From: an uncultured bacterium
Lineage (GTDB): Bacteria; Patescibacteriota; JACMRA01
Reading direction: 5' to 3'
Assembly (NCBI GenBank): GCA_963704645.1
Contig: OY969926.1
Location: forward strand, 480,001 to 544,000
Length of the DNA stretch: 64,000 bases
In this document: one piece after another, positions 1 through 64,000 of the stretch
How positions within the stretch are numbered: position 1 is the first letter of the stretch
Layout of the letters: the number at the start of each line of letters is the position of its first letter
Made by a program: the position numbers and the translations under genes
Notes under the pieces: generated by a model
Seen by the model: only the letters and a program-made list of their open reading frames with translations
The model's database searches: none
What the model was told of the DNA's origin: nothing

Positions 1-417
1 TGTTCCACAACTAACCCATGTGCCCTATTCGAAACAGCACTAACCTACAGCCCAACCCAAGCCCTAGCCAAAAGATATGGAGCTTCTGGTTCTACAAACT
101 CAGATAACCTAATACTAACTCTAAAAGATACAAGATTAGAACAATCTGGATTTACTACAACATGTTCCATAAAATATAAATTCAGAACAGATACAAGCTA
201 CAGAACATTAACAACAAACTCTACCTACAATAATACTACAGGATGTACAGGAAACCTTCTTAAAGCAAATCAACTATTATTCAATGTAGACTTTGAAATA
301 ACTGCAATAACTACAAATACAACTACAAACACTACAAAGAACTATCTAATCTATTCCAACTACGATTTCAAAGCTGGTTCTATTGGAGTTACTTCTATTG
401 GTGGAAGTGGGTTGTAG
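1..417 (+). CDS. 3' end of a surface protein; identical to the C-terminus of 4487..6946 (5'-truncated by the window)
   Basis: Open frame from nt 1 (CSTTNPCALFE...IGGSGL) to TAG at 415-417; matches 6530-6946. Confidence 0.9.
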   Translation, partial: CSTTNPCALFETALTYSPTQALAKRYGASGSTNSDNLILTLKDTRLEQSGFTTTCSIKYKFRTDTSYRTLTTNSTYNNTTGCTGNLLKANQLLFNVDFEITAITTNTTTNTTKNYLIYSNYDFKAGSIGVTSIGGSGL

Positions 418-446
418 GGGTTAATCATTGAAATTCACAACACTAT

Positions 447-556
447 GTAGGGGAGATGCTTGTCATCTCCCAGGGGTAAGGGGATGGGGAGTGGACTTTA
501 GTATGGGAATACTTTAACTCAACAACACCAAGTAGGGGAGATGCTTGTCGCCTCCC
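447..556 (+). repeat. Two GTAG-type REP hairpins (447-471, 532-556), also present in repeat copy B
   Basis: GTAG-GGGAGATG-CTTGT-CATCTCCC and GTAG-GGGAGATG-CTTGT-CGCCTCCC. Confidence 0.8.
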
Positions 557-648
557 ACTTGGGGTGTGACAAGGAAATAGAGAAAAACAAAATCAAATAC
601 ATAAAGTCTTAATCCCGCATTCCAAAACTACCCTCAAACCTTGCGGCG

Positions 649-737
649 CTACCCCCAAGCCTTTGGCTTGACCCCTTCGGGCAAACATGTCGGTTGAAAC
701 AAGTTCAACCTGCGCCAGTTTACTTACCAGGGGTACT
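649..737 (+). repeat. Hairpin element CTACCCC-[hairpin]-ACCCCTT...ACCAGGGGTACT with a nested GGTTGAAACAAGTTCAACC palindrome
   Basis: Relatives at 4304-4388, 7178-7266, 58528-58572 and 60901-60945. Confidence 0.85.
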
Positions 738-917
738 TTCAGCCAAGTTTACTCTAATTGTGTTATACTTCTAACCAAACACAGCTCCCTTTATTGGGGG
801 TTTTGGTTTGTCTTTTTTATACAAATCTTTTGTCTTAACTTTTGAAACAAAGAAATTAATGGTGAAATTAAGCAAATTATCTTTGACAACCAAACCAACT
901 GAGCTAAAAGTTTAGTA

Positions 918-2375
918 ATGGAAAAGAATAGCCAAAATTCTATAAAAGTACCAAAAGCTAAATCTAAAATTGTAGGTCAAATTGAAAATAATGTTAAGCA
1001 GGAAATTATTCCCGTATCGCAAAGTTTGGTAATTGGAGATGTTGGCAGCGGTAAAACTGCTGTGGCTTTTATGGTTGGTTTAAACTACTTACTTGGCCTT
1101 CCTGGTGCCGAAGTTGCTTTGTTGGCGCCAACTGAAGTACTGGCATTTCAGCATTACAATAATTTAGTTGAGTGGGTAGAGAGAATGGGATTAGTTAGTA
1201 ATGCCAATTTTGATAAAGAAGCGAAAGATAAACCTCCTTCCAAAAATGAAAAAAATATTCTTCAGGCAAATAGTTTAAAGAATGAAAGTAATTACATAAC
1301 AACAGTTTTTGCTTCGGCTAAAGACATTCGCATTAATAATGTAAAAGTTAGTAAAAAACAGTTAGACTTGGAAATTAAAAATTACAGTAAAATTTTTTGG
1401 GTTGGAACCCATGCTTTGTTGTTTAAAAATTCTATCAAGCCAGACTTGGTTATGGTTGATGAACAGCACCGATTTGGAGTAAGTCAACGTCAATCTTTAA
1501 ATTCTAAAAATAAAAATGGAAGCCTTGAAGAAAAAAATTTAACTGGTAAAAACAACGAAAATTTGGCCAGCCATTTTGTTTCCTTTACAGCAACTCCAAT
1601 TCCCAGAACGCTATCTTTAACTTTACTAGATACACTTCAGCCACATTTCTTGCAACCAATTCGTGCTAAGCAAATTACAACCACTGTTCTACCCTTCGAA
1701 AATTTCGACGAAAAAATTGTACCAGCAATAACTTCTCATTTGGTTAAAAATAGAAAGGTTTTTTTAATCGTTCCAAAAATTGAGGAAGACGAAACTGATC
1801 AGCTTTGGAATGTTTCCAAATTAAATACCTGGGCTGAAAAATATTTTCCCCAAAAGGTAATGCAAGTACATGGAAAAGTTAAAGACAAAAGTGCAGTGTT
1901 GAAAGAATTTGCTAGTTCCAATCAGTTCCAAATTTTGGTTTCAACTACGGTTATTGAAGTTGGGGTAGACATTGTTGAAGCTTCTTTGATGGTTGTTTTT
2001 AATTCAGAGCGGTTTGGATTGGCTGCATTGCATCAGTTGCGTGGGCGTGTAGGGAGAAATAAATATACCGATAATCAATGTATTTTACTTACTAATAATT
2101 ATTCGGTAAATAAGCCGCGTTTGCAGTTTCTAACAACCAGCTTAGATGGTTATGAAATAGCCGAAAAAGATTTACAACTTCGTGGCAGCGGTGATATAAT
2201 TGGTAAGCAACAATCTGGTTTTTTAGATGAAATTGAAGATGTGGTTGGTTTAGACACATCTATTTATGAAGATATGAAAAATTTTGTAGATGACTTAGAC
2301 TGGCCAGATTTAAAATCTCTTCCACGTTTAAAAAACTATTTAGAAAAAACAGTACAAGAAATCTGGCAAGAGTAG
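918..2375 (+). CDS. recG: RecG helicase core lacking the N-terminal wedge domain
   Basis: GDVGSGKT, APTEVLA, DEQHRFG, TATPIPRTL, LHQLRGRVGR, DLQLRGSG. Confidence 0.9.
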   Translation: MEKNSQNSIKVPKAKSKIVGQIENNVKQEIIPVSQSLVIGDVGSGKTAVAFMVGLNYLLGLPGAEVALLAPTEVLAFQHYNNLVEWVERMGLVSNANFDKEAKDKPPSKNEKNILQANSLKNESNYITTVFASAKDIRINNVKVSKKQLDLEIKNYSKIFWVGTHALLFKNSIKPDLVMVDEQHRFGVSQRQSLNSKNKNGSLEEKNLTGKNNENLASHFVSFTATPIPRTLSLTLLDTLQPHFLQPIRAKQITTTVLPFENFDEKIVPAITSHLVKNRKVFLIVPKIEEDETDQLWNVSKLNTWAEKYFPQKVMQVHGKVKDKSAVLKEFASSNQFQILVSTTVIEVGVDIVEASLMVVFNSERFGLAALHQLRGRVGRNKYTDNQCILLTNNYSVNKPRLQFLTTSLDGYEIAEKDLQLRGSGDIIGKQQSGFLDEIEDVVGLDTSIYEDMKNFVDDLDWPDLKSLPRLKNYLEKTVQEIWQE

Positions 2376-2726
2376 AGTATATTTCAGATTAATATTTTAA
2401 TTACAAACTAAGTCTAAATGTTTTTGCATTTAATTTCTAGGTATGCTAAACACAATTTGTGAGTTAATGAACGAAAACTAAGAGATAAAATAATCTGTTT
2501 AGATTTTTGTGTTTGTGGTGTATAATATTTTAACTTTAAAACAATTTTAGAAACTATGTGTTCATATTTTGTACTTAAATTAGAGTATTTTTTACGTTAA
2601 AATGTGTATCTATTGTACATTCAGAATAATTTGTACATTAAAATTGGCAAAGTAATAAATAATTTTAAGATTAAATAATACTTAGTAATTTACTAAGTTA
2701 CAAACCAGTATAATTTGGAGAAACAG

Positions 2727-3233
2727 ATGTCTAAATCAATTATTATTGTAGAAGACAATCTAGAATATGTAGAAGCCCTGAAAGCCACATTGGAAAACTA
2801 TGGCACTATATTTACACCTAGAATTTTATCAGGTTATGCTGCTGCTGTAGAATTTTTGGCTGAAATTTGTGAAATCGTTGACAGGGCAATTGAACATAAT
2901 TTTGAGACAATTATTTTATTGGATCATTTTCTGTTTGGGCAAAGCCAACATCCATACTGCGGAGGTCAGATTCACCGCTGGGTTATGTGGCATTTTGGAA
3001 GGACGAATCCAGAATACGGAATAAAATTCATATCAATTTCGTCTGCAACCCAAATGGCTCAGCTTAATTATATGAATATGGATGGTCTTGAACCGAACGT
3101 AAACTATTCATCAATCCCGCATTTCTCTGAAAAAGCAAACTTATGTTCTTACTTTGGTATACTTGAAGAAGGCGATCCTGAGTTGGAAAAACATAATTCA
3201 GCTTTAAAAAAGATTGTTAGCTTGTTCAATTAG
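2727..3233 (+). CDS. Divergent stand-alone receiver-domain-like protein
   Basis: IIIVEDN and IILLDH motifs; GGAG upstream of ATG 2727. Confidence 0.5.
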   Translation: MSKSIIIVEDNLEYVEALKATLENYGTIFTPRILSGYAAAVEFLAEICEIVDRAIEHNFETIILLDHFLFGQSQHPYCGGQIHRWVMWHFGRTNPEYGIKFISISSATQMAQLNYMNMDGLEPNVNYSSIPHFSEKANLCSYFGILEEGDPELEKHNSALKKIVSLFN

Positions 3234-3357
3234 GCATTAGTCTATAGCTCTAAGCTAAACCCAACCCCACCTTGGCCTTCCTTGGTGGTTTATTTTTGTA
3301 AAATGAAGCCTTGTTAACATTCTTCATAATCTGTTTTTTGAATAGTTAAAAACCAAA

Positions 3358-4113
3358 TTACCTACTATTCCAAACCATTATAAATACACCTTTTAAAAAT
3401 TCTGCCATGGTTTTGTTTCGTATTTCAAAAGCTCTTGTATTAACCGTGTCCCATAAAATTATAACATCATTTATAATCCAAAAAGAACCCATTTTGTTAA
3501 ACTCCACTGGCAAAAATCTCCAATCTCTTAAATATTCTTCTTTAATATTATTTATGTTAAAATATGAATTATTGTGGGTTGCTAAAATAAGCGATGAAAT
3601 ATTCTTCTTAATTCTTTTTGGTAGCCAAATATTTGACCAATAGTTGATATCTATAATTTCTATAAAATCGTTGCCCTCGCCAAAACTGTGTATAGTTGAG
3701 TTTGGTGTTGTTGTTTCTAATATACTATTAAACAAAAGCAAAAACTTATCCTTGCCAGTGTAGGTTTTAAACACGGGCTCATTGTATCCATACCAGTTGG
3801 TTAATATTTCTGGTAAAAATTCTTGAAAATCTGAAACAGCTTTGTTACTTTGATATTGTTTTTGTTGAAGCAGGCTTAGTACAATATTTGGATTAGTTAT
3901 TAAAAAACCTTCTTTGTTCCTTTCAACAGATTCTAGCAAACCCAACTTGGCTAATTGATCTAAAGTTCTATAAACAAAAATTCTATTTGTACCTAATTTT
4001 CGGCAAATTTCTGAAATTGTAATTCTTTTATCTAGTAAAATAGTTTCGTAAACTTGTGCTTGTTTTTGATTTAAATTTAGTTCTAATAATATTTTAGAAA
4101 ATTGTGTGTTCAT
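3358..4113 (-). CDS. TrmB-family transcriptional regulator
   Basis: N-terminal wHTH (LNLNQKQAQVY...ISEICRKLG...LAKLGLL) and a TrmB-like C-terminal domain. Confidence 0.8.
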   Translation of the reverse strand: MNTQFSKILLELNLNQKQAQVYETILLDKRITISEICRKLGTNRIFVYRTLDQLAKLGLLESVERNKEGFLITNPNIVLSLLQQKQYQSNKAVSDFQEFLPEILTNWYGYNEPVFKTYTGKDKFLLLFNSILETTTPNSTIHSFGEGNDFIEIIDINYWSNIWLPKRIKKNISSLILATHNNSYFNINNIKEEYLRDWRFLPVEFNKMGSFWIINDVIILWDTVNTRAFEIRNKTMAEFLKGVFIMVWNSR

Positions 4114-4303
4114 ATTCCGTACAGATTGTAACTATAAAAAACTCTTACTGTAAATAATTTTAAGAATAGTATAACAAATTACGAACACCAAAATTGTTTA
4201 GGTTAAAAGTTCACCCTTTGGGTTTGTATATTTTTTATTTTATCTTGAAATTTTCTATCTAAAACATCGGTGGCTAAAACTGGACTAGAGTTTGCATATG
4301 TTT

Positions 4304-4388
4304 CTAACCCCAAGCATTCGGCTTGACCCCTTCTGGCGAACATGTTGGTTGAAACAAGTTTAACCTGCACTAGTTTAATTGCCAGGTA
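4304..4388 (+). repeat. Diverged copy of the 649-737 hairpin element
   Basis: CCCCAAGC-ATTCG-GCTTGACCCCTTC..AACATGTTGGTTGAAACAAGTTTAACCTGC. Confidence 0.85.
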
Positions 4389-4486
4389 TGCTCAATCATA
4401 TCTCCTACAATTTAGTTAGACTTTTACCTTATTTAATATGGTTTTTGGTTTATTTATACTTCCCATAAATCAATATCCAATCCCCT

Positions 4487-6946
4487 TTGCCTAAACCTAA
4501 AAAACAAAATACAATAGAACAAAACCAAAACAAAAATATGAATCAAAAACCATCTTTAATAAAAGGTAATATTCTAAAATCATTCCTTCAATCTAAAAAA
4601 GGACAATATTCTTTATTCTCTTTATTAACACTTTCTGTATTATTAATATCTGGATTATATACATTTAGTTTATTAAAACAAAATAATATAGACACAGCCT
4701 TAGCAGGTTTAAATTGTCCTGCTAATTTTACTTTGGTAAATGGTAATTGCCAATATAATGCCACACCTAACACTTCACTGTCTTGTCCGCAAGGTGGAAC
4801 TGTAAATGGTACAAATTGTACATACAATGCTGTTCAAGGATCTGGTCAGTATTCTTGCCCACAAGGAGGGGCTTTAAATGGTCAGCAGTGTAGCTACAAT
4901 GCTACGCCTCAAGCTATAGGAGGCACTTGTCCGCAAGGAGGTGTGATTGTAGACTCATCTCCTGGTTCAAATATATATACAATCTTTTCACAGTATATCA
5001 ATGGTCCTTTTGGAGGGGCGATAAATATTCAAGGATCTCAAGCTTGTCTTGTTGATCGGGGACAGACATTCTCTAGTGATCCTTGTGTTGGCTATAACAA
5101 CTCATCAGTTAATGGCTTTGCGTGGGTTGCAGTTAGTAATAGATTCTGTTATTCTTCTCCATTTCCATCAAGCGCATCTTTCACTTGCGATAAGGGCGGT
5201 ATTTTAGGTACAGATAATAATTGCTATGCTTATAGTTCTGGGGCACCATATTCAAATACTTGGTGTCCATCAGGGTGGTCGAACTACAATACTAACGTTG
5301 CATTCGCAGGGTGTATAAAAAGCCCGAGTCAAACCCCATCAAATCAAGTAACCCAAACTTGTCCATCTGGTGGCTCTGCTGTTGGTTCAATATGCTATTA
5401 CAATGCAACCTTAAGCCCAGGAGCATATAGTTGTCCACTAGGAGGAAGCTTGTCTGGAACGACTTGTTCTTACCCAGCCACTTCAACTACATCTAGCTAT
5501 TTTTGTCCAAATGGAGGCAATGTTAGCGGCACTGTTTGTTTAGCCAATTCAGGCACAACCTACACCCCAGAACCAGGCCAAATCACAGGTCTAACCTGTA
5601 CACCTTCTAGCGTTGTAGCCTCAGGAACAGTAAACTGTAGCGGACAAGCCACAGGAGCACCAAGTGGAGTACCTTATGCAGGAAACATTACAGTAACAAT
5701 AGACAACGGAGGAGGAAGTATAACAACTACAATAAACCCAGACGGAACTTTCACAGCTTCTTCAGTACCAGTAGGAACAACCACAGGAACTAAAGCAGCT
5801 ACAACTAACTTAGGAGGAACAACTTCTATTACAGTTACAGCAGCTTCTATCACAGTAGACCCAGACCTAGCTTCAGGCCCAGGAAGTTTATCTAACTCTA
5901 CAGATTGTACAAGTGCAAAGAACGTAACTATTGGAACTGTCTACACTTGTTCTTTCCCAATCAACGGAACAGGCCCATTTGTATTACCAGCAGGAGGAAT
6001 ACAAGCTAGAACCAATCAAAGTGCAAACAACTCTACCCCAGTAAACACATGTACCATTGCAGCTTCAGTATTAACCTGTACAGGAATAACAACAGTAGGA
6101 ACACCAAGTACATTAATAGCAGGAACTGGTAATGTACAATTAGGTAAGGGAACAACTCCAGCTACTTGGAACACTAAGGGAGTAGTTACCTTGGTAGCTG
6201 CCACCTCCCCCCTAACCACAACCGACATCCCTTCCCTTACAGTAACATGTGGAGTAGGAGGAACTCCTGGAACAGTAAGAGTAAACACTACAACAACTTG
6301 TACCTTCACTCTTCCTACAAACAAAACATTACCAAATAACTTCAAACTAGGAATAGGTAATGCAACCCCTGCAGGAACTTGTACTGTAGGAACAGGAATA
6401 AACTCTAGTCTAGTAACTTGTATTAACGTACCAACAGGAACACTTCTTGGAACACAACCTATTAACGGACAAATAGGAACTGAAACAATAACACCTACAG
6501 GAGAAACAGTAAATGTAATAGATTCACTATGTTCCACAACTAACCCATGTGCCCTATTCGAAACAGCACTAACCTACAGCCCAACCCAAGCCCTAGCCAA
6601 AAGATATGGAGCTTCTGGTTCTACAAACTCAGATAACCTAATACTAACTCTAAAAGATACAAGATTAGAACAATCTGGATTTACTACAACATGTTCCATA
6701 AAATATAAATTCAGAACAGATACAAGCTACAGAACATTAACAACAAACTCTACCTACAATAATACTACAGGATGTACAGGAAACCTTCTTAAAGCAAATC
6801 AACTATTATTCAATGTAGACTTTGAAATAACTGCAATAACTACAAATACAACTACAAACACTACAAAGAACTATCTAATCTATTCCAACTACGATTTCAA
6901 AGCTGGTTCTATTGGAGTTACTTCTATTGGTGGAAGTGGGTTGTAG
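4487..6946 (+). CDS. Modular Cys/Thr/Gly-rich surface protein (alternative start ATG 4538)
   Basis: N-terminal TM helix; CPxGG..GxxCxYxA repeats; Ig-like modules with paired Cys. Confidence 0.85.
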   Translation: MPKPKKQNTIEQNQNKNMNQKPSLIKGNILKSFLQSKKGQYSLFSLLTLSVLLISGLYTFSLLKQNNIDTALAGLNCPANFTLVNGNCQYNATPNTSLSCPQGGTVNGTNCTYNAVQGSGQYSCPQGGALNGQQCSYNATPQAIGGTCPQGGVIVDSSPGSNIYTIFSQYINGPFGGAINIQGSQACLVDRGQTFSSDPCVGYNNSSVNGFAWVAVSNRFCYSSPFPSSASFTCDKGGILGTDNNCYAYSSGAPYSNTWCPSGWSNYNTNVAFAGCIKSPSQTPSNQVTQTCPSGGSAVGSICYYNATLSPGAYSCPLGGSLSGTTCSYPATSTTSSYFCPNGGNVSGTVCLANSGTTYTPEPGQITGLTCTPSSVVASGTVNCSGQATGAPSGVPYAGNITVTIDNGGGSITTTINPDGTFTASSVPVGTTTGTKAATTNLGGTTSITVTAASITVDPDLASGPGSLSNSTDCTSAKNVTIGTVYTCSFPINGTGPFVLPAGGIQARTNQSANNSTPVNTCTIAASVLTCTGITTVGTPSTLIAGTGNVQLGKGTTPATWNTKGVVTLVAATSPLTTTDIPSLTVTCGVGGTPGTVRVNTTTTCTFTLPTNKTLPNNFKLGIGNATPAGTCTVGTGINSSLVTCINVPTGTLLGTQPINGQIGTETITPTGETVNVIDSLCSTTNPCALFETALTYSPTQALAKRYGASGSTNSDNLILTLKDTRLEQSGFTTTCSIKYKFRTDTSYRTLTTNSTYNNTTGCTGNLLKANQLLFNVDFEITAITTNTTTNTTKNYLIYSNYDFKAGSIGVTSIGGSGL

Positions 6947-7272
6947 GGGTTAATCATTGAAATTCACAACACTATGTAGGGGAGATGCTTGTCATCTCCC
7001 AGGGGTAAGGGGATGGGGAGTGGACTTTAGTATGGGAATACTTTAACTCAACAACACCAAGTAGGGGAGATGCTTGTCGCCTCCCACTTGGGGTGTGACA
7101 AGGAAATAGAGAAAAACAAAATCAAATACATAAAGTCTTAATCCCGCATTCCAAAACTACCCTCAAACCTTGCGGCGCTACCCCCAAGCCTTTGGCTTGA
7201 CCCCTTCGGGCAAACATGTCGGTTGAAACAAGTTCAACCTGCGCCAGTTTACTTACCAGGGGTACTTTCAGC
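6530..7272 (+). repeat. Direct repeat copy B
   Basis: Matches 1-743. Confidence 0.95.
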
Positions 7273-7406
7273 AGTTTGTCTCAAGAAGAAGGTGCTTTAC
7301 TTTCTTAAAAATAAGGAGGAAAAGAAATCAACTTGCCTTAAAACTAGAATCAAAATATAAGCTTACTTATTCCACCTTCCCACAATAAAAATAAGGAAAA
7401 TTAAAT

Positions 7407-7871
7407 ATGCCACAAATACTTTATTTATCAGCTGATCATGCTGGATTTAGACTAAAGGAAGACTTGAAAGCAGCTTTATTATCTTCCAATAACAATCTTT
7501 TTAAAAATTTAGAAATTATAGATCTAAGTCCTAAATTTATTAATGGCGATGACTATCCTTTGGTCGCTAAAAACTTGACTGCCCACATACTTGCTAGCCC
7601 AACATCTTTAGGTATTGCATTTTGTGGCAGCGGTCAGGGAATATGTATTGCATTGAACAGATTTAAAGGTATTAGGGCAGGGCTAGCTGATTCCCAAAAA
7701 GAAGCCAAACTACTAAAAGAACATAATCATGCCCAAATACTTTGTATGTCTGGCTTTTCATACAACTTAAATAAAAAGCTTGGTGTTTTAAAATCATTTC
7801 TTCAAGCAAAACAAAGTCCAGAACTTAGACATGTCACAAGAGTAGTCCAACTTGATAACTTGACTAGCTAG
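7407..7871 (+). CDS. rpiB: Ribose-5-phosphate isomerase B
   Basis: ADHAG, DYP, CGSGQG, GIRA, EHNHA, RHxxRV. Confidence 0.92.
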   Translation: MPQILYLSADHAGFRLKEDLKAALLSSNNNLFKNLEIIDLSPKFINGDDYPLVAKNLTAHILASPTSLGIAFCGSGQGICIALNRFKGIRAGLADSQKEAKLLKEHNHAQILCMSGFSYNLNKKLGVLKSFLQAKQSPELRHVTRVVQLDNLTS

Positions 7872-7897
7872 AATAGTAGTATTTATAATACGTAAAA

Positions 7898-7972
7898 GGC
7901 GCTATCGTCTAATGGTTAGGACACAGGATTCTCATTCCTGTAACCGGGGTTCAATTCCCCGTAGCGCTACCA
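7898..7972 (+). tRNA. tRNA-Glu(CTC)
   Basis: Cloverleaf; anticodon arm CAGGA-TTCTCAT-TCCTG; encoded CCA. Confidence 0.97.
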
Positions 7973-8072
7973 AAAATACACAAATATAAAATTTTTAATA
8001 AAATTAAGCAAAATATCTTGACTTTACTTAACCTTAAGTGGCACAATAGCCAGAACCATTTTTTCTATCAAT

Positions 8073-9992
8073 ATGATTGTTTTAACTAATGAAATTAGTA
8101 AAGCCGAATTCCTTAAACAATTATCTAACGAAGTTGGTTACCCAGGAGTTCTAAATATTCAAGCTGATGTTTTACCTAGCTTCCTAGACAACCAAGTTGC
8201 CCTAACAATTTTTTCTTACCAACTTAGTAATTATCCTCGTGAAATTGTTTGGTCATCCAGTAATCCTATAATTTTACAGCTTTTAAGAGATTCTCAGTTA
8301 AATATTTCTGAAAATTATTTAAAGCCACATTTTCCCAGTGAAGAAATTAGTGAAGTTGTACCTACAAATTCCAACTTGGAATTACCTTCAGACGCAGATT
8401 ATGAGGTAATTGAAAACTGGTCTGATATGGCTATTGATACTAGCTATTTAGCCAAAACCGGATTTTTTCAGAATAATGCTTTGGAAGTAATTCCAAATTT
8501 GAATTTAGAATCTAATTTTTCTTCTAAAATTCCTACTACTTTGGTAAAACCACAGTCTGAACAACACTATGTGAACGGCATGGATAAGGAACTTTCATTT
8601 TCCCCTAGCTCTGGTAATACTTTGAATACAATAAGTTTAGCTGGTTTACTGACTCAAGAAAAATATCAGCCAAGCAGTGTTATTAAATTAAGCCAAGAAG
8701 ATATACTTGAAGAAGAATTACAAGGTGAAAAGGTAAGTTTGCCAGAAGCAGGTAGTTTAGATAGTTGGTTAGAAAAAATTGAAGCTACACGTGAAGCGTT
8801 GAACAGTTTAAGAAAAGAGAAGGAGGCTGTAAACGAAAATTTATTTAATAATCTGCCAAACTTTGCCAGACCTAGAACAAGAAGCAAATGGTTTTACACA
8901 ATTACTGCAAGCTCAATTATATCTTTGTTAATTGTTAGTTTTTTAATTTTCTTCCCAACCCAAGCCTATACTTTGGAAGTTTATCCAGACTATCAAGATG
9001 GGACATTTATTTTGGAATCTAGCAAATCTGACCTTAGCAAAAAAGATATTCTTTTAGAAAGCAAGCAAACAATACCAACTCAAAATAAAGAAAAAACAGA
9101 AACCGAAAGAGCTGTTGGAACAATTAAATTAATTAACGAAGGGGGTAAAGATGTGGTTTTAGACAACGCTAAATTCCAATTAGTAAAAGACGGTTTTAGA
9201 TATTCACCAATTTACAACAGTACTCTACCAACCACTTTTTCTATTACTGCTCAGAACAATAAAACAGACAATGCTCCACAGTTCACTATTCAATCAATTC
9301 CCCAAATTGGAGTAGCTGGTAGTACTTTTAATCAAGCTGTGGGCACTAGGCTAAAAATTATAAATTTGCAGGATCAAAGCCCTTGCAGCAGTTGTTATGC
9401 CGTAGTAACAGCTGATATAACCAATAAAAATGGTGAAGGAAACAAAATTGTAACAGAAGCAGATTACGATAGTTTGAAAAATGTGGTGGAACAAGAGCTG
9501 CAAAAAAGTAGGAATGAGAAAATTCAATCTATACGTGCAGATAAAGTATTTATTGGTAAAAATTGGTACAAAGATGTGCAGAACAGCTATGTATTTAGTG
9601 CTAAAGTAGGGGAAAAAGCCGAAAATATTTCACTTGCAGCTTCTATAAATTCTGAAGTTTATTACACATTAAGAAGTGCAGTTGAAGACAAAATTCGCCA
9701 AGAAAATCCTGAAATTGATAAAATTAAAGATATGGCTTTATTGGGAAGTGAGGGTAGCTTAGATAGTCAAGGGGGAATTAAGTCCAACTTTTATTATACA
9801 TTTAGTAAGAAAGTTAAAGTTGATAGTTCTGAAGTTTCTAATATGCTGGCAGCTAAAGAATTCGATCAAGCAAGAAGTGATATCACTAAAGAATACCCTT
9901 CTGTTAAAAGAATTGAAAAGCAAGATCTTGGCATTAAGCTTCCTGGGCTTACACCTAGAACTGACATTAAAATTATAGAGAAAGATAGTTAA
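8073..9992 (+). CDS. Membrane-anchored protein with a baseplate-J-like C-terminal region (CPR type)
   Basis: Central TM helix; AVGTIKLIN and GEGNKIVTEADYD resemble CPR baseplate-J-like proteins. Confidence 0.5.
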   Translation: MIVLTNEISKAEFLKQLSNEVGYPGVLNIQADVLPSFLDNQVALTIFSYQLSNYPREIVWSSSNPIILQLLRDSQLNISENYLKPHFPSEEISEVVPTNSNLELPSDADYEVIENWSDMAIDTSYLAKTGFFQNNALEVIPNLNLESNFSSKIPTTLVKPQSEQHYVNGMDKELSFSPSSGNTLNTISLAGLLTQEKYQPSSVIKLSQEDILEEELQGEKVSLPEAGSLDSWLEKIEATREALNSLRKEKEAVNENLFNNLPNFARPRTRSKWFYTITASSIISLLIVSFLIFFPTQAYTLEVYPDYQDGTFILESSKSDLSKKDILLESKQTIPTQNKEKTETERAVGTIKLINEGGKDVVLDNAKFQLVKDGFRYSPIYNSTLPTTFSITAQNNKTDNAPQFTIQSIPQIGVAGSTFNQAVGTRLKIINLQDQSPCSSCYAVVTADITNKNGEGNKIVTEADYDSLKNVVEQELQKSRNEKIQSIRADKVFIGKNWYKDVQNSYVFSAKVGEKAENISLAASINSEVYYTLRSAVEDKIRQENPEIDKIKDMALLGSEGSLDSQGGIKSNFYYTFSKKVKVDSSEVSNMLAAKEFDQARSDITKEYPSVKRIEKQDLGIKLPGLTPRTDIKIIEKDS

Positions 9993-10106
9993 ACTCGGTC
10001 AATACTTACACCAATACACTCACTTTTTTTCTTAGCAGGAAAATCAAAAAGTTGTCTTTAACTAAAAAGATTTGTAATAAGCTTTAAATCAAAGTATATT
10101 TTACTT

Positions 10107-10781
10107 ATGCAGAAATTAAGAGTTCAGCCTTCGCTACTAGAATATTCCATTGAAAGCTTAAAAAATAAATTGGATAATATTATTCTTAAAGAGTCAAAAT
10201 TTATACAGCTTAGCAATCAAAATACTATTTGTTTGCATTTAGATTTGGTAATGAAATATTTCGCAAGGGAAAGATCAATCTTAGCCAGTTTATCTTTTTC
10301 TTCAGTTTGGGAAATTATTTTTACAAAACTATCTGATAAAAACTTAAATTTAAGTATTCATTTTATGGGCATTGAAGAAGATATTGCTAATATTTACAAT
10401 TTCTTAGAGCAAATTAAAATACCCAAGAGTTGGAATGTAATAATGTATCTTCCAACAAAATATGCAACAAGCTATCAGCCAATTTTAGCTAGAAATAATT
10501 TACAAATTGGAGAATGGTACAATTTAGATCAACTAAAAAACTTTGAATCTAAAGATAGTATAAATGAATATTTACTACTTACCGTTGATGCAGGTAAATC
10601 TGGGCAGAAAAAAACAGCTTGGGCTAATAAAATATCTAGAAATGTTGTAAAAAACAACCCGAATAAAAACTTTTTATTAGACGGTGGCTGGAAAATTGGA
10701 AGTAAAGGTCAGCAAAATAGCCAAATGGTTAGCTATAGCAGTTTCTGGAAGCTTTTCGACGAAAATCAGCAGAGGATATAA
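10107..10781 (+). CDS. Divergent ribulose-phosphate 3-epimerase-like protein
   Basis: PSLL, HLDL, IHFM, TVDAGKSGQ, LDGG. Confidence 0.7.
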   Translation: MQKLRVQPSLLEYSIESLKNKLDNIILKESKFIQLSNQNTICLHLDLVMKYFARERSILASLSFSSVWEIIFTKLSDKNLNLSIHFMGIEEDIANIYNFLEQIKIPKSWNVIMYLPTKYATSYQPILARNNLQIGEWYNLDQLKNFESKDSINEYLLLTVDAGKSGQKKTAWANKISRNVVKNNPNKNFLLDGGWKIGSKGQQNSQMVSYSSFWKLFDENQQRI

Positions 10782-10788
10782 TAAAAAC

Positions 10789-10986
10789 TTAATCCTGATT
10801 TCCAAGGTCAATTAACTTATTTTCCATTTCAGATAGTTCTTTTTCTATCTCTTTTTTAAGTTTTAAAGCTTCCTCTAATAAAGGCATGCTTTCACTTAAA
10901 CTTATTTTCTTCTCTCTTAATAAAGTTTGTATTTCCTGAAGTCTAAGTAGCTTTTGCTCTAAGTTTAATTTATTTAAGGTACTCAT
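10789..10986 (-). CDS. xseB: Exodeoxyribonuclease VII small subunit
   Basis: LEQKLLRLQEI...ISLSESMPLLEEALKL pattern and size. Confidence 0.75.
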   Translation of the reverse strand: MSTLNKLNLEQKLLRLQEIQTLLREKKISLSESMPLLEEALKLKKEIEKELSEMENKLIDLGNQD

Positions 10987-11716
10987 CAAGCTTAGCTTTA
11001 ACTTGTGTAATGTCTGCTCTACCGCTCCACCAGTCTACAATTTTACCATCTTTAATTAAAACAGTGGTTGGCGTTCCGCCAAGTTCACCTACAGCCTTTT
11101 CTTGTCCGCTAAGTGTACTTTTAGGAAATTGTGATTCATTGAAATCGGCTTGATCAATTTGAACTTCTCTTTCAGCTAATCTACTGCCTCTATCTTTATC
11201 AAACTTCTCTATATCAATATTTAATTCCTTAGCCCAAACAGAAAAATTAGAAGGTGAGAAACCATTAGTTTGTCTGCTAAGTAAAATGTCTCCAAACTCA
11301 AAAGCTTTGTCTTGTCTGGCAGCTGCCTGAATAGCTTTTGCTGCAGATTCAGCGTAAACGTGAGCACTTACAATTGGGTAGTGTTTATATACAAATTGAA
11401 TTTTATCTTTGTACTCAGTTTTTAACTGTGTCATGTTTTCTTGGTTAGCAGCACAAACAGGGCATTGATAATCTACAAAATATACTAATTTTAAACTTGC
11501 ATCTGCTTTACCTAAGGTTGGGTTAAAAGTTCTAACTAAAGGTATGCTAGTTTTGGTGGTTTCCTTTAAATTGTCATTGGTAACTCCAGATAAATTTATA
11601 TTTACAAGGTTAAATATCACTAAGCCAATTCCTAAAACTGACAAAAATTTAAGTATTCCTGGAAGAAAATGCCATAATGTTTGGCCTAAGTTTTCTTCGC
11701 TGTAAGATTTATTCAT
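10970..11716 (-). CDS. DsbA-family thiol-disulfide oxidoreductase
   Basis: DYQCPVC, YKHYPI, GTPT; N-terminal TM helix. Confidence 0.9.
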   Translation of the reverse strand: MNKSYSEENLGQTLWHFLPGILKFLSVLGIGLVIFNLVNINLSGVTNDNLKETTKTSIPLVRTFNPTLGKADASLKLVYFVDYQCPVCAANQENMTQLKTEYKDKIQFVYKHYPIVSAHVYAESAAKAIQAAARQDKAFEFGDILLSRQTNGFSPSNFSVWAKELNIDIEKFDKDRGSRLAEREVQIDQADFNESQFPKSTLSGQEKAVGELGGTPTTVLIKDGKIVDWWSGRADITQVKAKLDEYLK

Positions 11717-11805
11717 AATAAAGTTTTTGGTACTAATTTTTTAAGCTGTCAAGATTTTAAGTGCCATAGATTGACAATAAAACCTTGTAAAAACAAAGTT
11801 AAACA

Positions 11806-12891
11806 GTGATTAAAACCAGTTTTCAAGAAGATCAAAGTGGTAACAATTTTAAAAAAACTCAAGGCAATGAGGAATTAATTACCGATCAGAAAAGGCCCGT
11901 TAAAACTCAGCCTTGGTGGGAAAATGAAGAAGAAAGTTTAGAACTTCGCCCACAAGCCCTATCTCACTATATAGGGCAGGAAAAACTGCGTCGTCAGTTG
12001 CAGCTTATTTTAGATTCGGCCAAAATCAGAGAAACCTTACCAGAGCATATTTTGTTTTTTGGGCCGCCAGGACTAGGTAAAACCACCCTTTCCAATTTAA
12101 TTTCTAAAGAATTAGAAGTAGGTTTTAAAATGGTTACTGCTCCCAGTCTGCAAAAAATTGGCGATGTAGTTAGCTTATTAGTAAATTTAGAGCCAAATTC
12201 GGTTTTATTTATAGATGAAATTCATAGGTTAAAAGCACCTTTAGAAGAAATTTTGTACATGGCTATGGAAGACAGAAAAGTAGATTTAATGATTGGAAAA
12301 GGGCAGGGTTCTACCGTAACCCAGCTAGATTTACCACCGTTTGTGCTAGTTGGAGCAACAACTCAATTGGGTAAGTTGTCTAAACCTTTGAAAGATAGAT
12401 TCCCTAATATTTTTCAGCTAGAACCATATAATCAGGAAGAAATTTTAGGTATTTTAGAACGTTCGGCTAATATTTTAAAAGTAGATATTCAGCCCGAAGC
12501 CATGTTTTTACTGGCCAAAAGAAGTAGGGGTGTGCCAAGAATTGCTAATCATATTTTAAAAAGATTCAGAGATCTAAAAGTTGTAAAATCGGCCCAAATT
12601 GTTGATATTGGTGTTGCCAAAGTGTTTTTAGAAGAAGTTGGAATTCACGAATTTGGTCTAACTAATTCCGATTTAAAATACCTAGAAAGTTTATTAGATG
12701 GGAGCTTGGCCTTAAAAACTTTGTCAGGCAAATTGGTAGAAGAAATAGAAACCTTAGAAATGGTTACAGAACCATATTTAATATTCCTAGGCTTCTTAGA
12801 TAAAGATTCTGCAGGAAGGAAGCTAACACCCAAAGGCAGAGAGTTTATTACCAGGTTTTTAGCAGGGAAGGAAGTGGGGGCGGGGAATTAA
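11806..12891 (+). CDS. ruvB: Holliday junction helicase RuvB
   Basis: LRP..YIGQ, GPPGLGKTT, FIDEIHRL, GATT, SRGVPRIAN. Confidence 0.97.
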   Translation: MIKTSFQEDQSGNNFKKTQGNEELITDQKRPVKTQPWWENEEESLELRPQALSHYIGQEKLRRQLQLILDSAKIRETLPEHILFFGPPGLGKTTLSNLISKELEVGFKMVTAPSLQKIGDVVSLLVNLEPNSVLFIDEIHRLKAPLEEILYMAMEDRKVDLMIGKGQGSTVTQLDLPPFVLVGATTQLGKLSKPLKDRFPNIFQLEPYNQEEILGILERSANILKVDIQPEAMFLLAKRSRGVPRIANHILKRFRDLKVVKSAQIVDIGVAKVFLEEVGIHEFGLTNSDLKYLESLLDGSLALKTLSGKLVEEIETLEMVTEPYLIFLGFLDKDSAGRKLTPKGREFITRFLAGKEVGAGN

Positions 12892-13078
12892 GAGAATAAT
12901 TTATGTCACTATTTAACAAGTGGAAATAGTTGGAAAAAGATTTTTAGATTTTGGTTTAATGTTGAGTGTTAAAAAAAGTAGTAAGTTTTATTTAGAATAT
13001 TCAGAATCATAGATGTAAATGATACTCGAGGAATTAGAAAATATAATTAACTATAAAAGTGATTACTAAATTAAATTT

Positions 13079-13525
13079 ATGACCAAGCAACAATTAAGAG
13101 TACTTAAACTCCTTTATAAGACAAATATAGAACAACCAGATATTATATCTAAATTAACAATTGTATTTGATAACGAATTTATCGGATCGGTTGCTATTCA
13201 AAATGGTGAAACTGGAAAAAAACTTGAGAGAAATATGATGAAAATTTGTTCAAATAATCAACAAAAATTGTCAGAAACTTTAAATTATCTTAGAAACCAA
13301 AACTATATTACTTTAAAATTAAATGAAGAAAGATTTTCGTTAAATATGTATATGTGGATTGGTGGAATAAGTTTTTCCTCTAAAGCAATAGATCTGGTAA
13401 ACAAAAAAACAGATTTTTTGAATGTTATAACTTTTCTACTAAAGCATTTGTGGGAGTTTTTACTTGCCTTGCTTTCAGGAGGTGTGCTGGTTGCTTTTTT
13501 AAATGATCAAATGAAATTATTCTAA
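13079..13525 (+). CDS. Hypothetical protein with C-terminal TM helix
   Basis: ORF only. Confidence 0.6.
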   Translation: MTKQQLRVLKLLYKTNIEQPDIISKLTIVFDNEFIGSVAIQNGETGKKLERNMMKICSNNQQKLSETLNYLRNQNYITLKLNEERFSLNMYMWIGGISFSSKAIDLVNKKTDFLNVITFLLKHLWEFLLALLSGGVLVAFLNDQMKLF

Positions 13526-13693
13526 TATTTATTTATTTGGAGGCTTATAAAAAACGATCTGGCAATTAAGGTGGTTTAAGGTGTAAAATTCGCAGTATTT
13601 AATTTTTTTAAAATTAACTTTTAGAAGTAGCTAATTGAATTTCCTCATTGTGCATCTTGACAAAACTAGGCTGGAAAGGCTTTTTTAAAGAAC

Positions 13694-15136
13694 ATGGCCA
13701 GTGCTACTAATCAGAAATTTGAAACAGACATTTTATACATTTTAGACTATCTTATTCCTAAAGATGAATATCAAACTTGGAAAAAACGATTAACTAACCA
13801 ATTGCTTTCCACCGTAGAAGTTCCAGGTTTCAGAAAAGGTAAAGCCCCAGAACATTTAGCTAAGAAATATATTAATGAGCAAGCTTTTGTTCAAACTATC
13901 TTAAGCGAAACTGTAGATAAATATTCCAAGGAGGGTGTAGCCCTAATTCAAGAAAAAATGAAGGAAGATGGAAGAGTTGTTCTACGTTTAGAAATTGACC
14001 CTAATCCAGAATTATTTGGTGAAAAAGATGATGCTTTCCAGTTTAGAATTAATGCTCATTTATTACCAAACATAGATTTATCTTCAATTGAAACATTAAA
14101 GATAGAAATGCCAGCTGCAAACACTCTTGTTGGCAGACCAACTTTTGATGAATTTAAAAAACAAGAAAAGAGCAGGCTTTTCGCTAATTCCAACGTTTAT
14201 ACAGTTTGCGATGAGGAAGCCAAAGATAATTATCAAGTTATGGCTGATTTAGCAGGAAAAGTAGATGGAGTTCCAGATCCTAAACTAGATGCAATTGGAA
14301 CTAAAATTACTTTAGGCATGGGAAACTATTTACCAGATTTTGAGAAGGGTATGAAAGGTGTTAAGGCAGGTGAGAAAAAAGAATTTAAGGTAAAATTCCC
14401 TGCAGATTATTTTGAAACATTGTTAGCAAATAAAACAGCTGAATTTAAAGTAACTATTCATGAAGTTAGTAAGCCACAATTCGATTCTATTTCTCAAATT
14501 ATTGAAGATAATCAAGAATTAAAAACTCAATTTAAAGATGAAGCAGGTTTTGATAACTTTTTAGAAAAGTTTTACGCAGACGACACAGCTAGATTAACCG
14601 AAGAGGCCTGGCAAAAATCTATTGTGAAGAAAGTTGTGCAAATTGTTCCAGACTTCCAACTAGATAATGATGGTGTTGAAGCTGAGACAAACAGAATTTT
14701 TAATGCTTTAGCAGTTGATGCTGAAAAAGAAAAGGTAACTTTAGGTGAAATGCTTATAAAAGCTGGAATTCCAGTGGAAAACGAAAGTAAAGTAAAAAGC
14801 TTAGATTCCATTCAAGTTAAGAAAGAAGTAGAGAAATATGTTAGAAATGAATTTAAATTAAGTAATATTTTAACTGCAGCTAACGAATTAAAAGTTTTAA
14901 ACAAGCCTTCTAACCAAGAAATTGACACCACAGTAAACGATGCAATAAGAAACCCTGATAAGTACAATTTACAAAGCGGACAAAATGAAGATGAAATAAG
15001 AACAACCATAATTGACAGAATTATACGTCAAGCTGGTGCAAAATGGATTTTTGATACCGTTCGCAAAAATTTAAAACAAGATTCAATAATGGAAACTATT
15101 AAAGATATAGCTTCCACGCCTAAAACCAAAAAGTAG
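13694..15136 (+). CDS. tig: Trigger factor
   Basis: VPGFRKGKAP signature; FKBP domain (FPADY). Confidence 0.95.
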   Translation: MASATNQKFETDILYILDYLIPKDEYQTWKKRLTNQLLSTVEVPGFRKGKAPEHLAKKYINEQAFVQTILSETVDKYSKEGVALIQEKMKEDGRVVLRLEIDPNPELFGEKDDAFQFRINAHLLPNIDLSSIETLKIEMPAANTLVGRPTFDEFKKQEKSRLFANSNVYTVCDEEAKDNYQVMADLAGKVDGVPDPKLDAIGTKITLGMGNYLPDFEKGMKGVKAGEKKEFKVKFPADYFETLLANKTAEFKVTIHEVSKPQFDSISQIIEDNQELKTQFKDEAGFDNFLEKFYADDTARLTEEAWQKSIVKKVVQIVPDFQLDNDGVEAETNRIFNALAVDAEKEKVTLGEMLIKAGIPVENESKVKSLDSIQVKKEVEKYVRNEFKLSNILTAANELKVLNKPSNQEIDTTVNDAIRNPDKYNLQSGQNEDEIRTTIIDRIIRQAGAKWIFDTVRKNLKQDSIMETIKDIASTPKTKK

Positions 15137-15251
15137 AAAGCCCCAACACCTTCACTTAAGTTTTGCCCTGTTACCCACAGGGTTTTATTTATTTTTGCCA
15201 AAACTAAAATGATATTGTATAATTGAATAAATATAAAAACAAAAATAAAAT

Positions 15252-16586
15252 ATGTTTAATTCTCCAAAAAACTTTTTGAAAGTCCCTTTCTATTCTATAG
15301 TGATTTTCACATTAGGTATTCTTTCACTTTTTACTCTAACACCTGAAGTTAACGCTCAATCCCAAGTATCTCTGTATCCTGGGCAAGTAGGGGTTTTCAC
15401 TTTGAAATATATTAACGCTGGAGACAGTGATGCAATAGCAAGCGCAGTAACTACAGTTTCACTTAACGATAAGTTAGAATACGTTCCTGGGTTTTTAACT
15501 GAAACTTTTGGTGGAGGTGCTACCAACTGTATTGCTGACGCTGTAGGAGGAGGAATTATAACTACTAGCGGATCTGCAACTAATATTTCTTATAGACCAA
15601 GGTCTGCAACTACTACAGCCGCCCCTTGTGGTGGTTCTGGAAGTGCTGGCGCGTCTACAATCACTGCAGCTCCTGAAGCTACTCCTGGAGATCAAGCTAC
15701 ATGGCCAGCCGCAAAGACAGGTGTAATTACATTTAGAGCTAGATTGAAAGACAACCAAAACTTAAATGCAGGAGATGTAGTAAATTTCGCAATTATCGGT
15801 GAAACCACTTTAGATGGAGGATCGGGTGGAGCAGCCTCTTTAAGAATAGGAGTTTTAGCAGTGCCAACTACTCCATTAGTTACAGCAGACATTCTTGGTT
15901 TAACCGTTACTTGCGCTTCCGCTCAAATTAATTCAACTACAACTTGTAATTTTACTCTACCTGATGGCAAAACTCTTCCTTCAGATATGACTTTTAGTAT
16001 TGGAAACTCTACAACCCAGGGTAATGCTTGTACAGCTAGTGGTGCAGCAGTTACTTGTACAGGGGTCCCAACCGGGTCTTTACCAGGTCAACAAATTATA
16101 TTCGGTAAAATTGGCTCTGACGCTAAAACAGATACAGGTGAAAAAGTAAACATTTTAACAGTTCCTCTTACTCCATTAGTTACAGTAGACATTCCTGGTT
16201 TAACCGTAACTTGCGCATCCGCTCAAATTAATTCAACTACAACTTGTAACTTTACTTTACCTGATGGGAAAAGCCTTCCTTCAGATATGACTTTTAGTGT
16301 AGGAAATTCTACAACACAAAGTAATCCTTGTACAGCAAATGGTACTGCAGTTACTTGTACTGGTGTGCCAACTGGATCTTTACCAGGTCAACAAATTATA
16401 TTTGGTAAAATTGGCTCTGACGCTAAAACAGATACAGGTGAAAAAGTAAACATTTTAACAGTTCCTGTTGTTCTTCCAAGAACTGGTGGTGAAGGATATA
16501 TATTACTTGGAGTAATAGGTATTTCTGGTCTTATTGCTGGTAGTTTATTTGCAATCTCAAGAAAGAAGAAAGTTAAAGTAAATTAA
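15252..16586 (+). CDS. Surface protein with two 100-aa repeats and an LPRTG sorting signal
   Basis: Signal peptide; 300-nt tandem repeat (15870/16170); LPRTGG-TM-RKKK tail. Confidence 0.85.
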   Translation: MFNSPKNFLKVPFYSIVIFTLGILSLFTLTPEVNAQSQVSLYPGQVGVFTLKYINAGDSDAIASAVTTVSLNDKLEYVPGFLTETFGGGATNCIADAVGGGIITTSGSATNISYRPRSATTTAAPCGGSGSAGASTITAAPEATPGDQATWPAAKTGVITFRARLKDNQNLNAGDVVNFAIIGETTLDGGSGGAASLRIGVLAVPTTPLVTADILGLTVTCASAQINSTTTCNFTLPDGKTLPSDMTFSIGNSTTQGNACTASGAAVTCTGVPTGSLPGQQIIFGKIGSDAKTDTGEKVNILTVPLTPLVTVDIPGLTVTCASAQINSTTTCNFTLPDGKSLPSDMTFSVGNSTTQSNPCTANGTAVTCTGVPTGSLPGQQIIFGKIGSDAKTDTGEKVNILTVPVVLPRTGGEGYILLGVIGISGLIAGSLFAISRKKKVKVN

Positions 16587-16605
16587 ACTAAGCTCATTGA
16601 ATAAC

Positions 16606-17322
16606 TTAGTTGGTAGCAACAAAAGTTTGCTTATATTCTTCAATTTGCTGTTTTAAATTATCGTTTAAATTGCTGTAAGTGTATTTTGGTAATTCAAAAG
16701 TATTAATTTTGTTAATTGGCCAATATTTAATATTTTCTTGTCCAAAAATTGAATAGACTGGAAAAGCTCCCACTTTCCTTGAATCAGTACTATTTGTACG
16801 GTTATCCCCCAATAAGAAATATGTATCAGGTAAAATTTTGGTTTTAGGATAATAAAATTTAGTTAAGTCTTCACTAATTTTAATTTCAGGTGCTATGTAA
16901 TCTTCTGAGATAGAAACACCGTTTGGAAATTCTTGATTGTAAATTATAATTTTGCTTCCAACCATTTCAATTTCCTCTCCAGGTAATCCTATAACTCTTT
17001 TTAGAAAAAATACGGTTTTAGGGTCAAACCTGGTAAAATAGTTTGCAGTTTTGGCAATATCTTTGTCCTCATATACAGCTACTACTTGGCCTCTTTTAAA
17101 GTTTTTATCAATTTGGTTTATTAACAACATGTCTTTATCGTAATAATTAGGTTGCATGCTTGCACCTTGTACACTAACTTGTTGGTAAACAAAAACTCTA
17201 AGTATTAGCAAAACTATAACAATTAACCACATAACGCTCCAAAAGCCATCAGATATTTTAATTATTTTAGTACCTATGGAGGTTTTATTTTGATTGTTAC
17301 TATTGTTATCCATATTGTTCAT
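16606..17322 (-). CDS. lepB: Signal peptidase I
   Basis: GASMQPN, KRVIGLPG, GDNRTNSTDSR; the ORF-track TTG start is a -35 box. Confidence 0.95.
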   Translation of the reverse strand: MNNMDNNSNNQNKTSIGTKIIKISDGFWSVMWLIVIVLLILRVFVYQQVSVQGASMQPNYYDKDMLLINQIDKNFKRGQVVAVYEDKDIAKTANYFTRFDPKTVFFLKRVIGLPGEEIEMVGSKIIIYNQEFPNGVSISEDYIAPEIKISEDLTKFYYPKTKILPDTYFLLGDNRTNSTDSRKVGAFPVYSIFGQENIKYWPINKINTFELPKYTYSNLNDNLKQQIEEYKQTFVATN

Positions 17323-17420
17323 ACTAATGAAAATATTTTTCACAGTATCTTTTGTCAATTTACTAAGCTTTACAAAAATAATTATAAGTTAGAATAATAT
17401 ATATTATGTTTAAATGGTTT

Positions 17421-17511
17421 GGAAAAGTGCCAGAGTGGTTGAACGGGACGTTCTCGAAAAACGTTGTACCTTTAAAAAGTACCGAGGGTTCGAATCCCTC
17501 CTTTTCCGCCA
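17421..17511 (+). tRNA. tRNA-Ser(CGA)
   Basis: Anticodon arm ACGTT-CTCGAAA-AACGT; long variable arm; G73; CCA. Confidence 0.97.
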
Positions 17512-17549
17512 ACAACAAAAATAAAAAATTTAATGATAATCTTATTTTG

Positions 17550-18401
17550 ATGTTATCATTCTTTGATAAAAATCGCCATTGGTGGGTTTCAATTGTAGTT
17601 ACCATTTTCACAGTATTTTTCTTTCTAACAATTAATTCTCCACAACTATTTTTGCAATTTGAGTTTTTTAATCAAAGATGGCTTGGTTTAACAATTTTGT
17701 CAGTGTCACTGGTTTTTATATGGTTTACTAGTAGAACTAAGTTTTGGAGTACTTGGCGTTCTTTTTCAATTTGGTTTCAAGCTTCTTCTTTGCTTGTTTT
17801 TAGTTTTATATATTATATTAGACTTAATCAAAGCCAGGTGGGTATTGCTGGTTTGAATTTAAATACAAATATAGTATTTATACCTTTAACTGTACTAGTT
17901 TTTATTGTGGTTTACCAGTTATATAACCAGCCAAATTTATCTAGAGTCGTTTTATTATCTACAGTTGGCCTTTATTTTCTACAAACATTTTCAATTATAT
18001 CTTTTGTGATGTTTGATAGAACTAGTTTAAGATTTTTCAATCAAGATTGGATAAGTAAATTTTTTGAAATTAATCCTTTATTTTTAATTTTAATTGTTAG
18101 TACAATTATAGGTTTGGTTTCTACAATTAATTTAAATCTTAAAAAGAATCAGTCTAGAATTTTGGCATGCATTATTTTCAGCAGTATTATTTTCTCTACA
18201 ACTTTAGTTATTCAAGGACTTCCTTTTACTTATTGGTATAAAGTTTTGTTGTCATTGGTTTTATGGGATTTTCTATTCAGACCAATGCACCAAGTTTTTG
18301 AAGGTTTAACAGACCCTAAGTTTTCCGACAAATTATTTGTTTCTTCTGTATACCATGGTCTTTTAAGTATAGTAATAATAATTACAGCATTAATTGCATA
18401 G
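17550..18401 (+). CDS. Polytopic membrane protein
   Basis: Many TM segments; start moved downstream of tRNA-Ser. Confidence 0.75.
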   Translation: MLSFFDKNRHWWVSIVVTIFTVFFFLTINSPQLFLQFEFFNQRWLGLTILSVSLVFIWFTSRTKFWSTWRSFSIWFQASSLLVFSFIYYIRLNQSQVGIAGLNLNTNIVFIPLTVLVFIVVYQLYNQPNLSRVVLLSTVGLYFLQTFSIISFVMFDRTSLRFFNQDWISKFFEINPLFLILIVSTIIGLVSTINLNLKKNQSRILACIIFSSIIFSTTLVIQGLPFTYWYKVLLSLVLWDFLFRPMHQVFEGLTDPKFSDKLFVSSVYHGLLSIVIIITALIA

Positions 18402-18406
18402 TTAAA

Positions 18407-19483
18407 ATGATCAGTAAAATTACCAAATTAAATAAACTTCTACCTTTTGTTGCAATTGGTACCGTTGCAGACTGCCAAAGTGTTTTAGAGCCAACAAACC
18501 GCTTGTTAATAAAGTCTGGTCTACAGGTTTTAAATAAATCTAAACTTTATGATGGTTTAGAAAATCTTATTTCTAACTTAGACTTTAGAGCTAAAATTAA
18601 TTTTGGCTATGCCTTAGATTCTCAAGATCTTGGGTATGTTTTATCTCCTATTCTAAACGCTTCGGGCAGAATATCTCATGCTGAACTGTCCATTAAAACT
18701 TTAATAGGTGCAGATGAAAAAAATGCTACAGACTTAATTGATATAAATACACAAAGGAAAAACATTGTTAAAAGCTATATGGAAGAAATTAATTTAGAAG
18801 TGCTTAATCAAGTTAAATTAAAACAGAAGTTTATATTTTTAATGGGAAGCTGGAATAAAGGAATAGTTGGCTTACTTGCTTCCCGTATTCAAAATCAAAC
18901 AGGCTTGCCCGTAGCTATAGTGTCTTTAGACGAAACCGAAGCTACTGGAAGTTTTCGCGCTCCAGAATCTTATAATTTGCCGTTAATACTTGCTGAATGT
19001 GATCAATTCTTAAAAAAGTTTGGAGGGCATCCCCAAGCTGCTGGCTTTACACTAGACCTAAAGAATTTAGAGGTATTTAAAGAAAAGCTTTATTCAGTAA
19101 TTGATCAAATTAATATTAAAGATATTCCTGTTGATCCAAATTTTAAAAAAATAATTAAACTAAATTATAATGAAGTTAACAGCACTTTGATAAAATCAAT
19201 TTTAAGTTTAGATCCATTTGGACAAGACTTCCCAAGTCCAATAGTTACTATTGCTCAAAACGAAATGAAAGATATGAAATTTGTAGAAATGTCTGGTGGG
19301 AAACATTTAAAAACTAAAATTAACGATGTAGATGTTGCGTTTTTTAATTTAAACGATGAAGTGAGGAGTATTATCAATAACAATCGTACAGGTAATGCAA
19401 ACTTTCAATTTAGTGTAGGTAAAAATTTTTGGAACAAGCAGTATACTTATCAATTAATATTTCAAAACATAAGCATGGTGTAG
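18407..19483 (+). CDS. recJ: RecJ C-terminal half (DHHA1/OB), lacking the DHH catalytic N-terminus
   Basis: AIGTVAD, PILNASGRI, GIVGLLASRI, GGHPQAAG, LDPFG, GKHLK. Confidence 0.85.
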   Translation: MISKITKLNKLLPFVAIGTVADCQSVLEPTNRLLIKSGLQVLNKSKLYDGLENLISNLDFRAKINFGYALDSQDLGYVLSPILNASGRISHAELSIKTLIGADEKNATDLIDINTQRKNIVKSYMEEINLEVLNQVKLKQKFIFLMGSWNKGIVGLLASRIQNQTGLPVAIVSLDETEATGSFRAPESYNLPLILAECDQFLKKFGGHPQAAGFTLDLKNLEVFKEKLYSVIDQINIKDIPVDPNFKKIIKLNYNEVNSTLIKSILSLDPFGQDFPSPIVTIAQNEMKDMKFVEMSGGKHLKTKINDVDVAFFNLNDEVRSIINNNRTGNANFQFSVGKNFWNKQYTYQLIFQNISMV

Positions 19484-19487
19484 TATT

Positions 19488-19844
19488 ATGAAAAAAATAT
19501 CAAACAAGTATTTTTCATTTTATATACCATTGTTCCTAATACTTTTATTTACTTGGTCTATTTTCGGATATGTCCAAGTTGAACTAAACACATATCTTTT
19601 TGCAAAAAATATTCCAACAGTAGAAAAACTTTGCAAAGATAACTCTCTAGAAGCTGATGCAGAGTTCAGATACTTTAAAATATTATTTTATAATAAAGGC
19701 TTAGAAACATCATCTGTATATTGCATATTTACTAACTCTGACCTAAATTTACGTCTAGATATAAATAAAAACAAAGAATGGAGAGTGGTTTTTACAAGCC
19801 AACTAAATAAGGATCGTAGTTGGTATTGGCCATTATATTTTTAA
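19488..19844 (+). CDS. Hypothetical membrane-anchored protein
   Basis: ORF with N-terminal TM helix, operonic spacing. Confidence 0.65.
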   Translation: MKKISNKYFSFYIPLFLILLFTWSIFGYVQVELNTYLFAKNIPTVEKLCKDNSLEADAEFRYFKILFYNKGLETSSVYCIFTNSDLNLRLDINKNKEWRVVFTSQLNKDRSWYWPLYF

Positions 19845-19845
19845 A

Positions 19846-20112
19846 CTAAAACAAATTACTATTTGTGTTGCTATTATCTGGTTTTTGGGTATTGTCTAAA
19901 TTAATTTGACTATTAAAATTGGCAATTGTCCTATTTAAAGCGTCAACAGTAATAATTCCATTTACTAAAAATAAACTAAATAATAGTAATATTACAATTA
20001 GGCTGTTTCTTGGTTTATAGCTTTTGCTATATATATTGAATAAAGCTATGCCAAGTATTATTGCTCCGCAAATCCCAAAAAATAAAAATATATATTTTAA
20101 GAAGTCTAACAT
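19846..20112 (-). CDS. Small two-TM protein
   Basis: ORF with two hydrophobic segments. Confidence 0.6.
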   Translation of the reverse strand: MLDFLKYIFLFFGICGAIILGIALFNIYSKSYKPRNSLIVILLLFSLFLVNGIITVDALNRTIANFNSQINLDNTQKPDNSNTNSNLF

Positions 20113-20129
20113 TAATTATTATTTAATTA

Positions 20130-20477
20130 TTATAAATGCTTCAAAATACCATCTTTCAAGTTTTCGTAGCTTGTTACTCCAGTAAAATTTACTAGCTTTT
20201 CAATTTCACCACCCGAAATTTTTACTAAGAACATTGATGGTATGCTGCGAACACCAAATTCAGCAGACCTATCTGAATCTTGGTCAACGTTAATTTTACC
20301 AATTCTTAAATCTGAAAGCTTAGGATCAGTTTCTTCGCTAACTAACTTAAGTAAAGTTGGCTCCATTTTTACACAAGGTCCGCACCAAGGTGCCCAAAAA
20401 TCAAGCAAAAATAAACCATCTACTTCTTTAAAGCTTTTGTTTGATAAATCAATAATTTTTGGGTTGGCATCAGACAT
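20130..20477 (-). CDS. trxA: Thioredoxin
   Basis: DFWAPWCGPC, KINVD, VRSIP; start moved downstream of tRNA-Val. Confidence 0.93.
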   Translation of the reverse strand: MSDANPKIIDLSNKSFKEVDGLFLLDFWAPWCGPCVKMEPTLLKLVSEETDPKLSDLRIGKINVDQDSDRSAEFGVRSIPSMFLVKISGGEIEKLVNFTGVTSYENLKDGILKHL

Positions 20478-20491
20478 AAAATTTTTTAAAT

Positions 20492-20566
20492 TGGTGGGTG
20501 ATAGAGGATTCGAACCTCTGACCTTTGCCGTGTAAAGGCACTGCGCTACCGCTGCGCCAATCACCC
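20492..20566 (-). tRNA. tRNA-Val(TAC)
   Basis: Cloverleaf; anticodon loop TTTACAC; CCA. Confidence 0.96.
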
Positions 20567-20653
20567 AATTCTCTATTATGTAAAGGATTAGCTTTGTGTT
20601 GTCAAACAATTTTGACATATATTCAATACTCAGATAGATTATAAGTATTCAAT

Positions 20654-21130
20654 ATGGATATAAAAACCAAAGTATTTAGTTTAATAGTTTTACTTTTACT
20701 AGCTCTGCCAATAGTTTTAGGTACACAAAATTCTGGCGGGCAAGTACTTGGAGCTTCTGAAAATAACCAAACGGGATCTATTTCTGCAGCAAACACAAAT
20801 CAAAGCACTGCTATTCCCATACAAGGTAGAATTGGTGAAATTGCTAGTGGAGCCAGTGAAGTTGTAAGTGCAGATACGGCTGAGGCTTCAAAAGTTTTTA
20901 AGGGTAGGGTAATATGGGAAGACAATGCTAAATGGAAGGTTGTTTCAGATAAATTTCCAAAAGGATCTGGTATTGAAGTTAAATTTAATGGTAAGGCTTT
21001 TCCGTTGGTTGTAGAAGAGACAAGAATACTTTCTAGCGATACAACATTGGTTGTTAACAAAGAAACCTTCATTAAGTTAGGTGGAGATCCAGAAACAAGT
21101 TCATATATTGAAGTTGAAGTAATTAGTTAA
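20654..21130 (+). CDS. Secreted protein with a degenerate RlpA/DPBB-like domain
   Basis: Signal peptide, GQVLGA; FPKGSGIEV...LVVNKETFIKLG...IEVEV follows the RlpA pattern. Confidence 0.5.
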   Translation: MDIKTKVFSLIVLLLLALPIVLGTQNSGGQVLGASENNQTGSISAANTNQSTAIPIQGRIGEIASGASEVVSADTAEASKVFKGRVIWEDNAKWKVVSDKFPKGSGIEVKFNGKAFPLVVEETRILSSDTTLVVNKETFIKLGGDPETSSYIEVEVIS

Positions 21131-21136
21131 TTCTGT

Positions 21137-21631
21137 ATGCAAAATCAAAAAGTACTGCTATGGTCGTTAACCATTATGTTAATTATTAGCATGTCTGGTT
21201 TGCTATTTGTACTATTTTTATACAGACAGCAAGAAACAAATTTTCAACAAGAAAGACTTGCTTTGCAAAATAGCATATCTAACCAAAAGCGTGACAAAGA
21301 TACAATATCAATAATATGGGAAGAGCAGGCAGCTCAAAATGATATATTAGTAAACAGACAAACTGCTTTGCTGGATCAGGTAAATTTATATTTGAGTAAT
21401 GTTTCCAAGTCTATTCGGTTCGTGAATACTGTTCCGCAGTTTACCCCTGATGCTAACGAAACAAGTTTCAAGCTTCAGCTTAGCAATTTGCAAACAGCAA
21501 TAAACAATTTGAATACAGCAACTTCTACGAATAATTTAAAAAAGGAAGAATATAAATTAAAAATAGAAACTATATATCAACAGTCTGGGGAAGATTTAAA
21601 AAATAGGGCCAACCCTGACGGAATTAAATAA
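21137..21631 (+). CDS. Membrane-anchored coiled-coil protein
   Basis: N-terminal TM helix, Q/N-rich helices. Confidence 0.65.
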   Translation: MQNQKVLLWSLTIMLIISMSGLLFVLFLYRQQETNFQQERLALQNSISNQKRDKDTISIIWEEQAAQNDILVNRQTALLDQVNLYLSNVSKSIRFVNTVPQFTPDANETSFKLQLSNLQTAINNLNTATSTNNLKKEEYKLKIETIYQQSGEDLKNRANPDGIK

Positions 21632-21734
21632 TCTTTTAAAGTTTAGTATTGTAAAAGTGAACTATTACGGGTTGTCGTAAATGCTGATTTGACTAAAACT
21701 AATTTAATGGTAACTTTAAATTAAGCATAATAGT

Positions 21735-22172
21735 ATGTACAATAATAATAGTAACCCTTCTGGCTCATATAACAATGGTGGCCAGTATAATGATAGAAAT
21801 AATGATAGAAATTCCGGCTCATACGGTTCTAATTCTGGATCTTACGGTTCAAATAGAAACAATGGCGGTAGCCAAGGAACTCCTCACGTTGAGTTATACA
21901 GCACCAAAATTTTAGCAGGAACAAGAACATACTTTTTAAACTTGAAAGAGGATAGAAAAGGAAATAAGTACTTGGTAATAAAAGAATCCAAAAGAACTCA
22001 GGATGGAACTTTTGAAAAACATCAAATAATTATTTATCAGGAAGATTTCGCCAAATTAACTACTGGTTTGAATGATGTATTTACTTTCTTACAAAGTGGT
22101 AATAACTCACAAGAATCTAACGAACAGCAACAGCCTGAAGCTACTTCTTCTGAAGAAGCCGAAATGAGTTAA
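21735..22172 (+). CDS. PUR-like (DUF3276) nucleic-acid-binding protein with a low-complexity N-terminus
   Basis: LYSTKILAGTRTYFLNLKE...YLVIKESKR...IIIYQEDF. Confidence 0.8.
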   Translation: MYNNNSNPSGSYNNGGQYNDRNNDRNSGSYGSNSGSYGSNRNNGGSQGTPHVELYSTKILAGTRTYFLNLKEDRKGNKYLVIKESKRTQDGTFEKHQIIIYQEDFAKLTTGLNDVFTFLQSGNNSQESNEQQQPEATSSEEAEMS

Positions 22173-22490
22173 TTTATATCATTCGTTTAAGAATAAAGAT
22201 AATTCCCCGAAAGGGGGTTATTTTTTTGGAAATAAATATTCTTTAAGGTTAATAATTAAATGCCAAGTGTAAAATAACAATTTCCTGTTTAAATTGTTTA
22301 ATTAATCTGAGCTGTAGAAATTTTTGTAGCTTTTTTATTGCATATGTTTAATTAACGGCTCTTGATAATAATTTATGTAATAAAGTTTATTCTCTAAATA
22401 ACAGTGTTATACCCTTCACTTTTTAATTTATACTTATAAAATGTCTTTCTAGTTTAATTTTTTTTGCAACATTTTTTATTTTTGGAAAAC

Positions 22491-22515
22491 AAAAATCTCC
22501 CCTTTAGGGAGAGAT
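22491..22515 (-). terminator. Intrinsic terminator after the 5S rRNA
   Basis: Minus strand ATCTCTCCC-TAAA-GGGGAGAT-TTTT. Confidence 0.7.
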
Positions 22516-22520
22516 CAATG

Positions 22521-22639
22521 ACACCGGTTTTGGCCTATTTTCCCCAGTCTCTGCAGACTAGTATCATCAGCGTAAATGCGTTTCAAGACTCTGTTCGGAA
22601 TGTGAAGAGTTGGTGCCACACCACTTGAAAAACCGATGT
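22521..22639 (-). rRNA. rrf: 5S rRNA (unlinked, divergent)
   Basis: About 119 nt; helix I ACATCGGTTTT/AAAACCGGTGT; CATTCCGAAC, GAAAC, GATGATACT, GGGAAAATAGG motifs. Confidence 0.9.
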
Positions 22640-22675
22640 TTAATTTGTGTAATTATTTTTGATGTTTGTCAAATA

Positions 22676-23719
22676 TTACCTTAAATTAATCTTTTTTACA
22701 GACTTTCTGCTATTGTACCATAGCAATGTACCTGTACTAGCTATTAATGCGATTATGATTCCAGTTATTACTGCAGGCCCACCTGTTCTTGGCGTAGTTG
22801 TTGACCCTGTGGTTGAAGCAGTTCCGGTTGTAGTGGTAGCTCCTGTGGTTCCAGTTGTAGAAGTAGTAGCTCCTGTAGTTGTTGTGCCAGTTGTAGCTGT
22901 TGCCCCAGTTGTTCCAGTTGTGCTTGTTGCTCCTGTGGTTGAAGTCGCTCCGGTTGTAGTGGTAGCGCCAGTAGTAGTTGTCGCACCTGTTGAAGTAGTC
23001 CCAGTAGTTGCTGTAGCTCCGGTTGTAGTGGTAGCTCCAGTTGTTCCTGTGGTTGAAGTAGTAGTTCCAGTTGTTGTATTAGTAGGGGCTGCAACAGAAA
23101 AATTGTATATTCTTCTTCCTGGTCTTCTTGTTTCTTGGTAATCTGGAGATAGTAATGAATCTTCATCAAAAGTTAAAGTTGCTGTTTGTCCAGCAGTTGC
23201 ACCAGATGCTACGCTAACCAAAATTCTTATACATCCTGTAGCTTTTTCACGTAAACCAGATTCTCCAGTAGGAAGTATTCCTGCTGTGCTTGTGCCGCCA
23301 GCGGAAGTTGTGCTTCTAGAGGTTTGCAAACCGTATGTTAAGCTTGTAGTTGTAGCTAAACCGGCACTAATGCCATAAACTGGACCAGAGTAAGCTGTAC
23401 AAATTGCCTCCTGAGGTGGGTTTTCTCCATCTGTTCTAAGTGGAGATCCATAATAACTGTCTTGGAAGTCAGCTGTGTTAAACACAAACCCTGAACCAGC
23501 GAGGTTTGCAGTGGCAACGGCATTTCTGATATCTAAATCTGAGTTTACACTTCCGTAAGGAATAAGTAATGTAGTTGGGGCGGTGCTATCTGCAGGTATT
23601 GGATTAATTGTTGTGGTAATATCTGCAAGTCTAGCTTGAGCTGTAATTGAAGAGGTAAGGCCAACAATTGATAGTACAAATAAACTTATAGCTATAATAT
23701 TGTTAATTTTGTAGTTCAT
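22676..23719 (-). CDS. Surface protein with Thr/Gly/Ala stalk and TPRTG sorting-like signal
   Basis: Signal peptide; (TTGATT)n; TPRTGG-TM-basic tail. Confidence 0.85.
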   Translation of the reverse strand: MNYKINNIIAISLFVLSIVGLTSSITAQARLADITTTINPIPADSTAPTTLLIPYGSVNSDLDIRNAVATANLAGSGFVFNTADFQDSYYGSPLRTDGENPPQEAICTAYSGPVYGISAGLATTTSLTYGLQTSRSTTSAGGTSTAGILPTGESGLREKATGCIRILVSVASGATAGQTATLTFDEDSLLSPDYQETRRPGRRIYNFSVAAPTNTTTGTTTSTTGTTGATTTTGATATTGTTSTGATTTTGATTTTGATSTTGATSTTGTTGATATTGTTTTGATTSTTGTTGATTTTGTASTTGSTTTPRTGGPAVITGIIIALIASTGTLLWYNSRKSVKKINLR

Positions 23720-23754
23720 ATTTTTGTTTTATTTTTTGTATTTATTTAAATTAA

Positions 23755-25530
23755 TTATCCACCAACATAGAAATTTAAGTTATATGAGTCTCTTAACAAA
23801 GTGTTACCTGAAGTTGCAGTTGCAATTACATTGTAGTAATTGACGGTTTGATCTACTGCTGCAAGAGTAGTTTCGCACGCACCATTTGTGATATTTGATG
23901 TATATGTTCTTAGAATATTTGCTGGAATGTATGGTCTAGGGAATCTAATAAATTCAAAAGTGCAGGTTCCAGTTGTAAGAGTTACTCCGTTTGAATCTTT
24001 CAATTCGTCATATACAATTTTCATTGTTCCATCTTTAAATTTCTGTGTTGTATTACAGTTGGTGTTTTCTCTAGTCACTAAGTCGAAGTTTACAGTTGTG
24101 TTGCTTAAACCTACACAGTAAAGTCTTCCAGATCTTACAGCAACAATTGCTGGGGCTAAAGTAATATTTCCACTATCAACTGGTGTTCCAGCGTCGTTGT
24201 ATTGTAATAAAACATTTCTATCTCCAGCAGTTCCTCCAGTTGTTGGAATTGGACAGACAAGTGATGCAGCAGCAGTTCCATTTCCAGTAATTGTACAGTC
24301 AGTACCGTAACCGCCAGAAACAGGAGTCAAATCTGTAGCTGCATTTCCGTTTTGACTTGTAGTTCCATTAATACCATTGGTAGGTGCGGCATAGTTATTA
24401 GCAGCGTCTCCTGTTAAAGGAAATACACAAGATGAAGAAGTTCCAATTGGGGTTGGGTTTGGAGTGCATACACCAGTTCCAACATTTGCAGGGGCTATTA
24501 CTGTTGGAGGGATGGTCGCGGCTTGCAAAGTTACATTTCCTTTATCTGCAGGACTTCCTGTTCCACCATATTGTAGTAAAACATTTCTATCTCCAGGTGT
24601 TCCTCCAGTTGTTGGAATAGTTGTACAACTTAATGCTGCAGATGCAGTTCCATTGCCAGTAATAGTACAAGCAGGGCTATAACCACCAGAAACAGGGGTT
24701 AAATCTGTGGCTGCATTTCCATTTTGACTTGTTGAACCTGCAATTCCACCAGAAGGTAGAACATAGTTATTTTGTGCGTTTCCTGTAAGTGGGAAAGTGC
24801 AGTTATAAGTTGTGTTAACAGTGGTAGATGATGGAGTACATGTTCCATTGCTTGTGTTAGCAGCAGCAATAGTTGTTGGGGAAGATGCAACTACACTAAT
24901 ATTTAAGGAAGCAGCTCCTCCGCTTGCACCATCCAAAGTTGTTTCAGCTATAATTGCAAAGTTAACTGTATTGCCGGCAACTAGACCTTGATCAGATCTA
25001 AGTGTTGCTCTGAAAGTAATGACACCAGTTTTAGCAGCTGGCCATGTGCCTGGGTCTGAAGGTGAGGCTTCAGGTGCTGAAGTTAAGGTTGCAGGGCCTG
25101 CAGTTGACTGACCATTACATGGTGCAGTTAAAGTGGTTGCAGATCTTGGTCTGTATGAAAGTGAAGTAGATCCGTCACCAGCTACCGTAACAATGCCTGA
25201 AGCGTCACTTACACAATACATAGGAGAGGTTGTTCCTCCAAATTGTTCTGTTAAAGAATTAGCTACGTAGGTTAATTTATTATTCAAAAATATTGTTGTT
25301 ACAGCGTTAGCTATAGAGTCACTATCTCCTGCGTTAATATACTGTATTGTAAATACACCAGTTTGCCCAGGTGATAAAGATACAACTGAAGCTGCCTGTG
25401 CAGTTTGATTATTTCTGTTTATTAAAGAATAACTTACTCCTAATATTGATATTAATAATATAGCTAAAGCAGCTATACTAATTTTGCCCATTCTAGATTT
25501 AAAAAAACTATTAATATTTTTTAGTGTCAT
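23755..25530 (-). CDS. Modular Cys-rich surface protein
   Basis: N-terminal domain homologous to 15252; two ~120-aa repeats (TSQNGNAATDLTPVSGGY). Confidence 0.85.
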   Translation of the reverse strand: MTLKNINSFFKSRMGKISIAALAILLISILGVSYSLINRNNQTAQAASVVSLSPGQTGVFTIQYINAGDSDSIANAVTTIFLNNKLTYVANSLTEQFGGTTSPMYCVSDASGIVTVAGDGSTSLSYRPRSATTLTAPCNGQSTAGPATLTSAPEASPSDPGTWPAAKTGVITFRATLRSDQGLVAGNTVNFAIIAETTLDGASGGAASLNISVVASSPTTIAAANTSNGTCTPSSTTVNTTYNCTFPLTGNAQNNYVLPSGGIAGSTSQNGNAATDLTPVSGGYSPACTITGNGTASAALSCTTIPTTGGTPGDRNVLLQYGGTGSPADKGNVTLQAATIPPTVIAPANVGTGVCTPNPTPIGTSSSCVFPLTGDAANNYAAPTNGINGTTSQNGNAATDLTPVSGGYGTDCTITGNGTAAASLVCPIPTTGGTAGDRNVLLQYNDAGTPVDSGNITLAPAIVAVRSGRLYCVGLSNTTVNFDLVTRENTNCNTTQKFKDGTMKIVYDELKDSNGVTLTTGTCTFEFIRFPRPYIPANILRTYTSNITNGACETTLAAVDQTVNYYNVIATATSGNTLLRDSYNLNFYVGG

Positions 25531-25583
25531 ATTTATTTTTGTTTTACTTATCGTATTATATTTTATTGTATTGAAGTTGTAAA

Positions 25584-26327
25584 TTAATTTTTTGGTGTAA
25601 CTTCAAAAAACACTAAATCTATTTTACCTTTACTATCTCCTTCATCGCTAAGGTAAGAATAAATTCTACTGTTTTCTCCAACAGCTTTTGTGGTGGCCAT
25701 TTCTACATCAAAAATAATTTTACCTGCGTCACCTGCCATAACCTGACTAAAGTTTTTATCTGTGCTGCCAGGGCCATATTGAATTACGTTTTTAGTTGAA
25801 TCATACAAATTCGTATCATTAATATTAATTGCTTCTTTTCCAGAAATTTCTTCTTTCATAGAGTTTTTTACTAAAGAAAGACCATCTCCTAGTTTAATTA
25901 AGACACTTCCTTTTTTCATACTTTCGTCACCAATGTTTGAATAGTTTACAGTCATTCTGTACTTTTGACCTTGTCTAATTTTGAAAAGAGTGAATCTTTC
26001 GCTTGGCTTTTCAGTTTCTGGGTCGAATGGCTTACTATTAAAATCTGCAAGCGATATTTCTGCATTGTTTTTATCTTCGGCACTTAAACTTTGTAATGGT
26101 ACATTCTGTTTAGTATCCTGTAAGCTGGCTGTGTTACTTGGACTAGCTTGTGTTTGTTTATCATTAGCATTGCCTGAATTTTTGGTATTAAGAGTAAGTG
26201 TTAAAACTACTATAATAATTAGAAGTGTCGATGCTACACCCCCAATAACAAGTAGTGTTTTTTTGTTGTTTTCTTTTTTTGCATGCAAAGACTTTTTGTC
26301 CTTTTCGTGAATGTTTGTTTCTGTCAT
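25584..26327 (-). CDS. Membrane-anchored protein with a DUF11-like Ig domain
   Basis: TM helix; GQKYRMTVNYSNIG...LGDGLSLVKNS. Confidence 0.6.
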   Translation of the reverse strand: MTETNIHEKDKKSLHAKKENNKKTLLVIGGVASTLLIIIVVLTLTLNTKNSGNANDKQTQASPSNTASLQDTKQNVPLQSLSAEDKNNAEISLADFNSKPFDPETEKPSERFTLFKIRQGQKYRMTVNYSNIGDESMKKGSVLIKLGDGLSLVKNSMKEEISGKEAININDTNLYDSTKNVIQYGPGSTDKNFSQVMAGDAGKIIFDVEMATTKAVGENSRIYSYLSDEGDSKGKIDLVFFEVTPKN

Positions 26328-26592
26328 ATTTATTTATGTTTTAAAGATAAACTTATTATACAGTAAGAATTACTTTTAATCAAAATAGGAGTGTTATTAA
26401 TTATAGAATCTATTTAAGGCATTATTAAAATTCTTAAGAATCAGCATCTTTAAAAGATAAGCCAATTCTCTCAATCATGAATCTTTCAATTAACTGAGTA
26501 TAAAGCTTGAGCCTTAGTTTATAATTTATTTTCTAAGATAGGACATCAAAAAAAGAGGGTTGCCCCTCTAATTCGTTAATATTTAAACTATA

Positions 26593-26940
26593 CTATTTAA
26601 TTTCTTCAGAAGCCTTTTCAAGTCTATCTTTAACTTCTCCTTTTACGCTTTCTTTAACTTCTTCTATCTTTTCTTTTACATTTTCTTTAACTTCCTCCTC
26701 CTTTTTTAATAAATTTTTTCCAGCAACTCTGGCTTTATTTAATAATTCTTCTTTAGTTTTATCTGCGTATTTTATTGCTTTAGCTGCCTCTGTGCTAATT
26801 TTATTTCTATTTTCTAAGCCAGTTTTTGGATTGAAAAAGTGAGAAACGAAAAATCCGGTAATACCAGAAAAGATGCCAGTGAATAATGTAGCTGCAAATA
26901 TTTTGCGCTGTCTTTGTTTGTTGAATTTTTGGAAGAACAT
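26593..26940 (-). CDS. YtxH-like protein
   Basis: TM helix then FNPKTGLENRNKI and K/E-rich helices. Confidence 0.6.
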   Translation of the reverse strand: MFFQKFNKQRQRKIFAATLFTGIFSGITGFFVSHFFNPKTGLENRNKISTEAAKAIKYADKTKEELLNKARVAGKNLLKKEEEVKENVKEKIEEVKESVKGEVKDRLEKASEEIK

Positions 26941-27041
26941 ACTAAGCCCAAATTATTCTAAATAATAGGTACTGTCAAATAGTAAGGCTGAATGAATAAT
27001 TTTTGACATTAGGCTTTAAGCAAGGTATCATACTGGTAAAC

Positions 27042-29702
27042 ATGGATGATTTATATCAAAACAGTAATCAAAATAACCAAAGCGTTATATTAGCAACAAA
27101 CAACAGCAACAACACTACTTCTTTGTTTAGTGCTTTTGATGGTTTGGGGAGTTTTCTTTACACCAGTTTTATAGTCTTGTCTGTAATTTTGGCTCTGGCA
27201 GTATTGGCTAAAGTTGCTGTAAATTTGTATAGGAAAAATTATTATAATAAGAAAAAGCTTTCTGACTGGAAAGAAACTGTCTTTCTAGAAATTACTGTTC
27301 CACAAGAGTCAGCAGAGCAAGTTCAAAAAGATCAGGGCAGTAAAAAAGAAGATAAAGATAGTATTGCGGTGGGCGAGCAAATGTTTTTAGTTATGAATGA
27401 ATTTGCCAAGACAAAGTGGAAAAATTATTTTTTTGGCACAGAGCGTTTCAGTTTAGAAATAGTTAATATAGATTCTGAAATTAGATTTTGGATGGCGTGT
27501 AGTAAAAAAACTGTGGGATTGTTAGAGAGGCAAATAGTTTCAGTTTACCCTAAAGCCTCTATTAATAAATTAGATAATGTGGATTTTTTTAAGGAAGGAA
27601 GTGTAGCTTACAGTCAGGAACTAGATTTAGCTAATAGGTTTGAACTGCCTTTCAGAACTTATAGAATGATGGAAACTGATGCCTTAAATTCGCTTACCAA
27701 TGTAATGAGTAATTTAGGTAAACAGGAATCTGCTGCTATTCAGCTAATTTTAACGCCTGTTAAAAACTCTTGGCAGAAAAAGCCTGGTGTTTTAGCTTCT
27801 AGAATTCAACAAGGTCAAAATCCTAATGAAGTTTTAAATCCTAAAAAAGATAGAACTAAAATTATTAAAGGTATATTTAAATTTTTATTTGATAGTTTTA
27901 AACCCGATAAAAAAGATAATCACAATAATCAAGATAAAAAAGAAAGAAAAATAGATTTATCAGGAAAAGAAATGGAATTAAGATTAACTCCGCAACAACA
28001 GGAAATAATTAAGAAACTTGAAGAAAAAGCATCTAGACCTGGGTTTAATTTTACTCTAAGAGTTGTTGCTTCTGCAGAAAATGATATTAGAGCTAAGCAA
28101 ATTGTAGATCAAATTGTTCCTGCTTTCCAAACTTTTGAAATAAATCCGTTCAACGGTTTTAAAAGGGTTAAATCTGATTCTAAAGAAAGTGTGCTTAACT
28201 TTTTAATGCGAGCACCTAACTTCAATAGTAAGAATATTATTAATACAGAAGAAGTTAACAGTTTGTGGCATTTACCTAATTTTCTGGTTCAAACCCCTGA
28301 TATTAGATGGCTGCTTGCAAGAAAACCAGCAATACCATTAATTGTTCCTGGCCCTGGCCCTGGAAATGTAATGTTGGGAACAGCTAAGGCTCGTGGGCAG
28401 TCTAAAGACATTTATATGAAGATGGAAGATAGGTTTAGACACATTTACGCTTTGGGAGGGTCTGGTTCTGGAAAAACTTATTTAATGGCCAATGTAATTG
28501 CCCAAGATATGCAGCTTGGTAACGGAGTTTGTGTTGTAGATCCGCATGGTGAACTTATTGATGATATTTTGAAAAGGGTTCCACCAGAAAGAGCTGATGA
28601 TGTAATAGTTTTCTCTCCTGCTTACACCGATAGACCTCTGGGCTTAAACATGTTGCAAACTGATCCGCTGAAGCCAACACAAAAAACTTTAGTAATAGAA
28701 ACTTTGTTTAATATTTGGGACAAACTATACGATTTGAAGAAAACTGGCGGTCCGATGTTTGAAAGCTACATGAAAAATTCAATGCGTTTGGTAATGAGTC
28801 ATGTTGAAAGTGGATCAACTTTGATGGAAATTCCTAAAGTTCTTTCCGATGAAGATTTTAGAACCTTCAAGTTAGCAATGTGCGATGATCAGGAAGTGGT
28901 AGATTTTTGGGAAAAGGAAGCCACAAAAGCAGGGGGTGAGGCCAGTCTTGAAAATATGGTTCCTTATATTACTTCTAAACTTGCACCTTTTACAACTAAC
29001 GACTTTTTAAGGCCTATGATTGGGCAGCAAAATAGCTGTATTAATTTTAGAGAAGCAATGGATAATAAGAAAATTATTTTGGTTAGTCTTGCTAAGGGTT
29101 TGATTGGCGAAAATTCTGCTTACTTGGTGGGTATGGTTATGATTGGAGGTTTGTTGATGGCAGGAATGGGTAGAAATGATGGTTTGAAGTATAATTTAGA
29201 TGGAACCACAACTGAAATTGAAAGTAAAGATAGAACTCCATTTTTCGTGTATATCGATGAAATGCAGAACTTTTTGTTTGACTCTATTCCAAAAGCTTTA
29301 GAAGAAATTCGTAAGTATAAAGTAGGATTTTATTTAGCTCATCAATTTGTAAAACAATTGGTTGTAGATGGTAATGAGAGAATTAAAGATTCCATAATGG
29401 CTAACTGTGCCACCAAGTTTATATACAGAGTAGGTGCAGATGACGCTGGCTATTTAGAAAAAGAATTTGGCCCAACATTAACAGCCCCAGATTTAATTAA
29501 CCCTGAAGCCAGAACCGCTAATGCTATATTATTGGTTGATGGCCAAAAAACTACACCCTTCAACTTTTTACCTAGTAAGTGGCCTGAAGGAAATAACCAG
29601 GAGCTTAGAAGACAAATTATTGAAAATACCAAACAAAAATACGGCAAGCCTAAAGAAGAAGTAGAAAAAGAAATTAGAGATAGAGCTAAGCTTTTGTTTT
29701 AG
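27042..29702 (+). CDS. VirB4/TraG-TraD-like P-loop ATPase (CPR type)
   Basis: DRFRHIYALGGSGSGKT, VDPHG, YIDEMQNF, RKYKVG.YLAHQ. Confidence 0.85.
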   Translation: MDDLYQNSNQNNQSVILATNNSNNTTSLFSAFDGLGSFLYTSFIVLSVILALAVLAKVAVNLYRKNYYNKKKLSDWKETVFLEITVPQESAEQVQKDQGSKKEDKDSIAVGEQMFLVMNEFAKTKWKNYFFGTERFSLEIVNIDSEIRFWMACSKKTVGLLERQIVSVYPKASINKLDNVDFFKEGSVAYSQELDLANRFELPFRTYRMMETDALNSLTNVMSNLGKQESAAIQLILTPVKNSWQKKPGVLASRIQQGQNPNEVLNPKKDRTKIIKGIFKFLFDSFKPDKKDNHNNQDKKERKIDLSGKEMELRLTPQQQEIIKKLEEKASRPGFNFTLRVVASAENDIRAKQIVDQIVPAFQTFEINPFNGFKRVKSDSKESVLNFLMRAPNFNSKNIINTEEVNSLWHLPNFLVQTPDIRWLLARKPAIPLIVPGPGPGNVMLGTAKARGQSKDIYMKMEDRFRHIYALGGSGSGKTYLMANVIAQDMQLGNGVCVVDPHGELIDDILKRVPPERADDVIVFSPAYTDRPLGLNMLQTDPLKPTQKTLVIETLFNIWDKLYDLKKTGGPMFESYMKNSMRLVMSHVESGSTLMEIPKVLSDEDFRTFKLAMCDDQEVVDFWEKEATKAGGEASLENMVPYITSKLAPFTTNDFLRPMIGQQNSCINFREAMDNKKIILVSLAKGLIGENSAYLVGMVMIGGLLMAGMGRNDGLKYNLDGTTTEIESKDRTPFFVYIDEMQNFLFDSIPKALEEIRKYKVGFYLAHQFVKQLVVDGNERIKDSIMANCATKFIYRVGADDAGYLEKEFGPTLTAPDLINPEARTANAILLVDGQKTTPFNFLPSKWPEGNNQELRRQIIENTKQKYGKPKEEVEKEIRDRAKLLF

Positions 29703-29832
29703 TGGGAATTTATATAGATCAATATAAATCAATCATTTTCTAACTTTAATTATAGTTAGTTGGGTAAACTTAATTTATTTATTGACAATTTTATATTTTA
29801 TAAGCAATTAATGAGTAATTATTAATAGCCAA

Positions 29833-30468
29833 ATGTCTAATAACCCAAACAACAACGAAATATTTATGCCAGAAAACAAATCTAACAAAGCCAGTATTAT
29901 TGTTGCTATTGTAGCAATCTGCTTAATTTTAGGAGGTGTTTATTTAATTAACCAAGGTGTAAATTCTTCAAATAAGACTAAAGAAACTGCTCAGAACACA
30001 AACTCAAATAGTTCTAGTAGCAGTACTCCAACAACTTCTACTTCCACCAAGGCCACAACTAGCACAACAGAGCCAACTGAAACTACTACTCCAACAACTA
30101 ATACTGCTGCCACCACAACACCAACCACTGTAGATACAACAACTCCAGCTACTACAACTACTCCATCAACCAGTAGTACAACTACTCCTACTACAACTCC
30201 TACTACAACCACACCAGAGCCAGCTAAATTGGAAAATAATCAAATAGTAGCTAAAGCTTTATCAGTTTCGGATAGTGGAGAAACTAGATTTGAAATTAAA
30301 GAATGTGGAATACCTAACGCTACGGTTTGCAAGGCTGGAACTAAATTTACATTAACAGGCGTTAAATCTTCTGTAGATAAAACATATTTGGTTTCAGGTA
30401 ACATTACCGAAAGTAATGGAGCTTTAAGTTTGGAAAACATAATTGTAAAAGAATACACCGCAAGTTAA
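29833..30468 (+). CDS. Membrane-anchored protein with Thr/Pro stalk
   Basis: TM helix, T/S/P linker, small Cys-pair domain. Confidence 0.75.
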   Translation: MSNNPNNNEIFMPENKSNKASIIVAIVAICLILGGVYLINQGVNSSNKTKETAQNTNSNSSSSSTPTTSTSTKATTSTTEPTETTTPTTNTAATTTPTTVDTTTPATTTTPSTSSTTTPTTTPTTTTPEPAKLENNQIVAKALSVSDSGETRFEIKECGIPNATVCKAGTKFTLTGVKSSVDKTYLVSGNITESNGALSLENIIVKEYTAS

Positions 30469-30666
30469 TTTTCAGCTCCGTAAGGGGCTTTTTTTATGCA
30501 TTAAATTATTCCTAAAGCTGTAGTTTCACTAAATTGAAGAAGCTTAAACGTTTTTAGATTTCAAAACAAAATGTTTATAAAGTAGTACTTTTATCTTTAT
30601 CACTGAAGTTCTTGTAATAGTTTCAATTCAAAAAGTTTAATCAAAATTGTAATTAATTTATTCAAA

Positions 30667-31503
30667 ATGATCTCTCACATTTATCCAAAAAATATTGGTA
30701 AGTATTTAAACAAGGAAGAGTTTTTTTATTCAAATCAAGTAAATAAAATTAAACTGCCAAAACATACAATCATTAGAGTTTATGGGTTATCGGGGGTAGG
30801 TAAGGGAAGGCTTTCCCAAAATTTATCTCATTCCTTAAATATTCCAAATATTGATACAGGCAAAGTTTTTAGGTCTGTTTGCTACGCTTATTTAAATTTA
30901 AATTTCAAGGAAGTAACACCTGAGAATACCGCAGAAGTTTTCAAAACTTTAAGATTCCAATTAAGCAATAATCAGTTACAGGTTTTCTTTAAGAAAAAAG
31001 AGCTTTCACAGTTGAATTTAAAAAGTGCTGAAATTGATTCAGTAATAACCATTTATTCTAAAAACATTAATTTAAGGCAGCAAACATACGATGTTATTTT
31101 AAATTTCATAACTAAAATTGATACAGCCTGTTTAACCGATGCACGGGGAGCAAGTGAAGATTATATTGATAAAGCCGAAGCTATGGGCTATAAAATAATT
31201 AGAATTTTAGTAGATGTAGACTTTGAAACAAAACTAGCCAGATACTATGAGCAAATTAAGGAGTCAGATGAGGGTAAAATTGGCCGTACTCTGCGCGCCC
31301 CAGAACGGGAGAAACTTTATAAGCATTTGTGGCAGGTTATGAAGCAGCGTGACGAAAAAGATTTAGCCATCTCCGCAAGTGGTCAGTGGAGCTTAATTAG
31401 CTCAGATTCAGCCATTATTGACACTGGAAAATATAACATTCAAGAAAGTTTCCAAATAGTTTTAGGTTATATTTATAGTTTGGTAGAGGGGGTAAATAGT
31501 TAA
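30667..31503 (+). CDS. cmk: Cytidylate kinase-like protein
   Basis: GLSGVGKG, IDTGKVFR, RDEKD, AIIDTG. Confidence 0.75.
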   Translation: MISHIYPKNIGKYLNKEEFFYSNQVNKIKLPKHTIIRVYGLSGVGKGRLSQNLSHSLNIPNIDTGKVFRSVCYAYLNLNFKEVTPENTAEVFKTLRFQLSNNQLQVFFKKKELSQLNLKSAEIDSVITIYSKNINLRQQTYDVILNFITKIDTACLTDARGASEDYIDKAEAMGYKIIRILVDVDFETKLARYYEQIKESDEGKIGRTLRAPEREKLYKHLWQVMKQRDEKDLAISASGQWSLISSDSAIIDTGKYNIQESFQIVLGYIYSLVEGVNS

Positions 31504-31874
31504 ACAAAATTGAAATAGTTTTTATATAAGTCTTTCATTTTCTCGTCTAAAGTAATTACATTTTTAATATTATTTTCTATGGCGCAAGCCAGTTGCAAGG
31601 CATCCTCAAAATCTTCGTCTTTGCAAATTTGTTTGGCAATTTCATAGGTTGTACTACCTTGGTTTAAAACTTTAAATCTAGATAAAATAAAGTTTAGCTC
31701 CCAGTCTTCCAACTTAATTTTTTTACCGAAGTAATAAACTATATGAACAGTTAGAAATGAAATGTATACCTGCTCATACTCATTTAGTTTTGGTAGCAAA
31801 ATTGGAACTTGCTGTCTTTTAAAAAGAAGCTCTAAAACCACGTTTGTATCAAGAAATAAAGTCTTCAATTTCAT
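31500..31874 (-). CDS. PIN-domain (VapC) toxin
   Basis: FLDTNVVL, DFEDALQ, ITLD. Confidence 0.9.
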   Translation of the reverse strand: MKLKTLFLDTNVVLELLFKRQQVPILLPKLNEYEQVYISFLTVHIVYYFGKKIKLEDWELNFILSRFKVLNQGSTTYEIAKQICKDEDFEDALQLACAIENNIKNVITLDEKMKDLYKNYFNFV

Positions 31875-32112
31875 AATATTTATCCATTAACTCTTTATAA
31901 TTTTTAACTTCCTGATATTTTTTTGGAATTCTATCTGCCGATATTATATTGAAAGCCTCGGAAATAGGGGGTTGCTGTTTTGTCTGATCTACTTTAGTTG
32001 CCACTACCACTTTCTTTTTGTGATAATTTAACTCTACTTCCTCTCCTTTTAAAAGTAGTTCTATGAAATATCCCATTTGGCTGCGTAATTGTTTAGTAGT
32101 AAAAGAAACCAT
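31849..32112 (-). CDS. Phd/YefM-like antitoxin
   Basis: TTKQLRSQM...KGEEVEL; overlaps the PIN gene. Confidence 0.75.
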   Translation of the reverse strand: MVSFTTKQLRSQMGYFIELLLKGEEVELNYHKKKVVVATKVDQTKQQPPISEAFNIISADRIPKKYQEVKNYKELMDKYYEIEDFIS

Positions 32113-32148
32113 AAGTTCAACTTATTTATAATAAAAGGTTGAACTTAT
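32111..32148. promoter_or_regulatory. Putative TA operator inverted repeat
   Basis: ATAAGTTCAAC-N16-GTTGAACTTAT at the antitoxin start. Confidence 0.6.
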
Positions 32149-32279
32149 TTTGTATTTTGGTCAAAAATGGAGGTTTATTAGAGCAAAAACACCGTAAATC
32201 TGCAGTGAGACTGACAAATTACTTGGGTTTTTGGGTTGGACAGCTAATTTTCTTGTGCAAAATTAATCTATTTTGGGTT

Positions 32280-32515
32280 AGACCTACCGTAGTCATAAAA
32301 AATACAACCGTAACTCATGTTTAATTGTTCCAACAAGTTCTAAGCTTAAGGATAATAAATATTATTTTAAAATAAAATACAGTGGCCAAAATTATTCAGC
32401 CTTAATTTCTCAAATACAGGTTGTGGATAGTAAAAGATTTAGAAAGAAAATTGCGGAACTTACTGAAAATGAGCTAATTAATTTAAAGCAATATATTGTT
32501 TCACAAACTTTTTAG
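32280..32515 (+). pseudogene. 5'-truncated, frameshifted PemK/MazF toxin
   Basis: RPTVVIK/(K)YNRNSCLIVPTSSK...SALISQIQVVDSKRFRKKI; one A missing in the A-run near 32300. Confidence 0.75.
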
Positions 32516-32676
32516 CAATAAATTGACCTCTGTTTCCAGAGGTGTGTGGGTAATCCCAATTTGTTATCTAATAGTAAATACTTTTTATTTTTGTGTCAAA
32601 GTTGAGAGCTATTTATTAAAACGCCGTAAATTTGCAGTGGCATTGAGAAATTGCGTGGGTTTTTGGTTTTTGGATC

Positions 32677-34347
32677 TTAGTTTGGTAAAATTAATTTTGA
32701 TAAGCTTTCGAAGTTTGTTTTGAAATCAGTTTCCGTAATATTTTTACCTGCATACTTTCCAAGCTTAACCTTAACTTCCTTATCATTCTTAGCAGAGCTT
32801 GTATTTAGGTATGTCTTGAAAGGATGTTTTGTATTGGGATTGTCGACAAAGTGAAAATCGGATAAATTCAATTCTGAATTGAAATACTTGTTAATCAAAA
32901 ACTCACCATATAGCGGTTCTACCTCATCTCTTTTTAAATTTATAATTTTATTTTTATTTTCGCCTAAATCTATAAATTGCTGAAATTTTTTACTTTTATT
33001 AATTTCATCATCTATAATTACTTTTATATTTTCTGTCATTCCTAAATATAAGAATGCATCGTTTCTTAATTTAATAACTTCTCTTGCCTTTGCTTCGTCT
33101 TGACCATTGTCACTAAGTATAAATGTAAACGGCCGTACTGTAAAATGTGGATTTTCTTTTAATCCTGCTAGAAATGCGCAAACACTTTTTTCTGCTAAGA
33201 AAGTTAGATTGCCAAAATAATCATTTATACTACTGCCCAACATTTCGTTTACTACATTTATACAATCACTGCCCAGATAACCATTTTCTCCCTCTCCCTT
33301 AATTCCAAAGACATCAACTGTCTGACCATTTTCTATCATGTAAACTTTTTGTGTGTCCTTAAACTTTCCAGCAGCACTAATAATAAATGGGCTATGGGTG
33401 GTTATTAGGAATTGAATGTTTAAGTTTTTTGCCAAATATTCTAAAATTCGTGCAAGATTTTTCTGTAATAATGGCTGCAAGTGTAACTCTGGTTCATCAA
33501 TCAGAATGAGTTTTTTATTCTTTATAGTTTTATTTTTCTGCAATAAACAATAATCAATTAGCTCAGATACTGACACCTCTCCTGAAGAAAGATGATTTGG
33601 TTCATATGTACTAGATAAATCTGAAATACCAAGGTCTAAGTAAACCTGTTTTCTATATTTGGCCAGGTCAGCTCTGCCTGTGTAAAATTCATGGAAGTAA
33701 TTATATGTGCCTCCTGCAACTTTTTCTCTTCCCGCCCCTAATACCCTAAACAAAACTCCATAATATCGAAACAATCTGGTAACAACATGTTTTTTTATAG
33801 ATGCTTTATGAATATTTCTTTGTTCTCCACTTTCAACCTCATGAGTTATTGTACCATCGCTTAAAAACTCTACTAGTTTGTCATCAACCCATAATAAATT
33901 ATCCGTAATGTAGTTGAATTCTAAATTATCGAAGTCAAACAATTCATGGAAACTATTAACCACGTGTTGATTATTTTCGAACCATGTTTTATACCAAATT
34001 GATGATAATAAAGACCTTTCTGTAGTAAATTCTAATTTTGCAAATTGATTATTACGACTTTTCATCTCAATTATTTTAGGTGTTAAGGTGTACATAAAAT
34101 TTCCTCTTAGATAATTTAGTATTTCTACACCCCTATCCAGACCAGCAATATTATCCTTAAAATTTGATAAAAACCAACATAGGTGGACAGCCTCTAACAC
34201 ACTACTCTTGCCACCACCATTTTCACCTACTAAATAATTTATTTGAGCTAAGTTTTTAAGTTCTAAAGGTTTTTTAACAGTGTTTCCATTCCCATCTTCT
34301 TCATCTTGAATTGCCTTAAAGTTCTGTATTTTTATGCTGTCCAACAT
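32677..34347 (-). CDS. ABC-type (AAA_15/21) ATPase with possible degenerate TOPRIM tail; OLD-like or defence-related
   Basis: IQNFKAI, GENGGGKSS, LSSGE, LIDEPELHL, ITTHSP. Confidence 0.75.
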   Translation of the reverse strand: MLDSIKIQNFKAIQDEEDGNGNTVKKPLELKNLAQINYLVGENGGGKSSVLEAVHLCWFLSNFKDNIAGLDRGVEILNYLRGNFMYTLTPKIIEMKSRNNQFAKLEFTTERSLLSSIWYKTWFENNQHVVNSFHELFDFDNLEFNYITDNLLWVDDKLVEFLSDGTITHEVESGEQRNIHKASIKKHVVTRLFRYYGVLFRVLGAGREKVAGGTYNYFHEFYTGRADLAKYRKQVYLDLGISDLSSTYEPNHLSSGEVSVSELIDYCLLQKNKTIKNKKLILIDEPELHLQPLLQKNLARILEYLAKNLNIQFLITTHSPFIISAAGKFKDTQKVYMIENGQTVDVFGIKGEGENGYLGSDCINVVNEMLGSSINDYFGNLTFLAEKSVCAFLAGLKENPHFTVRPFTFILSDNGQDEAKAREVIKLRNDAFLYLGMTENIKVIIDDEINKSKKFQQFIDLGENKNKIINLKRDEVEPLYGEFLINKYFNSELNLSDFHFVDNPNTKHPFKTYLNTSSAKNDKEVKVKLGKYAGKNITETDFKTNFESLSKLILPN

Positions 34348-34445
34348 ATTTTGCCTAAAAATATAATTCTTAGGGTTTTATGTAAACCAAAAAATACTAA
34401 GTGTGTTTTATTTTTATGGCTTAGACCCTGAAACAAGTTCAGGGT

Positions 34446-35525
34446 TGTATATGTCATAAATTTCAGTGACAGAATTTAAATCTTCTTTTAGATTATTTCT
34501 GTTAAATTTTTAACAACATATATTCTAACATAATATGCGTTTAAACGATAATACTTTAACCAAGAATTACCTTAGACATATGAAACAATTAGTTCAAGAA
34601 TATGAATTAATTAAAACAAGGAAACATCCTAGATATGTATTTGTAAATGAATTCTACAAAGCAAATAATATAACTAGACAAAACTTCATCAAATATTACA
34701 ATAGGTATAAATTAGTTTCTATGGATAGTAGTTTAATTCCAAAGAAAAGAGGGAGAAAGTTTGGTAGTTTAAAAAGTATTCCTTTCATACAGAATAAGAT
34801 TATTGAACTTAGAAACCAAGGATTTGGTAGATATGAGATACACGATTTCCTTTTACCTAAGTATGGTAAATATACTCCTTCACCTACGACTATTTACAAT
34901 ATACTATTAAAGAAAGGATTGAATAGATTAGATCCAAGAGTAATTCAAACTAACAAAAGAAGAATCATTAAAGATAAAGCAGGAGAATTAGGCCATATGG
35001 ATTGCCACAGACTAGCTAAAGGAATACTGGAGGGTGAAAAGAATGAATACTTTCTACTAAGCTTAACAGATGACTTTACTAGAATAGTTATGACCATACT
35101 AATACCTAATCTGCAAGCTCTAACAGTTATGCTTTATACTCAAAGATTATTAGCAGTATTCAATAGATGTTACAACATAGATTTTCAAAGTATATTAACA
35201 GACAATGGACCCGAATTTGGAAGGAAAGAAACAAAAGAAGAAAACAAACAAAACCATCCATTTGAAAGATTACTGTTAGAATACAACATTAAGCATAAGT
35301 ACACTAGAGCCTACAGGCCACAAACCAATGGTAAAGTAGAAAGATTCTGGAGAAGTTTAGAGGAAGAATTACTTAGAGAGCAAGTATACCCAGATAAAGA
35401 AAGTTTAGAAGAAGAATTATTTGAATATTGTTGCTACTTCAACCATATTAGAAGACATCAAGGTATTGGTAATATTACTCCCTATGAGAAACTTAATTCT
35501 GTCACTGAATAAGTTGACATATACA
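34446..35525 (+). mobile_element. IS481-family element copy 1 (1080 bp)
   Basis: TGT...ACA ends; 31-bp imperfect TIR TGTATATGTCA-N5-TTCAGTGACAGAATT; AGGGT duplication. Confidence 0.95.
34535..35512 (+). CDS. IS481-family DDE transposase
   Basis: GELGHMD, TDNGPEF, PQTNGKVERF, RRHQGIG. Confidence 0.95.
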   Translation: MRLNDNTLTKNYLRHMKQLVQEYELIKTRKHPRYVFVNEFYKANNITRQNFIKYYNRYKLVSMDSSLIPKKRGRKFGSLKSIPFIQNKIIELRNQGFGRYEIHDFLLPKYGKYTPSPTTIYNILLKKGLNRLDPRVIQTNKRRIIKDKAGELGHMDCHRLAKGILEGEKNEYFLLSLTDDFTRIVMTILIPNLQALTVMLYTQRLLAVFNRCYNIDFQSILTDNGPEFGRKETKEENKQNHPFERLLLEYNIKHKYTRAYRPQTNGKVERFWRSLEEELLREQVYPDKESLEEELFEYCCYFNHIRRHQGIGNITPYEKLNSVTE

Positions 35526-35601
35526 AGGGTGACATGGCTCGCTCGCAGATCTCAAACTTGTCTATTTACAAAGTGTAATTGGTGGGCTAAACTAAGCTAG
35601 A

Positions 35602-37575
35602 TTGGCTACAGATTTAAACAGTTTAAAAAGTAAGATAAGGGTTAAACATAGTGAGAAATTAACTTTGGGTGACCAGTTTAAAAAGGCTTTGAAATATAGG
35701 TTTTTTTTGTATGTAAACTTTATTTTAATTACAGCCGTTTTGTTTTTAAGCTTGGGTGTACGTTTGAATCAAACAGTTGTAAAAGCTAAAGATTTAAGCC
35801 CAGGCTGGTTTGAAGTTGCCAGAACATTTCTAGATTTAAACGAAAAAGATAGGCAAAATAGTGTTTTACAAATTAAGCAAGAAGCGCGAGATGCTTTAAA
35901 ACCCATTGGTAATTTTACGCTTACAAATGGTTTAATAGAAGCTCAAATTGATGAATTAGATGGTCTTTTCCAGGAATGGTTAACAACATTAAAGCCTTTG
36001 TTGGTATATAGATTTAGCCCAAACGGTTTAATTTCAAGTAAAAATAGTGAAGATTATTTCACTAACGATTTGGAAAAAATACTAAATAATTTGCCTCCGC
36101 TTTTATTAAAAACTGAACAAAAATGGGATTCGGTTAGTTTAGTGCGCTGGGCTTTAAAAAACTTTGGAACGGCAAGAATTAAATTTGCTTTGCAATTAGT
36201 TGATGATAGTTTTGCTTGGATTAAGAAAATTTATCCTAATCGTGATCAGATTCTACAAATTTTAGGCAATGACACCAGGCAGAGAATTTTAATTTTCAAC
36301 CAAAACATTGGGGAAGCAAGGCCAACCGGTGGTTTTATTGGTTCTTATATTCCAATTGAATTGTTTAAGGGTAGGCTGACCATTGGCGAAAGTCAGAGTA
36401 TTTACAATGTAGACGGCTCTAAGCCCAAACCGCTGCTTACACATCCTGCTAATTGGTATTACGCTTTAGACTATAATGGCTATGGTGAAAGTGGTATTAG
36501 AAACATTAATTATTTTCAGTGTTTTCCTTCAACTGCATCGGCTTTACAGCGTGAATTTGCAACTAGTTCGCAGGGTTTTTCAGCTGATATTATCGTATTT
36601 TTAAACCCGCAATTGCTGCAATCTTTGTGGCCAGACAATTTAACAATTCAAACCCAGACAGTGGGGGAAATAAATAGATTTAACTTTTTGGAGCAGGTGG
36701 AAAAACTTACTAGCCCTTCTCTTTTGGCTAAAGATGATAAAAATCCAAAGGCTGAAATAAGTGTTGTGGCCGAAGCTTTAATTAACAATTTTAGCAAAGT
36801 TTTAGATCAGCAAAGCAGCTCTGAACTGGCCACAATAATGGGAGTGAATTTGCTTGCTAGAAACTTACAAATTTGGTTCAAAAATAGTTTAATTCAAGGT
36901 TATTGGGAAGAAACTGGCTTGGCTTCCACACAAACTTGTGAAGGGAAAAGTTCTATTCCAACAGTATCTTTTTTGTTAGCTAATTTATCTAGTGATAAGC
37001 GTAATTTAATAAGTAAAAATCAGTTTAGTTTTTATTCTGAAAGTGTTCTTGGTGGTCATAATATTCACTTTACATACCAGCAAATTATTCCAGACTCTCC
37101 AGACTTGTTGCGCGGTTTTAATTCCGATACGCCATTAACTTTTGTAGGACTTCAAATTCCTAAAGATGCTACTAAATTAAATGTATCTGGAAATAATGTT
37201 TTGAAGTTGCCAGCCTTAAGGCAAAACTTTATGGCCTTAGCTAGCAGTCAAATTGGTAGTTCGCCAAAGTTGCTTGAAGAAGCTAAAATTGTTGAAGAAA
37301 GTATGTCAGATTTGGAAACTGGTTTTGTATATTTTCAACCAGATGGAAGTCAAGTTATAGGGGCTTATATTAGAGATACGCAAGCTAGCAAAACTAAGTT
37401 TTCGTTCTTTATTCCAAATCGTTCAGGCGCTATTAAATTTTATTCTCAGCCTGGCATGGTTAATACCAGTTTGTCTTTAGGGGAAGGTGTAGAATTTAAA
37501 GATTTTCCAAGCCAGAAGTATTTAACTAAGCAAGATAGTATTGCCATTGGAACCAGTTTAATTTTGACAAATTAA
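35602..37575 (+). CDS. DUF4012-like membrane-anchored protein
   Basis: ILIFNQNIGEARPTGGFIGSY. Confidence 0.75.
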   Translation: MATDLNSLKSKIRVKHSEKLTLGDQFKKALKYRFFLYVNFILITAVLFLSLGVRLNQTVVKAKDLSPGWFEVARTFLDLNEKDRQNSVLQIKQEARDALKPIGNFTLTNGLIEAQIDELDGLFQEWLTTLKPLLVYRFSPNGLISSKNSEDYFTNDLEKILNNLPPLLLKTEQKWDSVSLVRWALKNFGTARIKFALQLVDDSFAWIKKIYPNRDQILQILGNDTRQRILIFNQNIGEARPTGGFIGSYIPIELFKGRLTIGESQSIYNVDGSKPKPLLTHPANWYYALDYNGYGESGIRNINYFQCFPSTASALQREFATSSQGFSADIIVFLNPQLLQSLWPDNLTIQTQTVGEINRFNFLEQVEKLTSPSLLAKDDKNPKAEISVVAEALINNFSKVLDQQSSSELATIMGVNLLARNLQIWFKNSLIQGYWEETGLASTQTCEGKSSIPTVSFLLANLSSDKRNLISKNQFSFYSESVLGGHNIHFTYQQIIPDSPDLLRGFNSDTPLTFVGLQIPKDATKLNVSGNNVLKLPALRQNFMALASSQIGSSPKLLEEAKIVEESMSDLETGFVYFQPDGSQVIGAYIRDTQASKTKFSFFIPNRSGAIKFYSQPGMVNTSLSLGEGVEFKDFPSQKYLTKQDSIAIGTSLILTN

Positions 37576-37598
37576 TTAGCCTGAAACAAGGTAAATAA

Positions 37599-38795
37599 GT
37601 GTTAAATATTGTAGTTTTAAGTTCTAATAAGAAAGGTAAGTGCGGAATTAAAGATTATACCGAGCGTGTTTTTGATGAAGAATATTATGCTGAAAATTCT
37701 GTTGAAATTTTACCAATTGGTTTAATAAATTGTTTAAAAATTCCATTTAATAAAGCAGATATTGTGCATTTGCAGCACGAGTTCTTTTTGTTTGATAAAT
37801 TAATTGGAATAACAGGATTATTATTTGTTTTTTACTTCGGAATTGTTTCTTTTTTTACTAAGAAAAAACTTATTACTACGGTTCATTCTATTCATAACCC
37901 AAACAATTTAGAATTGGCTTTGCCACATTTTGCAAAGTTCAAAATTTTGTTTCCACTATTATCATTTTATTTAAAAGTTTACTATAGGACTATTATTTTG
38001 TTTAGCCAAAAAACTGTTGTTTTAAGTAAATCTTCAGCCGATGTACTGTATTCACTCACCTCAAAGCCTACTCAAAATAAAAACAAAATTGTAGTTTTGC
38101 CCCACGGTGTTTTCCCAAGGCTGCTAGAAAATACCAATACCAACTTGCTACAAGAAAAATTTTCTGTTCCAGTTAATTCACAAATTTGGACATTGTTTGG
38201 ATTCGCTTTTGAAAACAAAGGTTATCATTTAGCCATACAAGCTTTATCTAAAATTTTAGAACAAAATTCGGCCTCAAACATCCACTTAGTAATTGTAAGT
38301 GGGGAAGGACAGGTGATGTCTGCAGATGGAAATTCTGGTGAATCTTATTTAAGTTATTTAAAAAGAATTACTAAAGAAAGTAATTTGGAAGATAGAGTTC
38401 ATTTTACAGGCTTTTTGGGATATGATGAACCAAATCAAAAAGCTTTGTTGGCAGAAATATTCACTAAAACTTTTGCATTTCTATTTCCTTATTTTAACAG
38501 AAGTAACGCTTCGGGGGCTATGGCCAGTATTTTAAGTTATCAAAAACCAGTACTAGTTTCAGATATTCAATATTTTCAGGAGTTTCCATTTTTGCCTACT
38601 TTTAAGGAGGGTAATGTTGAAGATTTAATTGAAAAAATGCTTAGTTTTTCTAGCTCAAATTACGCCGAAGAATTAGTAGAAAAAGTATCCAAATACGTTG
38701 CTGAAAATAATTTGCAACAAGTTTTTGTTCAGCATATAAATTTGTATAAGGAAGTTTTGTCACCAGAGCACTGGAACGGTGTCTTTAGTAATTAA
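37599..38795 (+). CDS. GT4 glycosyltransferase
   Basis: CGIKDY, HLQHEF, FGFAFENKG, SGAMA, KPVLVSD. Confidence 0.85.
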   Translation: MLNIVVLSSNKKGKCGIKDYTERVFDEEYYAENSVEILPIGLINCLKIPFNKADIVHLQHEFFLFDKLIGITGLLFVFYFGIVSFFTKKKLITTVHSIHNPNNLELALPHFAKFKILFPLLSFYLKVYYRTIILFSQKTVVLSKSSADVLYSLTSKPTQNKNKIVVLPHGVFPRLLENTNTNLLQEKFSVPVNSQIWTLFGFAFENKGYHLAIQALSKILEQNSASNIHLVIVSGEGQVMSADGNSGESYLSYLKRITKESNLEDRVHFTGFLGYDEPNQKALLAEIFTKTFAFLFPYFNRSNASGAMASILSYQKPVLVSDIQYFQEFPFLPTFKEGNVEDLIEKMLSFSSSNYAEELVEKVSKYVAENNLQQVFVQHINLYKEVLSPEHWNGVFSN

Positions 38796-38810
38796 TTAAA
38801 TAATTGAAAT

Positions 38811-39968
38811 ATGAATGAACTTAAAATTGCTTGTCATTTACCAAACAGAGAAAGGTGCGGAATTGCAACTTATGCTAAAAATTTATACGCTCAGGCCGAT
38901 AAATTAAACTCCATCATAAATAATGATGAGACTGCTAAGACTGAAATTAAACTCCAACCTTTTGATACAAAGTTGGCAGATTTGTTTAAGCTTCTTTTCA
39001 AAAAAGTTGATGTTATTCATTTTCAACATGAGTTTGGAATTTGGCCTTTGTTTGGCCTTAGTTTTTTAATATATTTATCATTTTTAAGTGCTATAAATCT
39101 CATTCAAAACAGAAAAATTGTTGTTACAATGCATACAGTTTGGGAGATAAATAAATTAGATAAAATTTTTGCTCATTACCCAAAATATTTACAATTTATT
39201 ATTAGCATTTATTTAAAAACAAGTTACTTTTTAATAACCAATTTAAGCCACAAAGTTTTAGTTTTAAATGAAAATTCGGTGGAAGTATTAAACCAATTTT
39301 CATCAAATAAAAAGAAGGTTGAATATTTGCCACATGGTTTATTTTTGCCAGAAAAAAATGAGGTTGGCTTTGAAGTTCTAAGTAAAAATTATAATTTAAA
39401 ATTAGAAGAAAAATTAATTGTAATGTTTGGCTTTGCTTACCCCAATAAAGGTTTTCATTTAGCTATAGAAGCACTTCCTGAAATTTTAAAAAAAGTGCCA
39501 GAGGCAAAAATTATTCTGGCTTGTTCAGCGCCTAGCGATGGAGGACAAAATTATATGGAAACTTTAGAAAATTTAGCAATAAAATTAAACATTCAAGATA
39601 AGGTAATTTTTACAGGTTTTTTGGAAGATAATGACCCCAAACTTCAGGCTATTTTTAAGTACGCAACTTGCTTTGTTTACCCATATTTTAACCGAAGTGG
39701 GGCTTCTGGTTCTGTTGCTACAGTGTTTGGATATGAAAAACCAATTTTAGTTAGCAATATTCAGTTTTTTGAAAACTTTAGTTTTTTGCCTAAATTTAAG
39801 GAAGGCGATGTACAAGACTTGACATTACAGATAGTTCAGCTACTGTTAGAAAATAGAGACAGCAAAGGATACGAAAATTATTTAAATAGTATAAAACAAT
39901 ATTTAGATAAGCACAGTATTCGCCAAAGTTTCCAATTACAAATTAAAACTTTCTTAAATCTTTTTTAA
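38811..39968 (+). CDS. GT4 glycosyltransferase (paralog of the previous gene)
   Basis: CGIATY, HFQHEFG, FGFAYPNKG, YFNRSGASG. Confidence 0.85.
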   Translation: MNELKIACHLPNRERCGIATYAKNLYAQADKLNSIINNDETAKTEIKLQPFDTKLADLFKLLFKKVDVIHFQHEFGIWPLFGLSFLIYLSFLSAINLIQNRKIVVTMHTVWEINKLDKIFAHYPKYLQFIISIYLKTSYFLITNLSHKVLVLNENSVEVLNQFSSNKKKVEYLPHGLFLPEKNEVGFEVLSKNYNLKLEEKLIVMFGFAYPNKGFHLAIEALPEILKKVPEAKIILACSAPSDGGQNYMETLENLAIKLNIQDKVIFTGFLEDNDPKLQAIFKYATCFVYPYFNRSGASGSVATVFGYEKPILVSNIQFFENFSFLPKFKEGDVQDLTLQIVQLLLENRDSKGYENYLNSIKQYLDKHSIRQSFQLQIKTFLNLF

Positions 39969-39991
39969 AACTCCAAATATTACAAAACAAT

Positions 39992-40741
39992 ATGATCCAA
40001 CTTCGTGAAAAAATTGAACTTTCTCCATCTTTAATAGACTATAAGTTTAAAAATCCAACTTTAAATAATTTAACTTCTAGTTTCCCTTTTTATTATTTTA
40101 GAAGGTTTTTGTACTACTCAGGATTACAATCTTCCATTCAAAAAGAGTTAATTTATAACGAAAGAATTGCAGAATATCCTTATGTATTTAAGCAATTAGG
40201 AGCTTTTGGTGATAAAATTAAAACAGTAATGGATATTGGAAGTAACGATTCTATTTTGCCTTTGCAATTGGCTACTGTTGGTTATGAAGTTACAGCTTTG
40301 GATCAAATTAACACCGAAAATATTTATCATCCAAACATGAAATTTATTTGCCAAGATTTGTTTGATAACTCTTTTGAAGATAACACTTTTGATGCGATTG
40401 TTTCTGTTTCTGTTATTGAACACATGGGATTTGGTTTTTACGGAGACAAAGTAATGGAAGATGCAGATAAAAAGGCATTTGAAGAGGTTTACAGAATGTT
40501 AAAGCCAGGTGGAGTTGCTGTTATTACTATTCCATTATTTGAACACGGAAATTACTGGGACGATAAAATTACTAAATTTACAGAAGAAAGAATTGATTTA
40601 ATTTGTAAGCCGTTTAAAGTTTTAGATAAGCAACTTTCTTCTAAGCAAACAAAGCAGCATGGCAGCAAAACTTTCGAGTTCTTTGCTCCTGCTAAAAAAC
40701 CTACAGAATGGAATGTTTGGTTGTTAACTTTGCAAAAGTAA
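39992..40741 (+). CDS. Class I SAM-dependent methyltransferase
   Basis: MDIGS, FDAIVSVSVIEH, RMLKPGG. Confidence 0.88.
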   Translation: MIQLREKIELSPSLIDYKFKNPTLNNLTSSFPFYYFRRFLYYSGLQSSIQKELIYNERIAEYPYVFKQLGAFGDKIKTVMDIGSNDSILPLQLATVGYEVTALDQINTENIYHPNMKFICQDLFDNSFEDNTFDAIVSVSVIEHMGFGFYGDKVMEDADKKAFEEVYRMLKPGGVAVITIPLFEHGNYWDDKITKFTEERIDLICKPFKVLDKQLSSKQTKQHGSKTFEFFAPAKKPTEWNVWLLTLQK

Positions 40742-40819
40742 TCTTTTAGTAGTCACCAAATTATTGTTTTAATTACTTTATTGAGATCACTCCAATCTTC
40801 CAACACCAATGTTAAATTT

Positions 40820-41416
40820 ATGAATAATCAAGAAATTTTAGAGGCAGCTTGGGGCTTCAAGCCTTGCATTAAAAAGCAATGGTTTTATAAAGAAAATGCT
40901 GTAAAAAAAGTTTTAGATTATGGTTGTGGTTTTGGTGTTTACGGGCAAAATTTAGCTAGTCACGGCTTTGATGTTTATTTTGCCGATGTTGATGATAAAT
41001 TTTTAGATGCAATTCCAACTTCCAAGGAAAAAAAGTTTAAAATTGAATTTGATGCTTTGCCTTTTGAAGATAACCAATTTGATACAATTATTTTAGGTGA
41101 TGTAATAGAGCATGTGCAAGATCTAGATAAATTTTGGGCTGAAGTACAACGTGTAACTTCTTCTAAAATTCTTGTTTCTGTTCCCCGCAGAGAAACACCT
41201 TTCTGGTTTAAACCTCTAAATATTACATGGAAAGCCTACGAAGACATTACCCATAAACGTTATTTTGAGGAAAAAGAATTGCAAAGTTTAGCCAATTCAA
41301 ATTGGTCAGTTTCTATTCAGAAATATTATCCAAGAGCTAAACTAAATTGGCTGTTTAATTTTTTGGAAAAAATTGGGTACTATCCTGGGTATTTGGCGGT
41401 TTTTAGTAGGGTTTAG
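40820..41416 (+). CDS. Class I SAM-dependent methyltransferase
   Basis: VLDYGCGFG, LPFEDNQFD, DVIEHV. Confidence 0.88.
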   Translation: MNNQEILEAAWGFKPCIKKQWFYKENAVKKVLDYGCGFGVYGQNLASHGFDVYFADVDDKFLDAIPTSKEKKFKIEFDALPFEDNQFDTIILGDVIEHVQDLDKFWAEVQRVTSSKILVSVPRRETPFWFKPLNITWKAYEDITHKRYFEEKELQSLANSNWSVSIQKYYPRAKLNWLFNFLEKIGYYPGYLAVFSRV

Positions 41417-41484
41417 TTGATAGTTCGAAATAATTTGTTGATGGCAATAAGTTAATTTTATTTAATCAGACTCACTTAAATTTT

Positions 41485-42021
41485 ATGTCACTTAAATTTC
41501 GAAAAGCTAGTTCTGAACAATTACCTATTGTTAAAGAAATGATTAAAAAGTATTGGACTGAGATTGAAGAAAAATATCCCGATCCTTCTACTTTGGAATT
41601 ATGCTTAGAAAATATTGATCACACTTTAGCATTTTATTATAAATTTTTTCAAGATGATTATGTTCTAAGTGAAGTGGATAATTTTTATTTTATTTATTTG
41701 GGCCAGGAAATTATCGGCTGTATTTCTTTAGAAAAGATTGAGGATATTTCGGAATTATATATTTGTGATTTGATGATTAAATCAGAATCTCAAGGTTTAG
41801 GATATGGTAAAATGACGCTGGACTTTGCTTTTGAAATGGCTAAAAAAAGTAGTTTAAAGCAAGTAGGTCTTTGGGTAGATAAAAAGAATATAGCTGCAAA
41901 AAACCTGTATCAAAAATCTGGCTTTGTTCTCGTTAAACCAGAGAAGCTAGACTGGATAAATGCTCAAGGTAAAGTGGTACTACAAACCGATAGTGAATAT
42001 TTAGTTAAAAAACTTACCTAA
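41485..42021 (+). CDS. GNAT acetyltransferase
   Basis: QGLGYG, NIAAKNLYQKSGF. Confidence 0.88.
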   Translation: MSLKFRKASSEQLPIVKEMIKKYWTEIEEKYPDPSTLELCLENIDHTLAFYYKFFQDDYVLSEVDNFYFIYLGQEIIGCISLEKIEDISELYICDLMIKSESQGLGYGKMTLDFAFEMAKKSSLKQVGLWVDKKNIAAKNLYQKSGFVLVKPEKLDWINAQGKVVLQTDSEYLVKKLT

Positions 42022-42114
42022 CTATTCACATTAGTTGTATTGTTAACTTAGCTAATTATATTTAGAAGCTAATATTCCATTCCTAGCCAATCAACAAGTT
42101 TATCCTAGATTAAA

Positions 42115-44676
42115 CTAATTATCTCTACTCCTAAACCAAATTAGCTTATCTGTGCCTACTGTTGTTCCATAAAGTTTGCCACCAAAAATGAAACTGTTTG
42201 GCTTAGCCAAGGTTGTAATTCCACTGTTTTCTAGCCAGCTACTCCAAGTTGTTCCGTTGGTTGAACTTCTTGTATAAAGCTTTGTATCTGTTCCACGGGT
42301 AGTTTGGAAAAGCTTACTGTTATAAACAATAACGTCGGGTGCATTTACAATATTAATTCCATTACCTTCCTGCCAAACACTCCAAACAACACCATCGGTA
42401 GAACTTCTGGTATAAAGTCTTCCGTCTGTACCAATTGTTACCTGGTAGATTTTAGATGAAAAAACTGTTGTGGTTGGTTTGGCTGAAATTGTTATGGCAT
42501 TTCCTTCCTGCCAAATACTCCAAACAACACCATCGGTAGAACTTCTTGTATAAAGTTTGTTATCTGAACCTCTGGCTGTCTGGTATAATTTTGAACTAAA
42601 AACTGCTAGGGAAGGTGTATTTTTTAATGTAATTCCAGCTCCTTCCTGCCAAACACTCCAAGTTGTACCATTTGAAGAGCTTCTGGTGTACATTCTGTTG
42701 TCCGTTCCAAATCCTGTTTGATATAATTTTGTATTAAAAACTATCATTTCTGGAGCATCTTTCAAAGTTATTCCAGCTCCTTCCTGCCAAACACTCCAAA
42801 CAATACCATCCGTAGAACTTCTAGTATAAAGTTTAGTATCCGATCCATAGGCAACTTGGTATAGTTTACCACTAAACTCAACCATTTTAGGAGTATCTTT
42901 CAAAGTTATTCCATTACCTTCCTGCCAAATTCCCCAGTTAAAAATATCTGTTGTTGAACGGGTGTATAGTTTGGTGTCATTTCCCATTATGCTTTGATAT
43001 AGTTTGTTATCTACACTAAAATTAATTTGTTCAGTTGGTTTTTCGGTAGTGGCGTTATTGCTTATTTGGTTCCAGTTTCGCCACATATTTGTTAATATCT
43101 GATCAGTTTTAGGAATGCCCCAGCCAGTGTTTACGTCGTAACCAGCACTTCCTAGATCGGTAGAATTTTCTTGAAGAATTTGCATTACATTACTAAAACT
43201 TAAACCAGGATCTAAACTTTTTAATAAGCCAATTACCGATACAAGTTGAGGAGCTGAGAAAGAAGTTCCAAACCATGTAGAGTCTGCTCCTAAAGCTTTG
43301 TTATTACATGGGTCAAAGTAATCTGGGTTTTGTGCAGCGCCGGGTGTGGGATTAAAACTTACAGCGTAAACTTTTCCACATTGTCCGTAAGCTCCTTCAG
43401 GTGAAGATGACCCTGTTCCACCACCTACAGGCATAACAAAATCTAAATAATTTCCAAAGCTTGAATAGCTAGACCTGGTAGTTGTGTTGGCAGCTGCACT
43501 AAAATTTGATGCTCCAACAGCAATTACACTATTTAAAGCAGCTGGATATATAAGTGGGTTTAATGTGTTTGGCAAGCTTGGGTCGCCAAAACAAACTCTT
43601 GTTGATACATCTCCACAATTTCCAGATGCAGCTACAGGTACAACACCCTTAGAAATAGCCCTGTTTAAAGAAGATCCTATAAGTCCGTAAACATCTTCCG
43701 AGCTTCCTAAAGAAAGGTTTATGGCTGCCACACCTTGATCTGTTGCATAATCTATTGCCTTAGAAATATAGTAAGTATTTAGGCTTTGGCCGTGTAATGC
43801 AATTGGCAATAAAGTTAAATTATAGCCTAAAGCTACACCCCCAGAAGTGTTATTTCCTGCAATAATTTGTTGTGCCACAATGCTTCCGTGCCCAACTTCA
43901 TCAAATTGGCTTCCAATACGCTTACAAAAAACTATGAAGTTGTCATTACTGTCTTGTAATGTAGTATCAAAATCACCAATATTATCGCATGTATTATCAT
44001 TTCTAGTGTAATATCTTACGCTGTTGGCAGTATCAATATTAGTATTAGCAAACTCTGGAACCTCCGTTGTGTTCGTGTTTACTCCACTGTCTATAACTGC
44101 TATTTTTGTTGAAGAAATTCCGCCGCACTGTTTGTTAACACCTGTGCTGTCACAACCAGATAAACCTAATCTAGCTTGCATAGCATCCCAAGCCGCAGGT
44201 GCGTTAACTGTACTAGGTCCAGCTTGCAAATACCATTGGTCTACAGAATTAAACTTAGGGTTTGCGGTTGGGTTGTATAGTAGTTTATACTTAAAATTAG
44301 GCTGAACAATTTCAACCGTAGGGTCTAATAAAGCAGTTTTTAAAGCAGTTTTTAAATTATCAATATTGTTAAAAGAAACTATAGAAGTTTGGGAGTTTTC
44401 AGACCTATAGCTGCTTATATTTTGCAATTGAACTTTGTTTAAATTAAGTTTTTGAATACTGTTTTGATTACTAAAACCTTCTTTATTCTTAATAATTAAA
44501 CCCAAACCAGAAAGTTTTTCTGGGTTCTGAGTCATTTTATTCGCTAAAATATTTACAGTGTCACTGCTATTGGCTAAAGTGGCTGAAACTTGGTTGGATT
44601 GGGCACTAACACTGCTTGTAAACAGTAGTGAGACTGCTAGTGATAGAGTAAAAAACAATTTAATGTTGGAATTCAT
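42115..44676 (-). CDS. Secreted S8 subtilase with a C-terminal Trp-repeat propeller
   Basis: IAVIDSG, GHG, AASGN, GTSFSAP; about 7 repeats of 46 aa (138-nt period). Confidence 0.9.
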   Translation of the reverse strand: MNSNIKLFFTLSLAVSLLFTSSVSAQSNQVSATLANSSDTVNILANKMTQNPEKLSGLGLIIKNKEGFSNQNSIQKLNLNKVQLQNISSYRSENSQTSIVSFNNIDNLKTALKTALLDPTVEIVQPNFKYKLLYNPTANPKFNSVDQWYLQAGPSTVNAPAAWDAMQARLGLSGCDSTGVNKQCGGISSTKIAVIDSGVNTNTTEVPEFANTNIDTANSVRYYTRNDNTCDNIGDFDTTLQDSNDNFIVFCKRIGSQFDEVGHGSIVAQQIIAGNNTSGGVALGYNLTLLPIALHGQSLNTYYISKAIDYATDQGVAAINLSLGSSEDVYGLIGSSLNRAISKGVVPVAASGNCGDVSTRVCFGDPSLPNTLNPLIYPAALNSVIAVGASNFSAAANTTTRSSYSSFGNYLDFVMPVGGGTGSSSPEGAYGQCGKVYAVSFNPTPGAAQNPDYFDPCNNKALGADSTWFGTSFSAPQLVSVIGLLKSLDPGLSFSNVMQILQENSTDLGSAGYDVNTGWGIPKTDQILTNMWRNWNQISNNATTEKPTEQINFSVDNKLYQSIMGNDTKLYTRSTTDIFNWGIWQEGNGITLKDTPKMVEFSGKLYQVAYGSDTKLYTRSSTDGIVWSVWQEGAGITLKDAPEMIVFNTKLYQTGFGTDNRMYTRSSSNGTTWSVWQEGAGITLKNTPSLAVFSSKLYQTARGSDNKLYTRSSTDGVVWSIWQEGNAITISAKPTTTVFSSKIYQVTIGTDGRLYTRSSTDGVVWSVWQEGNGINIVNAPDVIVYNSKLFQTTRGTDTKLYTRSSTNGTTWSSWLENSGITTLAKPNSFIFGGKLYGTTVGTDKLIWFRSRDN

Positions 44677-45008
44677 AATTGAATTTATAGTACAATAAGC
44701 CACTGGTCATGTCAATTTGAAAATTCAATACCAGATATCAACAATTATTTTAACTTGTTAGTTATTATGACAACCAGGAATAGGGGGTGGCCACTCCAAC
44801 ACGCACATATTACTTTGGGAAATAATAATTGCGATCATAATAAGTTTTCTAAACTATTATCCATAATTAAAACTAGCCTTTCATTAATTTGGAAGGTTTT
44901 TCATTTGTATCAGATAAGCGACTATAAAGTCATCTTTAGAACATCAAACTACTTCATCAAATAGATACTTTTGGGCTGGTGCGTGTTGCTATGGTATAAT
45001 TACAATTT

Positions 45009-45692
45009 TTAACCCAACAAAACACTAGCGGGCTGAACAACTTGACCGTCAATTTTATAACCCAAACCTGCAATTTTAGAAACTTTTGGATTTTCTTCAG
45101 AATCTGGGGCTACGTCTAAGGCTGACATAGTTTCAGGATTGAAATCATCTTGGGGTTTTGGTGAAATAATTTCTATGCCAGCTAAGTTTAAATCGTTAAT
45201 TACTTTTCCGAAGCTATTTTCTAAAGTAGCAATAAAACTTTTAATTTTAATATCATCAGATTGAGGGGCGAAAGAAAAAGCCAAGTTTAAAGTGTTTAAA
45301 AATACAATTAAATGTGAAGCCACAGTTTTCTTTCCAGATTTTTTTGCTCCTGCTAAATCAAGCTCTTGCTGCTTTTGCAAATTAGCAATTTCAGCCGAAA
45401 GCCTGGCTGTTCTTTGCTGCCAATCTTTTACTTCGGCTTTTAAGCTCTGAATTTTTACTTCTGTTTCAATTTCCTGAAAATTGCTAGAATCATTTTCTCC
45501 ATTACTGGAATTGCTACTTTCACTAGAAGTGTCCTGAGTACTAATTTCTTCATTTTGATTTAAATTTTCTTGAGAAATGGAACTAATATTTTCATTTGAA
45601 TCTTCATTCTGATCTAAATTAGAATTCAAGTTACTTTTTCCAGCTTTTCCACTGCGTTTCTTTAAAGAATCTAGTTTATCACTTTGGGACAT
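45009..45692 (-). CDS. grpE: Nucleotide exchange factor GrpE
   Basis: Acidic N-terminus, RLSAEIAN, FNPETMSA, GYKIDGQVVQPASV. Confidence 0.88.
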   Translation of the reverse strand: MSQSDKLDSLKKRSGKAGKSNLNSNLDQNEDSNENISSISQENLNQNEEISTQDTSSESSNSSNGENDSSNFQEIETEVKIQSLKAEVKDWQQRTARLSAEIANLQKQQELDLAGAKKSGKKTVASHLIVFLNTLNLAFSFAPQSDDIKIKSFIATLENSFGKVINDLNLAGIEIISPKPQDDFNPETMSALDVAPDSEENPKVSKIAGLGYKIDGQVVQPASVLLG

Positions 45693-45779
45693 ACATTAAT
45701 TTTATAAGAATATTCCTTTTTGGTGTCAATTTTAAAATGTTTTTAGTTTTTGTTTTAATACTTTTAAAAAGTAAATTGT

Positions 45780-45854
45780 TGGAGCGGGATAGGGGAATCG
45801 AACCCCTCTCATCAGCTTGGAAAGCTGAGGTAATAACCACTATACAAATCCCGC
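45780..45854 (-). tRNA. tRNA-Gly(TCC)
   Basis: Anticodon arm TCAGC-TTTCCAA-GCTGA; T73; CCA. Confidence 0.97.
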
Positions 45855-45970
45855 CCAGGTGTACCACTTCATTACTAGTCACTCGTGAACTTTATCCTGT
45901 GGTTAGGCCAATGATAAGATTTCGCGTGGTTAGACTAGCCAATCTGGAAGAAAGCTAGATGCGGTCCTGG
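45855..45970 (-). ncRNA. Candidate structured RNA of unknown class
   Basis: Nested stems CCAGG/CCTGG, ACCGC/GTGGT, CTAGTC/GACTAG, TTATC/GATAA; strand inferred from promoter. Confidence 0.5.
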
Positions 45971-45989
45971 AGCCGATTTATGAAATTTA

Positions 45990-46018
45990 ATTTTAATTAT
46001 TACTAATTAATTTAGCAA
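45990..46018 (-). promoter_or_regulatory. Putative sigma70 promoter for the candidate RNA and tRNA-Gly
   Basis: TTGCTA-N17-TAAAAT. Confidence 0.5.
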
Positions 46019-46078
46019 TCATAAGGTAGCTACATTTCATACATATTCTGTAAGCTTATAGAAAAACTGGTTGTTTTA

Positions 46079-46164
46079 TGGTCCGGAGTCAAAGATTTGA
46101 ACTTTGGTAGGGAAAACCCGACAGATTTACAGTCTGCTGCCATTGACCGCTCGGCCAACTCCGG
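46079..46164 (-). tRNA. tRNA-Tyr(GTA) with C1:G72
   Basis: Acceptor CCGGAGT/ACTCCGG; anticodon loop CTGTAAA; variable arm; A73; CCA. Confidence 0.96.
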
Positions 46165-46286
46165 TTAGAACCAGCTAATCCATAAGATCATATAATGCTA
46201 AAAATTTTAATTGTTTGTCAAGGGTAAGGTAAGTGCTTTAAATTTTCCAAAATACAATTTGTTAGTTATAATGAAGTAAAAATAAG

Positions 46287-46991
46287 ATGTCTCTGCAAAT
46301 TTTACAAGTTAAACCTCCAACAGCCGAAGCGCTAAGAATTGCTGCAGAAAAAAAGTCGCAAACCTCGCAAAACGAAAATACCCAAGCAGAGCGTGTTAAG
46401 GAGATCAAGGAAGTTCTAAGTTCATATATCAGACTTTCTGAATATTTAGATGGAGTGTTTGATTCAAAAATGCCAACCACTAATGAAGACAAATATTCAT
46501 TTCTAAAAAACATTTTATCCTCAAGTATGTTTTTTGATTCAAAATTTAAAAAATATCAGCTTAATCACAAAGGACTTATTTTAGATGCTTTTGAAAACAA
46601 TAGTATCTTTTCTAAAGAGGAAATTAAGGAAGTTTTTGTTCTACTTGATGAAATGATTATATCTCAAAAGGAGCTCGGCTATACAGCCGAATTAAAAAGA
46701 AAGTTGCTAGACATGCCTAATCCTACACTAAGTTTTACGCAGCATATACTTTTAGGAATTTTATTTGTTGGATCTATAGACGCAGGAACTAGAAATGAAC
46801 ACCAATTCAATGATAGAACAGCATTAATTGAATCGAACGGTAGAAATTTTAGATTTGGAAGCCAACATATCACTGGACACAACCAGCCTGGTGAAAACGG
46901 TGTAAAGCAACCACACACACATCTAGAATTTTATGTGGATAGAGGTAATGAGAAGAAAGAATCTTTTTCCTTGCACGTTTTAATAAAATAG
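46287..46991 (+). CDS. Hypothetical protein with a His-rich toxin-like C-terminus
   Basis: HITGH...PHTHLE...H. Confidence 0.55.
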   Translation: MSLQILQVKPPTAEALRIAAEKKSQTSQNENTQAERVKEIKEVLSSYIRLSEYLDGVFDSKMPTTNEDKYSFLKNILSSSMFFDSKFKKYQLNHKGLILDAFENNSIFSKEEIKEVFVLLDEMIISQKELGYTAELKRKLLDMPNPTLSFTQHILLGILFVGSIDAGTRNEHQFNDRTALIESNGRNFRFGSQHITGHNQPGENGVKQPHTHLEFYVDRGNEKKESFSLHVLIK

Positions 46992-47027
46992 GTATTGGTA
47001 TTAAAGGAACTAAAATAAAGTGTTAAT

Positions 47028-47279
47028 ATGACAGAACAACAGAATAATTTGATGAGGTTAATTACAGTCAACTTAGATCTTGATATTAAGGTAATTAAGC
47101 TCGATTCAAATATTAGTAAGATATTTGTTAAGTCGGGACTAGAAGAGCAAGTTTTGGTTGTTTATTATAAAAATGCTGATATTAAGGAAATGTTTTGCAG
47201 CAATATTTTATCAGTCTGTAATGATATAATTGATGTCTTAAATTTAAGTGCATCAGATTTAAAAGTTGAACTTGAATAA
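47028..47279 (+). CDS. Small hypothetical protein (possible immunity partner)
   Basis: ORF directly downstream of 46287. Confidence 0.5.
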   Translation: MTEQQNNLMRLITVNLDLDIKVIKLDSNISKIFVKSGLEEQVLVVYYKNADIKEMFCSNILSVCNDIIDVLNLSASDLKVELE

Positions 47280-47302
47280 ACATTTTCGCAAAAACTAAAA
47301 AT

Positions 47303-47829
47303 GCCCATTTCCAGGTTAGGATTGGGCATTATTTTTTTTGGTCAGTTTATTGTAAAAGAACAATTTTAAACCTTACTTTTTCAATATATTCTGTTGTGGT
47401 AAACTGTAGAATATAAGTTTCATCTTGTGAAATTACACAAAGCGGATAATCCACTATAATAGTAAACTCAATATCATCCCAGGCACTTATATTTGTTAGC
47501 TCTAAATAATATACAAAGGTGTTTGAAATGTTATCTTTTCTAAAATAAATTTTTACTCCAAAGTGTGTTATAATTTCGTCTTCCAGTTCAATTTCGTAAA
47601 CTTGGCTTACACAACTTGCACTGCTTAATTGATCCAACTTTAACTCATAATTTATTAAACCACTTAAAACAACAAAACTGTAAATAAAACATTCAGCAAC
47701 GTTTAGCAAACCTAAGTCGCCCATTTTGTAAACCTGTAACAACTAATTTTGAAATAAAATGTTTTAAATTATTTGGTCAAAATATTTTTGAAATTAAAAA
47801 AGCCCAGTTCCAGGTTAGGATTGGGCATT
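47303..47829. repeat. Duplicated 28-bp terminator-like hairpin (47303-47330, 47802-47829)
   Basis: GCCCA(T/G)TTCCAGGTTAGGATTGGGCATT flanked by A and T tracts. Confidence 0.8.
47347..47742 (-). CDS. Hypothetical protein
   Basis: ORF followed by the hairpin. Confidence 0.5.
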   Translation of the reverse strand: MLQVYKMGDLGLLNVAECFIYSFVVLSGLINYELKLDQLSSASCVSQVYEIELEDEIITHFGVKIYFRKDNISNTFVYYLELTNISAWDDIEFTIIVDYPLCVISQDETYILQFTTTEYIEKVRFKIVLLQ

Positions 47830-47846
47830 TATTTATTTATTTATTT

Positions 47847-48140
47847 TTAAATATTTTCCACTGATAATAATGCTATTGCTATATATTCTTTGGAGTATCC
47901 ATTGAATTTCTCTTGCACAATAGTATAACCTAATATTTTAAATGTGATATTGTAAGTTCCAAAAATTTTACCAAATCTATACCCTATAAGAGCATCGCAA
48001 AAGAAAACAGTTTGGTTTTTTGGAAGATTAAGCACATGTTCTGTAAATAAGGAAGGCTCGAAGCTGCCGTAATAGCTATGAGTTTCCGATGTGTATGCCA
48101 GCAAGGCCTTGGCACTATATACTTTATCTGTATCAAACAT
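47847..48140 (-). CDS. Hypothetical protein
   Basis: ORF followed by the same hairpin. Confidence 0.55.
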   Translation of the reverse strand: MFDTDKVYSAKALLAYTSETHSYYGSFEPSLFTEHVLNLPKNQTVFFCDALIGYRFGKIFGTYNITFKILGYTIVQEKFNGYSKEYIAIALLSVENI

Positions 48141-48270
48141 TAATTTATTCTACTGATGAAGACTATTTACTATTAGCACACTTTTAAACTTATTTCAAGT
48201 ACAGTTACCAAGTCATCCAGCAGCCTTGACATTTCTTCCCTTCACATCAAGCATTATTAAACAATATACT

Positions 48271-48909
48271 ATGTCTAACCCAAATTTAAACCACCCAGTT
48301 ATTAAAGGTATTCGCTACCAAAGAACTTTTTGTATGATTAAACCAGATGGTGTAGCCAGAGGTTTAGTTGGAGAAATTATTAGAAGAATTGAAAATGCTG
48401 GATTGAAAGTTGTAGCCATGAAAATGCAAACACCTTCTGAAGAATTGGTAAAGAAGCATGTTCCTTTTGAAAACGCAGCTTGGGTTTCAAGATTAGGTGA
48501 CAAAAGTTTTAGCGGTTTTGAACCATTAAACCTAAACCCAGTAGAATTTTTGGGAACAGATGATAAGGCAGTAATTGGTAAAAATGTAGCCGATAACTTG
48601 GTTAAGTTCCTTTGTTCCGGCCCTGTAGTAGCTATGGTTGTTGAAGGTGTTCAAGCTATAGATATGATTAGAAAGTTAGCAGGACACACACTTCCTTTCA
48701 AAGCCGAAATGGGAACAATTAGAGGAGACTTTTCAGTAGATTCTCCTTCCATTGCCAACGTAGAAGGTAGAGCAATTCATAACTTATTCCACGCCAGTGA
48801 AACATTAGAAGAAGCAACAAACGAAATTGGCCTATGGTTCCCAGAAGCATCTGACCAACAAAGCTATTCCAGAACTGACGAAGACACAATGTACAGCAAG
48901 AATTATTAA
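48271..48909 (+). CDS. ndk: Nucleoside diphosphate kinase
   Basis: RTFCMIKPDGV, SGPVVAMV, GTIRGDF, NLFHAS. Confidence 0.96.
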   Translation: MSNPNLNHPVIKGIRYQRTFCMIKPDGVARGLVGEIIRRIENAGLKVVAMKMQTPSEELVKKHVPFENAAWVSRLGDKSFSGFEPLNLNPVEFLGTDDKAVIGKNVADNLVKFLCSGPVVAMVVEGVQAIDMIRKLAGHTLPFKAEMGTIRGDFSVDSPSIANVEGRAIHNLFHASETLEEATNEIGLWFPEASDQQSYSRTDEDTMYSKNY

Positions 48910-49100
48910 GAATGTAGGGGAAGAATTTATCCTCCCAGCTTAATAAAACATAGAAGGGGGGGTTATCCCTCCTTTTTTGTTGCATAATTTATTCCTCAAA
49001 TTAAATTGTTTGTATTATTTATAACATGTGATGGCGACACAGTGGTGGTCGCTACGGATTACCAATTGACATTATCTTACTTAAATAATAATCTTACTAT

Positions 49101-49358
49101 ATGTCATATACTACTACTGTTTCCAGTAAGGGGCAAGTTGTTATTCCTGAAGAAATAAGGAAGATATTGTCTATTAAACCCGGTTTAAAATTTAATTTAA
49201 CTATTCAAGATGGTAAAATTGTTATGGAGATAGATGATTATGAATTAAAAATGAAAAATTTTAGAGATAAAATAAAGAAACACATGGAAGATAATAATAT
49301 TGGCCCTGTGTCTAATGCGGATATAAAAAAAGCTAGAGAAGATACATGGTCAACGTAA
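49101..49358 (+). CDS. AbrB/MazE-family antitoxin
   Basis: VSSKGQVVIPEEIRK. Confidence 0.9.
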   Translation: MSYTTTVSSKGQVVIPEEIRKILSIKPGLKFNLTIQDGKIVMEIDDYELKMKNFRDKIKKHMEDNNIGPVSNADIKKAREDTWST

Positions 49359-49765
49359 TTGAAGGCTTACCGTTTTGTAGCATAGATACAAATGTATTGT
49401 TAAGATTTATTATTGGAGATGTTCCGAAGCATTTTGAACTAGTTAACAAAATATTAGAAAACCCCAATTTAAGAAAAATTTATATAAATGATCTTGCTAT
49501 TGTAGAAATGGTTTGGGTGATGGAGAAAGTTTATAAAATTGATCGTTACACTATTGTTACTGGTGTGGAGAATATACTCTCATATCCAAAATTTATAGTA
49601 AATAGAATTCTTTTTAAGGATATTGCTCCACTGTACTTATGTAACTCAAAGTTATCGTTTGCCGATTGTTACTTGGCTATAAGTGCTGAAAACCATACTA
49701 CAAGTTTACTTACTTTTGATAAAGATTTAGCTAAAAATGTTGAATCTGCTGTGCTTGTTGGGTAG
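49346..49765 (+). CDS. PIN-domain (VapC) toxin
   Basis: IDTNVLLR, SFADC, LTFDK. Confidence 0.9.
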   Translation: MVNVIEGLPFCSIDTNVLLRFIIGDVPKHFELVNKILENPNLRKIYINDLAIVEMVWVMEKVYKIDRYTIVTGVENILSYPKFIVNRILFKDIAPLYLCNSKLSFADCYLAISAENHTTSLLTFDKDLAKNVESAVLVG

Positions 49766-49826
49766 GGGGAAGGAAGTGTTAAAACCCTTGACAAAAGCCT
49801 ATTTTTGGGGAATAAAGGGTGTATAG

Positions 49827-50168
49827 TTGCGTGTTAAATTATTGTTTTTAGGAGTTATGATTATGATATTTGCGTATCTAACGTTGATTTTTACGATTTT
49901 TGTATTAATGGAGTCGCTATTATATAGCCATTGGGTTAAGATTACGACTGGTACAAATCGAATTTTAAAATTTAATTTGCAGTCTATATTTTATGAAGCT
50001 ACTTTTATTTTTAAAAGATATTCAGAACTAAACTTTGGTTTTATAAGACTTTTTCAAGTTCGCAAACATTACCATTATTATTGTAATCGCCCAAGGCCAA
50101 TTAATACGTCTGCTGATTGTCTATTGTACATGCCTCAGATTAACTTTGATTTGGCAGAAAGGTGTTGA
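49827..50168 (+). CDS. Possible hypothetical protein
   Basis: ORF only; start uncertain. Confidence 0.35.
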   Translation: MRVKLLFLGVMIMIFAYLTLIFTIFVLMESLLYSHWVKITTGTNRILKFNLQSIFYEATFIFKRYSELNFGFIRLFQVRKHYHYYCNRPRPINTSADCLLYMPQINFDLAERC

Positions 50169-50335
50169 TAAAAACTACATGATTTCAAAATGCCCCCAAG
50201 GTTGTCCAAGGGTGGTATTTTTTGTCTTAAAATTGTTTTTCGAATCAAGGCATTTGTTTTATTTACAAAGTGCAATGGCGAGATGGGCTCGCCGCTACTG
50301 TTGCCAAAATGCATCTCGCTAATTACAACTAAATT

Positions 50336-51349
50336 ATGAACTCGGAACTTCTTCCTAAGGCTGTTAAAAATATTCAAGATATCCTAAATTTATCTATAGA
50401 GTTTGATTCAACAAAAAACCAAGCTTTAGTAATTTATGACAATCAAGATGAATTAACTAAATTACTAACAAGTGCCTATAGGCAGGTTTTACCAGAGGCA
50501 AAGTTTGTGAATTTTGATGATGTTTCAAAAGAAGAAATTATTGCAGAATTTGATAATCTTTCGCCTAAAGATTTGGTTGTTTTGGTTCAATCAGCCAGTT
50601 TTAGGCTTGATGATTTTAGAATTAGAATATATTTATTCCAACAGAAATTAAAAACTATAGAGCATGTTCATCTTTATCGTAATAATAAAGACGTATGGGA
50701 TGTTTACATCAACTCTCTTGCTTATGATCAAAATTATTACAGAAGCCATGGCCTAGGTTTGCAAAAAAAATTATCAAAGAGCTCAGTTTTAAAAATAAAG
50801 TCTGGCGAAACTGAACTGGTTGTTAGCGGAAATTTAGAAATGCCGAAACTAAACATTGGCGATTATTCTGAAATGGATAATGTGGGTGGAACTTTTCCTA
50901 TTGGTGAAGTTTTTACAGAAGCTGTAGATTTAGAAAATATGAATGGCAGTTTTATGGTTTACGCTTTTGCAAATCAGAAGTTTGAAATTATTACACCAGA
51001 AAAATTTAGAGTAGATATTACTAAAGGTTTAGTAACTGGCTGGTCTGATAATGCTCCGAAAGAATTTCTATCTGTTCTTGAGGCTATAAAAGAATTAGAA
51101 AGACCTGTAATTAGAGAAATTGGTTTTGGTTTGAACAGGGCAATTTCTAAAACCAGAATTATTGGAGATATAACCGCTTTTGAAAGAATTGTTGGTGTCC
51201 ATTTATCTTTGGGTGAAAAGCATACAGTATACAAAAAACAAGGAATACAAGCCCATAAAGCTAGATTTCATGTAGATTTCTTTTTACAGGTAGAAAAAGT
51301 TGAGGTTGACGATGAAATAATTTTTGATGGAGAAAAGTATTTTGTTTAG
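50336..51349 (+). CDS. M29-like aminopeptidase
   Basis: FPIGEVF, EIGFGLN, VHLSLG, HVDF. Confidence 0.75.
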   Translation: MNSELLPKAVKNIQDILNLSIEFDSTKNQALVIYDNQDELTKLLTSAYRQVLPEAKFVNFDDVSKEEIIAEFDNLSPKDLVVLVQSASFRLDDFRIRIYLFQQKLKTIEHVHLYRNNKDVWDVYINSLAYDQNYYRSHGLGLQKKLSKSSVLKIKSGETELVVSGNLEMPKLNIGDYSEMDNVGGTFPIGEVFTEAVDLENMNGSFMVYAFANQKFEIITPEKFRVDITKGLVTGWSDNAPKEFLSVLEAIKELERPVIREIGFGLNRAISKTRIIGDITAFERIVGVHLSLGEKHTVYKKQGIQAHKARFHVDFFLQVEKVEVDDEIIFDGEKYFV

Positions 51350-51556
51350 AAAATTCCAGCTAATCGTAGCTCATGATAGTTTTGTAAAAGAGTATGCTTA
51401 TTGTGCAATTGTCAGTAAACATTCACTCCTAAAATTAATCTAGTAAGAAGTCTAAGAGGCTAGTTTATAGAAAAGCTTCTAACACTACGGATAAAGTACA
51501 TTTTACTGTTTGGGCTATATCGGCTTAAATTAGTAAAAGCTTTAATAACAAATCTA

Positions 51557-52063
51557 TTAGCTAAACAAATTAACAACTTTGGCGTTTTCTATTCCACCAA
51601 TTCCTGTGTCAGAGGTTGGCATTACTAATAATTTACGGTTCTGTGGTTCTCCAACGCTGGTAGTTTGCAAACCTTTAATTTCTGCTAAAATACCGTGAAC
51701 TAACTTTCTTTCGTAGCCACTTAACCCTGTTAAAATAATTGTTGTTCCTTGCTTTAATACTATTTCTTCAGCTAAAACAGGTACGCGTTCGCCAATTAGT
51801 TTTTCTCTAGATTTTTTGGCACCGGCAACATCAAGCAAGAAATGTTCTTTTTCTTCTGGAAAAGTGTGGTGAACAATTACTCTTGCAATATGTTGTAAGC
51901 TGAAGATGAAGTTTGGATCGGTTGGAATTGGGTTTGTTTTGGAATTAATAGTAATTCTATACTGCTGACTTTCTTTTTCAACTAAATATTCTGGGTCAAT
52001 ACCCATAGGTTGCAATAGACTGCCAATAACTTCCAATAAAAAACTTTGGTAGTCTGGATTCAT
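51557..52063 (-). CDS. Jag/KhpB-like KH-R3H protein without the Jag_N domain
   Basis: SLQHI, ERKLVH, TTSVGEPQNR. Confidence 0.8.
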   Translation of the reverse strand: MNPDYQSFLLEVIGSLLQPMGIDPEYLVEKESQQYRITINSKTNPIPTDPNFIFSLQHIARVIVHHTFPEEKEHFLLDVAGAKKSREKLIGERVPVLAEEIVLKQGTTIILTGLSGYERKLVHGILAEIKGLQTTSVGEPQNRKLLVMPTSDTGIGGIENAKVVNLFS

Positions 52064-52227
52064 ACTGAAGTATAGGAATAGTTACTATGCTATTTGTCAA
52101 GGAAATATAGATAAATAGAGTTATTAAAGTTAAAAACATCTTCACGGCATGTTCCACGAAAAATGTAACAAAAAATTCTTCGTTTTACCGTTATTCAATG
52201 ACCTATACCCTGAAACAAGTTCAGGGT

Positions 52228-53307
52228 TGTATATGTCAACTTATTCAGTGACAGAATTAAGTTTCTCATAGGGAGTAATATTACCAATACCTTGATGTCT
52301 TCTAATATGGTTGAAGTAGCAACAATATTCAAATAATTCTTCTTCTAAACTTTCTTTATCTGGGTATACTTGCTCTCTAAGTAATTCTTCCTCTAAACTT
52401 CTCCAGAATCTTTCTACTTTACCATTGGTTTGTGGCCTGTAGGCTCTAGTGTACTTATGCTTAATGTTGTATTCTAACAGTAATCTTTCAAATGGATGGT
52501 TTTGTTTGTTTTCTTCTTTTGTTTCTTTCCTTCCAAATTCGGGTCCATTGTCTGTTAATATACTTTGAAAATCTATGTTGTAACATCTATTGAATACTGC
52601 TAATAATCTTTGAGTATAAAGCATAACTGTTAGAGCTTGCAGATTAGGTATTAGTATGGTCATAACTATTCTAGTAAAGTCATCTGTTAAGCTTAGTAGA
52701 AAGTATTCATTCTTTTCACCCTCCAGTATTCCTTTAGCTAGTCTGTGGCAATCCATATGGCCTAATTCTCCTGCTTTATCTTTAATGATTCTTCTTTTGT
52801 TAGTTTGAATTACTCTTGGATCTAATCTATTCAATCCTTTCTTTAATAGTATATTGTAAATAGTCGTAGGTGAAGGAGTATATTTACCATACTTAGGTAA
52901 AAGGAAATCGTGTATCTCATATCTACCAAATCCTTGGTTTCTAAGTTCAATAATCTTATTCTGTATGAAAGGAATACTTTTTAAACTACCAAACTTTCTC
53001 CCTCTTTTCTTTGGAATTAAACTACTATCCATAGAAACTAATTTATACCTATTGTAATATTTGATGAAGTTTTGTCTAGTTATATTATTTGCTTTGTAGA
53101 ATTCATTTACAAATACATATCTAGGATGTTTCCTTGTTTTAATTAATTCATATTCTTGAACTAATTGTTTCATATGTCTAAGGTAATTCTTGGTTAAAGT
53201 ATTATCATTTAAACGCATATTATGTTAGAATATATGTTGTTAAAAATTTAACAGAAATAATCTAAAAGAAGATTTAAATTCTGTCACTGAAATTTATGAC
53301 ATATACA
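52228..53307 (-). mobile_element. IS481-family element copy 2 (1080 bp)
   Basis: Near-identical to copy 1 (one synonymous AAC/AAT change noticed); AGGGT duplication. Confidence 0.95.
52241..53218 (-). CDS. IS481-family DDE transposase
   Basis: Same protein as 34535..35512. Confidence 0.95.
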   Translation of the reverse strand: MRLNDNTLTKNYLRHMKQLVQEYELIKTRKHPRYVFVNEFYKANNITRQNFIKYYNRYKLVSMDSSLIPKKRGRKFGSLKSIPFIQNKIIELRNQGFGRYEIHDFLLPKYGKYTPSPTTIYNILLKKGLNRLDPRVIQTNKRRIIKDKAGELGHMDCHRLAKGILEGEKNEYFLLSLTDDFTRIVMTILIPNLQALTVMLYTQRLLAVFNRCYNIDFQSILTDNGPEFGRKETKEENKQNHPFERLLLEYNIKHKYTRAYRPQTNGKVERFWRSLEEELLREQVYPDKESLEEELFEYCCYFNHIRRHQGIGNITPYEKLNSVTE

Positions 53308-53332
53308 AGGGTGACAGCTTGCTACAACATCA

Positions 53333-54715
53333 CTACCAAAGACTTAGGTTTTTATATGTAATTAACTTACTATCTTTTGTACAAAATTGGTATCTGTCTA
53401 CAATTCTATTATAACAATTTGCTTCATTTATCCATTCAACGGTGTAATATCCCAAAATATTTTTGTTGTAGATTTCTTTATCAAACCAGATTGCAATAAC
53501 TTTATTGGGGGTGTGAACAAAAATTCTATTCCAGCTGGAATAATAACTTAGTTTAACATTTTCTAAGTTTTCATCAAGTTTTAAAGTGGCTATAGTGTTC
53601 CACTCTTTTAAATATAAATTGTAAGTGTGAACTATTTTTTGATCGTCTATCCAAAATAAAGAATTGCCAGATGTTTCATACACTTGGGCGTTGTTAGCTA
53701 GTTTAATCCATTCATTTGGTTCATAATCTGGTATGTAGTATAAATTTTGTTCAATTTGAACCAATAAACCTTGATTCAGACTTTCTAAAGTCATTCTTTT
53801 CCATGCAGGCACAGTTTTTGGTATAAGGCTTATTTCTTCAGGGAAAACCGAATATATTTTGTCTGTTAAAATAAAGTTGTTAACGTCTTGAATTCCTCTG
53901 TTTAATCGTATTAAATTGTTATCTTTTCTTAACCAAACGTTATTTGGAGTTTGGGTTGAAGTTAAGTTCTGAATATTATCTTCTAGGTAAATAAAACTCT
54001 CAACTTCTAAATTTAATTGCCACAACAAATTATTTGTATCTAAAGCCAAAAAAGTTGATTGCTCCAAAACCACAAGAGAAGAAAAACTGTTGGGGAAAAT
54101 GGCCAAGTTTGTTAAAGTCCAAGTCGATTCATTTTTATTTAAAACTAAGTTGTCTTTAGGGTTCCAAAAAGCATTCTGTCCTAAATTAACCCAGTTGTTG
54201 GAGGTTATTTCAGTAACTATGCCAGTTAATTTTACTTCCTCTAAATTGCCTTGGGCTCCTGTAAAAGCATATTGCTGAACAAAAAATTTATTATCTCTCT
54301 GTGCCAGAAGATATGAATCTGAAAGAAAAGTTAGGTTTTTAACATTTTCAAACTTTGCAATTTCATCATTTTTTTGTGGGAGCAAAGATAATTTGGTAAT
54401 TCTGGCTGAAGTGTTTTGATCTGGTGAAGCCCAAACTAAAAAGTTTTCGGGTTGGTACCCATCCAGTTTTATTTCTATAGGAATTGTTTGATTATCTTTG
54501 GCTTTAAGTTCCTGCGGAGTTTCTAAAATTTTCTTCCCCTGATTAATAATATCTGCTCCTCGGGGTAAAGTTTCAATATTAATAGAAATTGTATTGTTTA
54601 GCTTTCTGTTAGCCAAGTTTAAATCAAAACCTAGGGAGTATATAACAATGAACGGAACTGCTATTACAAAAAAAATAGCAAAGATTCTAGAAAAGTTGTG
54701 CCTGTAGTTTGGCAT
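53333..54715 (-). CDS. PEGA-domain membrane-anchored protein
   Basis: YSLGF after TM helix; IETLPRGADI...ETP...IKLDGYQ. Confidence 0.7.
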   Translation of the reverse strand: MPNYRHNFSRIFAIFFVIAVPFIVIYSLGFDLNLANRKLNNTISINIETLPRGADIINQGKKILETPQELKAKDNQTIPIEIKLDGYQPENFLVWASPDQNTSARITKLSLLPQKNDEIAKFENVKNLTFLSDSYLLAQRDNKFFVQQYAFTGAQGNLEEVKLTGIVTEITSNNWVNLGQNAFWNPKDNLVLNKNESTWTLTNLAIFPNSFSSLVVLEQSTFLALDTNNLLWQLNLEVESFIYLEDNIQNLTSTQTPNNVWLRKDNNLIRLNRGIQDVNNFILTDKIYSVFPEEISLIPKTVPAWKRMTLESLNQGLLVQIEQNLYYIPDYEPNEWIKLANNAQVYETSGNSLFWIDDQKIVHTYNLYLKEWNTIATLKLDENLENVKLSYYSSWNRIFVHTPNKVIAIWFDKEIYNKNILGYYTVEWINEANCYNRIVDRYQFCTKDSKLITYKNLSLW

Positions 54716-54811
54716 ATTATATATAATATTTTAGCCTAAAATAGCTTATTGTCAAAAAATGCACATACTAAATTGACAAAAGAAACTGATGAAACAATGT
54801 TTTAAGGTACC

Positions 54812-54937
54812 ATGGATCAATTATTCGAAAAATACAAATTGCTTTGGCTAGCCTTAATTGGTTTGGTTGTTTGTGCTTTTGTAGTAAGTATGTTAATTGG
54901 CGTAAACTGGATACTAATATTTTTAAAGAAGTTATAG
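54812..54937 (+). CDS. 41-aa single-TM peptide upstream of mraY (not in ORF track)
   Basis: MDQLFEKYKLLWLALIGLVVCAFVVSMLIGVNWILIFLKKL; TTGACA upstream; ends 4 nt before mraY. Confidence 0.55.
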   Translation: MDQLFEKYKLLWLALIGLVVCAFVVSMLIGVNWILIFLKKL

Positions 54938-54941
54938 CATT

Positions 54942-56087
54942 ATGAAAGAATTACTTGTTGATCAAATACTTATTGAAGCAGCCAAGCTGTTTACTTTTAC
55001 GGCTGTATCTTATTTAATTGCAATTTGGTGGGCTCCTTACTTAATAAAATTGTTAGTATTCCTTAAATTTTGGAAGAAAAAAAGCAGATCTGCAACCATG
55101 ACAGGTGAAGAATTGACTGTAACCAAAGATTTTTATAAACAGGATGAAGCTAAGTTGCAGGTACCAAGAGCTGGAGGGCTTTTAATTTGGATTACCACTA
55201 TTTCTTTTGCTATTTTTTTGTGGCTTTTACTTAAAATTGAACCAACTGTTTTAATAGGAACAGAGCCAGATAACAAAACTTTTGAATTTCTAAATTTTAT
55301 TTCTAGAAGACAAACTTTTATTCCTATTGCAACATTGTTTTTTGCTTCGGTTCTTGGTTTTATAGACGATGCTTTGGCTGTAATGCAAAGCGGTGGAAAC
55401 TATTTTGCGGGTGGTTTAAAACTAAACTACAGAGTTTTTGCTATGCTTGCTTTAAGTGTTGGAGTTGGGCTTTGGTTTCATTTAAGGCTAGGGCTAAACC
55501 AAATTAGCATTTTTGGTTACCATTTGCAATTTTCAGACATTCCACTTCCTTTTGGTATAAACAGTGGTTGGTTAATTGTGCTGGTTACTATTGGGGTGTT
55601 AATGGGGTTGTGGGGAAGCTCTATGATAGATGGTTTTGATGGAATGAGTGCTGGAGTTTTTATTCCTATTTATTTGTGCTTTGCCGCAATTTCTTTTGCT
55701 AAAGGTTTTTACGATATTTCTACTTTCTTAATGGTTATGGTTGGAGCAATGGCTGCTTATTTATGGTATAATATTCCACCAGCTAAGTTTTACATGGGTG
55801 ACACAGGAACTATGGGAATTTTAGCAACTCTGGGCGTTGTAGCAATAATGACAGATACAATTTATATTTTACCAATTGCAGGCTTCATTTTGCTACTTAC
55901 AGAAGGTTCGGTTATAATTCAAACGCTATCAAAGAAAATTTTTAAAAGAAAAGTGTTTTTAGCTGCTCCTCTTCATCACCATTTAGAAGCAATTGGCTGG
56001 ACAAAAAGCCAGGTTACTATGAGGTATTGGTTAATTTCAATTATGTCCTCGGTGTTGGCGTTGGCTATTGGCTTATTGTATAAGTAG
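54942..56087 (+). CDS. mraY: Phospho-N-acetylmuramoyl-pentapeptide transferase
   Basis: VPRAGG, GFIDD, DGFDG, YMGDTG, APLHHHLE. Confidence 0.93.
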   Translation: MKELLVDQILIEAAKLFTFTAVSYLIAIWWAPYLIKLLVFLKFWKKKSRSATMTGEELTVTKDFYKQDEAKLQVPRAGGLLIWITTISFAIFLWLLLKIEPTVLIGTEPDNKTFEFLNFISRRQTFIPIATLFFASVLGFIDDALAVMQSGGNYFAGGLKLNYRVFAMLALSVGVGLWFHLRLGLNQISIFGYHLQFSDIPLPFGINSGWLIVLVTIGVLMGLWGSSMIDGFDGMSAGVFIPIYLCFAAISFAKGFYDISTFLMVMVGAMAAYLWYNIPPAKFYMGDTGTMGILATLGVVAIMTDTIYILPIAGFILLLTEGSVIIQTLSKKIFKRKVFLAAPLHHHLEAIGWTKSQVTMRYWLISIMSSVLALAIGLLYK

Positions 56088-56214
56088 GGGGAAAGCTTCA
56101 GAGATTATGTTACCTTTCTCTGATTATTTTTTGACCATAAAAAAAGCCCCTGTCGTTTAATTTGCTACTAGATGTAGCATAACGAACAAGGGTGTTTTGG
56201 TTTTTTGAATTAAA

Positions 56215-57888
56215 CTACTGCTGCTGAGGTGGACGTGGGGGTGTCGCTGGTGCTTGTGCATTTAAACTTGTAGCTACGGGGTTTGGTGAAACGGCGGTTT
56301 GAATACCAGGACTCGGAGCAGCTGCTCCGCCAACAACTTGTGTTTTTTGAGGTGTAGCTTGTGCAGGTGAAGTATTAGGGTTGGCATTGTTAGATGCTTG
56401 TCCGTACTCTTTTTCTTTCGCAGCTTTTTCAAAAACATAGTAATTTTGGCTAATCCATTTTCGATTTCCTTCTATAGCTTTTTGATGAAACTCAGTGCCT
56501 AGTTTTAGTATCTCAGCTTTAGTTGCGGTACAGAACTGTCCACTTTTAGCTCCATGACGAGCAAGGGTGGACTTCTTTTCATACTTCTCTTTTTCAGAGT
56601 TGTACTGTTCTTCTGTAATAGCACCTAAAAAGTGTTTTACGTTGAGACAGCAATGTATATGAATCCAGTCACCTAAAGATACTCCAGTGTGAACATATTT
56701 TTTCTTGCCGTACTCTTCAGCAATTTCTTTTACTTGCTTCTGTTTTTTAGCTGTGAGTTCTTTACGTAAAGTTTCTTGTTTAGTTAGAACATCTTCCTGT
56801 ATTTGAGTGGGTATAAAACCACACCAAGTCCAAGCTGCTAAAAAGGCTGCGTGCATTATAATAGAGGTAAACACATCGGATTTATTCAATACCATTGACT
56901 CAGCTGAGGTAATTACGTTGTAAGAAGCCAATAACCCAAATATAAAATATTTAAGGTATGGACCAATCTCTCTTACAACAACTAATTTACCATTTTTTGT
57001 AACAACTTTCTCAGGTCTATCGATTCTGGGAGATAGAGGTATATTTAGTAATTCTCCTTCCCAAAACGTACAACTATAAAGAAAGAAGGCTACGATGAAG
57101 GGTATGTTAATTTTAGGTTCTGTTCTGAATTTAGGGCCGTTATATTTTGCTGCTGGAATTGGCGTTGTGTTTATGTCATTATGACAAAAACGCTGACTGC
57201 TAGGATTTTTTGGGTCTGCAAAATTACATTCACCCTTAACAAAACCATAACGAGAAACTTCAATAATTAAATTAGAAGCTGCTTGAGTTGGGTTGCCTGA
57301 TGGAAAGAATTTTTCCATAAAGTTACCTGAAGTTCCAGCAAGAACGAAAGCTAAAAAACACTGCATAGCAAACTTTTTTGGATCTATACCTACATTACTT
57401 ATTTGAGTGAGTAGATTGTAAGTATTTAGATTGTAATAAGTTTTCTTATCTGGCTTTATTCTTCCCTTTAAAAAAGGTACGAACATAGGACCAAGAGCAC
57501 TGCTTGTTAAAGCTTTTTCAAATTCAACATATTGCTCGTGGGTAAATAAACACCCGGCTGCTTGTCTGCTTGTTTCAAAATAAGATGAAACAAGAAAGAA
57601 TGTTAGTTGAAGGAGAATTGCTGGCTTGCCACCGTCGAATCCTTGAAATAAGGGAATGACTAGAAGCCATCCAGAAATTTGGCTAAACATTCCAAATATA
57701 AATTGCATTGGGATGGATAGAATAGGCTCCACAGAGTGAAACAAACTATTTATGCCAACGCAAAAAACTAAAGGAACTAAACCAAACATTTGCGGACTTT
57801 CCAGAAGTTTCTGAAAAAATTCAGCCGTGTACTTGCCATTACCTCCACTGTTGTTGTGACTCGGTGAAGTTGGACTACTTGCCACCAT
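56215..57888 (-). CDS. Large hypothetical multi-TM protein with a Pro/Ala/Gln tail
   Basis: 557-aa ORF; no motif recognised. Confidence 0.7.
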   Translation of the reverse strand: MVASSPTSPSHNNSGGNGKYTAEFFQKLLESPQMFGLVPLVFCVGINSLFHSVEPILSIPMQFIFGMFSQISGWLLVIPLFQGFDGGKPAILLQLTFFLVSSYFETSRQAAGCLFTHEQYVEFEKALTSSALGPMFVPFLKGRIKPDKKTYYNLNTYNLLTQISNVGIDPKKFAMQCFLAFVLAGTSGNFMEKFFPSGNPTQAASNLIIEVSRYGFVKGECNFADPKNPSSQRFCHNDINTTPIPAAKYNGPKFRTEPKINIPFIVAFFLYSCTFWEGELLNIPLSPRIDRPEKVVTKNGKLVVVREIGPYLKYFIFGLLASYNVITSAESMVLNKSDVFTSIIMHAAFLAAWTWCGFIPTQIQEDVLTKQETLRKELTAKKQKQVKEIAEEYGKKKYVHTGVSLGDWIHIHCCLNVKHFLGAITEEQYNSEKEKYEKKSTLARHGAKSGQFCTATKAEILKLGTEFHQKAIEGNRKWISQNYYVFEKAAKEKEYGQASNNANPNTSPAQATPQKTQVVGGAAAPSPGIQTAVSPNPVATSLNAQAPATPPRPPQQQ

Positions 57889-58209
57889 CTCTTTTCCTCA
57901 CTTTAATTCAAAATGTTAATTTGGTAATTTGTAACAAAAACAAATACCATTTAAATTCTAAGCATGAAAAAATGCTTTGGTCAAAAAATTTTTGGGTTGG
58001 TTGGGAATGTTGTTTTAATGAAGGTTTTTGTGGGTTGGGTATTAGTTATTCTCTGTGTAACTTGGAACAGGAGAATCAAGATTCTCCCCTACGAAAGTTA
58101 CACATTATAAATTTAAACTGCTGTAATTGACATGTTTAAATGAATACGGTTCTTGGTAATGTAATACATTAGCTAATTTAAGCCAATTAATTATTAGTGC
58201 AAACATAAT

Positions 58210-60036
58210 ATGCTCTCCCAAATTCCCAATTCCCCACAAACAATAATTGCCATTTATGCCAGTGAAAATATGGGTGTAACCATGGTGTATTTGGGTTGGG
58301 TAGATTCTGTAGAAAATAGTTCAATCTCAACCGAGCAGCAAGCAAGCATTGATTTAAATACAGAAGAAGAATTGTCAGAATTTCAAAATTGGGTTTCTTC
58401 CCAAAGCTCTAAATTATTATTTTTATATGTTAAAACTTTTGCACATCAAATTGGTTTATTTGGTAATTTCCCTAAAAATTGTTTTGATATTTCTTTAGGT
58501 TTAGAATTGGGAAATTTTAATATTTCCAAAACTACCCCGATTGCTATGCAATCACCCCTTACCAAGGGTACTGATGTTGCTAAAGAAGATGCACATCCCG
58601 AGGCTTCTGCTCAGTCCTTTTTTGAGGGGGCATTGCCTTCTAATAATAATTCTAAACCGGAGTATTTAATTCAAACTTATTTGTTTTTGCAGCAAAATTT
58701 GCCTTCCCAAATATTTAAATTGTGGCAGGAAATTGAATCACCTTTAAGTTTTGTTCTAGCTAAAATTGAAAAAGATGGAGCATACATTAACAAGCAATCT
58801 TTGCAAGAAACAGACACACAACTAACTTTAAAAGCCAACCAGTTGCAACAAGAAATATTGCAAAAATTTAATCAAATTTTAGGTAGCAGTGAAGCTGACC
58901 CAACCCAAAAAACTATTAATTTAAATAGTCCTGCTCAATTAGGCCAAGCTTTAAAACAAGGTGGATATTTATTAAAAGAAACAAAAACTGGTAAAATTTC
59001 TACAGATAGAGCGGTGTTGGAAGAGCTTCTTTTAACTGATGAAAATAATTTAATTCAACCCATTTTAGATTACCGCACAGTTGCCAAATTAAGTTCAACT
59101 TATACCCAAACCTTTTTGCAGGTGCTAGATGAAAACAGTAGGATTCACACCCAGTATAACCAGCTAGGTTCGGCTACTGGTAGAATTTCTAGTAACAACC
59201 CTAATTTGCAAAATATTCCAATTCGCAATCCAGAATATGGTCCGTTAATACGTTCTTGTTTTGCAGCTGAAAAAGGAAATAGCTTAATTTGTGCAGATTA
59301 TTCCCAAATAGAATTACGTTTGCTGGCTCATTTTTGCGGGGACGAAGTTTTAACCGAAGCTTTTGCTTTGAACCAAGATATTCACCAAAGAACGGCCTCG
59401 GAAATTTTTGATGTGCCTTTAGTTAGTGTTACTAAACAGCAACGCAGATTGGGTAAAACCTTGAATTTTGCTTTGGTTTACCAACAAGGAAGCTTTGCCA
59501 CAGCAGTACAACTTGGAATTTCCCAGAAAGAAGCAGCAGCATTTATTAACAAGTATTTTGATAAATTTAGTAAGGTAAAACCTTTTATTGAAAGCACAAT
59601 TACAAAAGCTAAAGAAACAGGCTTCGTAGAAACTTTGTTTGGTCGCAGAAGGCATTTTCAGAACTTAAATTCAAGCATGGTAATGTTACGTAAAATAGAC
59701 GAACGGGCAGCATTTAACGCCGTTTTACAAGGTAGCAACGCCGATTTAATTAAAAAAGCCATGGTGCAATTACACCAAATTTTTGAAACAGGGGAAACCT
59801 CCAGCCTGCAAACTTTAAGCAAAGAAGATAAGCAGGTTTTGTCAGGCTCAAAAATACTTAATCAAGCTAAAATGATATTACAAGTACACGATGAATTGAT
59901 TATAGAAGCGCCAACCCAAATTGCTAAACAAGTAGCTAAAATTGTTGAAGAAGTAATGCAATTAAACCAACCCTTAAAAGTTCCAATTTTAGTTGAGGCA
60001 GGAATTGGGGCTAATTGGAGAGATGGGAAGGAGTAG
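58210..60036 (+). CDS. polA: DNA polymerase I, polymerase domain without the 5'-3' exonuclease
   Basis: TGRISSNNPNLQNIP, ADYSQIELR, KTLNF, QVHDEL. Confidence 0.93.
   Translation: MLSQIPNSPQTIIAIYASENMGVTMVYLGWVDSVENSSISTEQQASIDLNTEEELSEFQNWVSSQSSKLLFLYVKTFAHQIGLFGNFPKNCFDISLGLELGNFNISKTTPIAMQSPLTKGTDVAKEDAHPEASAQSFFEGALPSNNNSKPEYLIQTYLFLQQNLPSQIFKLWQEIESPLSFVLAKIEKDGAYINKQSLQETDTQLTLKANQLQQEILQKFNQILGSSEADPTQKTINLNSPAQLGQALKQGGYLLKETKTGKISTDRAVLEELLLTDENNLIQPILDYRTVAKLSSTYTQTFLQVLDENSRIHTQYNQLGSATGRISSNNPNLQNIPIRNPEYGPLIRSCFAAEKGNSLICADYSQIELRLLAHFCGDEVLTEAFALNQDIHQRTASEIFDVPLVSVTKQQRRLGKTLNFALVYQQGSFATAVQLGISQKEAAAFINKYFDKFSKVKPFIESTITKAKETGFVETLFGRRRHFQNLNSSMVMLRKIDERAAFNAVLQGSNADLIKKAMVQLHQIFETGETSSLQTLSKEDKQVLSGSKILNQAKMILQVHDELIIEAPTQIAKQVAKIVEEVMQLNQPLKVPILVEAGIGANWRDGKE
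58528..58572 (+). repeat. 45-bp hairpin element in frame within polA
   Basis: AAAACTACCCC-GATTGC-TAT-GCAATC-ACCCCTTACCAAGGGTACT. Confidence 0.85.
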
Positions 60037-60106
60037 GGGAAAATTACTGACAAAAAAAACGCCTAGCTAGTGCATTTGGCGTTTATAAAATTTATTTGTA
60101 TGGCCT

Positions 60107-60535
60107 TTAGTAGTAGATAGACTGCTGTCTTCTAGCTAACTCGGCCTGAATCATTGGGTACTGTTCGTTACTCGAGAAGGCTCTGAGCACTATGAAAAGC
60201 ATTTCTTCAGCCAAGTTATATAGGCTGAATTGATACATCAAGTACAAATTTCCTGTTGAATAATTTAGTTGCAACAACAAACTTTGTACCTCGGCGAATG
60301 TCAGCAACTCGATTTTAAAATGGTTGCTGAATTTTTCCCATTTGTCTGGCTCTGGAGGATTATTGTCTAACCATTCCAAGCACCAGTCGAAGAAAGTTTC
60401 AGCAGATATTTGTTGCAAAATCTCACCTTCCATACTGTTAGCGTATGTTCGGTATGTATTTGAACAAACAGTGCTTTTAAACTTTTCATCCTCTTCTGTT
60501 AGGACTCTAATTGTTTTTGCTCCTTTGCTTAACAA
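60107..60535 (-). CDS. Hypothetical protein, paralog of 61046..61414 (likely ATT start at 60511)
   Basis: WEKFSNHFKIELLTFAEVQSLL motif; AGGAG upstream of ATT. Confidence 0.65.
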   Translation of the reverse strand: MLSKGAKTIRVLTEEDEKFKSTVCSNTYRTYANSMEGEILQQISAETFFDWCLEWLDNNPPEPDKWEKFSNHFKIELLTFAEVQSLLLQLNYSTGNLYLMYQFSLYNLAEEMLFIVLRAFSSNEQYPMIQAELARRQQSIYY

Positions 60536-60662
60536 TACTTAATTACAGCATATAAAATATGTTTTGGGAAGAGGAAAAATTACTTACAATAAGAAATGCT
60601 GCTTGACATTTTTGTTTTTTGGAAAAATATTTAGTTGGAAAAATAATAATTAAAGAAACTAT

Positions 60663-60815
60663 ATGTCAAATGCTGTTGGAAGAGATTTTATGCGTGAGTT
60701 TGAACAAGCTAACGCAAAAGGAAAGAGCGCTGAGTTCCTACAGGAACAAGGTCATTTAATGACCTCGGCAGAGAAGGAGCGAATCAATATTTTGACTCAG
60801 AAATCTGCTGCATAA
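60663..60815 (+). CDS. 50-aa protein (not in ORF track)
   Basis: MSNAVGRDFMREFEQ...KSAA; TTGACA upstream, terminator-like hairpin downstream. Confidence 0.55.
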   Translation: MSNAVGRDFMREFEQANAKGKSAEFLQEQGHLMTSAEKERINILTQKSAA

Positions 60816-60900
60816 TTCAATTTTTCTCCCATCGTATTCTGGTTATTTCGCTCTCATTACAAGTTAATTGTGAAGAGGGCTTTTTTATTGGGCGAAAAAT

Positions 60901-60945
60901 AAAACTACCCCCAAGCCTAGGGCTTGACCCCTTACCAGGGGTACT
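60901..60945 (+). repeat. 45-bp hairpin element, intergenic empty form
   Basis: AAAACTACCCC-CAAGCC-TAG-GGCTTG-ACCCCTTACCAGGGGTACT. Confidence 0.85.
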
Positions 60946-61045
60946 TACTCTAATTGTATTTATTGAAATGTTTTTAAACTTAACGATTTTTTAACCAAAG
61001 AAAAAACCGTCCATATTTCGAACGATTTTTAAAAGTTCTTTGCTT

Positions 61046-61414
61046 TTATAACCTAATTGGTGGACATACTTTTTTTATAGCCATATCACCAAAGTGTATT
61101 GCTAAAGCTGCTAAGTATTGCTGGGCAACTTTAAAAATACTATCACAGTCTTCTTCAAGGCCGTACTCCCTTCTTCCCAAAAAGTTTTGCACTTCAATGG
61201 TATTTAGCAAGTAGCTATAAAAGTCGTTGACGTACTCTTCCCACTCGTACCTAATTTCAGGATAAGTAGTAAGAAAGTCATATGTATAGATTGTTAAGCT
61301 AAGGCTTGAAGCATATACAACAAGCTCGTTGTTATAATTTCTCAGCCAAAGATAACTTGCTAATTGTTCCGCAATTTCTTTGTCCTCACTACTGTTATAA
61401 TTAGTTTGTATAAT
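61046..61414 (-). CDS. Unannotated 122-codon frame with ATT/ATA start, paralog of 60107
   Basis: Open frame IIQTNYNSSEDKE...WEEYVNDFYSYLLNTIEVQNFL...PPIRL; GGAG upstream. Confidence 0.6.
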   Translation of the reverse strand: MIQTNYNSSEDKEIAEQLASYLWLRNYNNELVVYASSLSLTIYTYDFLTTYPEIRYEWEEYVNDFYSYLLNTIEVQNFLGRREYGLEEDCDSIFKVAQQYLAALAIHFGDMAIKKVCPPIRL

Positions 61415-61556
61415 TTTGCTCCATTGCTTTACGGCTTCTAATTAATACACATAATTTTAAGGTTGTGAAGAGTGCTTTGGGTTTTTGAATATTGACAAAA
61501 TGAATTTTAAGTGACTCTCTAAAATAGATTTAGTATAGTAAGAGGTAGCCTTTATT

Positions 61557-61751
61557 ATGGCTTTAAGTGAGAAACAAATTCAGGAGACAGGAGCTGTACT
61601 TGATAATTTGCCAGAAGTCACATTATCACAGCCTAATATAGACAAAACCGCATGGATTAAAGCACAAGCTTCAGTTGCTAGGCTTAATCCTGATGTAAGG
61701 CAAGTACTTGACAGTGCCGAGTTGAGAGCAGGTGTCAACGTCCAATCCTAA
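61557..61751 (+). CDS. 64-aa hypothetical protein
   Basis: GAGGT upstream; terminator-like hairpin downstream. Confidence 0.55.
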   Translation: MALSEKQIQETGAVLDNLPEVTLSQPNIDKTAWIKAQASVARLNPDVRQVLDSAELRAGVNVQS

Positions 61752-61964
61752 ATTTCAAATTTTCAAACTCCACAAGTTCCCAGTCCGTCGCTTTTTAGTA
61801 ACGGCTTTTTTATTGGTTTAAAATCTCCCATAATTAAGTGCCCAAATGGCGATAGTAAATATCGCCGCTACACGGTTTTATTAAATACAAAGAAAACGCC
61901 CGAAGGCGTAATCAATTTGTTTTATAGTAAATCTTACGTTTGTGGCTCGTAAACTGCTCCACTA

Positions 61965-62390
61965 CTAGGCTTCTACTGTAACTCCCATGCTGCGGCATGT
62001 TCCTTCTACCATTTTCATGGCTTGGTCTACATCGTAGCAGTTTAAATCTTCCATCTTTCTTTCGGCAATGGTTCTTATTTGAGCTTTAGTAATTTTTCCT
62101 ACCTTCTTTCTTAATTGGTCTGAAGCGCCAGAAGTTATACTAATAGCTTGCTTTACTAATTCTGAAACAGCTGGAGTTTTAAGAACGAATTCGAAACTTC
62201 TGTCATCGTATACAGTAATTAAGGCTGGAATGCCACCTACCATGTTGGCGGTTTGAGTGTTAAAATCTTTAACAAACTGCATTAGGTTAATACCTAAAGG
62301 TCCTAATGTTGAACCTACCGGAGGCCCTGCTTGAGCTTTCGCTGCTGGAATTACTATTTTTACAACTGCCTTAATCTTTTTGTTGGCCAT
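61965..62390 (-). CDS. rplK: 50S ribosomal protein L11
   Basis: PPVGSTLG, DRSFEFVLKTP, GTCRSMG. Confidence 0.97.
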   Translation of the reverse strand: MANKKIKAVVKIVIPAAKAQAGPPVGSTLGPLGINLMQFVKDFNTQTANMVGGIPALITVYDDRSFEFVLKTPAVSELVKQAISITSGASDQLRKKVGKITKAQIRTIAERKMEDLNCYDVDQAMKMVEGTCRSMGVTVEA

Positions 62391-62437
62391 ATATTTAACA
62401 ATTGAAAGGAAATAGGCCTTAATTGTCAAGAAAAAAG

Positions 62438-63106
62438 CTAGTCTTCAACTGTAAATTCTAGTCTTTTTAGACCTTGGCCAATAGACTTTTGTTTCAAAAT
62501 TACAAATTTACCAATTTCTTTGGAATTACTAATATGCGGTCCTCCACAAAACTCGCGTGAGTAAACTGTGCCTTGGCCATCTTTTAAGGTATAAATACTA
62601 ACAATGTCGCCGTATTTTTCGCCGAACAAACCAATTGCACCAAGTTTCGCAGCCTCTTCTTGTTTCATTTCTAATTTTTCCATCTCCAAATGTCTATCAA
62701 TAATTGCTTGAACCTTGTCTTGGATAGAGTTAATTTCCTCGGTGCTTAAACTATTGGTAAGTGTAAAATCGAATCTGGCTTTTTCGTTGGTTATAGCCGA
62801 ACCTTTTTGTTTAACATCTGTGCCAAAAGTGTCTCGTAAAACTGAGTGTAAAATATGAGTAGAAGTGTGTAACTTCCTTGTTTTTTCTGAATCTTGATCT
62901 AGACCAGATTTAAATTGTCCAGCTGAAGTTGTTTGAGATAGTTTTTGATGTTCAGAAATTAAACTATTTAGCAATTCAGAGTCTAGTTTTAAGCCGTGAC
63001 TTTCTAAAATATCTTCTGAAATTTCAATTGGTACGCCAAAAGTTTGATATAAATCCCAAGTTTTTTCGGCTAGAAATTGTGGAGTAATTTGTTCATTTTT
63101 GTTCAT
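62438..63106 (-). CDS. alaS: Alanyl-tRNA synthetase C-terminal part (helical segment plus editing domain)
   Basis: DLYQTFGVP, HTSTHILH, QKGS, RFDF, LFGEKYG, EFCGGPH. Confidence 0.85.
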   Translation of the reverse strand: MNKNEQITPQFLAEKTWDLYQTFGVPIEISEDILESHGLKLDSELLNSLISEHQKLSQTTSAGQFKSGLDQDSEKTRKLHTSTHILHSVLRDTFGTDVKQKGSAITNEKARFDFTLTNSLSTEEINSIQDKVQAIIDRHLEMEKLEMKQEEAAKLGAIGLFGEKYGDIVSIYTLKDGQGTVYSREFCGGPHISNSKEIGKFVILKQKSIGQGLKRLEFTVED

Positions 63107-63174
63107 AAATAATTCTTAATAAATCACTAATAATGGTCTAGTTAAATTTCTAAATACTTCTAAATTTTTCCAAA

Positions 63175-64000
63175 TTAAATCTTTAACCCGAAGATTCCTG
63201 CTAAATTCTTAACTGTTTCTAAGTTGCTAACAGTACTGCTAACTCCGTTAAAAATAGAGGAAATAGTTTCCAAGGCTGTTTGAATAATACCAGTTTTTTT
63301 ATCATCTAAATTAGCGTTGTGTTCAGAGTTTTCTGTAATATGGTTAACTGCTTTAATGGCTACTTCCTTTTGAATTTCGGGAATTTCTTGGTTGGTAGTA
63401 ATTAATTCTAAAATTTCAAGCAAATAGCCTTGAATTTGAATAAGTTTATCTTCGCTATCGTCTGTTGGCTTTACCATTTCTACAATTTTTTGCCTAGAAT
63501 TACTAACCATTTCACTATAATTTTGGCCGAAATTCATGTTGCCTGAATTATTAATATTGCTGTTTTGGAAGTTTTGTTGAGTCATACTGCTTGTGTTAAT
63601 GTTGTTTTGCTGGCTAATTTTTTGAGAAATTAAGCTAATATTTTGGTTGGAAAAGTTTTTTATAATTTCCTGAAAATATTGCTTATCTTTTGTTAAAATT
63701 TCAGTTTCGGTCAAGCTGGTTAAAATTTTGTTTTTTAAACTTTTAATTTCCTCTTTCAAAACTTTTGGATCTTCATTCTGACTGGGATCGTTTGCACTAT
63801 TAGAAAGACTGTTCTGCAAACTTTTAATTTCCCGCTTCATTTTTATTAATTTGTGCATAAACTCTTCAGCAATCAAACCTTCCTCTGAGTGTTCAGCAGA
63901 GCTAGATTTTAAGTTGGAAATAATTTTATTTAGCAAAGCTGGCTCGGCAAAAAAACTGATGTATTCTTGGTACTTTTGATCAACTTCATTTTCAGAAAAA
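63175..64000 (-). CDS. Hypothetical coiled-coil, N/Q-rich protein (5'-truncated by the window)
   Basis: Frame stays open from the window edge. Confidence 0.7.
   Translation of the reverse strand, partial: FSENEVDQKYQEYISFFAEPALLNKIISNLKSSSAEHSEEGLIAEEFMHKLIKMKREIKSLQNSLSNSANDPSQNEDPKVLKEEIKSLKNKILTSLTETEILTKDKQYFQEIIKNFSNQNISLISQKISQQNNINTSSMTQQNFQNSNINNSGNMNFGQNYSEMVSNSRQKIVEMVKPTDDSEDKLIQIQGYLLEILELITTNQEIPEIQKEVAIKAVNHITENSEHNANLDDKKTGIIQTALETISSIFNGVSSTVSNLETVKNLAGIFGLKI

What the first reader, a model, noticed from the sequence alone, without database searches (positions are those of the whole stretch)
918..63106. Several core enzymes are present only as clean C-terminal halves (possible split genes)
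Seen: RecG starts about 40 aa before Walker A (no wedge domain). RecJ starts just before AIGTVAD (no DxD or DHH motifs). AlaRS starts at the DLYQTFG helix (no aminoacylation domain). PolA lacks the 5' nuclease. All frames are intact, no upstream remnants are visible, and recG has its own TTGACA promoter. Known: AlaRS is essential, and dispersed split genes including AlaRS occur in Nanoarchaeum. Inference: systematic gene fission with subunits assembling in trans.
Basis: partly seen in the sequence, partly recalled or inferred. Interest (0 to 1): 0.7.

Follow-up and report, generated by a model that had tools for sequence, protein, structure and literature searches.

The report
Essential genes split into dispersed pieces
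In this small bacterial genome several core enzymes (alanyl-tRNA synthetase, RecG, RecJ and others) are each encoded as two or three separate genes scattered around the chromosome, a state shared by a whole class of related bacteria and otherwise known mainly from the archaeon Nanoarchaeum.

Summary
The window (G000:C1:480001-544000, one 1.27 Mb contig) carries C-terminal pieces of RecG, RecJ and AlaRS. The missing N-terminal pieces exist as intact genes elsewhere in the same genome. They are RecG-N (277 aa, 38 kb away), RecJ-N (282 aa, 32 kb away) and AlaRS-N (303 aa, 566 kb away). A third AlaRS piece (118 aa) lies 2 kb upstream of the window's piece, so AlaRS is in three pieces. No full-length copy was found.

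The pieces tile intact orthologues end to end, with no room for inteins. A reciprocal genome screen added split ValRS, UvrC and DnaE.

The splits are conserved. AlaRS is split in 26 of the class's 27 species genomes and intact in 11 of 11 outgroup families. RecG, UvrC and DnaE are split in most class genomes, RecJ and ValRS in about half. dN is far below dS for the eight pieces where it could be computed. A RecG-N plus RecG-C complex model passes its controls.

The PolA/5'-nuclease separation is ordinary. The "TTGACA promoter" is not supported. No report of this in Patescibacteria was found.

The parts
918..2375 (+). recG C piece (485 aa): the SF2 translocase module, running from just before Walker A to the C-terminus. 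Its partner, the recG N piece (277 aa: wedge/OB domain, linker helix and Q-motif), lies outside the window at G000:C1:442306-443139 (-).
   Evidence: Pfam finds DEAD, Helicase_C and RecG_dom3_C. The C piece tiles G022 RecG residues 262-642 and the N piece tiles residues 20-274. A profile of the N piece hits PDB 1gm5 RecG residues 121-383, E 2.4e-9. The class has separate frames while outgroups have 676-706 aa frames. The complex model scores 0.73 against 0.00 for the best control.
18407..19483 (+). recJ C piece (358 aa): DHH motif IV (GTVAD), DHHA1 and the RecJ OB domain. Its partner, the recJ N piece (282 aa: DHH motifs I-III), lies outside the window at G000:C1:465846-466694 (-).
   Evidence: Pfam finds DHHA1 and RecJ_OB in the C piece and DHH in the N piece. 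The pieces tile G022 RecJ at 84-187 and 221-558. On solved RecJ structures they map to 71-186 and 220-559 of 8y30. Ten of 20 class genomes are split at the same junction.
62438..63106 (-). alaS C piece (222 aa): the end of the tRNA-recognition domain plus the editing domain, with HxxxH and CxxxH motifs present. Its partners lie outside the window: the alaS middle piece (118 aa) at G000:C1:545104-545460 (-), equal to extrapolated window coordinates 65104-65460, and the alaS N piece (303 aa, catalytic core) at G000:C1:1109290-1110201 (-).
   Evidence: The three pieces cover Pfam PF01411 positions 2-259, 273-375 and 379-454, and the C piece also has tRNA_SAD. They tile G022 AlaRS at 13-271, 295-390 and 401-606. 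The N piece maps to E. coli AlaRS 7-272 and the middle piece to 281-374. AlaRS is split in 26 of 27 class genomes.
63175..64000 (-). Unknown ORF 'ins2' (346 aa; its start is outside the window at extrapolated coordinate 64215). It is one of two genes lying between the alaS middle and C pieces. The other, 'ins1' (284 aa, with hydrophobic stretches that look membrane-spanning by eye), is at extrapolated coordinates 64227-65081.
   Evidence: Neither has a Pfam family above threshold. Both are kept as intact ORFs, in the same order (middle piece, ins1, ins2, C piece, rplK), in the congeneric genome G001. dN/dS is 0.31 for ins1 and 0.17 for ins2.
58210..60036 (+). polA without a 5'-nuclease domain (608 aa). 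The 5'-nuclease is a separate 324-aa gene at G000:C1:373307-374281 (+).
   Evidence: Pfam finds DNA_pol_A at residues 210-604 only. PF02739 has a single hit, in a 325-aa frame. A stand-alone nuclease also occurs in 4 of 11 outgroup families, so this layout is ordinary for the phylum.

Best explanation
These are true, dispersed split genes. In this lineage (the whole class in the genome library, phylum Patescibacteria by a source's name for a homologue) several single-chain informational enzymes were broken into two or three separately encoded polypeptides.

Each piece has its own start and stop codon and is translated on its own. The pieces then reassemble non-covalently, through the contacts that are intramolecular in the ancestral enzyme.

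- RecG: the N piece carries the wedge/OB domain, the linker helix and the Q-motif. It docks on the ATPase core of the C piece, so the nucleotide site is built from both chains.
- RecJ: the break lies inside the DHH catalytic domain, between motif III (DHH) and motif IV (GTVAD). The metal site therefore needs both chains.
- AlaRS: three chains carry the catalytic core, the first part of the helical tRNA-recognition domain, and the rest of that domain plus the editing domain.

Origin (inferred): fission happened in place by a stop and a restart at a linker. Genome G037 shows that stage, with adjacent pieces. Insertions and rearrangements then dispersed the pieces.

Shown here: the gene anatomy, the absence of intact copies, conservation and purifying selection. 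Inferred: expression, assembly and activity.
For: 1. Complementary pieces and no intact copy. Pfam searches of the whole 1.27 Mb contig gave:
- one DHH hit, in a 287-aa frame;
- three AlaRS hits covering profile positions 2-259, 273-375 and 379-454 in separate frames;
- one RecG-C match.
The pieces tile the intact G022 proteins end to end: AlaRS 13-271/295-390/401-606 of 613; RecJ 84-187/221-558 of 563; RecG 20-274/262-642 of 668.

2. Catalytic motifs are intact in the translations: DYDTD, DHH and GTVAD in RecJ; GDVGSGKT and DEQH in RecG; HxxxH and CGGPH in the AlaRS C piece.

3. Conservation.
- AlaRS is split near profile position 260 in 26 of the class's 27 genomes, and 10 of 27 have three pieces. 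It is intact (603-644 aa) in 11 of 11 outgroup families.
- All 25 N pieces in the tree form one clade (SH-aLRT 100; G012's, which carries a large insert, was left out). The one intact in-class gene (G006) sits among the outgroups (SH-aLRT 95).
- RecG-N and RecG-C are separate frames in 16 of 19 class relatives and are both missing from the same 3. Outgroups have 676-706 aa frames.
- RecJ is split at the same junction in 10 of 20 class genomes, and the N and C calls agree genome by genome.

4. More split genes appear in the same genome and class: ValRS, UvrC and DnaE. The reverse screen found no G000 protein split in G022.

5. Selection. Between G000 and G001, dN is 0.12-0.42 against dS of at least 1.39, giving dN/dS of 0.03-0.30 for eight of nine pieces tested.

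6. About 300-aa stand-alone AlaRS-N proteins are common in public data. The best 120 clusters listed are 293-350 aa long, 59-100% identical, and cover 96-100% of the query.

7. Complex model of RecG-C plus RecG-N: score 0.73, best of 3 controls 0.00, partner pLDDT 85, and the runs agree in at least 90% of contacts. That mark was reached by 58 of 80 solved complexes and 2 of 110 mismatched pairs. An intact RecG structure is solved, so this pass may come from the model's memory of it.

8. Precedent. The N. equitans AlaRS alpha and beta subunits are active together (passages read in PMC11392972).
Against: - There is no direct evidence of expression, assembly or activity. No RNA run holding the locus was listed.
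- No Shine-Dalgarno-like motif is visible by eye in the 60 nt upstream of any of the 15 gene pieces and partner genes examined, and the promoter scan is at chance level.
- The start of the alaS middle piece is a TTG chosen by ORF rule only.
- dS is saturated, so the dN/dS values are rough. For RecG-N it could not be computed.
- The RecG complex pass may reflect the model's memory of intact RecG.
- Foldseek placed the RecG-N model (pLDDT 85) next to generic OB-fold proteins, not RecG. The link to RecG rests on sequence profiles.
- The G000 assembly has at least one probable single-base indel, in rpoD, so it is not error-free.
- Estimated completeness is 87%, although the genome is one contig.
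- The three-piece AlaRS state is scattered on a poorly resolved gene tree. The adjacent pieces in G037 could be a sequencing error.
- Some class genomes have unsplit UvrC, ValRS or RecJ, so the history includes either repeated fission or replacement.
Confidence: 0.85

Rival explanations
1. The fragments are decaying pseudogenes left over from gene loss in a reduced, host-dependent genome.
For: The genome is small. Estimated completeness is only 87% for a single contig. It carries 8 plus 4 near-identical IS copies and at least one frameshifted gene.
Against: - Every piece is an open frame with its catalytic motifs intact.
- The same break points persist across up to 19 genera.
- dN is far below dS for the eight pieces where it could be computed.
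- AlaRS is indispensable (established knowledge), and no other copy exists.
- RecG-N and RecG-C are kept together or lost together.
Confidence: 0.03
2. The ORFs are free-standing paralogues with functions of their own (an AlaX-type trans-editing protein, a DHHA1 protein, a wedge-less helicase), and the full-length genes lie in unassembled sequence.
For: Stand-alone AlaX proteins exist, and the AlaRS C piece hits solved AlaX-like chains 2e1b and 9iuw at E about 3e-8 to 5e-8. Completeness is 87%.
Against: - The C piece also carries AlaRS profile positions 379-454, which lie outside the editing domain.
- The three pieces are exactly complementary, with no overlap.
- 26 of 27 class genomes lack an intact alaS while 11 of 11 outgroups have one.
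- The genome is one contig.
Confidence: 0.04
3. The pieces are joined after transcription or translation, by split inteins or by trans-splicing introns, so the cell makes normal full-length enzymes.
For: From memory, with no call: cyanobacterial DnaE is encoded in two distant halves that a split intein joins. The DnaE of this genome is also split.
Against: - Alignment to intact orthologues leaves only 2-14 unaligned residues at most junctions (AlaRS, RecG, RecJ-C start, DnaE body end). That is far too few for intein halves.
- The extra 100 residues at the end of RecJ-N are also present inside unsplit in-class RecJ.
- Rfam at gathering thresholds finds only tRNAs and 5S rRNA in the window, with no intron family next to the three junctions.
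- Each piece ends in a stop codon and begins with a start codon.
Confidence: 0.05
4. The splits are artefacts of assembly or sequencing (frameshifts, chimeric contigs).
For: rpoD in G000 is broken by what looks like a one-base indel, whereas 5 of 5 relatives examined have one 739-749 aa frame. The adjacent alaS middle and C pieces in G037 differ in frame.
Against: - The partners lie 2 kb to 778 kb apart, some on opposite strands, within one contig.
- The same junctions recur in independently assembled genomes of up to 19 genera.
- At least 120 public protein clusters match the roughly 300-aa AlaRS-N piece.
Confidence: 0.02

Closest known systems
Dispersed split protein genes of Nanoarchaeum equitans and other Nanoarchaeota, including AlaRS alpha/beta
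   Same: - Informational enzymes are encoded as separate, distant genes without inteins.
- AlaRS is among them.
- The N. equitans alpha subunit corresponds to E. coli AlaRS residues 1-368 (passages read in PMC11392972). The second break here follows the stretch aligned to E. coli 281-374, so the two breaks fall at nearly the same place.
- The splits are lineage-specific and derived rather than ancestral (passage read in PMC6349945).
   Different: - This lineage is bacterial, not archaeal.
- AlaRS has a further break near E. coli residues 272-281, giving three pieces.
- The set of split genes differs: RecG, RecJ, UvrC, ValRS and DnaE.
- The splits are traced here over 27 genomes of a class, with nested and patchy states.
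- No split tRNA genes were looked for.
Isolated bacterial split enzymes: Aquifex aeolicus heterodimeric LeuRS, and cyanobacterial DnaE halves joined by a split intein (both recalled from memory, no call)
   Same: A normally single-chain synthetase or polymerase is encoded by two genes.
   Different: Those are single cases per genome, and the cyanobacterial DnaE is spliced into one chain. Here at least six enzymes are split in one genome, and the junctions leave no room for inteins.
AlaX, the free-standing AlaRS editing-domain homologues
   Same: The window's 222-aa ORF contains the editing fold with its HxxxH and CxxxH motifs, and it hits solved AlaX-like chains.
   Different: AlaX coexists with a complete AlaRS. 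Here the ORF also carries part of the tRNA-recognition domain and is the only editing module of the only AlaRS.
Nuclease-less PolA with a stand-alone 5'-3' exonuclease (FEN-like) gene
   Same: PolA (608 aa) lacks the 5'-nuclease, which is a separate 324-aa gene.
   Different: This layout is not special to the class. It is found in 4 of 11 outgroup families, while 7 of 11 are fused. It is therefore ordinary background rather than part of the unusual fission set.

Membership tests
Alanyl-tRNA synthetase (class II, Pfam tRNA-synt_2c plus tRNA_SAD) | A complete aminoacylation and tRNA-recognition region | tested here: met
   The three ORFs together cover profile positions 2-259, 273-375 and 379-454. 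They cover 13-606 of the 613-aa intact G022 enzyme. No single ORF does this alone.
Alanyl-tRNA synthetase (class II, Pfam tRNA-synt_2c plus tRNA_SAD) | An editing domain with HxxxH and CxxxH zinc motifs | tested here: met
   tRNA_SAD scores E 7.7e-13. Both motifs can be read in the translation.
Alanyl-tRNA synthetase (class II, Pfam tRNA-synt_2c plus tRNA_SAD) | A C-Ala domain | tested here: not met
   It is absent here. It is also absent from the 603-644 aa intact enzymes of the 11 outgroup families, which end with the editing domain. This is a trait of the phylum, not of the split.
RecG helicase | An N-terminal wedge domain next to an SF2 translocase that has the RecG-specific C-terminal motif | tested here: met
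   The translocase has DEAD, Helicase_C and RecG_dom3_C in the window ORF. The Pfam RecG_wedge model finds nothing in the genome. However, the 277-aa N piece aligns to residues 20-274 of intact G022 RecG (iE 4.8e-9). Its profile hits PDB 1gm5 RecG residues 121-383 (E 2.4e-9). The structure model contains an OB-like beta barrel. The two parts lie on separate genes.
RecJ exonuclease (DHH family) | DHH motifs I-IV, DHHA1 and the RecJ OB domain | tested here: met
   Motifs I-III and Pfam DHH are in the 282-aa N piece. Motif IV, DHHA1 and RecJ_OB are in the window ORF. The parts lie on separate genes.
Nanoarchaeum-type dispersed split gene | Pieces that are complementary, non-overlapping, at separate loci, with no intact copy and no intein | tested here: met
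   The pieces lie 2 kb to 778 kb apart.
Nanoarchaeum-type dispersed split gene | Pieces that associate and restore enzyme activity | not testable with these tools
   There is only a model for RecG: score 0.73 against 0.00 for the best control. No biochemistry is available.
AlaX trans-editing protein | A free-standing editing domain coexisting with a complete AlaRS | tested here: not met
   There is no complete AlaRS in the genome, and the ORF carries extra AlaRS recognition-domain sequence.

The most novel reading that the evidence does not exclude
An entire class of Patescibacteria runs translation, replication and repair with enzymes assembled from two or three separately encoded chains. The enzymes are AlaRS (three chains), ValRS, DnaE, RecG, RecJ and UvrC. 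Fission keeps recurring within the clade, including further splits of RecJ, UvrC and AlaRS. One AlaRS break falls at nearly the site used by Nanoarchaeum. This would be the first bacterial counterpart of the nanoarchaeal split-gene syndrome. It points to a lineage-specific tolerance of, or mechanism for, gene fission. It may also explain why marker-gene completeness estimates for the class (64-93% in the genomes held) fall below those of 10 of its 11 phylum neighbours (94-100%; the eleventh is at 87%).
Probability: 0.6. Interest if true: 0.85.

Novelty: new variant of a known kind. Interest (0 to 1): 0.75.

Why it matters
- It provides a natural bacterial system in which the modules of an aminoacyl-tRNA synthetase (catalysis, tRNA recognition, editing) are separate proteins. 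The same holds for the modules of several DNA enzymes. This makes questions about domain co-operation and the modular origin of synthetases testable with natural parts.
- It shows that the nanoarchaeal split-gene syndrome is not an archaeal oddity. It arose independently in an ultra-small bacterial lineage, partly at the same sites.
- It has practical consequences. Annotation pipelines label the pieces as "related proteins" or fragments; one homologue of the AlaRS N piece is named "alanine--tRNA ligase-related protein" by its source.
- Single-copy-marker completeness estimates are probably biased low for this class. This last point is an inference.

Tried and rejected
- Pfam RecG_wedge found nothing in the genome. 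The N piece was found only with an outgroup RecG N-terminus, at phmmer E 0.007, and was then confirmed.
- Foldseek of the RecG-N model returned generic OB-fold proteins, not RecG.
- The search for related loci with the alaS middle piece was swamped by ordinary AlaRS genes. Of the 80 loci kept I examined 15, chosen by hand: the best hit plus those titled Saccharibacteria, Parcubacteria, Paceibacterota, Gribaldobacteria or Microgenomates. Twelve had complete unsplit frames of 573-665 aa, and 3 ran off a locus end. The scan gave no help on the class itself.
- The protein-atlas search gave only generic AlaRS fragment clusters.
- A stop-codon recoding test was negative. Of 662 ORFs of at least 200 aa, 18 end in TGA. 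Reading TGA as sense lengthens ORFs no more than reading TAG as sense does.
- Split inteins and introns were considered and rejected.
- No RNA holder was listed for window:61900-64000, and only small-share DNA holders appeared.
- No AU test was run on where G006 AlaRS sits in the tree (one search used the quick method).
- Literature. Eight full-text searches were run. The seven aimed at bacteria, CPR or Patescibacteria (all but) found no paper describing split protein genes there. Their terms combined "split genes", "gene fission", "split alanyl-tRNA synthetase", "split protein", "alaS", "uvrC", "recJ", "aminoacyl-tRNA synthetase", "fragmented", "Nanoarchaeum", "bacteria" and "fission" with CPR or Patescibacteria where named.
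- Papers seen. Passages only of PMC6349945, of bioRxiv 10.64898/2026.05.13.725050 (there "split genes" refers to frameshift detection) and of PMC11392972. Other titles were seen only as search listings. Supplements were not opened. Subscription-only papers are not in the library, so an earlier report cannot be excluded.

Full report
**Where the window lies.** The window is G000:C1:480001-544000 of a genome held as one contig of 1,272,640 bp. GC content is about 33% and estimated completeness is 87%. A source names a 63%-identical homologue of one of its proteins as coming from a "Patescibacteria group bacterium". The intact AlaRS genes of Saccharibacteria, Parcubacteria and Microgenomates records have the same short architecture of about 600 aa as the phylum-level relatives used here.

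**The observation.** All four truncated genes are present as described.
- recG-like, 918-2375 (+), 485 aa. Walker A is at residues 40-47. Pfam finds helicase domains and RecG_dom3_C, but no wedge.
- recJ-like, 18407-19483 (+), 358 aa. It starts just before GTVAD and has DHHA1 and RecJ_OB only.
- alaS-like, 62438-63106 (-), 222 aa. It covers Pfam AlaRS positions 381-454 plus tRNA_SAD.
- polA, 58210-60036 (+), 608 aa, polymerase domain only.

Nothing upstream is a remnant of the missing parts. The ORF ahead of recJ-C is a membrane protein, and its called start overlaps a tRNA-Ser. Ahead of recG-C there is a 500-bp spacer with a terminator-like hairpin.

The "TTGACA promoter" is a lone hexamer 29 nt before the ATG. 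The scan lists no promoter there, and the number of sites in the region equals chance (7 found, 7.1 expected).

**The missing halves exist elsewhere in the same genome.**
- The Pfam DHH model has one hit, in a 282-aa ORF at 465846-466694 (-). It carries motifs I-III (DYDTD, VDCG, DHH) and ends in the helix that normally precedes motif IV.
- The AlaRS model has three hits, covering profile positions 2-259, 273-375 and 379-454:
  - 1109290-1110201 (-), 303 aa;
  - 545104-545460 (-), 118 aa, 2 kb upstream of the window's piece and just outside the window;
  - the window ORF.
- The RecG wedge model finds nothing. However, the N-terminal 250 residues of an outgroup RecG picked out a 277-aa ORF at 442306-443139 (-). 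That ORF ends with the Q-motif that precedes Walker A in RecG.
- The 5'-nuclease is a 324-aa gene at 373307-374281.

**The pieces are complementary.** They were aligned to the intact proteins of G022, a complete 786-kb genome of another family of the phylum.

| Enzyme | Residues of the intact G022 protein covered by each piece | G022 length |
|---|---|---|
| AlaRS | 13-271 / 295-390 / 401-606 | 613 |
| RecJ | 84-187 / 221-558 | 563 |
| RecG | 20-274 / 262-642 | 668 |

Only 2-14 residues remain unaligned at most junctions, so intein halves cannot be there. The longer tail of RecJ-N is also present inside unsplit in-class RecJ.

Mapping onto solved structures gives the same picture.
- AlaRS-N matches E. 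coli AlaRS 7-272 and the middle piece matches 281-374.
- The C piece matches the editing domain of archaeal AlaRS.
- The RecJ pieces match 71-186 and 220-559 of PDB 8y30. The break is therefore inside the DHH catalytic domain.
- A profile of 16 RecG-N sequences hits T. maritima RecG (1gm5) residues 121-383 at E 2.4e-9.
- The AlphaFold model of RecG-N (pLDDT 85) has a beta barrel and a long helix. Foldseek matches it only to generic OB folds.

**It is systematic.** I called ORFs in G000 and in G022 and compared them in both directions.
- Of 611 G022 ORFs of at least 150 aa, 251 had a hit in G000. Five of them were tiled by two or more G000 ORFs.
- Three of the five are dispersed splits: AlaRS, RecJ and UvrC.
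- Two are adjacent overlapping frames. One is prfB-like. The other is rpoD, which looks like an indel, since 5 of 5 relatives have one 739-749 aa frame.
- In the reverse direction, none of 832 G000 queries (253 with hits) was tiled by several G022 ORFs.

Searching the missing parts of 21 one-sided cases added three more: RecG-N, a ValRS C piece and a DnaE C piece. Pfam agrees with these assignments.
- ValRS: the body (842 aa, tRNA-synt_1) is at 655800-658328. The anticodon-binding and C-terminal arm piece (268 aa) is at 663570-664376.
- UvrC: the GIY-YIG half (354 aa) is at 1075325-1076389 (-). The RNase H/HhH half (339 aa) is at 1104251-1105270 (-).
- DnaE: the 949-aa gene ends after the HhH domain. 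A 359-aa ORF with the OB fold (E 1.8e-4) is at 960493-961572. This is the weakest case on its own.

**Conservation.** The library holds 27 species genomes for the class: family f1 with 26 (including G000) and family f2 with one. Eleven other families of the phylum served as outgroups.

*AlaRS*.
- All 11 outgroups have one 603-644 aa frame.
- 26 of 27 class genomes are split near profile position 260.
- Ten of those (G000, G001, G003, G007, G009, G010, G012, G014, G032, G037) also have the middle piece on its own.
- Only G006 is intact.

In a tree of the catalytic region, the 25 N pieces included form one clade (SH-aLRT 100). G012's N piece carries a large insert and was left out. G006 sits on a long branch among the outgroups (SH-aLRT 95), which suggests replacement by a foreign intact gene. 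The three-piece genomes are scattered on this poorly resolved tree.

In G037 the middle and C pieces are adjacent, 36 nt apart and in different frames, whereas its congener G002 has them fused. In G000 and G001 two conserved unknown genes lie between them. In other genera they lie on different contigs.

*RecG*.
- The C piece is in 416-575 aa frames in 16 of 19 class relatives.
- The N piece is in 229-299 aa frames in the same 16.
- Both are missing from the same three genomes (G007, G010, G012).
- All 11 outgroups have 676-706 aa frames, and the N piece matches their N-terminal parts in 8 of 11.

*RecJ*.
- It is split at the same junction in 10 of 20 class genomes.
- In 4 of those the C half is split again.
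- It is unsplit (527-656 aa) in the other 10 and in all 11 outgroups.

*UvrC*. It is split in 17 of 20 class genomes (further split in G012 and G017). It is fused in G005, G008 and G013.

*ValRS C piece*. It stands alone in 10 of 20, is fused in 7 and is unclear in 3.

*DnaE C piece*.
- It stands alone in G000 and in 17 of its 18 family-f1 relatives searched; it was not found in G003.
- It is fused in the f2 genome (1404 aa).
- It lies inside 1142-1270 aa frames in the 9 of 11 outgroups where it was matched.

*5'-nuclease*.
- It stands alone in 19 of 20 class genomes.
- It also stands alone in 4 of 11 outgroups, with 7 fused. The PolA layout is therefore ordinary for the phylum.

**The pieces are under selection.** Between the two species of the genus (G000 and G001), NG86 gives dN 0.12-0.42 and dS 1.39-5.4 (saturated). 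dN/dS is 0.03-0.30 for alaS-N, the middle piece, alaS-C, recG-C, recJ-N, recJ-C and the two inserted genes. dS could not be computed for recG-N.

The public protein collection holds many stand-alone AlaRS-N proteins. The best 120 clusters listed are 293-350 aa long, 59-100% identical, and cover 96-100% of the query.

**Assembly.** I modelled RecG-C (alignment of 10) with RecG-N (alignment of 16).
- The score is 0.73 and the best of 3 controls is 0.00.
- Partner pLDDT is 85, and the runs agree in at least 90% of contacts.
- The mark was reached by 58 of 80 solved complexes and 2 of 110 mismatched pairs. These counts hold only roughly, because my own alignments were used.
- The interface joins N-piece residues 206-273 (helix and Q-motif) to C-piece residues 28-61 around Walker A and to residues 441-482.
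- An intact RecG structure is solved, so the pass may come from memory. It shows likeness to RecG, not proof of binding.

**How it most likely works.** The polypeptides are made separately and re-form the ancestral fold. In RecG and RecJ the active sites are composite, so neither piece can work alone.

For AlaRS, the catalytic core, the segment aligned to E. coli 281-374, and the remaining recognition segment plus the editing domain are three chains.

The passages I read in PMC11392972 place the G3:U70-reading residues at E. coli Asn303 and Asp400. By the mapping these would fall in the middle piece and the C piece respectively. That placement is an inference.

The same paper states that the N. 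equitans alpha chain corresponds to E. coli residues 1-368 and that alpha plus beta are active together. The second break here is therefore nearly the nanoarchaeal one.

**How the pieces are co-ordinated is unknown.** No Shine-Dalgarno-like motif is visible by eye upstream of any of the 15 gene pieces and partner genes examined. The alaS middle piece, ins1, ins2, the alaS C piece and rplK form a tight same-strand cluster in G000 and G001, so those two pieces may be co-transcribed.

**Origin.** G037 shows the in-place stage. IS elements are plentiful: 8 copies of a 1,082-bp rve element, two of them in the window, and 4 copies of a 1,062-bp element. One copy ends about 41 bp from the uvrC-N stop. 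These copies are near-identical and therefore recent, so they show only that the genome rearranges, not what caused the old breaks.

**Comparison and novelty.** The closest known system is the split-gene set of Nanoarchaeota. Bacterial single cases (Aquifex LeuRS, cyanobacterial intein-joined DnaE) are recalled from memory. Seven full-text searches aimed at CPR, Patescibacteria or bacteria found no description of dispersed split genes there. I rate this a new variant of a known kind. It is bacterial, affects at least six enzymes, includes a three-piece AlaRS, and is traceable as nested and recurrent events across a class.

**Limits.**
- No expression or biochemical data are available.
- Only one complex could be modelled.
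- The split-gene screen used one distant outgroup, so the list is a minimum.

Noticed in passing
G000:C1:1111590-1113753 (outside the window): rpoD is read as two overlapping ORFs in different frames: regions 1.2-2, then regions 3-4 fused to TsaE. Five of 5 relatives examined have one 739-749 aa frame. G000 therefore probably has a one-base indel, either an assembly error or a recent mutation. The sigma-70-TsaE fusion itself is conserved in the class.
   Followed up: partly
L220:480-3404 (G012:C72): In G012 the AlaRS N piece is a 974-aa frame. About 680 residues carrying guanylate kinase, Ham1-like and serine-hydrolase domains are inserted in frame inside the catalytic domain (Pfam). No intein domain was found.
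   Followed up: partly
window 34445-35526 and 52227-53308: There are two inverted copies of a 1,082-bp IS with an rve-type integrase (ORFs 34535-35512 + and 52241-53218 -). The genome has 8 copies at 99.4-100% identity. A second 1,062-bp element has 4 copies, one of them about 660 bp from recJ-N.
   Followed up: partly
whole genome G000: TGA is a rare stop: 18 of 662 ORFs of at least 200 aa end in TGA, against 385 in TAA and 259 in TAG. TAG ends 13 of the 15 genes examined. There is no sign that TGA is read as sense. An RF2-like gene with the usual two-frame layout is at 674486-675456.
   Followed up: partly
window 17406-17511: The called start of the membrane-protein ORF 17406-18401 overlaps tRNA-Ser (17421-17511), so the real start must be further downstream. 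recJ-C follows this ORF after 5 nt and may be co-transcribed with it.
   Followed up: no
window 22522-22637 (-): A 5S rRNA gene stands alone. No 16S or 23S rRNA was found in the 64-kb window.
   Followed up: no
window 23755-34347: A cluster that looks mobile. It holds a 899-aa T4SS coupling-protein-like ORF (27003-29702), several ORFs with no known family, and an AAA_21/AAA_15 ATPase (32677-34347, -) next to an IS copy.
   Followed up: no
class genomes G007, G010, G012: These three genomes lack detectable RecG-N and RecG-C. They also have RecJ in three or more pieces and AlaRS in three pieces, so they look like the most fragmented members of the class.
   Followed up: no
genome table: Marker-gene completeness is 64-93% for the 27 class genomes, and 87% for the single-contig G000. 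It is 94-100% for 10 of the 11 outgroup genomes (87% for the eleventh). Split marker genes may be depressing the estimate.
   Followed up: no

Follow-up and report, generated by a model that had tools for sequence, protein, structure and literature searches.

The window analysed here, a 64,000-nucleotide stretch from the single-contig genome (1.27 Mb, 33% GC) of an uncultured Patescibacteriota bacterium, carries two copies of a 1080-bp insertion sequence (IS), each beginning directly after the palindrome ACCCTGAAACAAGTTCAGGGT, which is found exactly twice in the window, both times on the + strand (34425-34445 and 52207-52227), against an expectation of 0 matches from 100 shuffles. At copy A (34446..35525, + strand), the left part of a REP-like repeat (34421..34445, + strand) consists of TTAG and the palindrome ACCCTGAA-ACAAG-TTCAGGGT, with an 8-bp stem, a 5-nt loop and a DNA fold of -7.7 kcal/mol (z = -4.1), and the palindrome ends in the left AGGGT of the target duplication (34441-34445, + strand). 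The element continues with its IRL (34446-34476, TGTATATGTCATAAATTTCAGTGACAGAATT), the transposase gene (34535..35512, + strand), a 325-aa ORF matching rve, rve_3 and the IS481 model, and the terminal inverted repeat IRR (35495-35525), followed by the right AGGGT (35526-35530) and GACA (35531-35534), the part of the target that does not vary. Copy B (52228..53307) lies on the - strand with its transposase ORF at 52241-53218; it is preceded by the left part of a second REP-like repeat (52203..52227, + strand), here CTAT and the palindrome ending in the left AGGGT (52223-52227), and followed by the right AGGGT (53308-53312) and GACA (53313-53316), all on the + strand. The IRL adjoins the palindrome in copy A, the minority orientation in this genome, and the IRR adjoins it in copy B, the majority orientation.

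The two elements are mutually inverted (arms of 1082 nt) and identical at 1079 of 1080 positions, the sole difference being a synonymous C/T in codon 5 of the transposase. Both have the right flank AGGGTGACA (35526-35534 and 53308-53316), and since AGGGT stands to the left and right of both, it has been duplicated. Deleting the IS and one AGGGT leaves the empty site ACCCTGAAACAAGTTCAGGGTGACA, a 25-mer that occurs uninterrupted elsewhere in the genome at six places exactly and at four more with one mismatch, bearing out the shared flanks, duplication and empty site that an earlier note on this DNA had read from the letters. That note had also taken the copies for independent insertions into targets facing the same way, and this holds as well: the flanks stay alike for only ~30 nt leftwards and 9 nt rightwards before diverging, indicating separate insertions, and the IRL tip type travels with the interior in both copies, so that recombinational inversion between ISs or between their inverted repeats cannot explain the opposite orientation.

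The element has TGT...ACA ends, a 31-bp terminal inverted repeat with an internal variable block (TGTATATG...CATATACA) and a 5-bp target duplication (AGGGT). Its transposase is encoded by a single ORF and has a DDE/rve core (Pfam rve, rve_2 and rve_3 matched) in which D156, D223 and E269 are invariant across an alignment of 26 sequences. The NCBIfam model NF033577 (transpos_IS481) scores it at 156.4 bits, below the curated cut-off of 224, with a match spanning positions 17-283 of 284; IS481 is nevertheless the best family by far, the runners-up being IS3 (60.5 bits) and ISNCY_2 (45.3 bits). A length within ~1-1.3 kb, TGT inverted repeats and a short duplication are likewise those of the IS481 family, whose duplications are reported to range over 2-15 bp, most being 6 bp (PMC10045372). 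Best model match, rve core, ends and duplication thus support assignment to a probable IS481-type element, in line with the identity first proposed, although the score stays under the cut-off.

Insertion sites and target repeats across the genome

Eight full copies are present in the genome, 99.4-100% identical in nucleotide sequence and 100% identical in transposase protein. Seven of them are inserted exactly between TTCAGGGT and GACA with the 5-bp AGGGT duplication, and in the same proportion (7/8) the flanks read TGTCACCCT/IS/ACCCTGAAnnnnnTTCAGGGT, in IS orientation or its reverse (a slash marks the insertion point here and below); comparing the flanks of all genomic copies therefore upholds the claim that the element enters a repeated site with a palindrome at one exact nucleotide, the flanks of these seven representing one site and not unrelated sequences. 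The full copy at genome position 431237 occupies a degenerate site where a hairpin is not recognisable and the flank, ATGACAA, contains GAC. Among the BLAST matches listed, five of six solo inverted-repeat remnants lie at the same junction as the full copies. Six copies at the seven regular sites point one way and copy A the other, and one orientation accounts for 11 of 13 events when full copies and solo ends are pooled wherever the site can be recognised, the degenerate 431237 site included. The element can integrate either way round, as the earlier note had it, yet in this genome one orientation is favoured.

A target repeat family built after in-silico excision of the ISs (nhmmer, E <= 0.1) has 52 members, 7 occupied and 45 empty. 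The features of REP targeting are accordingly found here: the repeat is whole again once the IS and one copy of the duplication are taken out, and empty targets are present. The suggestion of a safe harbour is sustained, with 22 of 23 perfect-core repeats lying outside ORFs of at least 120 aa, which cover 83% of the genome. No RAYT (Y1) transposase was detected in the single-contig genome (PF01797, 0 matches), and control genomes were matched by the same model.

Occupancy tracks the exact 3' sequence TTCAGGGTGACA and not the integrity of the stem. Members carrying TTCAGGGTGACA are occupied in 7 of 20 cases and members with a variant 3' motif (GATA, GACT, TTACA, GAAA and others) in 0 of 32 (Fisher p = 5.8e-4), a comparison based on the small number of seven occupied sites. 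Within the 20 exact members, perfect stems (4/11) and imperfect stems (3/9) are occupied alike (p = 1), and one occupied site is mismatched at 4 of 8 stem positions, although the stems of occupied sites may have mutated since insertion. The hairpin-directed targeting initially envisaged is therefore not borne out. All occupied sites also have a longer sequence than GACA in common (AAnTTCAGGGTGACA), and outside the repeat family AGGGTGACA occurs at only five sites, all empty, a number too small to tell an effect of the sequence by itself from one of its repeat context. All of this evidence on targeting consists of fixed insertions, already filtered by selection.

Relatives and known site-specific elements

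The target is conserved across a clade of related transposases. In the identity range of this clade (clade I), 72 loci were collected, of which 16 with poor inverted repeats or short flanks were left out; the 56 usable relatives (37-51% identity) come from many phyla. GAC lies exactly 5 nt from an IS end in 49 of the 56 and is absent from that position in seven, and several relatives have chimeric flanks. The target logo of the clade, G-S-A-A-T/GAC-R, derives from 43 sites with at least four of five duplicated positions matching, oriented by GAC itself. The nearest relative from the same bacterial family (67% identity) is flanked by AGGAT/GACAT. Orientations divide into 23 A and 18 B, with two sites matching both patterns (assigned to B by reading), and both occur inside one genome (L037 versus L038). 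In related ISs the target is usually the foot of an abundant palindromic repeat: a perfect stem of at least 5 bp ends exactly at the duplication in 27 of 42 relatives' targets, against 2 of 42 at a downstream control position and 1.15 in shuffles, so that dyad symmetry or structure may contribute. The other host genomes hold 110-631 target repeats each and a handful of ISs, and the repeat of the window genome itself is present in two relatives, G009 (three copies) and G017 (two), in which no IS was found.

On the tree, target class follows transposase clade. Clade I (62 rows, support 99) has the GAC target in 49 rows, clade II (17 rows, support 99) inserts at the centre of GGGGACNGTCCCC, and the classical IS481 clade (19 rows, support 100) has a CTAG target in 17, the published NCTAGN target having been recovered from classical copies by the same method as a positive control. 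Clades I and II are split from classical IS481 with support 100 in a quick tree built without an IS3 or IS1202 outgroup. The palindrome stems vary across phyla (ACCCTGAA, ATTCCCGC, ATCCCCGA, ATTGC...) while the target motif is constant, which favours recognition by the transposase over lineage-specific host factors. An NNNAT/GAC(R) target is thus conserved over a transposase clade that spans many phyla.

ISs that target REPs are already known as a kind; literature searches turned up no paper describing palindrome-repeat targeting for IS481. IS1397 inserts in the loop of a palindromic unit; the window element instead enters where the stem ends on its 3' side, and a conserved GAC follows immediately beyond the duplicated bases. 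The earlier note had named IS3 and IS110 members as REP-targeting, correctly, and the behaviour is also recorded for IS4, IS256 and IS5 (PMC1525189). The IS3-family elements IS1397/ISKpn1 and ISPsy8 resemble the window element in their DDE (rve) transposase, TGT ends and insertion into repetitive extragenic palindromes, with the repeat likewise restored on removal of the IS and one duplication copy, and their specificity is thought to lie in the transposase (PMC1525189). IS3-family REP users have two frameshifted ORFs, in contrast to the single ORF and best IS481 match seen here.

Classical IS481 and IS1002 of Bordetella share one DDE ORF, a length of ~1.04 kb, TGT...ACA ends and the best HMM family with the window element, but their transposases are only 24-28% identical to its own and form a separate, fully supported clade, and their 6-bp NCTAGN target has no link to palindromic repeats. 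The ISAba32 subgroup of IS1202 offers another parallel, having a single-ORF HTH + DDE transposase distantly related to IS481, TGT ends, a 5-6-bp duplication, an IS-to-imperfect-palindrome distance always equal to the duplication length, and a target property confined to one transposase subgroup, as here (bioRxiv 10.1101/2022.12.17.520857). The site of that subgroup is described in the same source as an XerC/XerD site entered always in one orientation, unlike the high-copy REP/NTS-like repeat entered in both orientations by the window element. Membership of ISAba32/IS1202 was rejected, ISNCY_2 scoring 45.3 bits against a cut-off of 250 and the target being a 52-copy repeat that is not dif-like. 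IS110-family users of REP or dRS3 palindromes (IS621, ISPpu9, ISPa11 and PivNM of Neisseria filamentous phage) are also site-specific, and the Neisseria dRS3/NTS repeats have a GTC-ATTCCC...GGGAAT-C frame common to many clade-I targets (PMC1525189, PMC11893778). IS110-family elements are reported to employ a DEDD recombinase with a bridge/seek RNA and to have neither such terminal inverted repeats nor a 5-bp staggered duplication; their chemistry and mode of recognition are unrelated to those of the window element.

The resemblance to NTS repeats extends to the window genome, whose repeat, TGTC-ACCCTGAA-CTTGT-TTCAGGGT-C-TAAG, fits the frame Y-GTC, palindrome, C-YRG of NTS/Ssn-related motifs (PMC11893778). 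Among relatives' targets, 40 of 42 have a Y immediately before GTC and 25 of 28 a C immediately after the palindrome, and the target of relative L070 differs, by reading, from the published 28-nt NTS at one position. The published degenerate SRM search pattern, as transcribed from the text of that paper, did not match the window-genome repeat and matched 3 of 42 relatives' targets (shuffle mean 0.01). The same paper reports that small GIY-YIG proteins bind NTS-type repeats, that SsnA binds single-stranded DNA only and that the conserved GTC trinucleotide controls cleavage by the Ssn single-strand nuclease (PMC11893778). No small single-domain GIY-YIG gene was found in the window genome with PF01541, the only match being the N-terminal half of UvrC. 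Small GIY-YIG frames of 104-185 aa, candidates for Ssn, are present in four of the five other host genomes examined, in one of them (G041) between two target repeats; genome G044, with 110 target repeats, has only a UvrC-sized match.

Target recognition and its significance

We consider it likely that this is an active, divergent IS481-family element and that its DDE transposase recognises its target from a short stretch of duplex DNA where a repeated extragenic palindrome ends. The reading builds on what the data show: insertion at one precise point with a duplication, empty copies of the site, occupancy that depends on the 3' motif, targets lying outside genes and a motif conserved across the clade. 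In the window genome the transposase would recognise TTCAGGGT/GACA, cuts staggered by 5 bp would duplicate AGGGT, and integration would proceed in either orientation with a bias. The motif is probably read by the transposase itself and not by a repeat-bound host protein, the substrate is probably duplex and not single-stranded DNA, and transposition may be copy-out-paste-in, by analogy with related families.

Two other modes of recognition seem unlikely. The transposase or transpososome might recognise an extruded hairpin or cruciform, or a single-stranded hairpin at the replication fork, as the 8-bp-stem site with its marked fold (-7.7 kcal/mol, z = -4.1), insertion at the exact 3' foot of the stem and the stems of at least 5 bp in 27 of 42 relatives (2 of 42 in the control) would suggest. 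Yet occupancy is the same with perfect (4/11) and imperfect (3/9) stems, 4 of 8 stem positions are mismatched at one occupied site, one full copy lies where no hairpin can be recognised, and a perfect stem is missing from the targets of 15 of 42 relatives. There is also no clear strand bias relative to replication inferred from GC skew (raw counts 10/13 events, 14/22 perfect-core repeats), and it counts against structure that IS3/IS481-type DDE transposases act on duplex targets. An improbable alternative, too, is that a repeat-bound protein, an Ssn-type GIY-YIG nuclease or another REP-binder, recruits the transpososome, GTC/GAC being its own site. The Y-GTC-palindrome-C-YRG frame (Y 40/42, C 25/28) points that way, and small GIY-YIG genes in most of the target-rich hosts examined (4/5, with the one between two repeats in G041) mean that a host protein could take part; more than sequence has also been proposed to be needed by the ISAba32 subgroup at XerCD sites (bioRxiv 10.1101/2022.12.17.520857). 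Against this stand the window genome, without a detectable small GIY-YIG gene by PF01541, and G044, with its UvrC-sized match, as well as the reported restriction of SsnA to single-stranded DNA (PMC11893778); a common host partner would, moreover, have to be conserved across the phyla of the IS clade.

It is very improbable that there is no targeting at all, the palindrome and GACA belonging to a longer mobile unit or to duplicated or recombined flanks, or random insertion being followed by survival. Four relatives (L013, L018, L051, L097) have GTCATTCC/IS/GGAATGAC on both sides, resembling an extended inverted repeat, and purifying selection is strong in a genome that is 83% genic. However, 45 of 52 repeats are empty and intact, repeats occur where the IS was not found (G009, G017) and number 110-631 per other host genome against few ISs, flanks diverge immediately outside the repeat, and selection cannot account for seven of eight copies being placed to the nucleotide, each with a matching 5-bp duplication.

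Under recognition of a short duplex sequence by the transposase, that sequence is almost confined to ~50 intergenic repeats, so nearly every insertion is proposed to spare genes, which would explain the persistence of eight intact copies in a 1.27-Mb genome. More tentatively, and with somewhat less confidence than not, we suggest an IS481-type clade in at least ten phyla that is specialised on NTS-like repeats and inserts exactly at the junction of GTC and palindrome. If so, the IS would parasitise a different repeat system and split the Ssn recognition element at each landing; its compact, single-protein transposase would have 9-12-bp duplex specificity, and the duplicated positions would drift among lineages (GGAAT, GCAAT, AGGGT) with T/GAC fixed.

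Site-specific DDE ISs are rare, and each illustrates a way of directing a simple transposase. Here a 325-aa single-protein transposase has a precise target, conserved across phyla yet evolvable, and the series of target variants found in nature already gives hints of the bases that matter. Annotators of this clade can locate the true IS boundary by a GAC lying 5 nt from a TGT...ACA end. The targeting would explain how an IS stays active in a tiny, gene-dense genome of candidate-phyla-radiation type without destroying genes, and it would tie an IS clade, unexpectedly, to widespread NTS/Ssn-type palindromic repeats whose biology is only just being described.

The element and its copies across the genome

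The window holds two copies of a 1080-bp insertion sequence (IS), copy A at 34446-35525 and copy B, inverted relative to copy A, at 52228-53307. Each lies directly after a palindrome-bearing 21-nt string (34425-34445 beside copy A and 52207-52227 beside copy B), which a string search located twice in the window, both times on the + strand, with 0 occurrences expected by chance. AGGGTGACA directly follows both copies, and the presence of AGGGT on both sides of the IS indicates a 5-bp target duplication. The copies differ at a single, synonymous position; copy A has divergent ORFs on its two sides, and the ORFs on either side of copy B are both on the minus strand. Imperfect terminal inverted repeats (IRs) of 31 bp, with the form TGTATATGTCA-(7 variable nt)-CAGTGACAGAATT, flank a coding content of one 325-aa ORF with rve-type integrase core domains. 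The assignment to the IS481 family made in an earlier note on this DNA holds, as the top NCBIfam model for the transposase is IS481 at 156.4 bits, though under its curated cut-off of 224, with IS3 (60.5 bits) and ISNCY_2 (45.3 bits) scoring far lower.

The window also contains other repeats. A 138-bp unit (46 codons) recurs five times in tandem at 42215-42936, with 66-75% identity to the reference copy, probably as a repeat inside a protein-coding region. Additionally, 57-nt direct repeats of 82% identity (47292-47348 and 47791-47847), each with a T-run after a GCCCA...TGGGC hairpin, look like terminators and are unrelated to the IS target.

The genome containing the window (G000) is a single contig of 1,272,640 bp with 33.4% GC. 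Its marker completeness of 87% and the genome size of its relatives (0.7-1.6 Mb) fit a candidate-phyla-radiation-type bacterium, as we infer the host to be. Eight full IS copies are present, 99.4-100% identical in DNA and identical in protein. Relative to the IS, six show the flanks ...TGTCACCCT|IS|ACCCTGAAnnnnnTTCAGGGTCTAAG... and one, window copy A, shows the mirror arrangement, so that insertion at one palindrome site, as first proposed from the window, extends to seven of the eight copies. The remaining copy, at genome position 431237, occupies a degenerate site (TGTCATCCT|IS|ATGCCTAGGG) with neither a recognisable hairpin nor a clean duplication. Furthermore, a BLAST listing returned six short solo-IR remnants, one at unrelated sequence and five at the target junction (four in the majority orientation, one in the minority). 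Over 13 events, counted at recognisable sites plus the degenerate 431237 site, the orientation tally is 11 to 2. Recombination between inverted copies or IRs was considered as the source of copy A's opposite orientation and rejected, since the IRL- and IRR-specific tips each keep their own interior and outer flank. A public read run (X1) contains the IS together with the flank of the genomic copy at 1132980; its reads give zero cover of the copy A flanks, and no contig spans the IS.

Outside the window, uvrC is apparently in two pieces about 28 kb apart (loci L171 and L184): a 354-aa ORF with the GIY-YIG N-terminal half of UvrC (G000:C1:1075325-1076389, minus strand) and a separate 342-aa open frame with the UvrC RNase H-like domain (G000:C1:1104461-1104979, minus strand). 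The GIY-YIG-half ORF ends about 42 bp from the IS copy at 1074203-1075282, whose duplication is intact.

A repetitive extragenic palindrome, mostly empty

The reconstructed target, a 25-mer, occurs uninterrupted elsewhere in the genome six times exactly and four more times with one mismatch. A family search, performed after in silico removal of the eight ISs with one duplication copy each and using a profile from 23 perfect-core copies, yielded 52 members at E <= 0.1, of which seven are occupied and 45 empty; the count of empty palindromes suggested in the earlier note thus comes out on the side of a target. That the palindrome is part of the element was rejected on this count and on the presence of the repeat in relatives with no detected IS. 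Conservation extends over about 32 nt (yTTAGACCCTGAAAYAARTTCAGGGTGACAGnnTC), beyond which the copies have unrelated flanks. Of the 23 perfect-core repeats, 22 are located outside any ORF of 120 aa or more, despite such ORFs covering 83% of the genome, which marks a genuine repetitive extragenic palindrome (REP) and bears out the safe-harbour character previously suggested for these sites. As single-stranded DNA, the repeat folds as a hairpin (8-bp stem, 5-nt loop; -7.7 kcal/mol, z = -4.1). No Rfam family covers the hairpin, the window matching only five tRNAs and a 5S rRNA, and no Y1/RAYT transposase gene was found in the genome. Of the relatives searched, G003 has 58 intact repeats, G009 has 3 and G017 has 2, and none were found in the 37 others; among the related genomes, only G003 and G001 have a transposase match at E <= 1e-20.

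Beside the IS copy at 145333-146412, outside the window, a 192-aa ORF lies between two same-orientation repeats (145320-146133 in IS-excised coordinates), with a weak RNase_H_2/PolB-exonuclease-like match (E = 1.2e-5). This arrangement recalls the repeat-gene-repeat layout of ssnA, as given in part of PMC11893778.

Target classes in the transposase tree

Transposase homologues number in the thousands in metagenomes. Relatives were collected with an alignment of 26 homologues as query, giving 80 loci each from species-representative genomes and metagenome contigs; at each locus the ORF was placed by tblastn and TGT...ACA ends were chosen for maximal IR match plus a 5-bp duplication. The automatic finder of IRs and duplications mis-set some boundaries (e.g. 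L110, L117, L118, L124 and L014), and such loci stay uncorrected in the 'other' or 'skipped' rows. Three target classes emerged, and they follow the transposase tree, a quick IQ-TREE reconstruction with SH-aLRT support and a midpoint root in place of an outgroup. The classical IS481 clade, including Bordetella holmesii (19 rows, support 100), has a CTAG target in 17, and this recovery of the known target serves as a positive control for the procedure.

Clade I (62 rows, support 99) contains the window protein and has GAC exactly 5 nt from one IS end in 49 rows; its hosts span Bacteroidota, Balneolota, Chloroflexota, Nitrospirota, Bdellovibrionota, Pseudomonadota and a Bacillota-labelled MAG. 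Within the clade-I identity range lie 72 loci, 16 of which were dropped for poor IRs or short flanks; GAC stands on at least one side in 49 of the 56 kept, compared with about 2 estimated by chance (1/64 per side). Oriented by GAC, the 43 sites whose duplication is 4/5 or better give the target logo G-S-A-A-T|G-A-C-R. Orientations among them are balanced, 23 versus 18, with two matching both patterns and assigned by reading to the 18, and both occur inside one genome (L037 and L070 versus L038). Moreover, at 27 of 42 sites a perfect stem of 5 bp or more ends with the duplication, as against 2 of 42 in a mirrored downstream control and a shuffle mean of 1.15. The closest relative from the same bacterial family (67% identity) has the flanks AGGAT|GACAT; set beside these and the GSAAT logo, the window element keeps T|GAC(A), its duplicated positions having moved from GSAAT to AGGGT.

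Some loci depart from this pattern. Four (L013, L018, L051 and L097) have the left flank GTCATTSC and the right flank GSAATGAC in place of a direct duplication, which encloses the IS in an additional inverted repeat made of the target motif, an arrangement expected if two copies, one at each foot of the same palindrome, recombined. L027, a possibly mis-binned 1610-bp contig labelled as a Bacilli bacterium MAG, carries a clade-I IS (45% identity) that lacks a duplication. Its flanks are chimeric, one being a repeat arm of the window type (TAGACCCTGAATCAAGTTCAGGGT) and the opposite one a hairpin of the NTS type (ATTCTCGCGCGCAAGCGCGGGAATCC), and two copies may have recombined to give them.

The sister group, clade II (17 rows, support 99; loci L129-L143 and L046-L048), shares 30-37% identity and has the IR TGTTAATGCTCA.... 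Its insertions fall at the centre of a perfect palindrome, GGGGAC-N-GTCCCC within AGGGGAC-N-GTCCCCT, and duplicate ACNGT, which is a second, distinct palindrome specificity in this part of the family.

Proposed motif reading and the link to NTS-like repeats

Within the repeat family of G000, occupancy follows the 3' motif. The exact motif TTCAGGGTGACA is present in 20 members, seven of them occupied, as against none of the 32 members with a variant (...GATA, ...GACT, ...TTACA, ...GAAA, AAGGT... and others; Fisher p = 5.8e-4). Insertion thus depends on the 3' motif in this genome. A comparison of stems within the family speaks against structure-directed recognition, the hairpin signal of the earlier note, which appears wrong or at least unsupported: among the 20 exact-motif members, 4 of 11 with a perfect 8-bp stem and 3 of 9 with 1-4 stem mismatches are occupied (p = 1, on small numbers and with mutation after insertion possible), and one occupied site has 4/8 stem mismatches. 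The copy at 431237, with no recognisable hairpin, agrees with this. What predicts the insertion point is thus the 3' arm plus GACA rather than hairpin-forming ability, and we regard recognition of structure as improbable. A further caveat is that the motif AGGGTGACA has only five sites outside the repeat family, all empty. Targeting of single strands or of a replication strand was also considered, with an origin at about 240 kb and a terminus at about 890 kb as judged from GC skew, and was set aside: the target top strand is leading in 10 of 13 insertions versus 14 of 22 perfect-core repeats, a difference that is not clear by inspection.

Insertion is nucleotide-exact at a site defined by its motif and produces a 5-bp duplication, and T|GAC is conserved across the transposase clade while stems vary. 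These observations, with the 3'-motif dependence, suggest direct recognition by the transposase of some 9-12 bp of duplex DNA, in which GAC lies immediately beyond the staggered cuts. The transpososome would be symmetric enough to integrate either way round, and the intergenic repeats would act as a safe harbour because the motif is embedded in them. We consider this combined reading likely. Tethering by a repeat-binding host protein has a similarly small chance to structure-directed recognition, and an absence of targeting is essentially excluded. In G000 and many relatives, the hexamer TGACAG appears both in the target and in the inner IR (CAGTGACAGAATT), and Bradyrhizobium-type relatives instead have GCTGATTGGAT in the IR; that an IR-binding domain might also read the target is only an idea.

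Empty targets far outnumber ISs in other hosts too, as the pattern ATTCCYGN-(loop)-NCRGGAATGAC occurs 196, 5, 631, 110 and 18 times in five other host genomes (0 for a reversed control), often as REP/BIME-like alternating pairs. For example, in a Bdellovibrionales genome (G041:C5:133060-133364) the target palindrome ATTCCCGCTTTCGCGGGAATGAC forms an array-like tandem of eight copies spaced 37 nt apart, and a ninth copy after them is a variant. The consulted part of PMC11893778 defines the Neisseria repeat NTS as CGTCATTCCCGCGMAVGCGGGAATCYRG, describes Ssn-related motifs (SRMs) in many bacteria, and presents Ssn as a family of single-strand-specific GIY-YIG nucleases. Clade-I targets share the NTS/SRM frame, with a pyrimidine before GTC in 40 of 42 and C after the palindrome in 25 of 28. 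On its other strand the window repeat reads TGTC-ACCCTGAA-CTTGT-TTCAGGGT-C-TAAG, and the IS insertion point falls exactly between GTC and the palindrome. The published degenerate SRM pattern matches only 3 of 42 relatives' targets and does not match the G000 repeat, so we claim a shared frame rather than SRM membership. PF01541 detects no small GIY-YIG gene in G000, its sole match being the UvrC N-terminal half; small GIY-YIG frames occur in four of the five other hosts, one of them between two target repeats.

As far as the accessible text of PMC1525189 goes, REP targeting is described for members of the IS3, IS110, IS4, IS256 and IS5 families, with IS481 unmentioned; likewise, the accessible part of PMC10045372 puts the duplications of IS481 and its eukaryotic relatives at 2-15 bp, in most cases 6 bp, with palindromes unmentioned. 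In searches of published articles we found no description of an IS481-family element that targets palindromes or REPs. In formal terms the nearest analogue is the ISAba32 subgroup of IS1202, for which the available portion of a preprint (bioRxiv 10.1101/2022.12.17.520857) reports a single ORF, TGT ends, a 5-6-bp duplication and a location always one duplication length from a XerCD site, limited to one transposase subgroup. The finding made in the window widens to a target rule that holds across the clade and connects it with NTS-like repeats.
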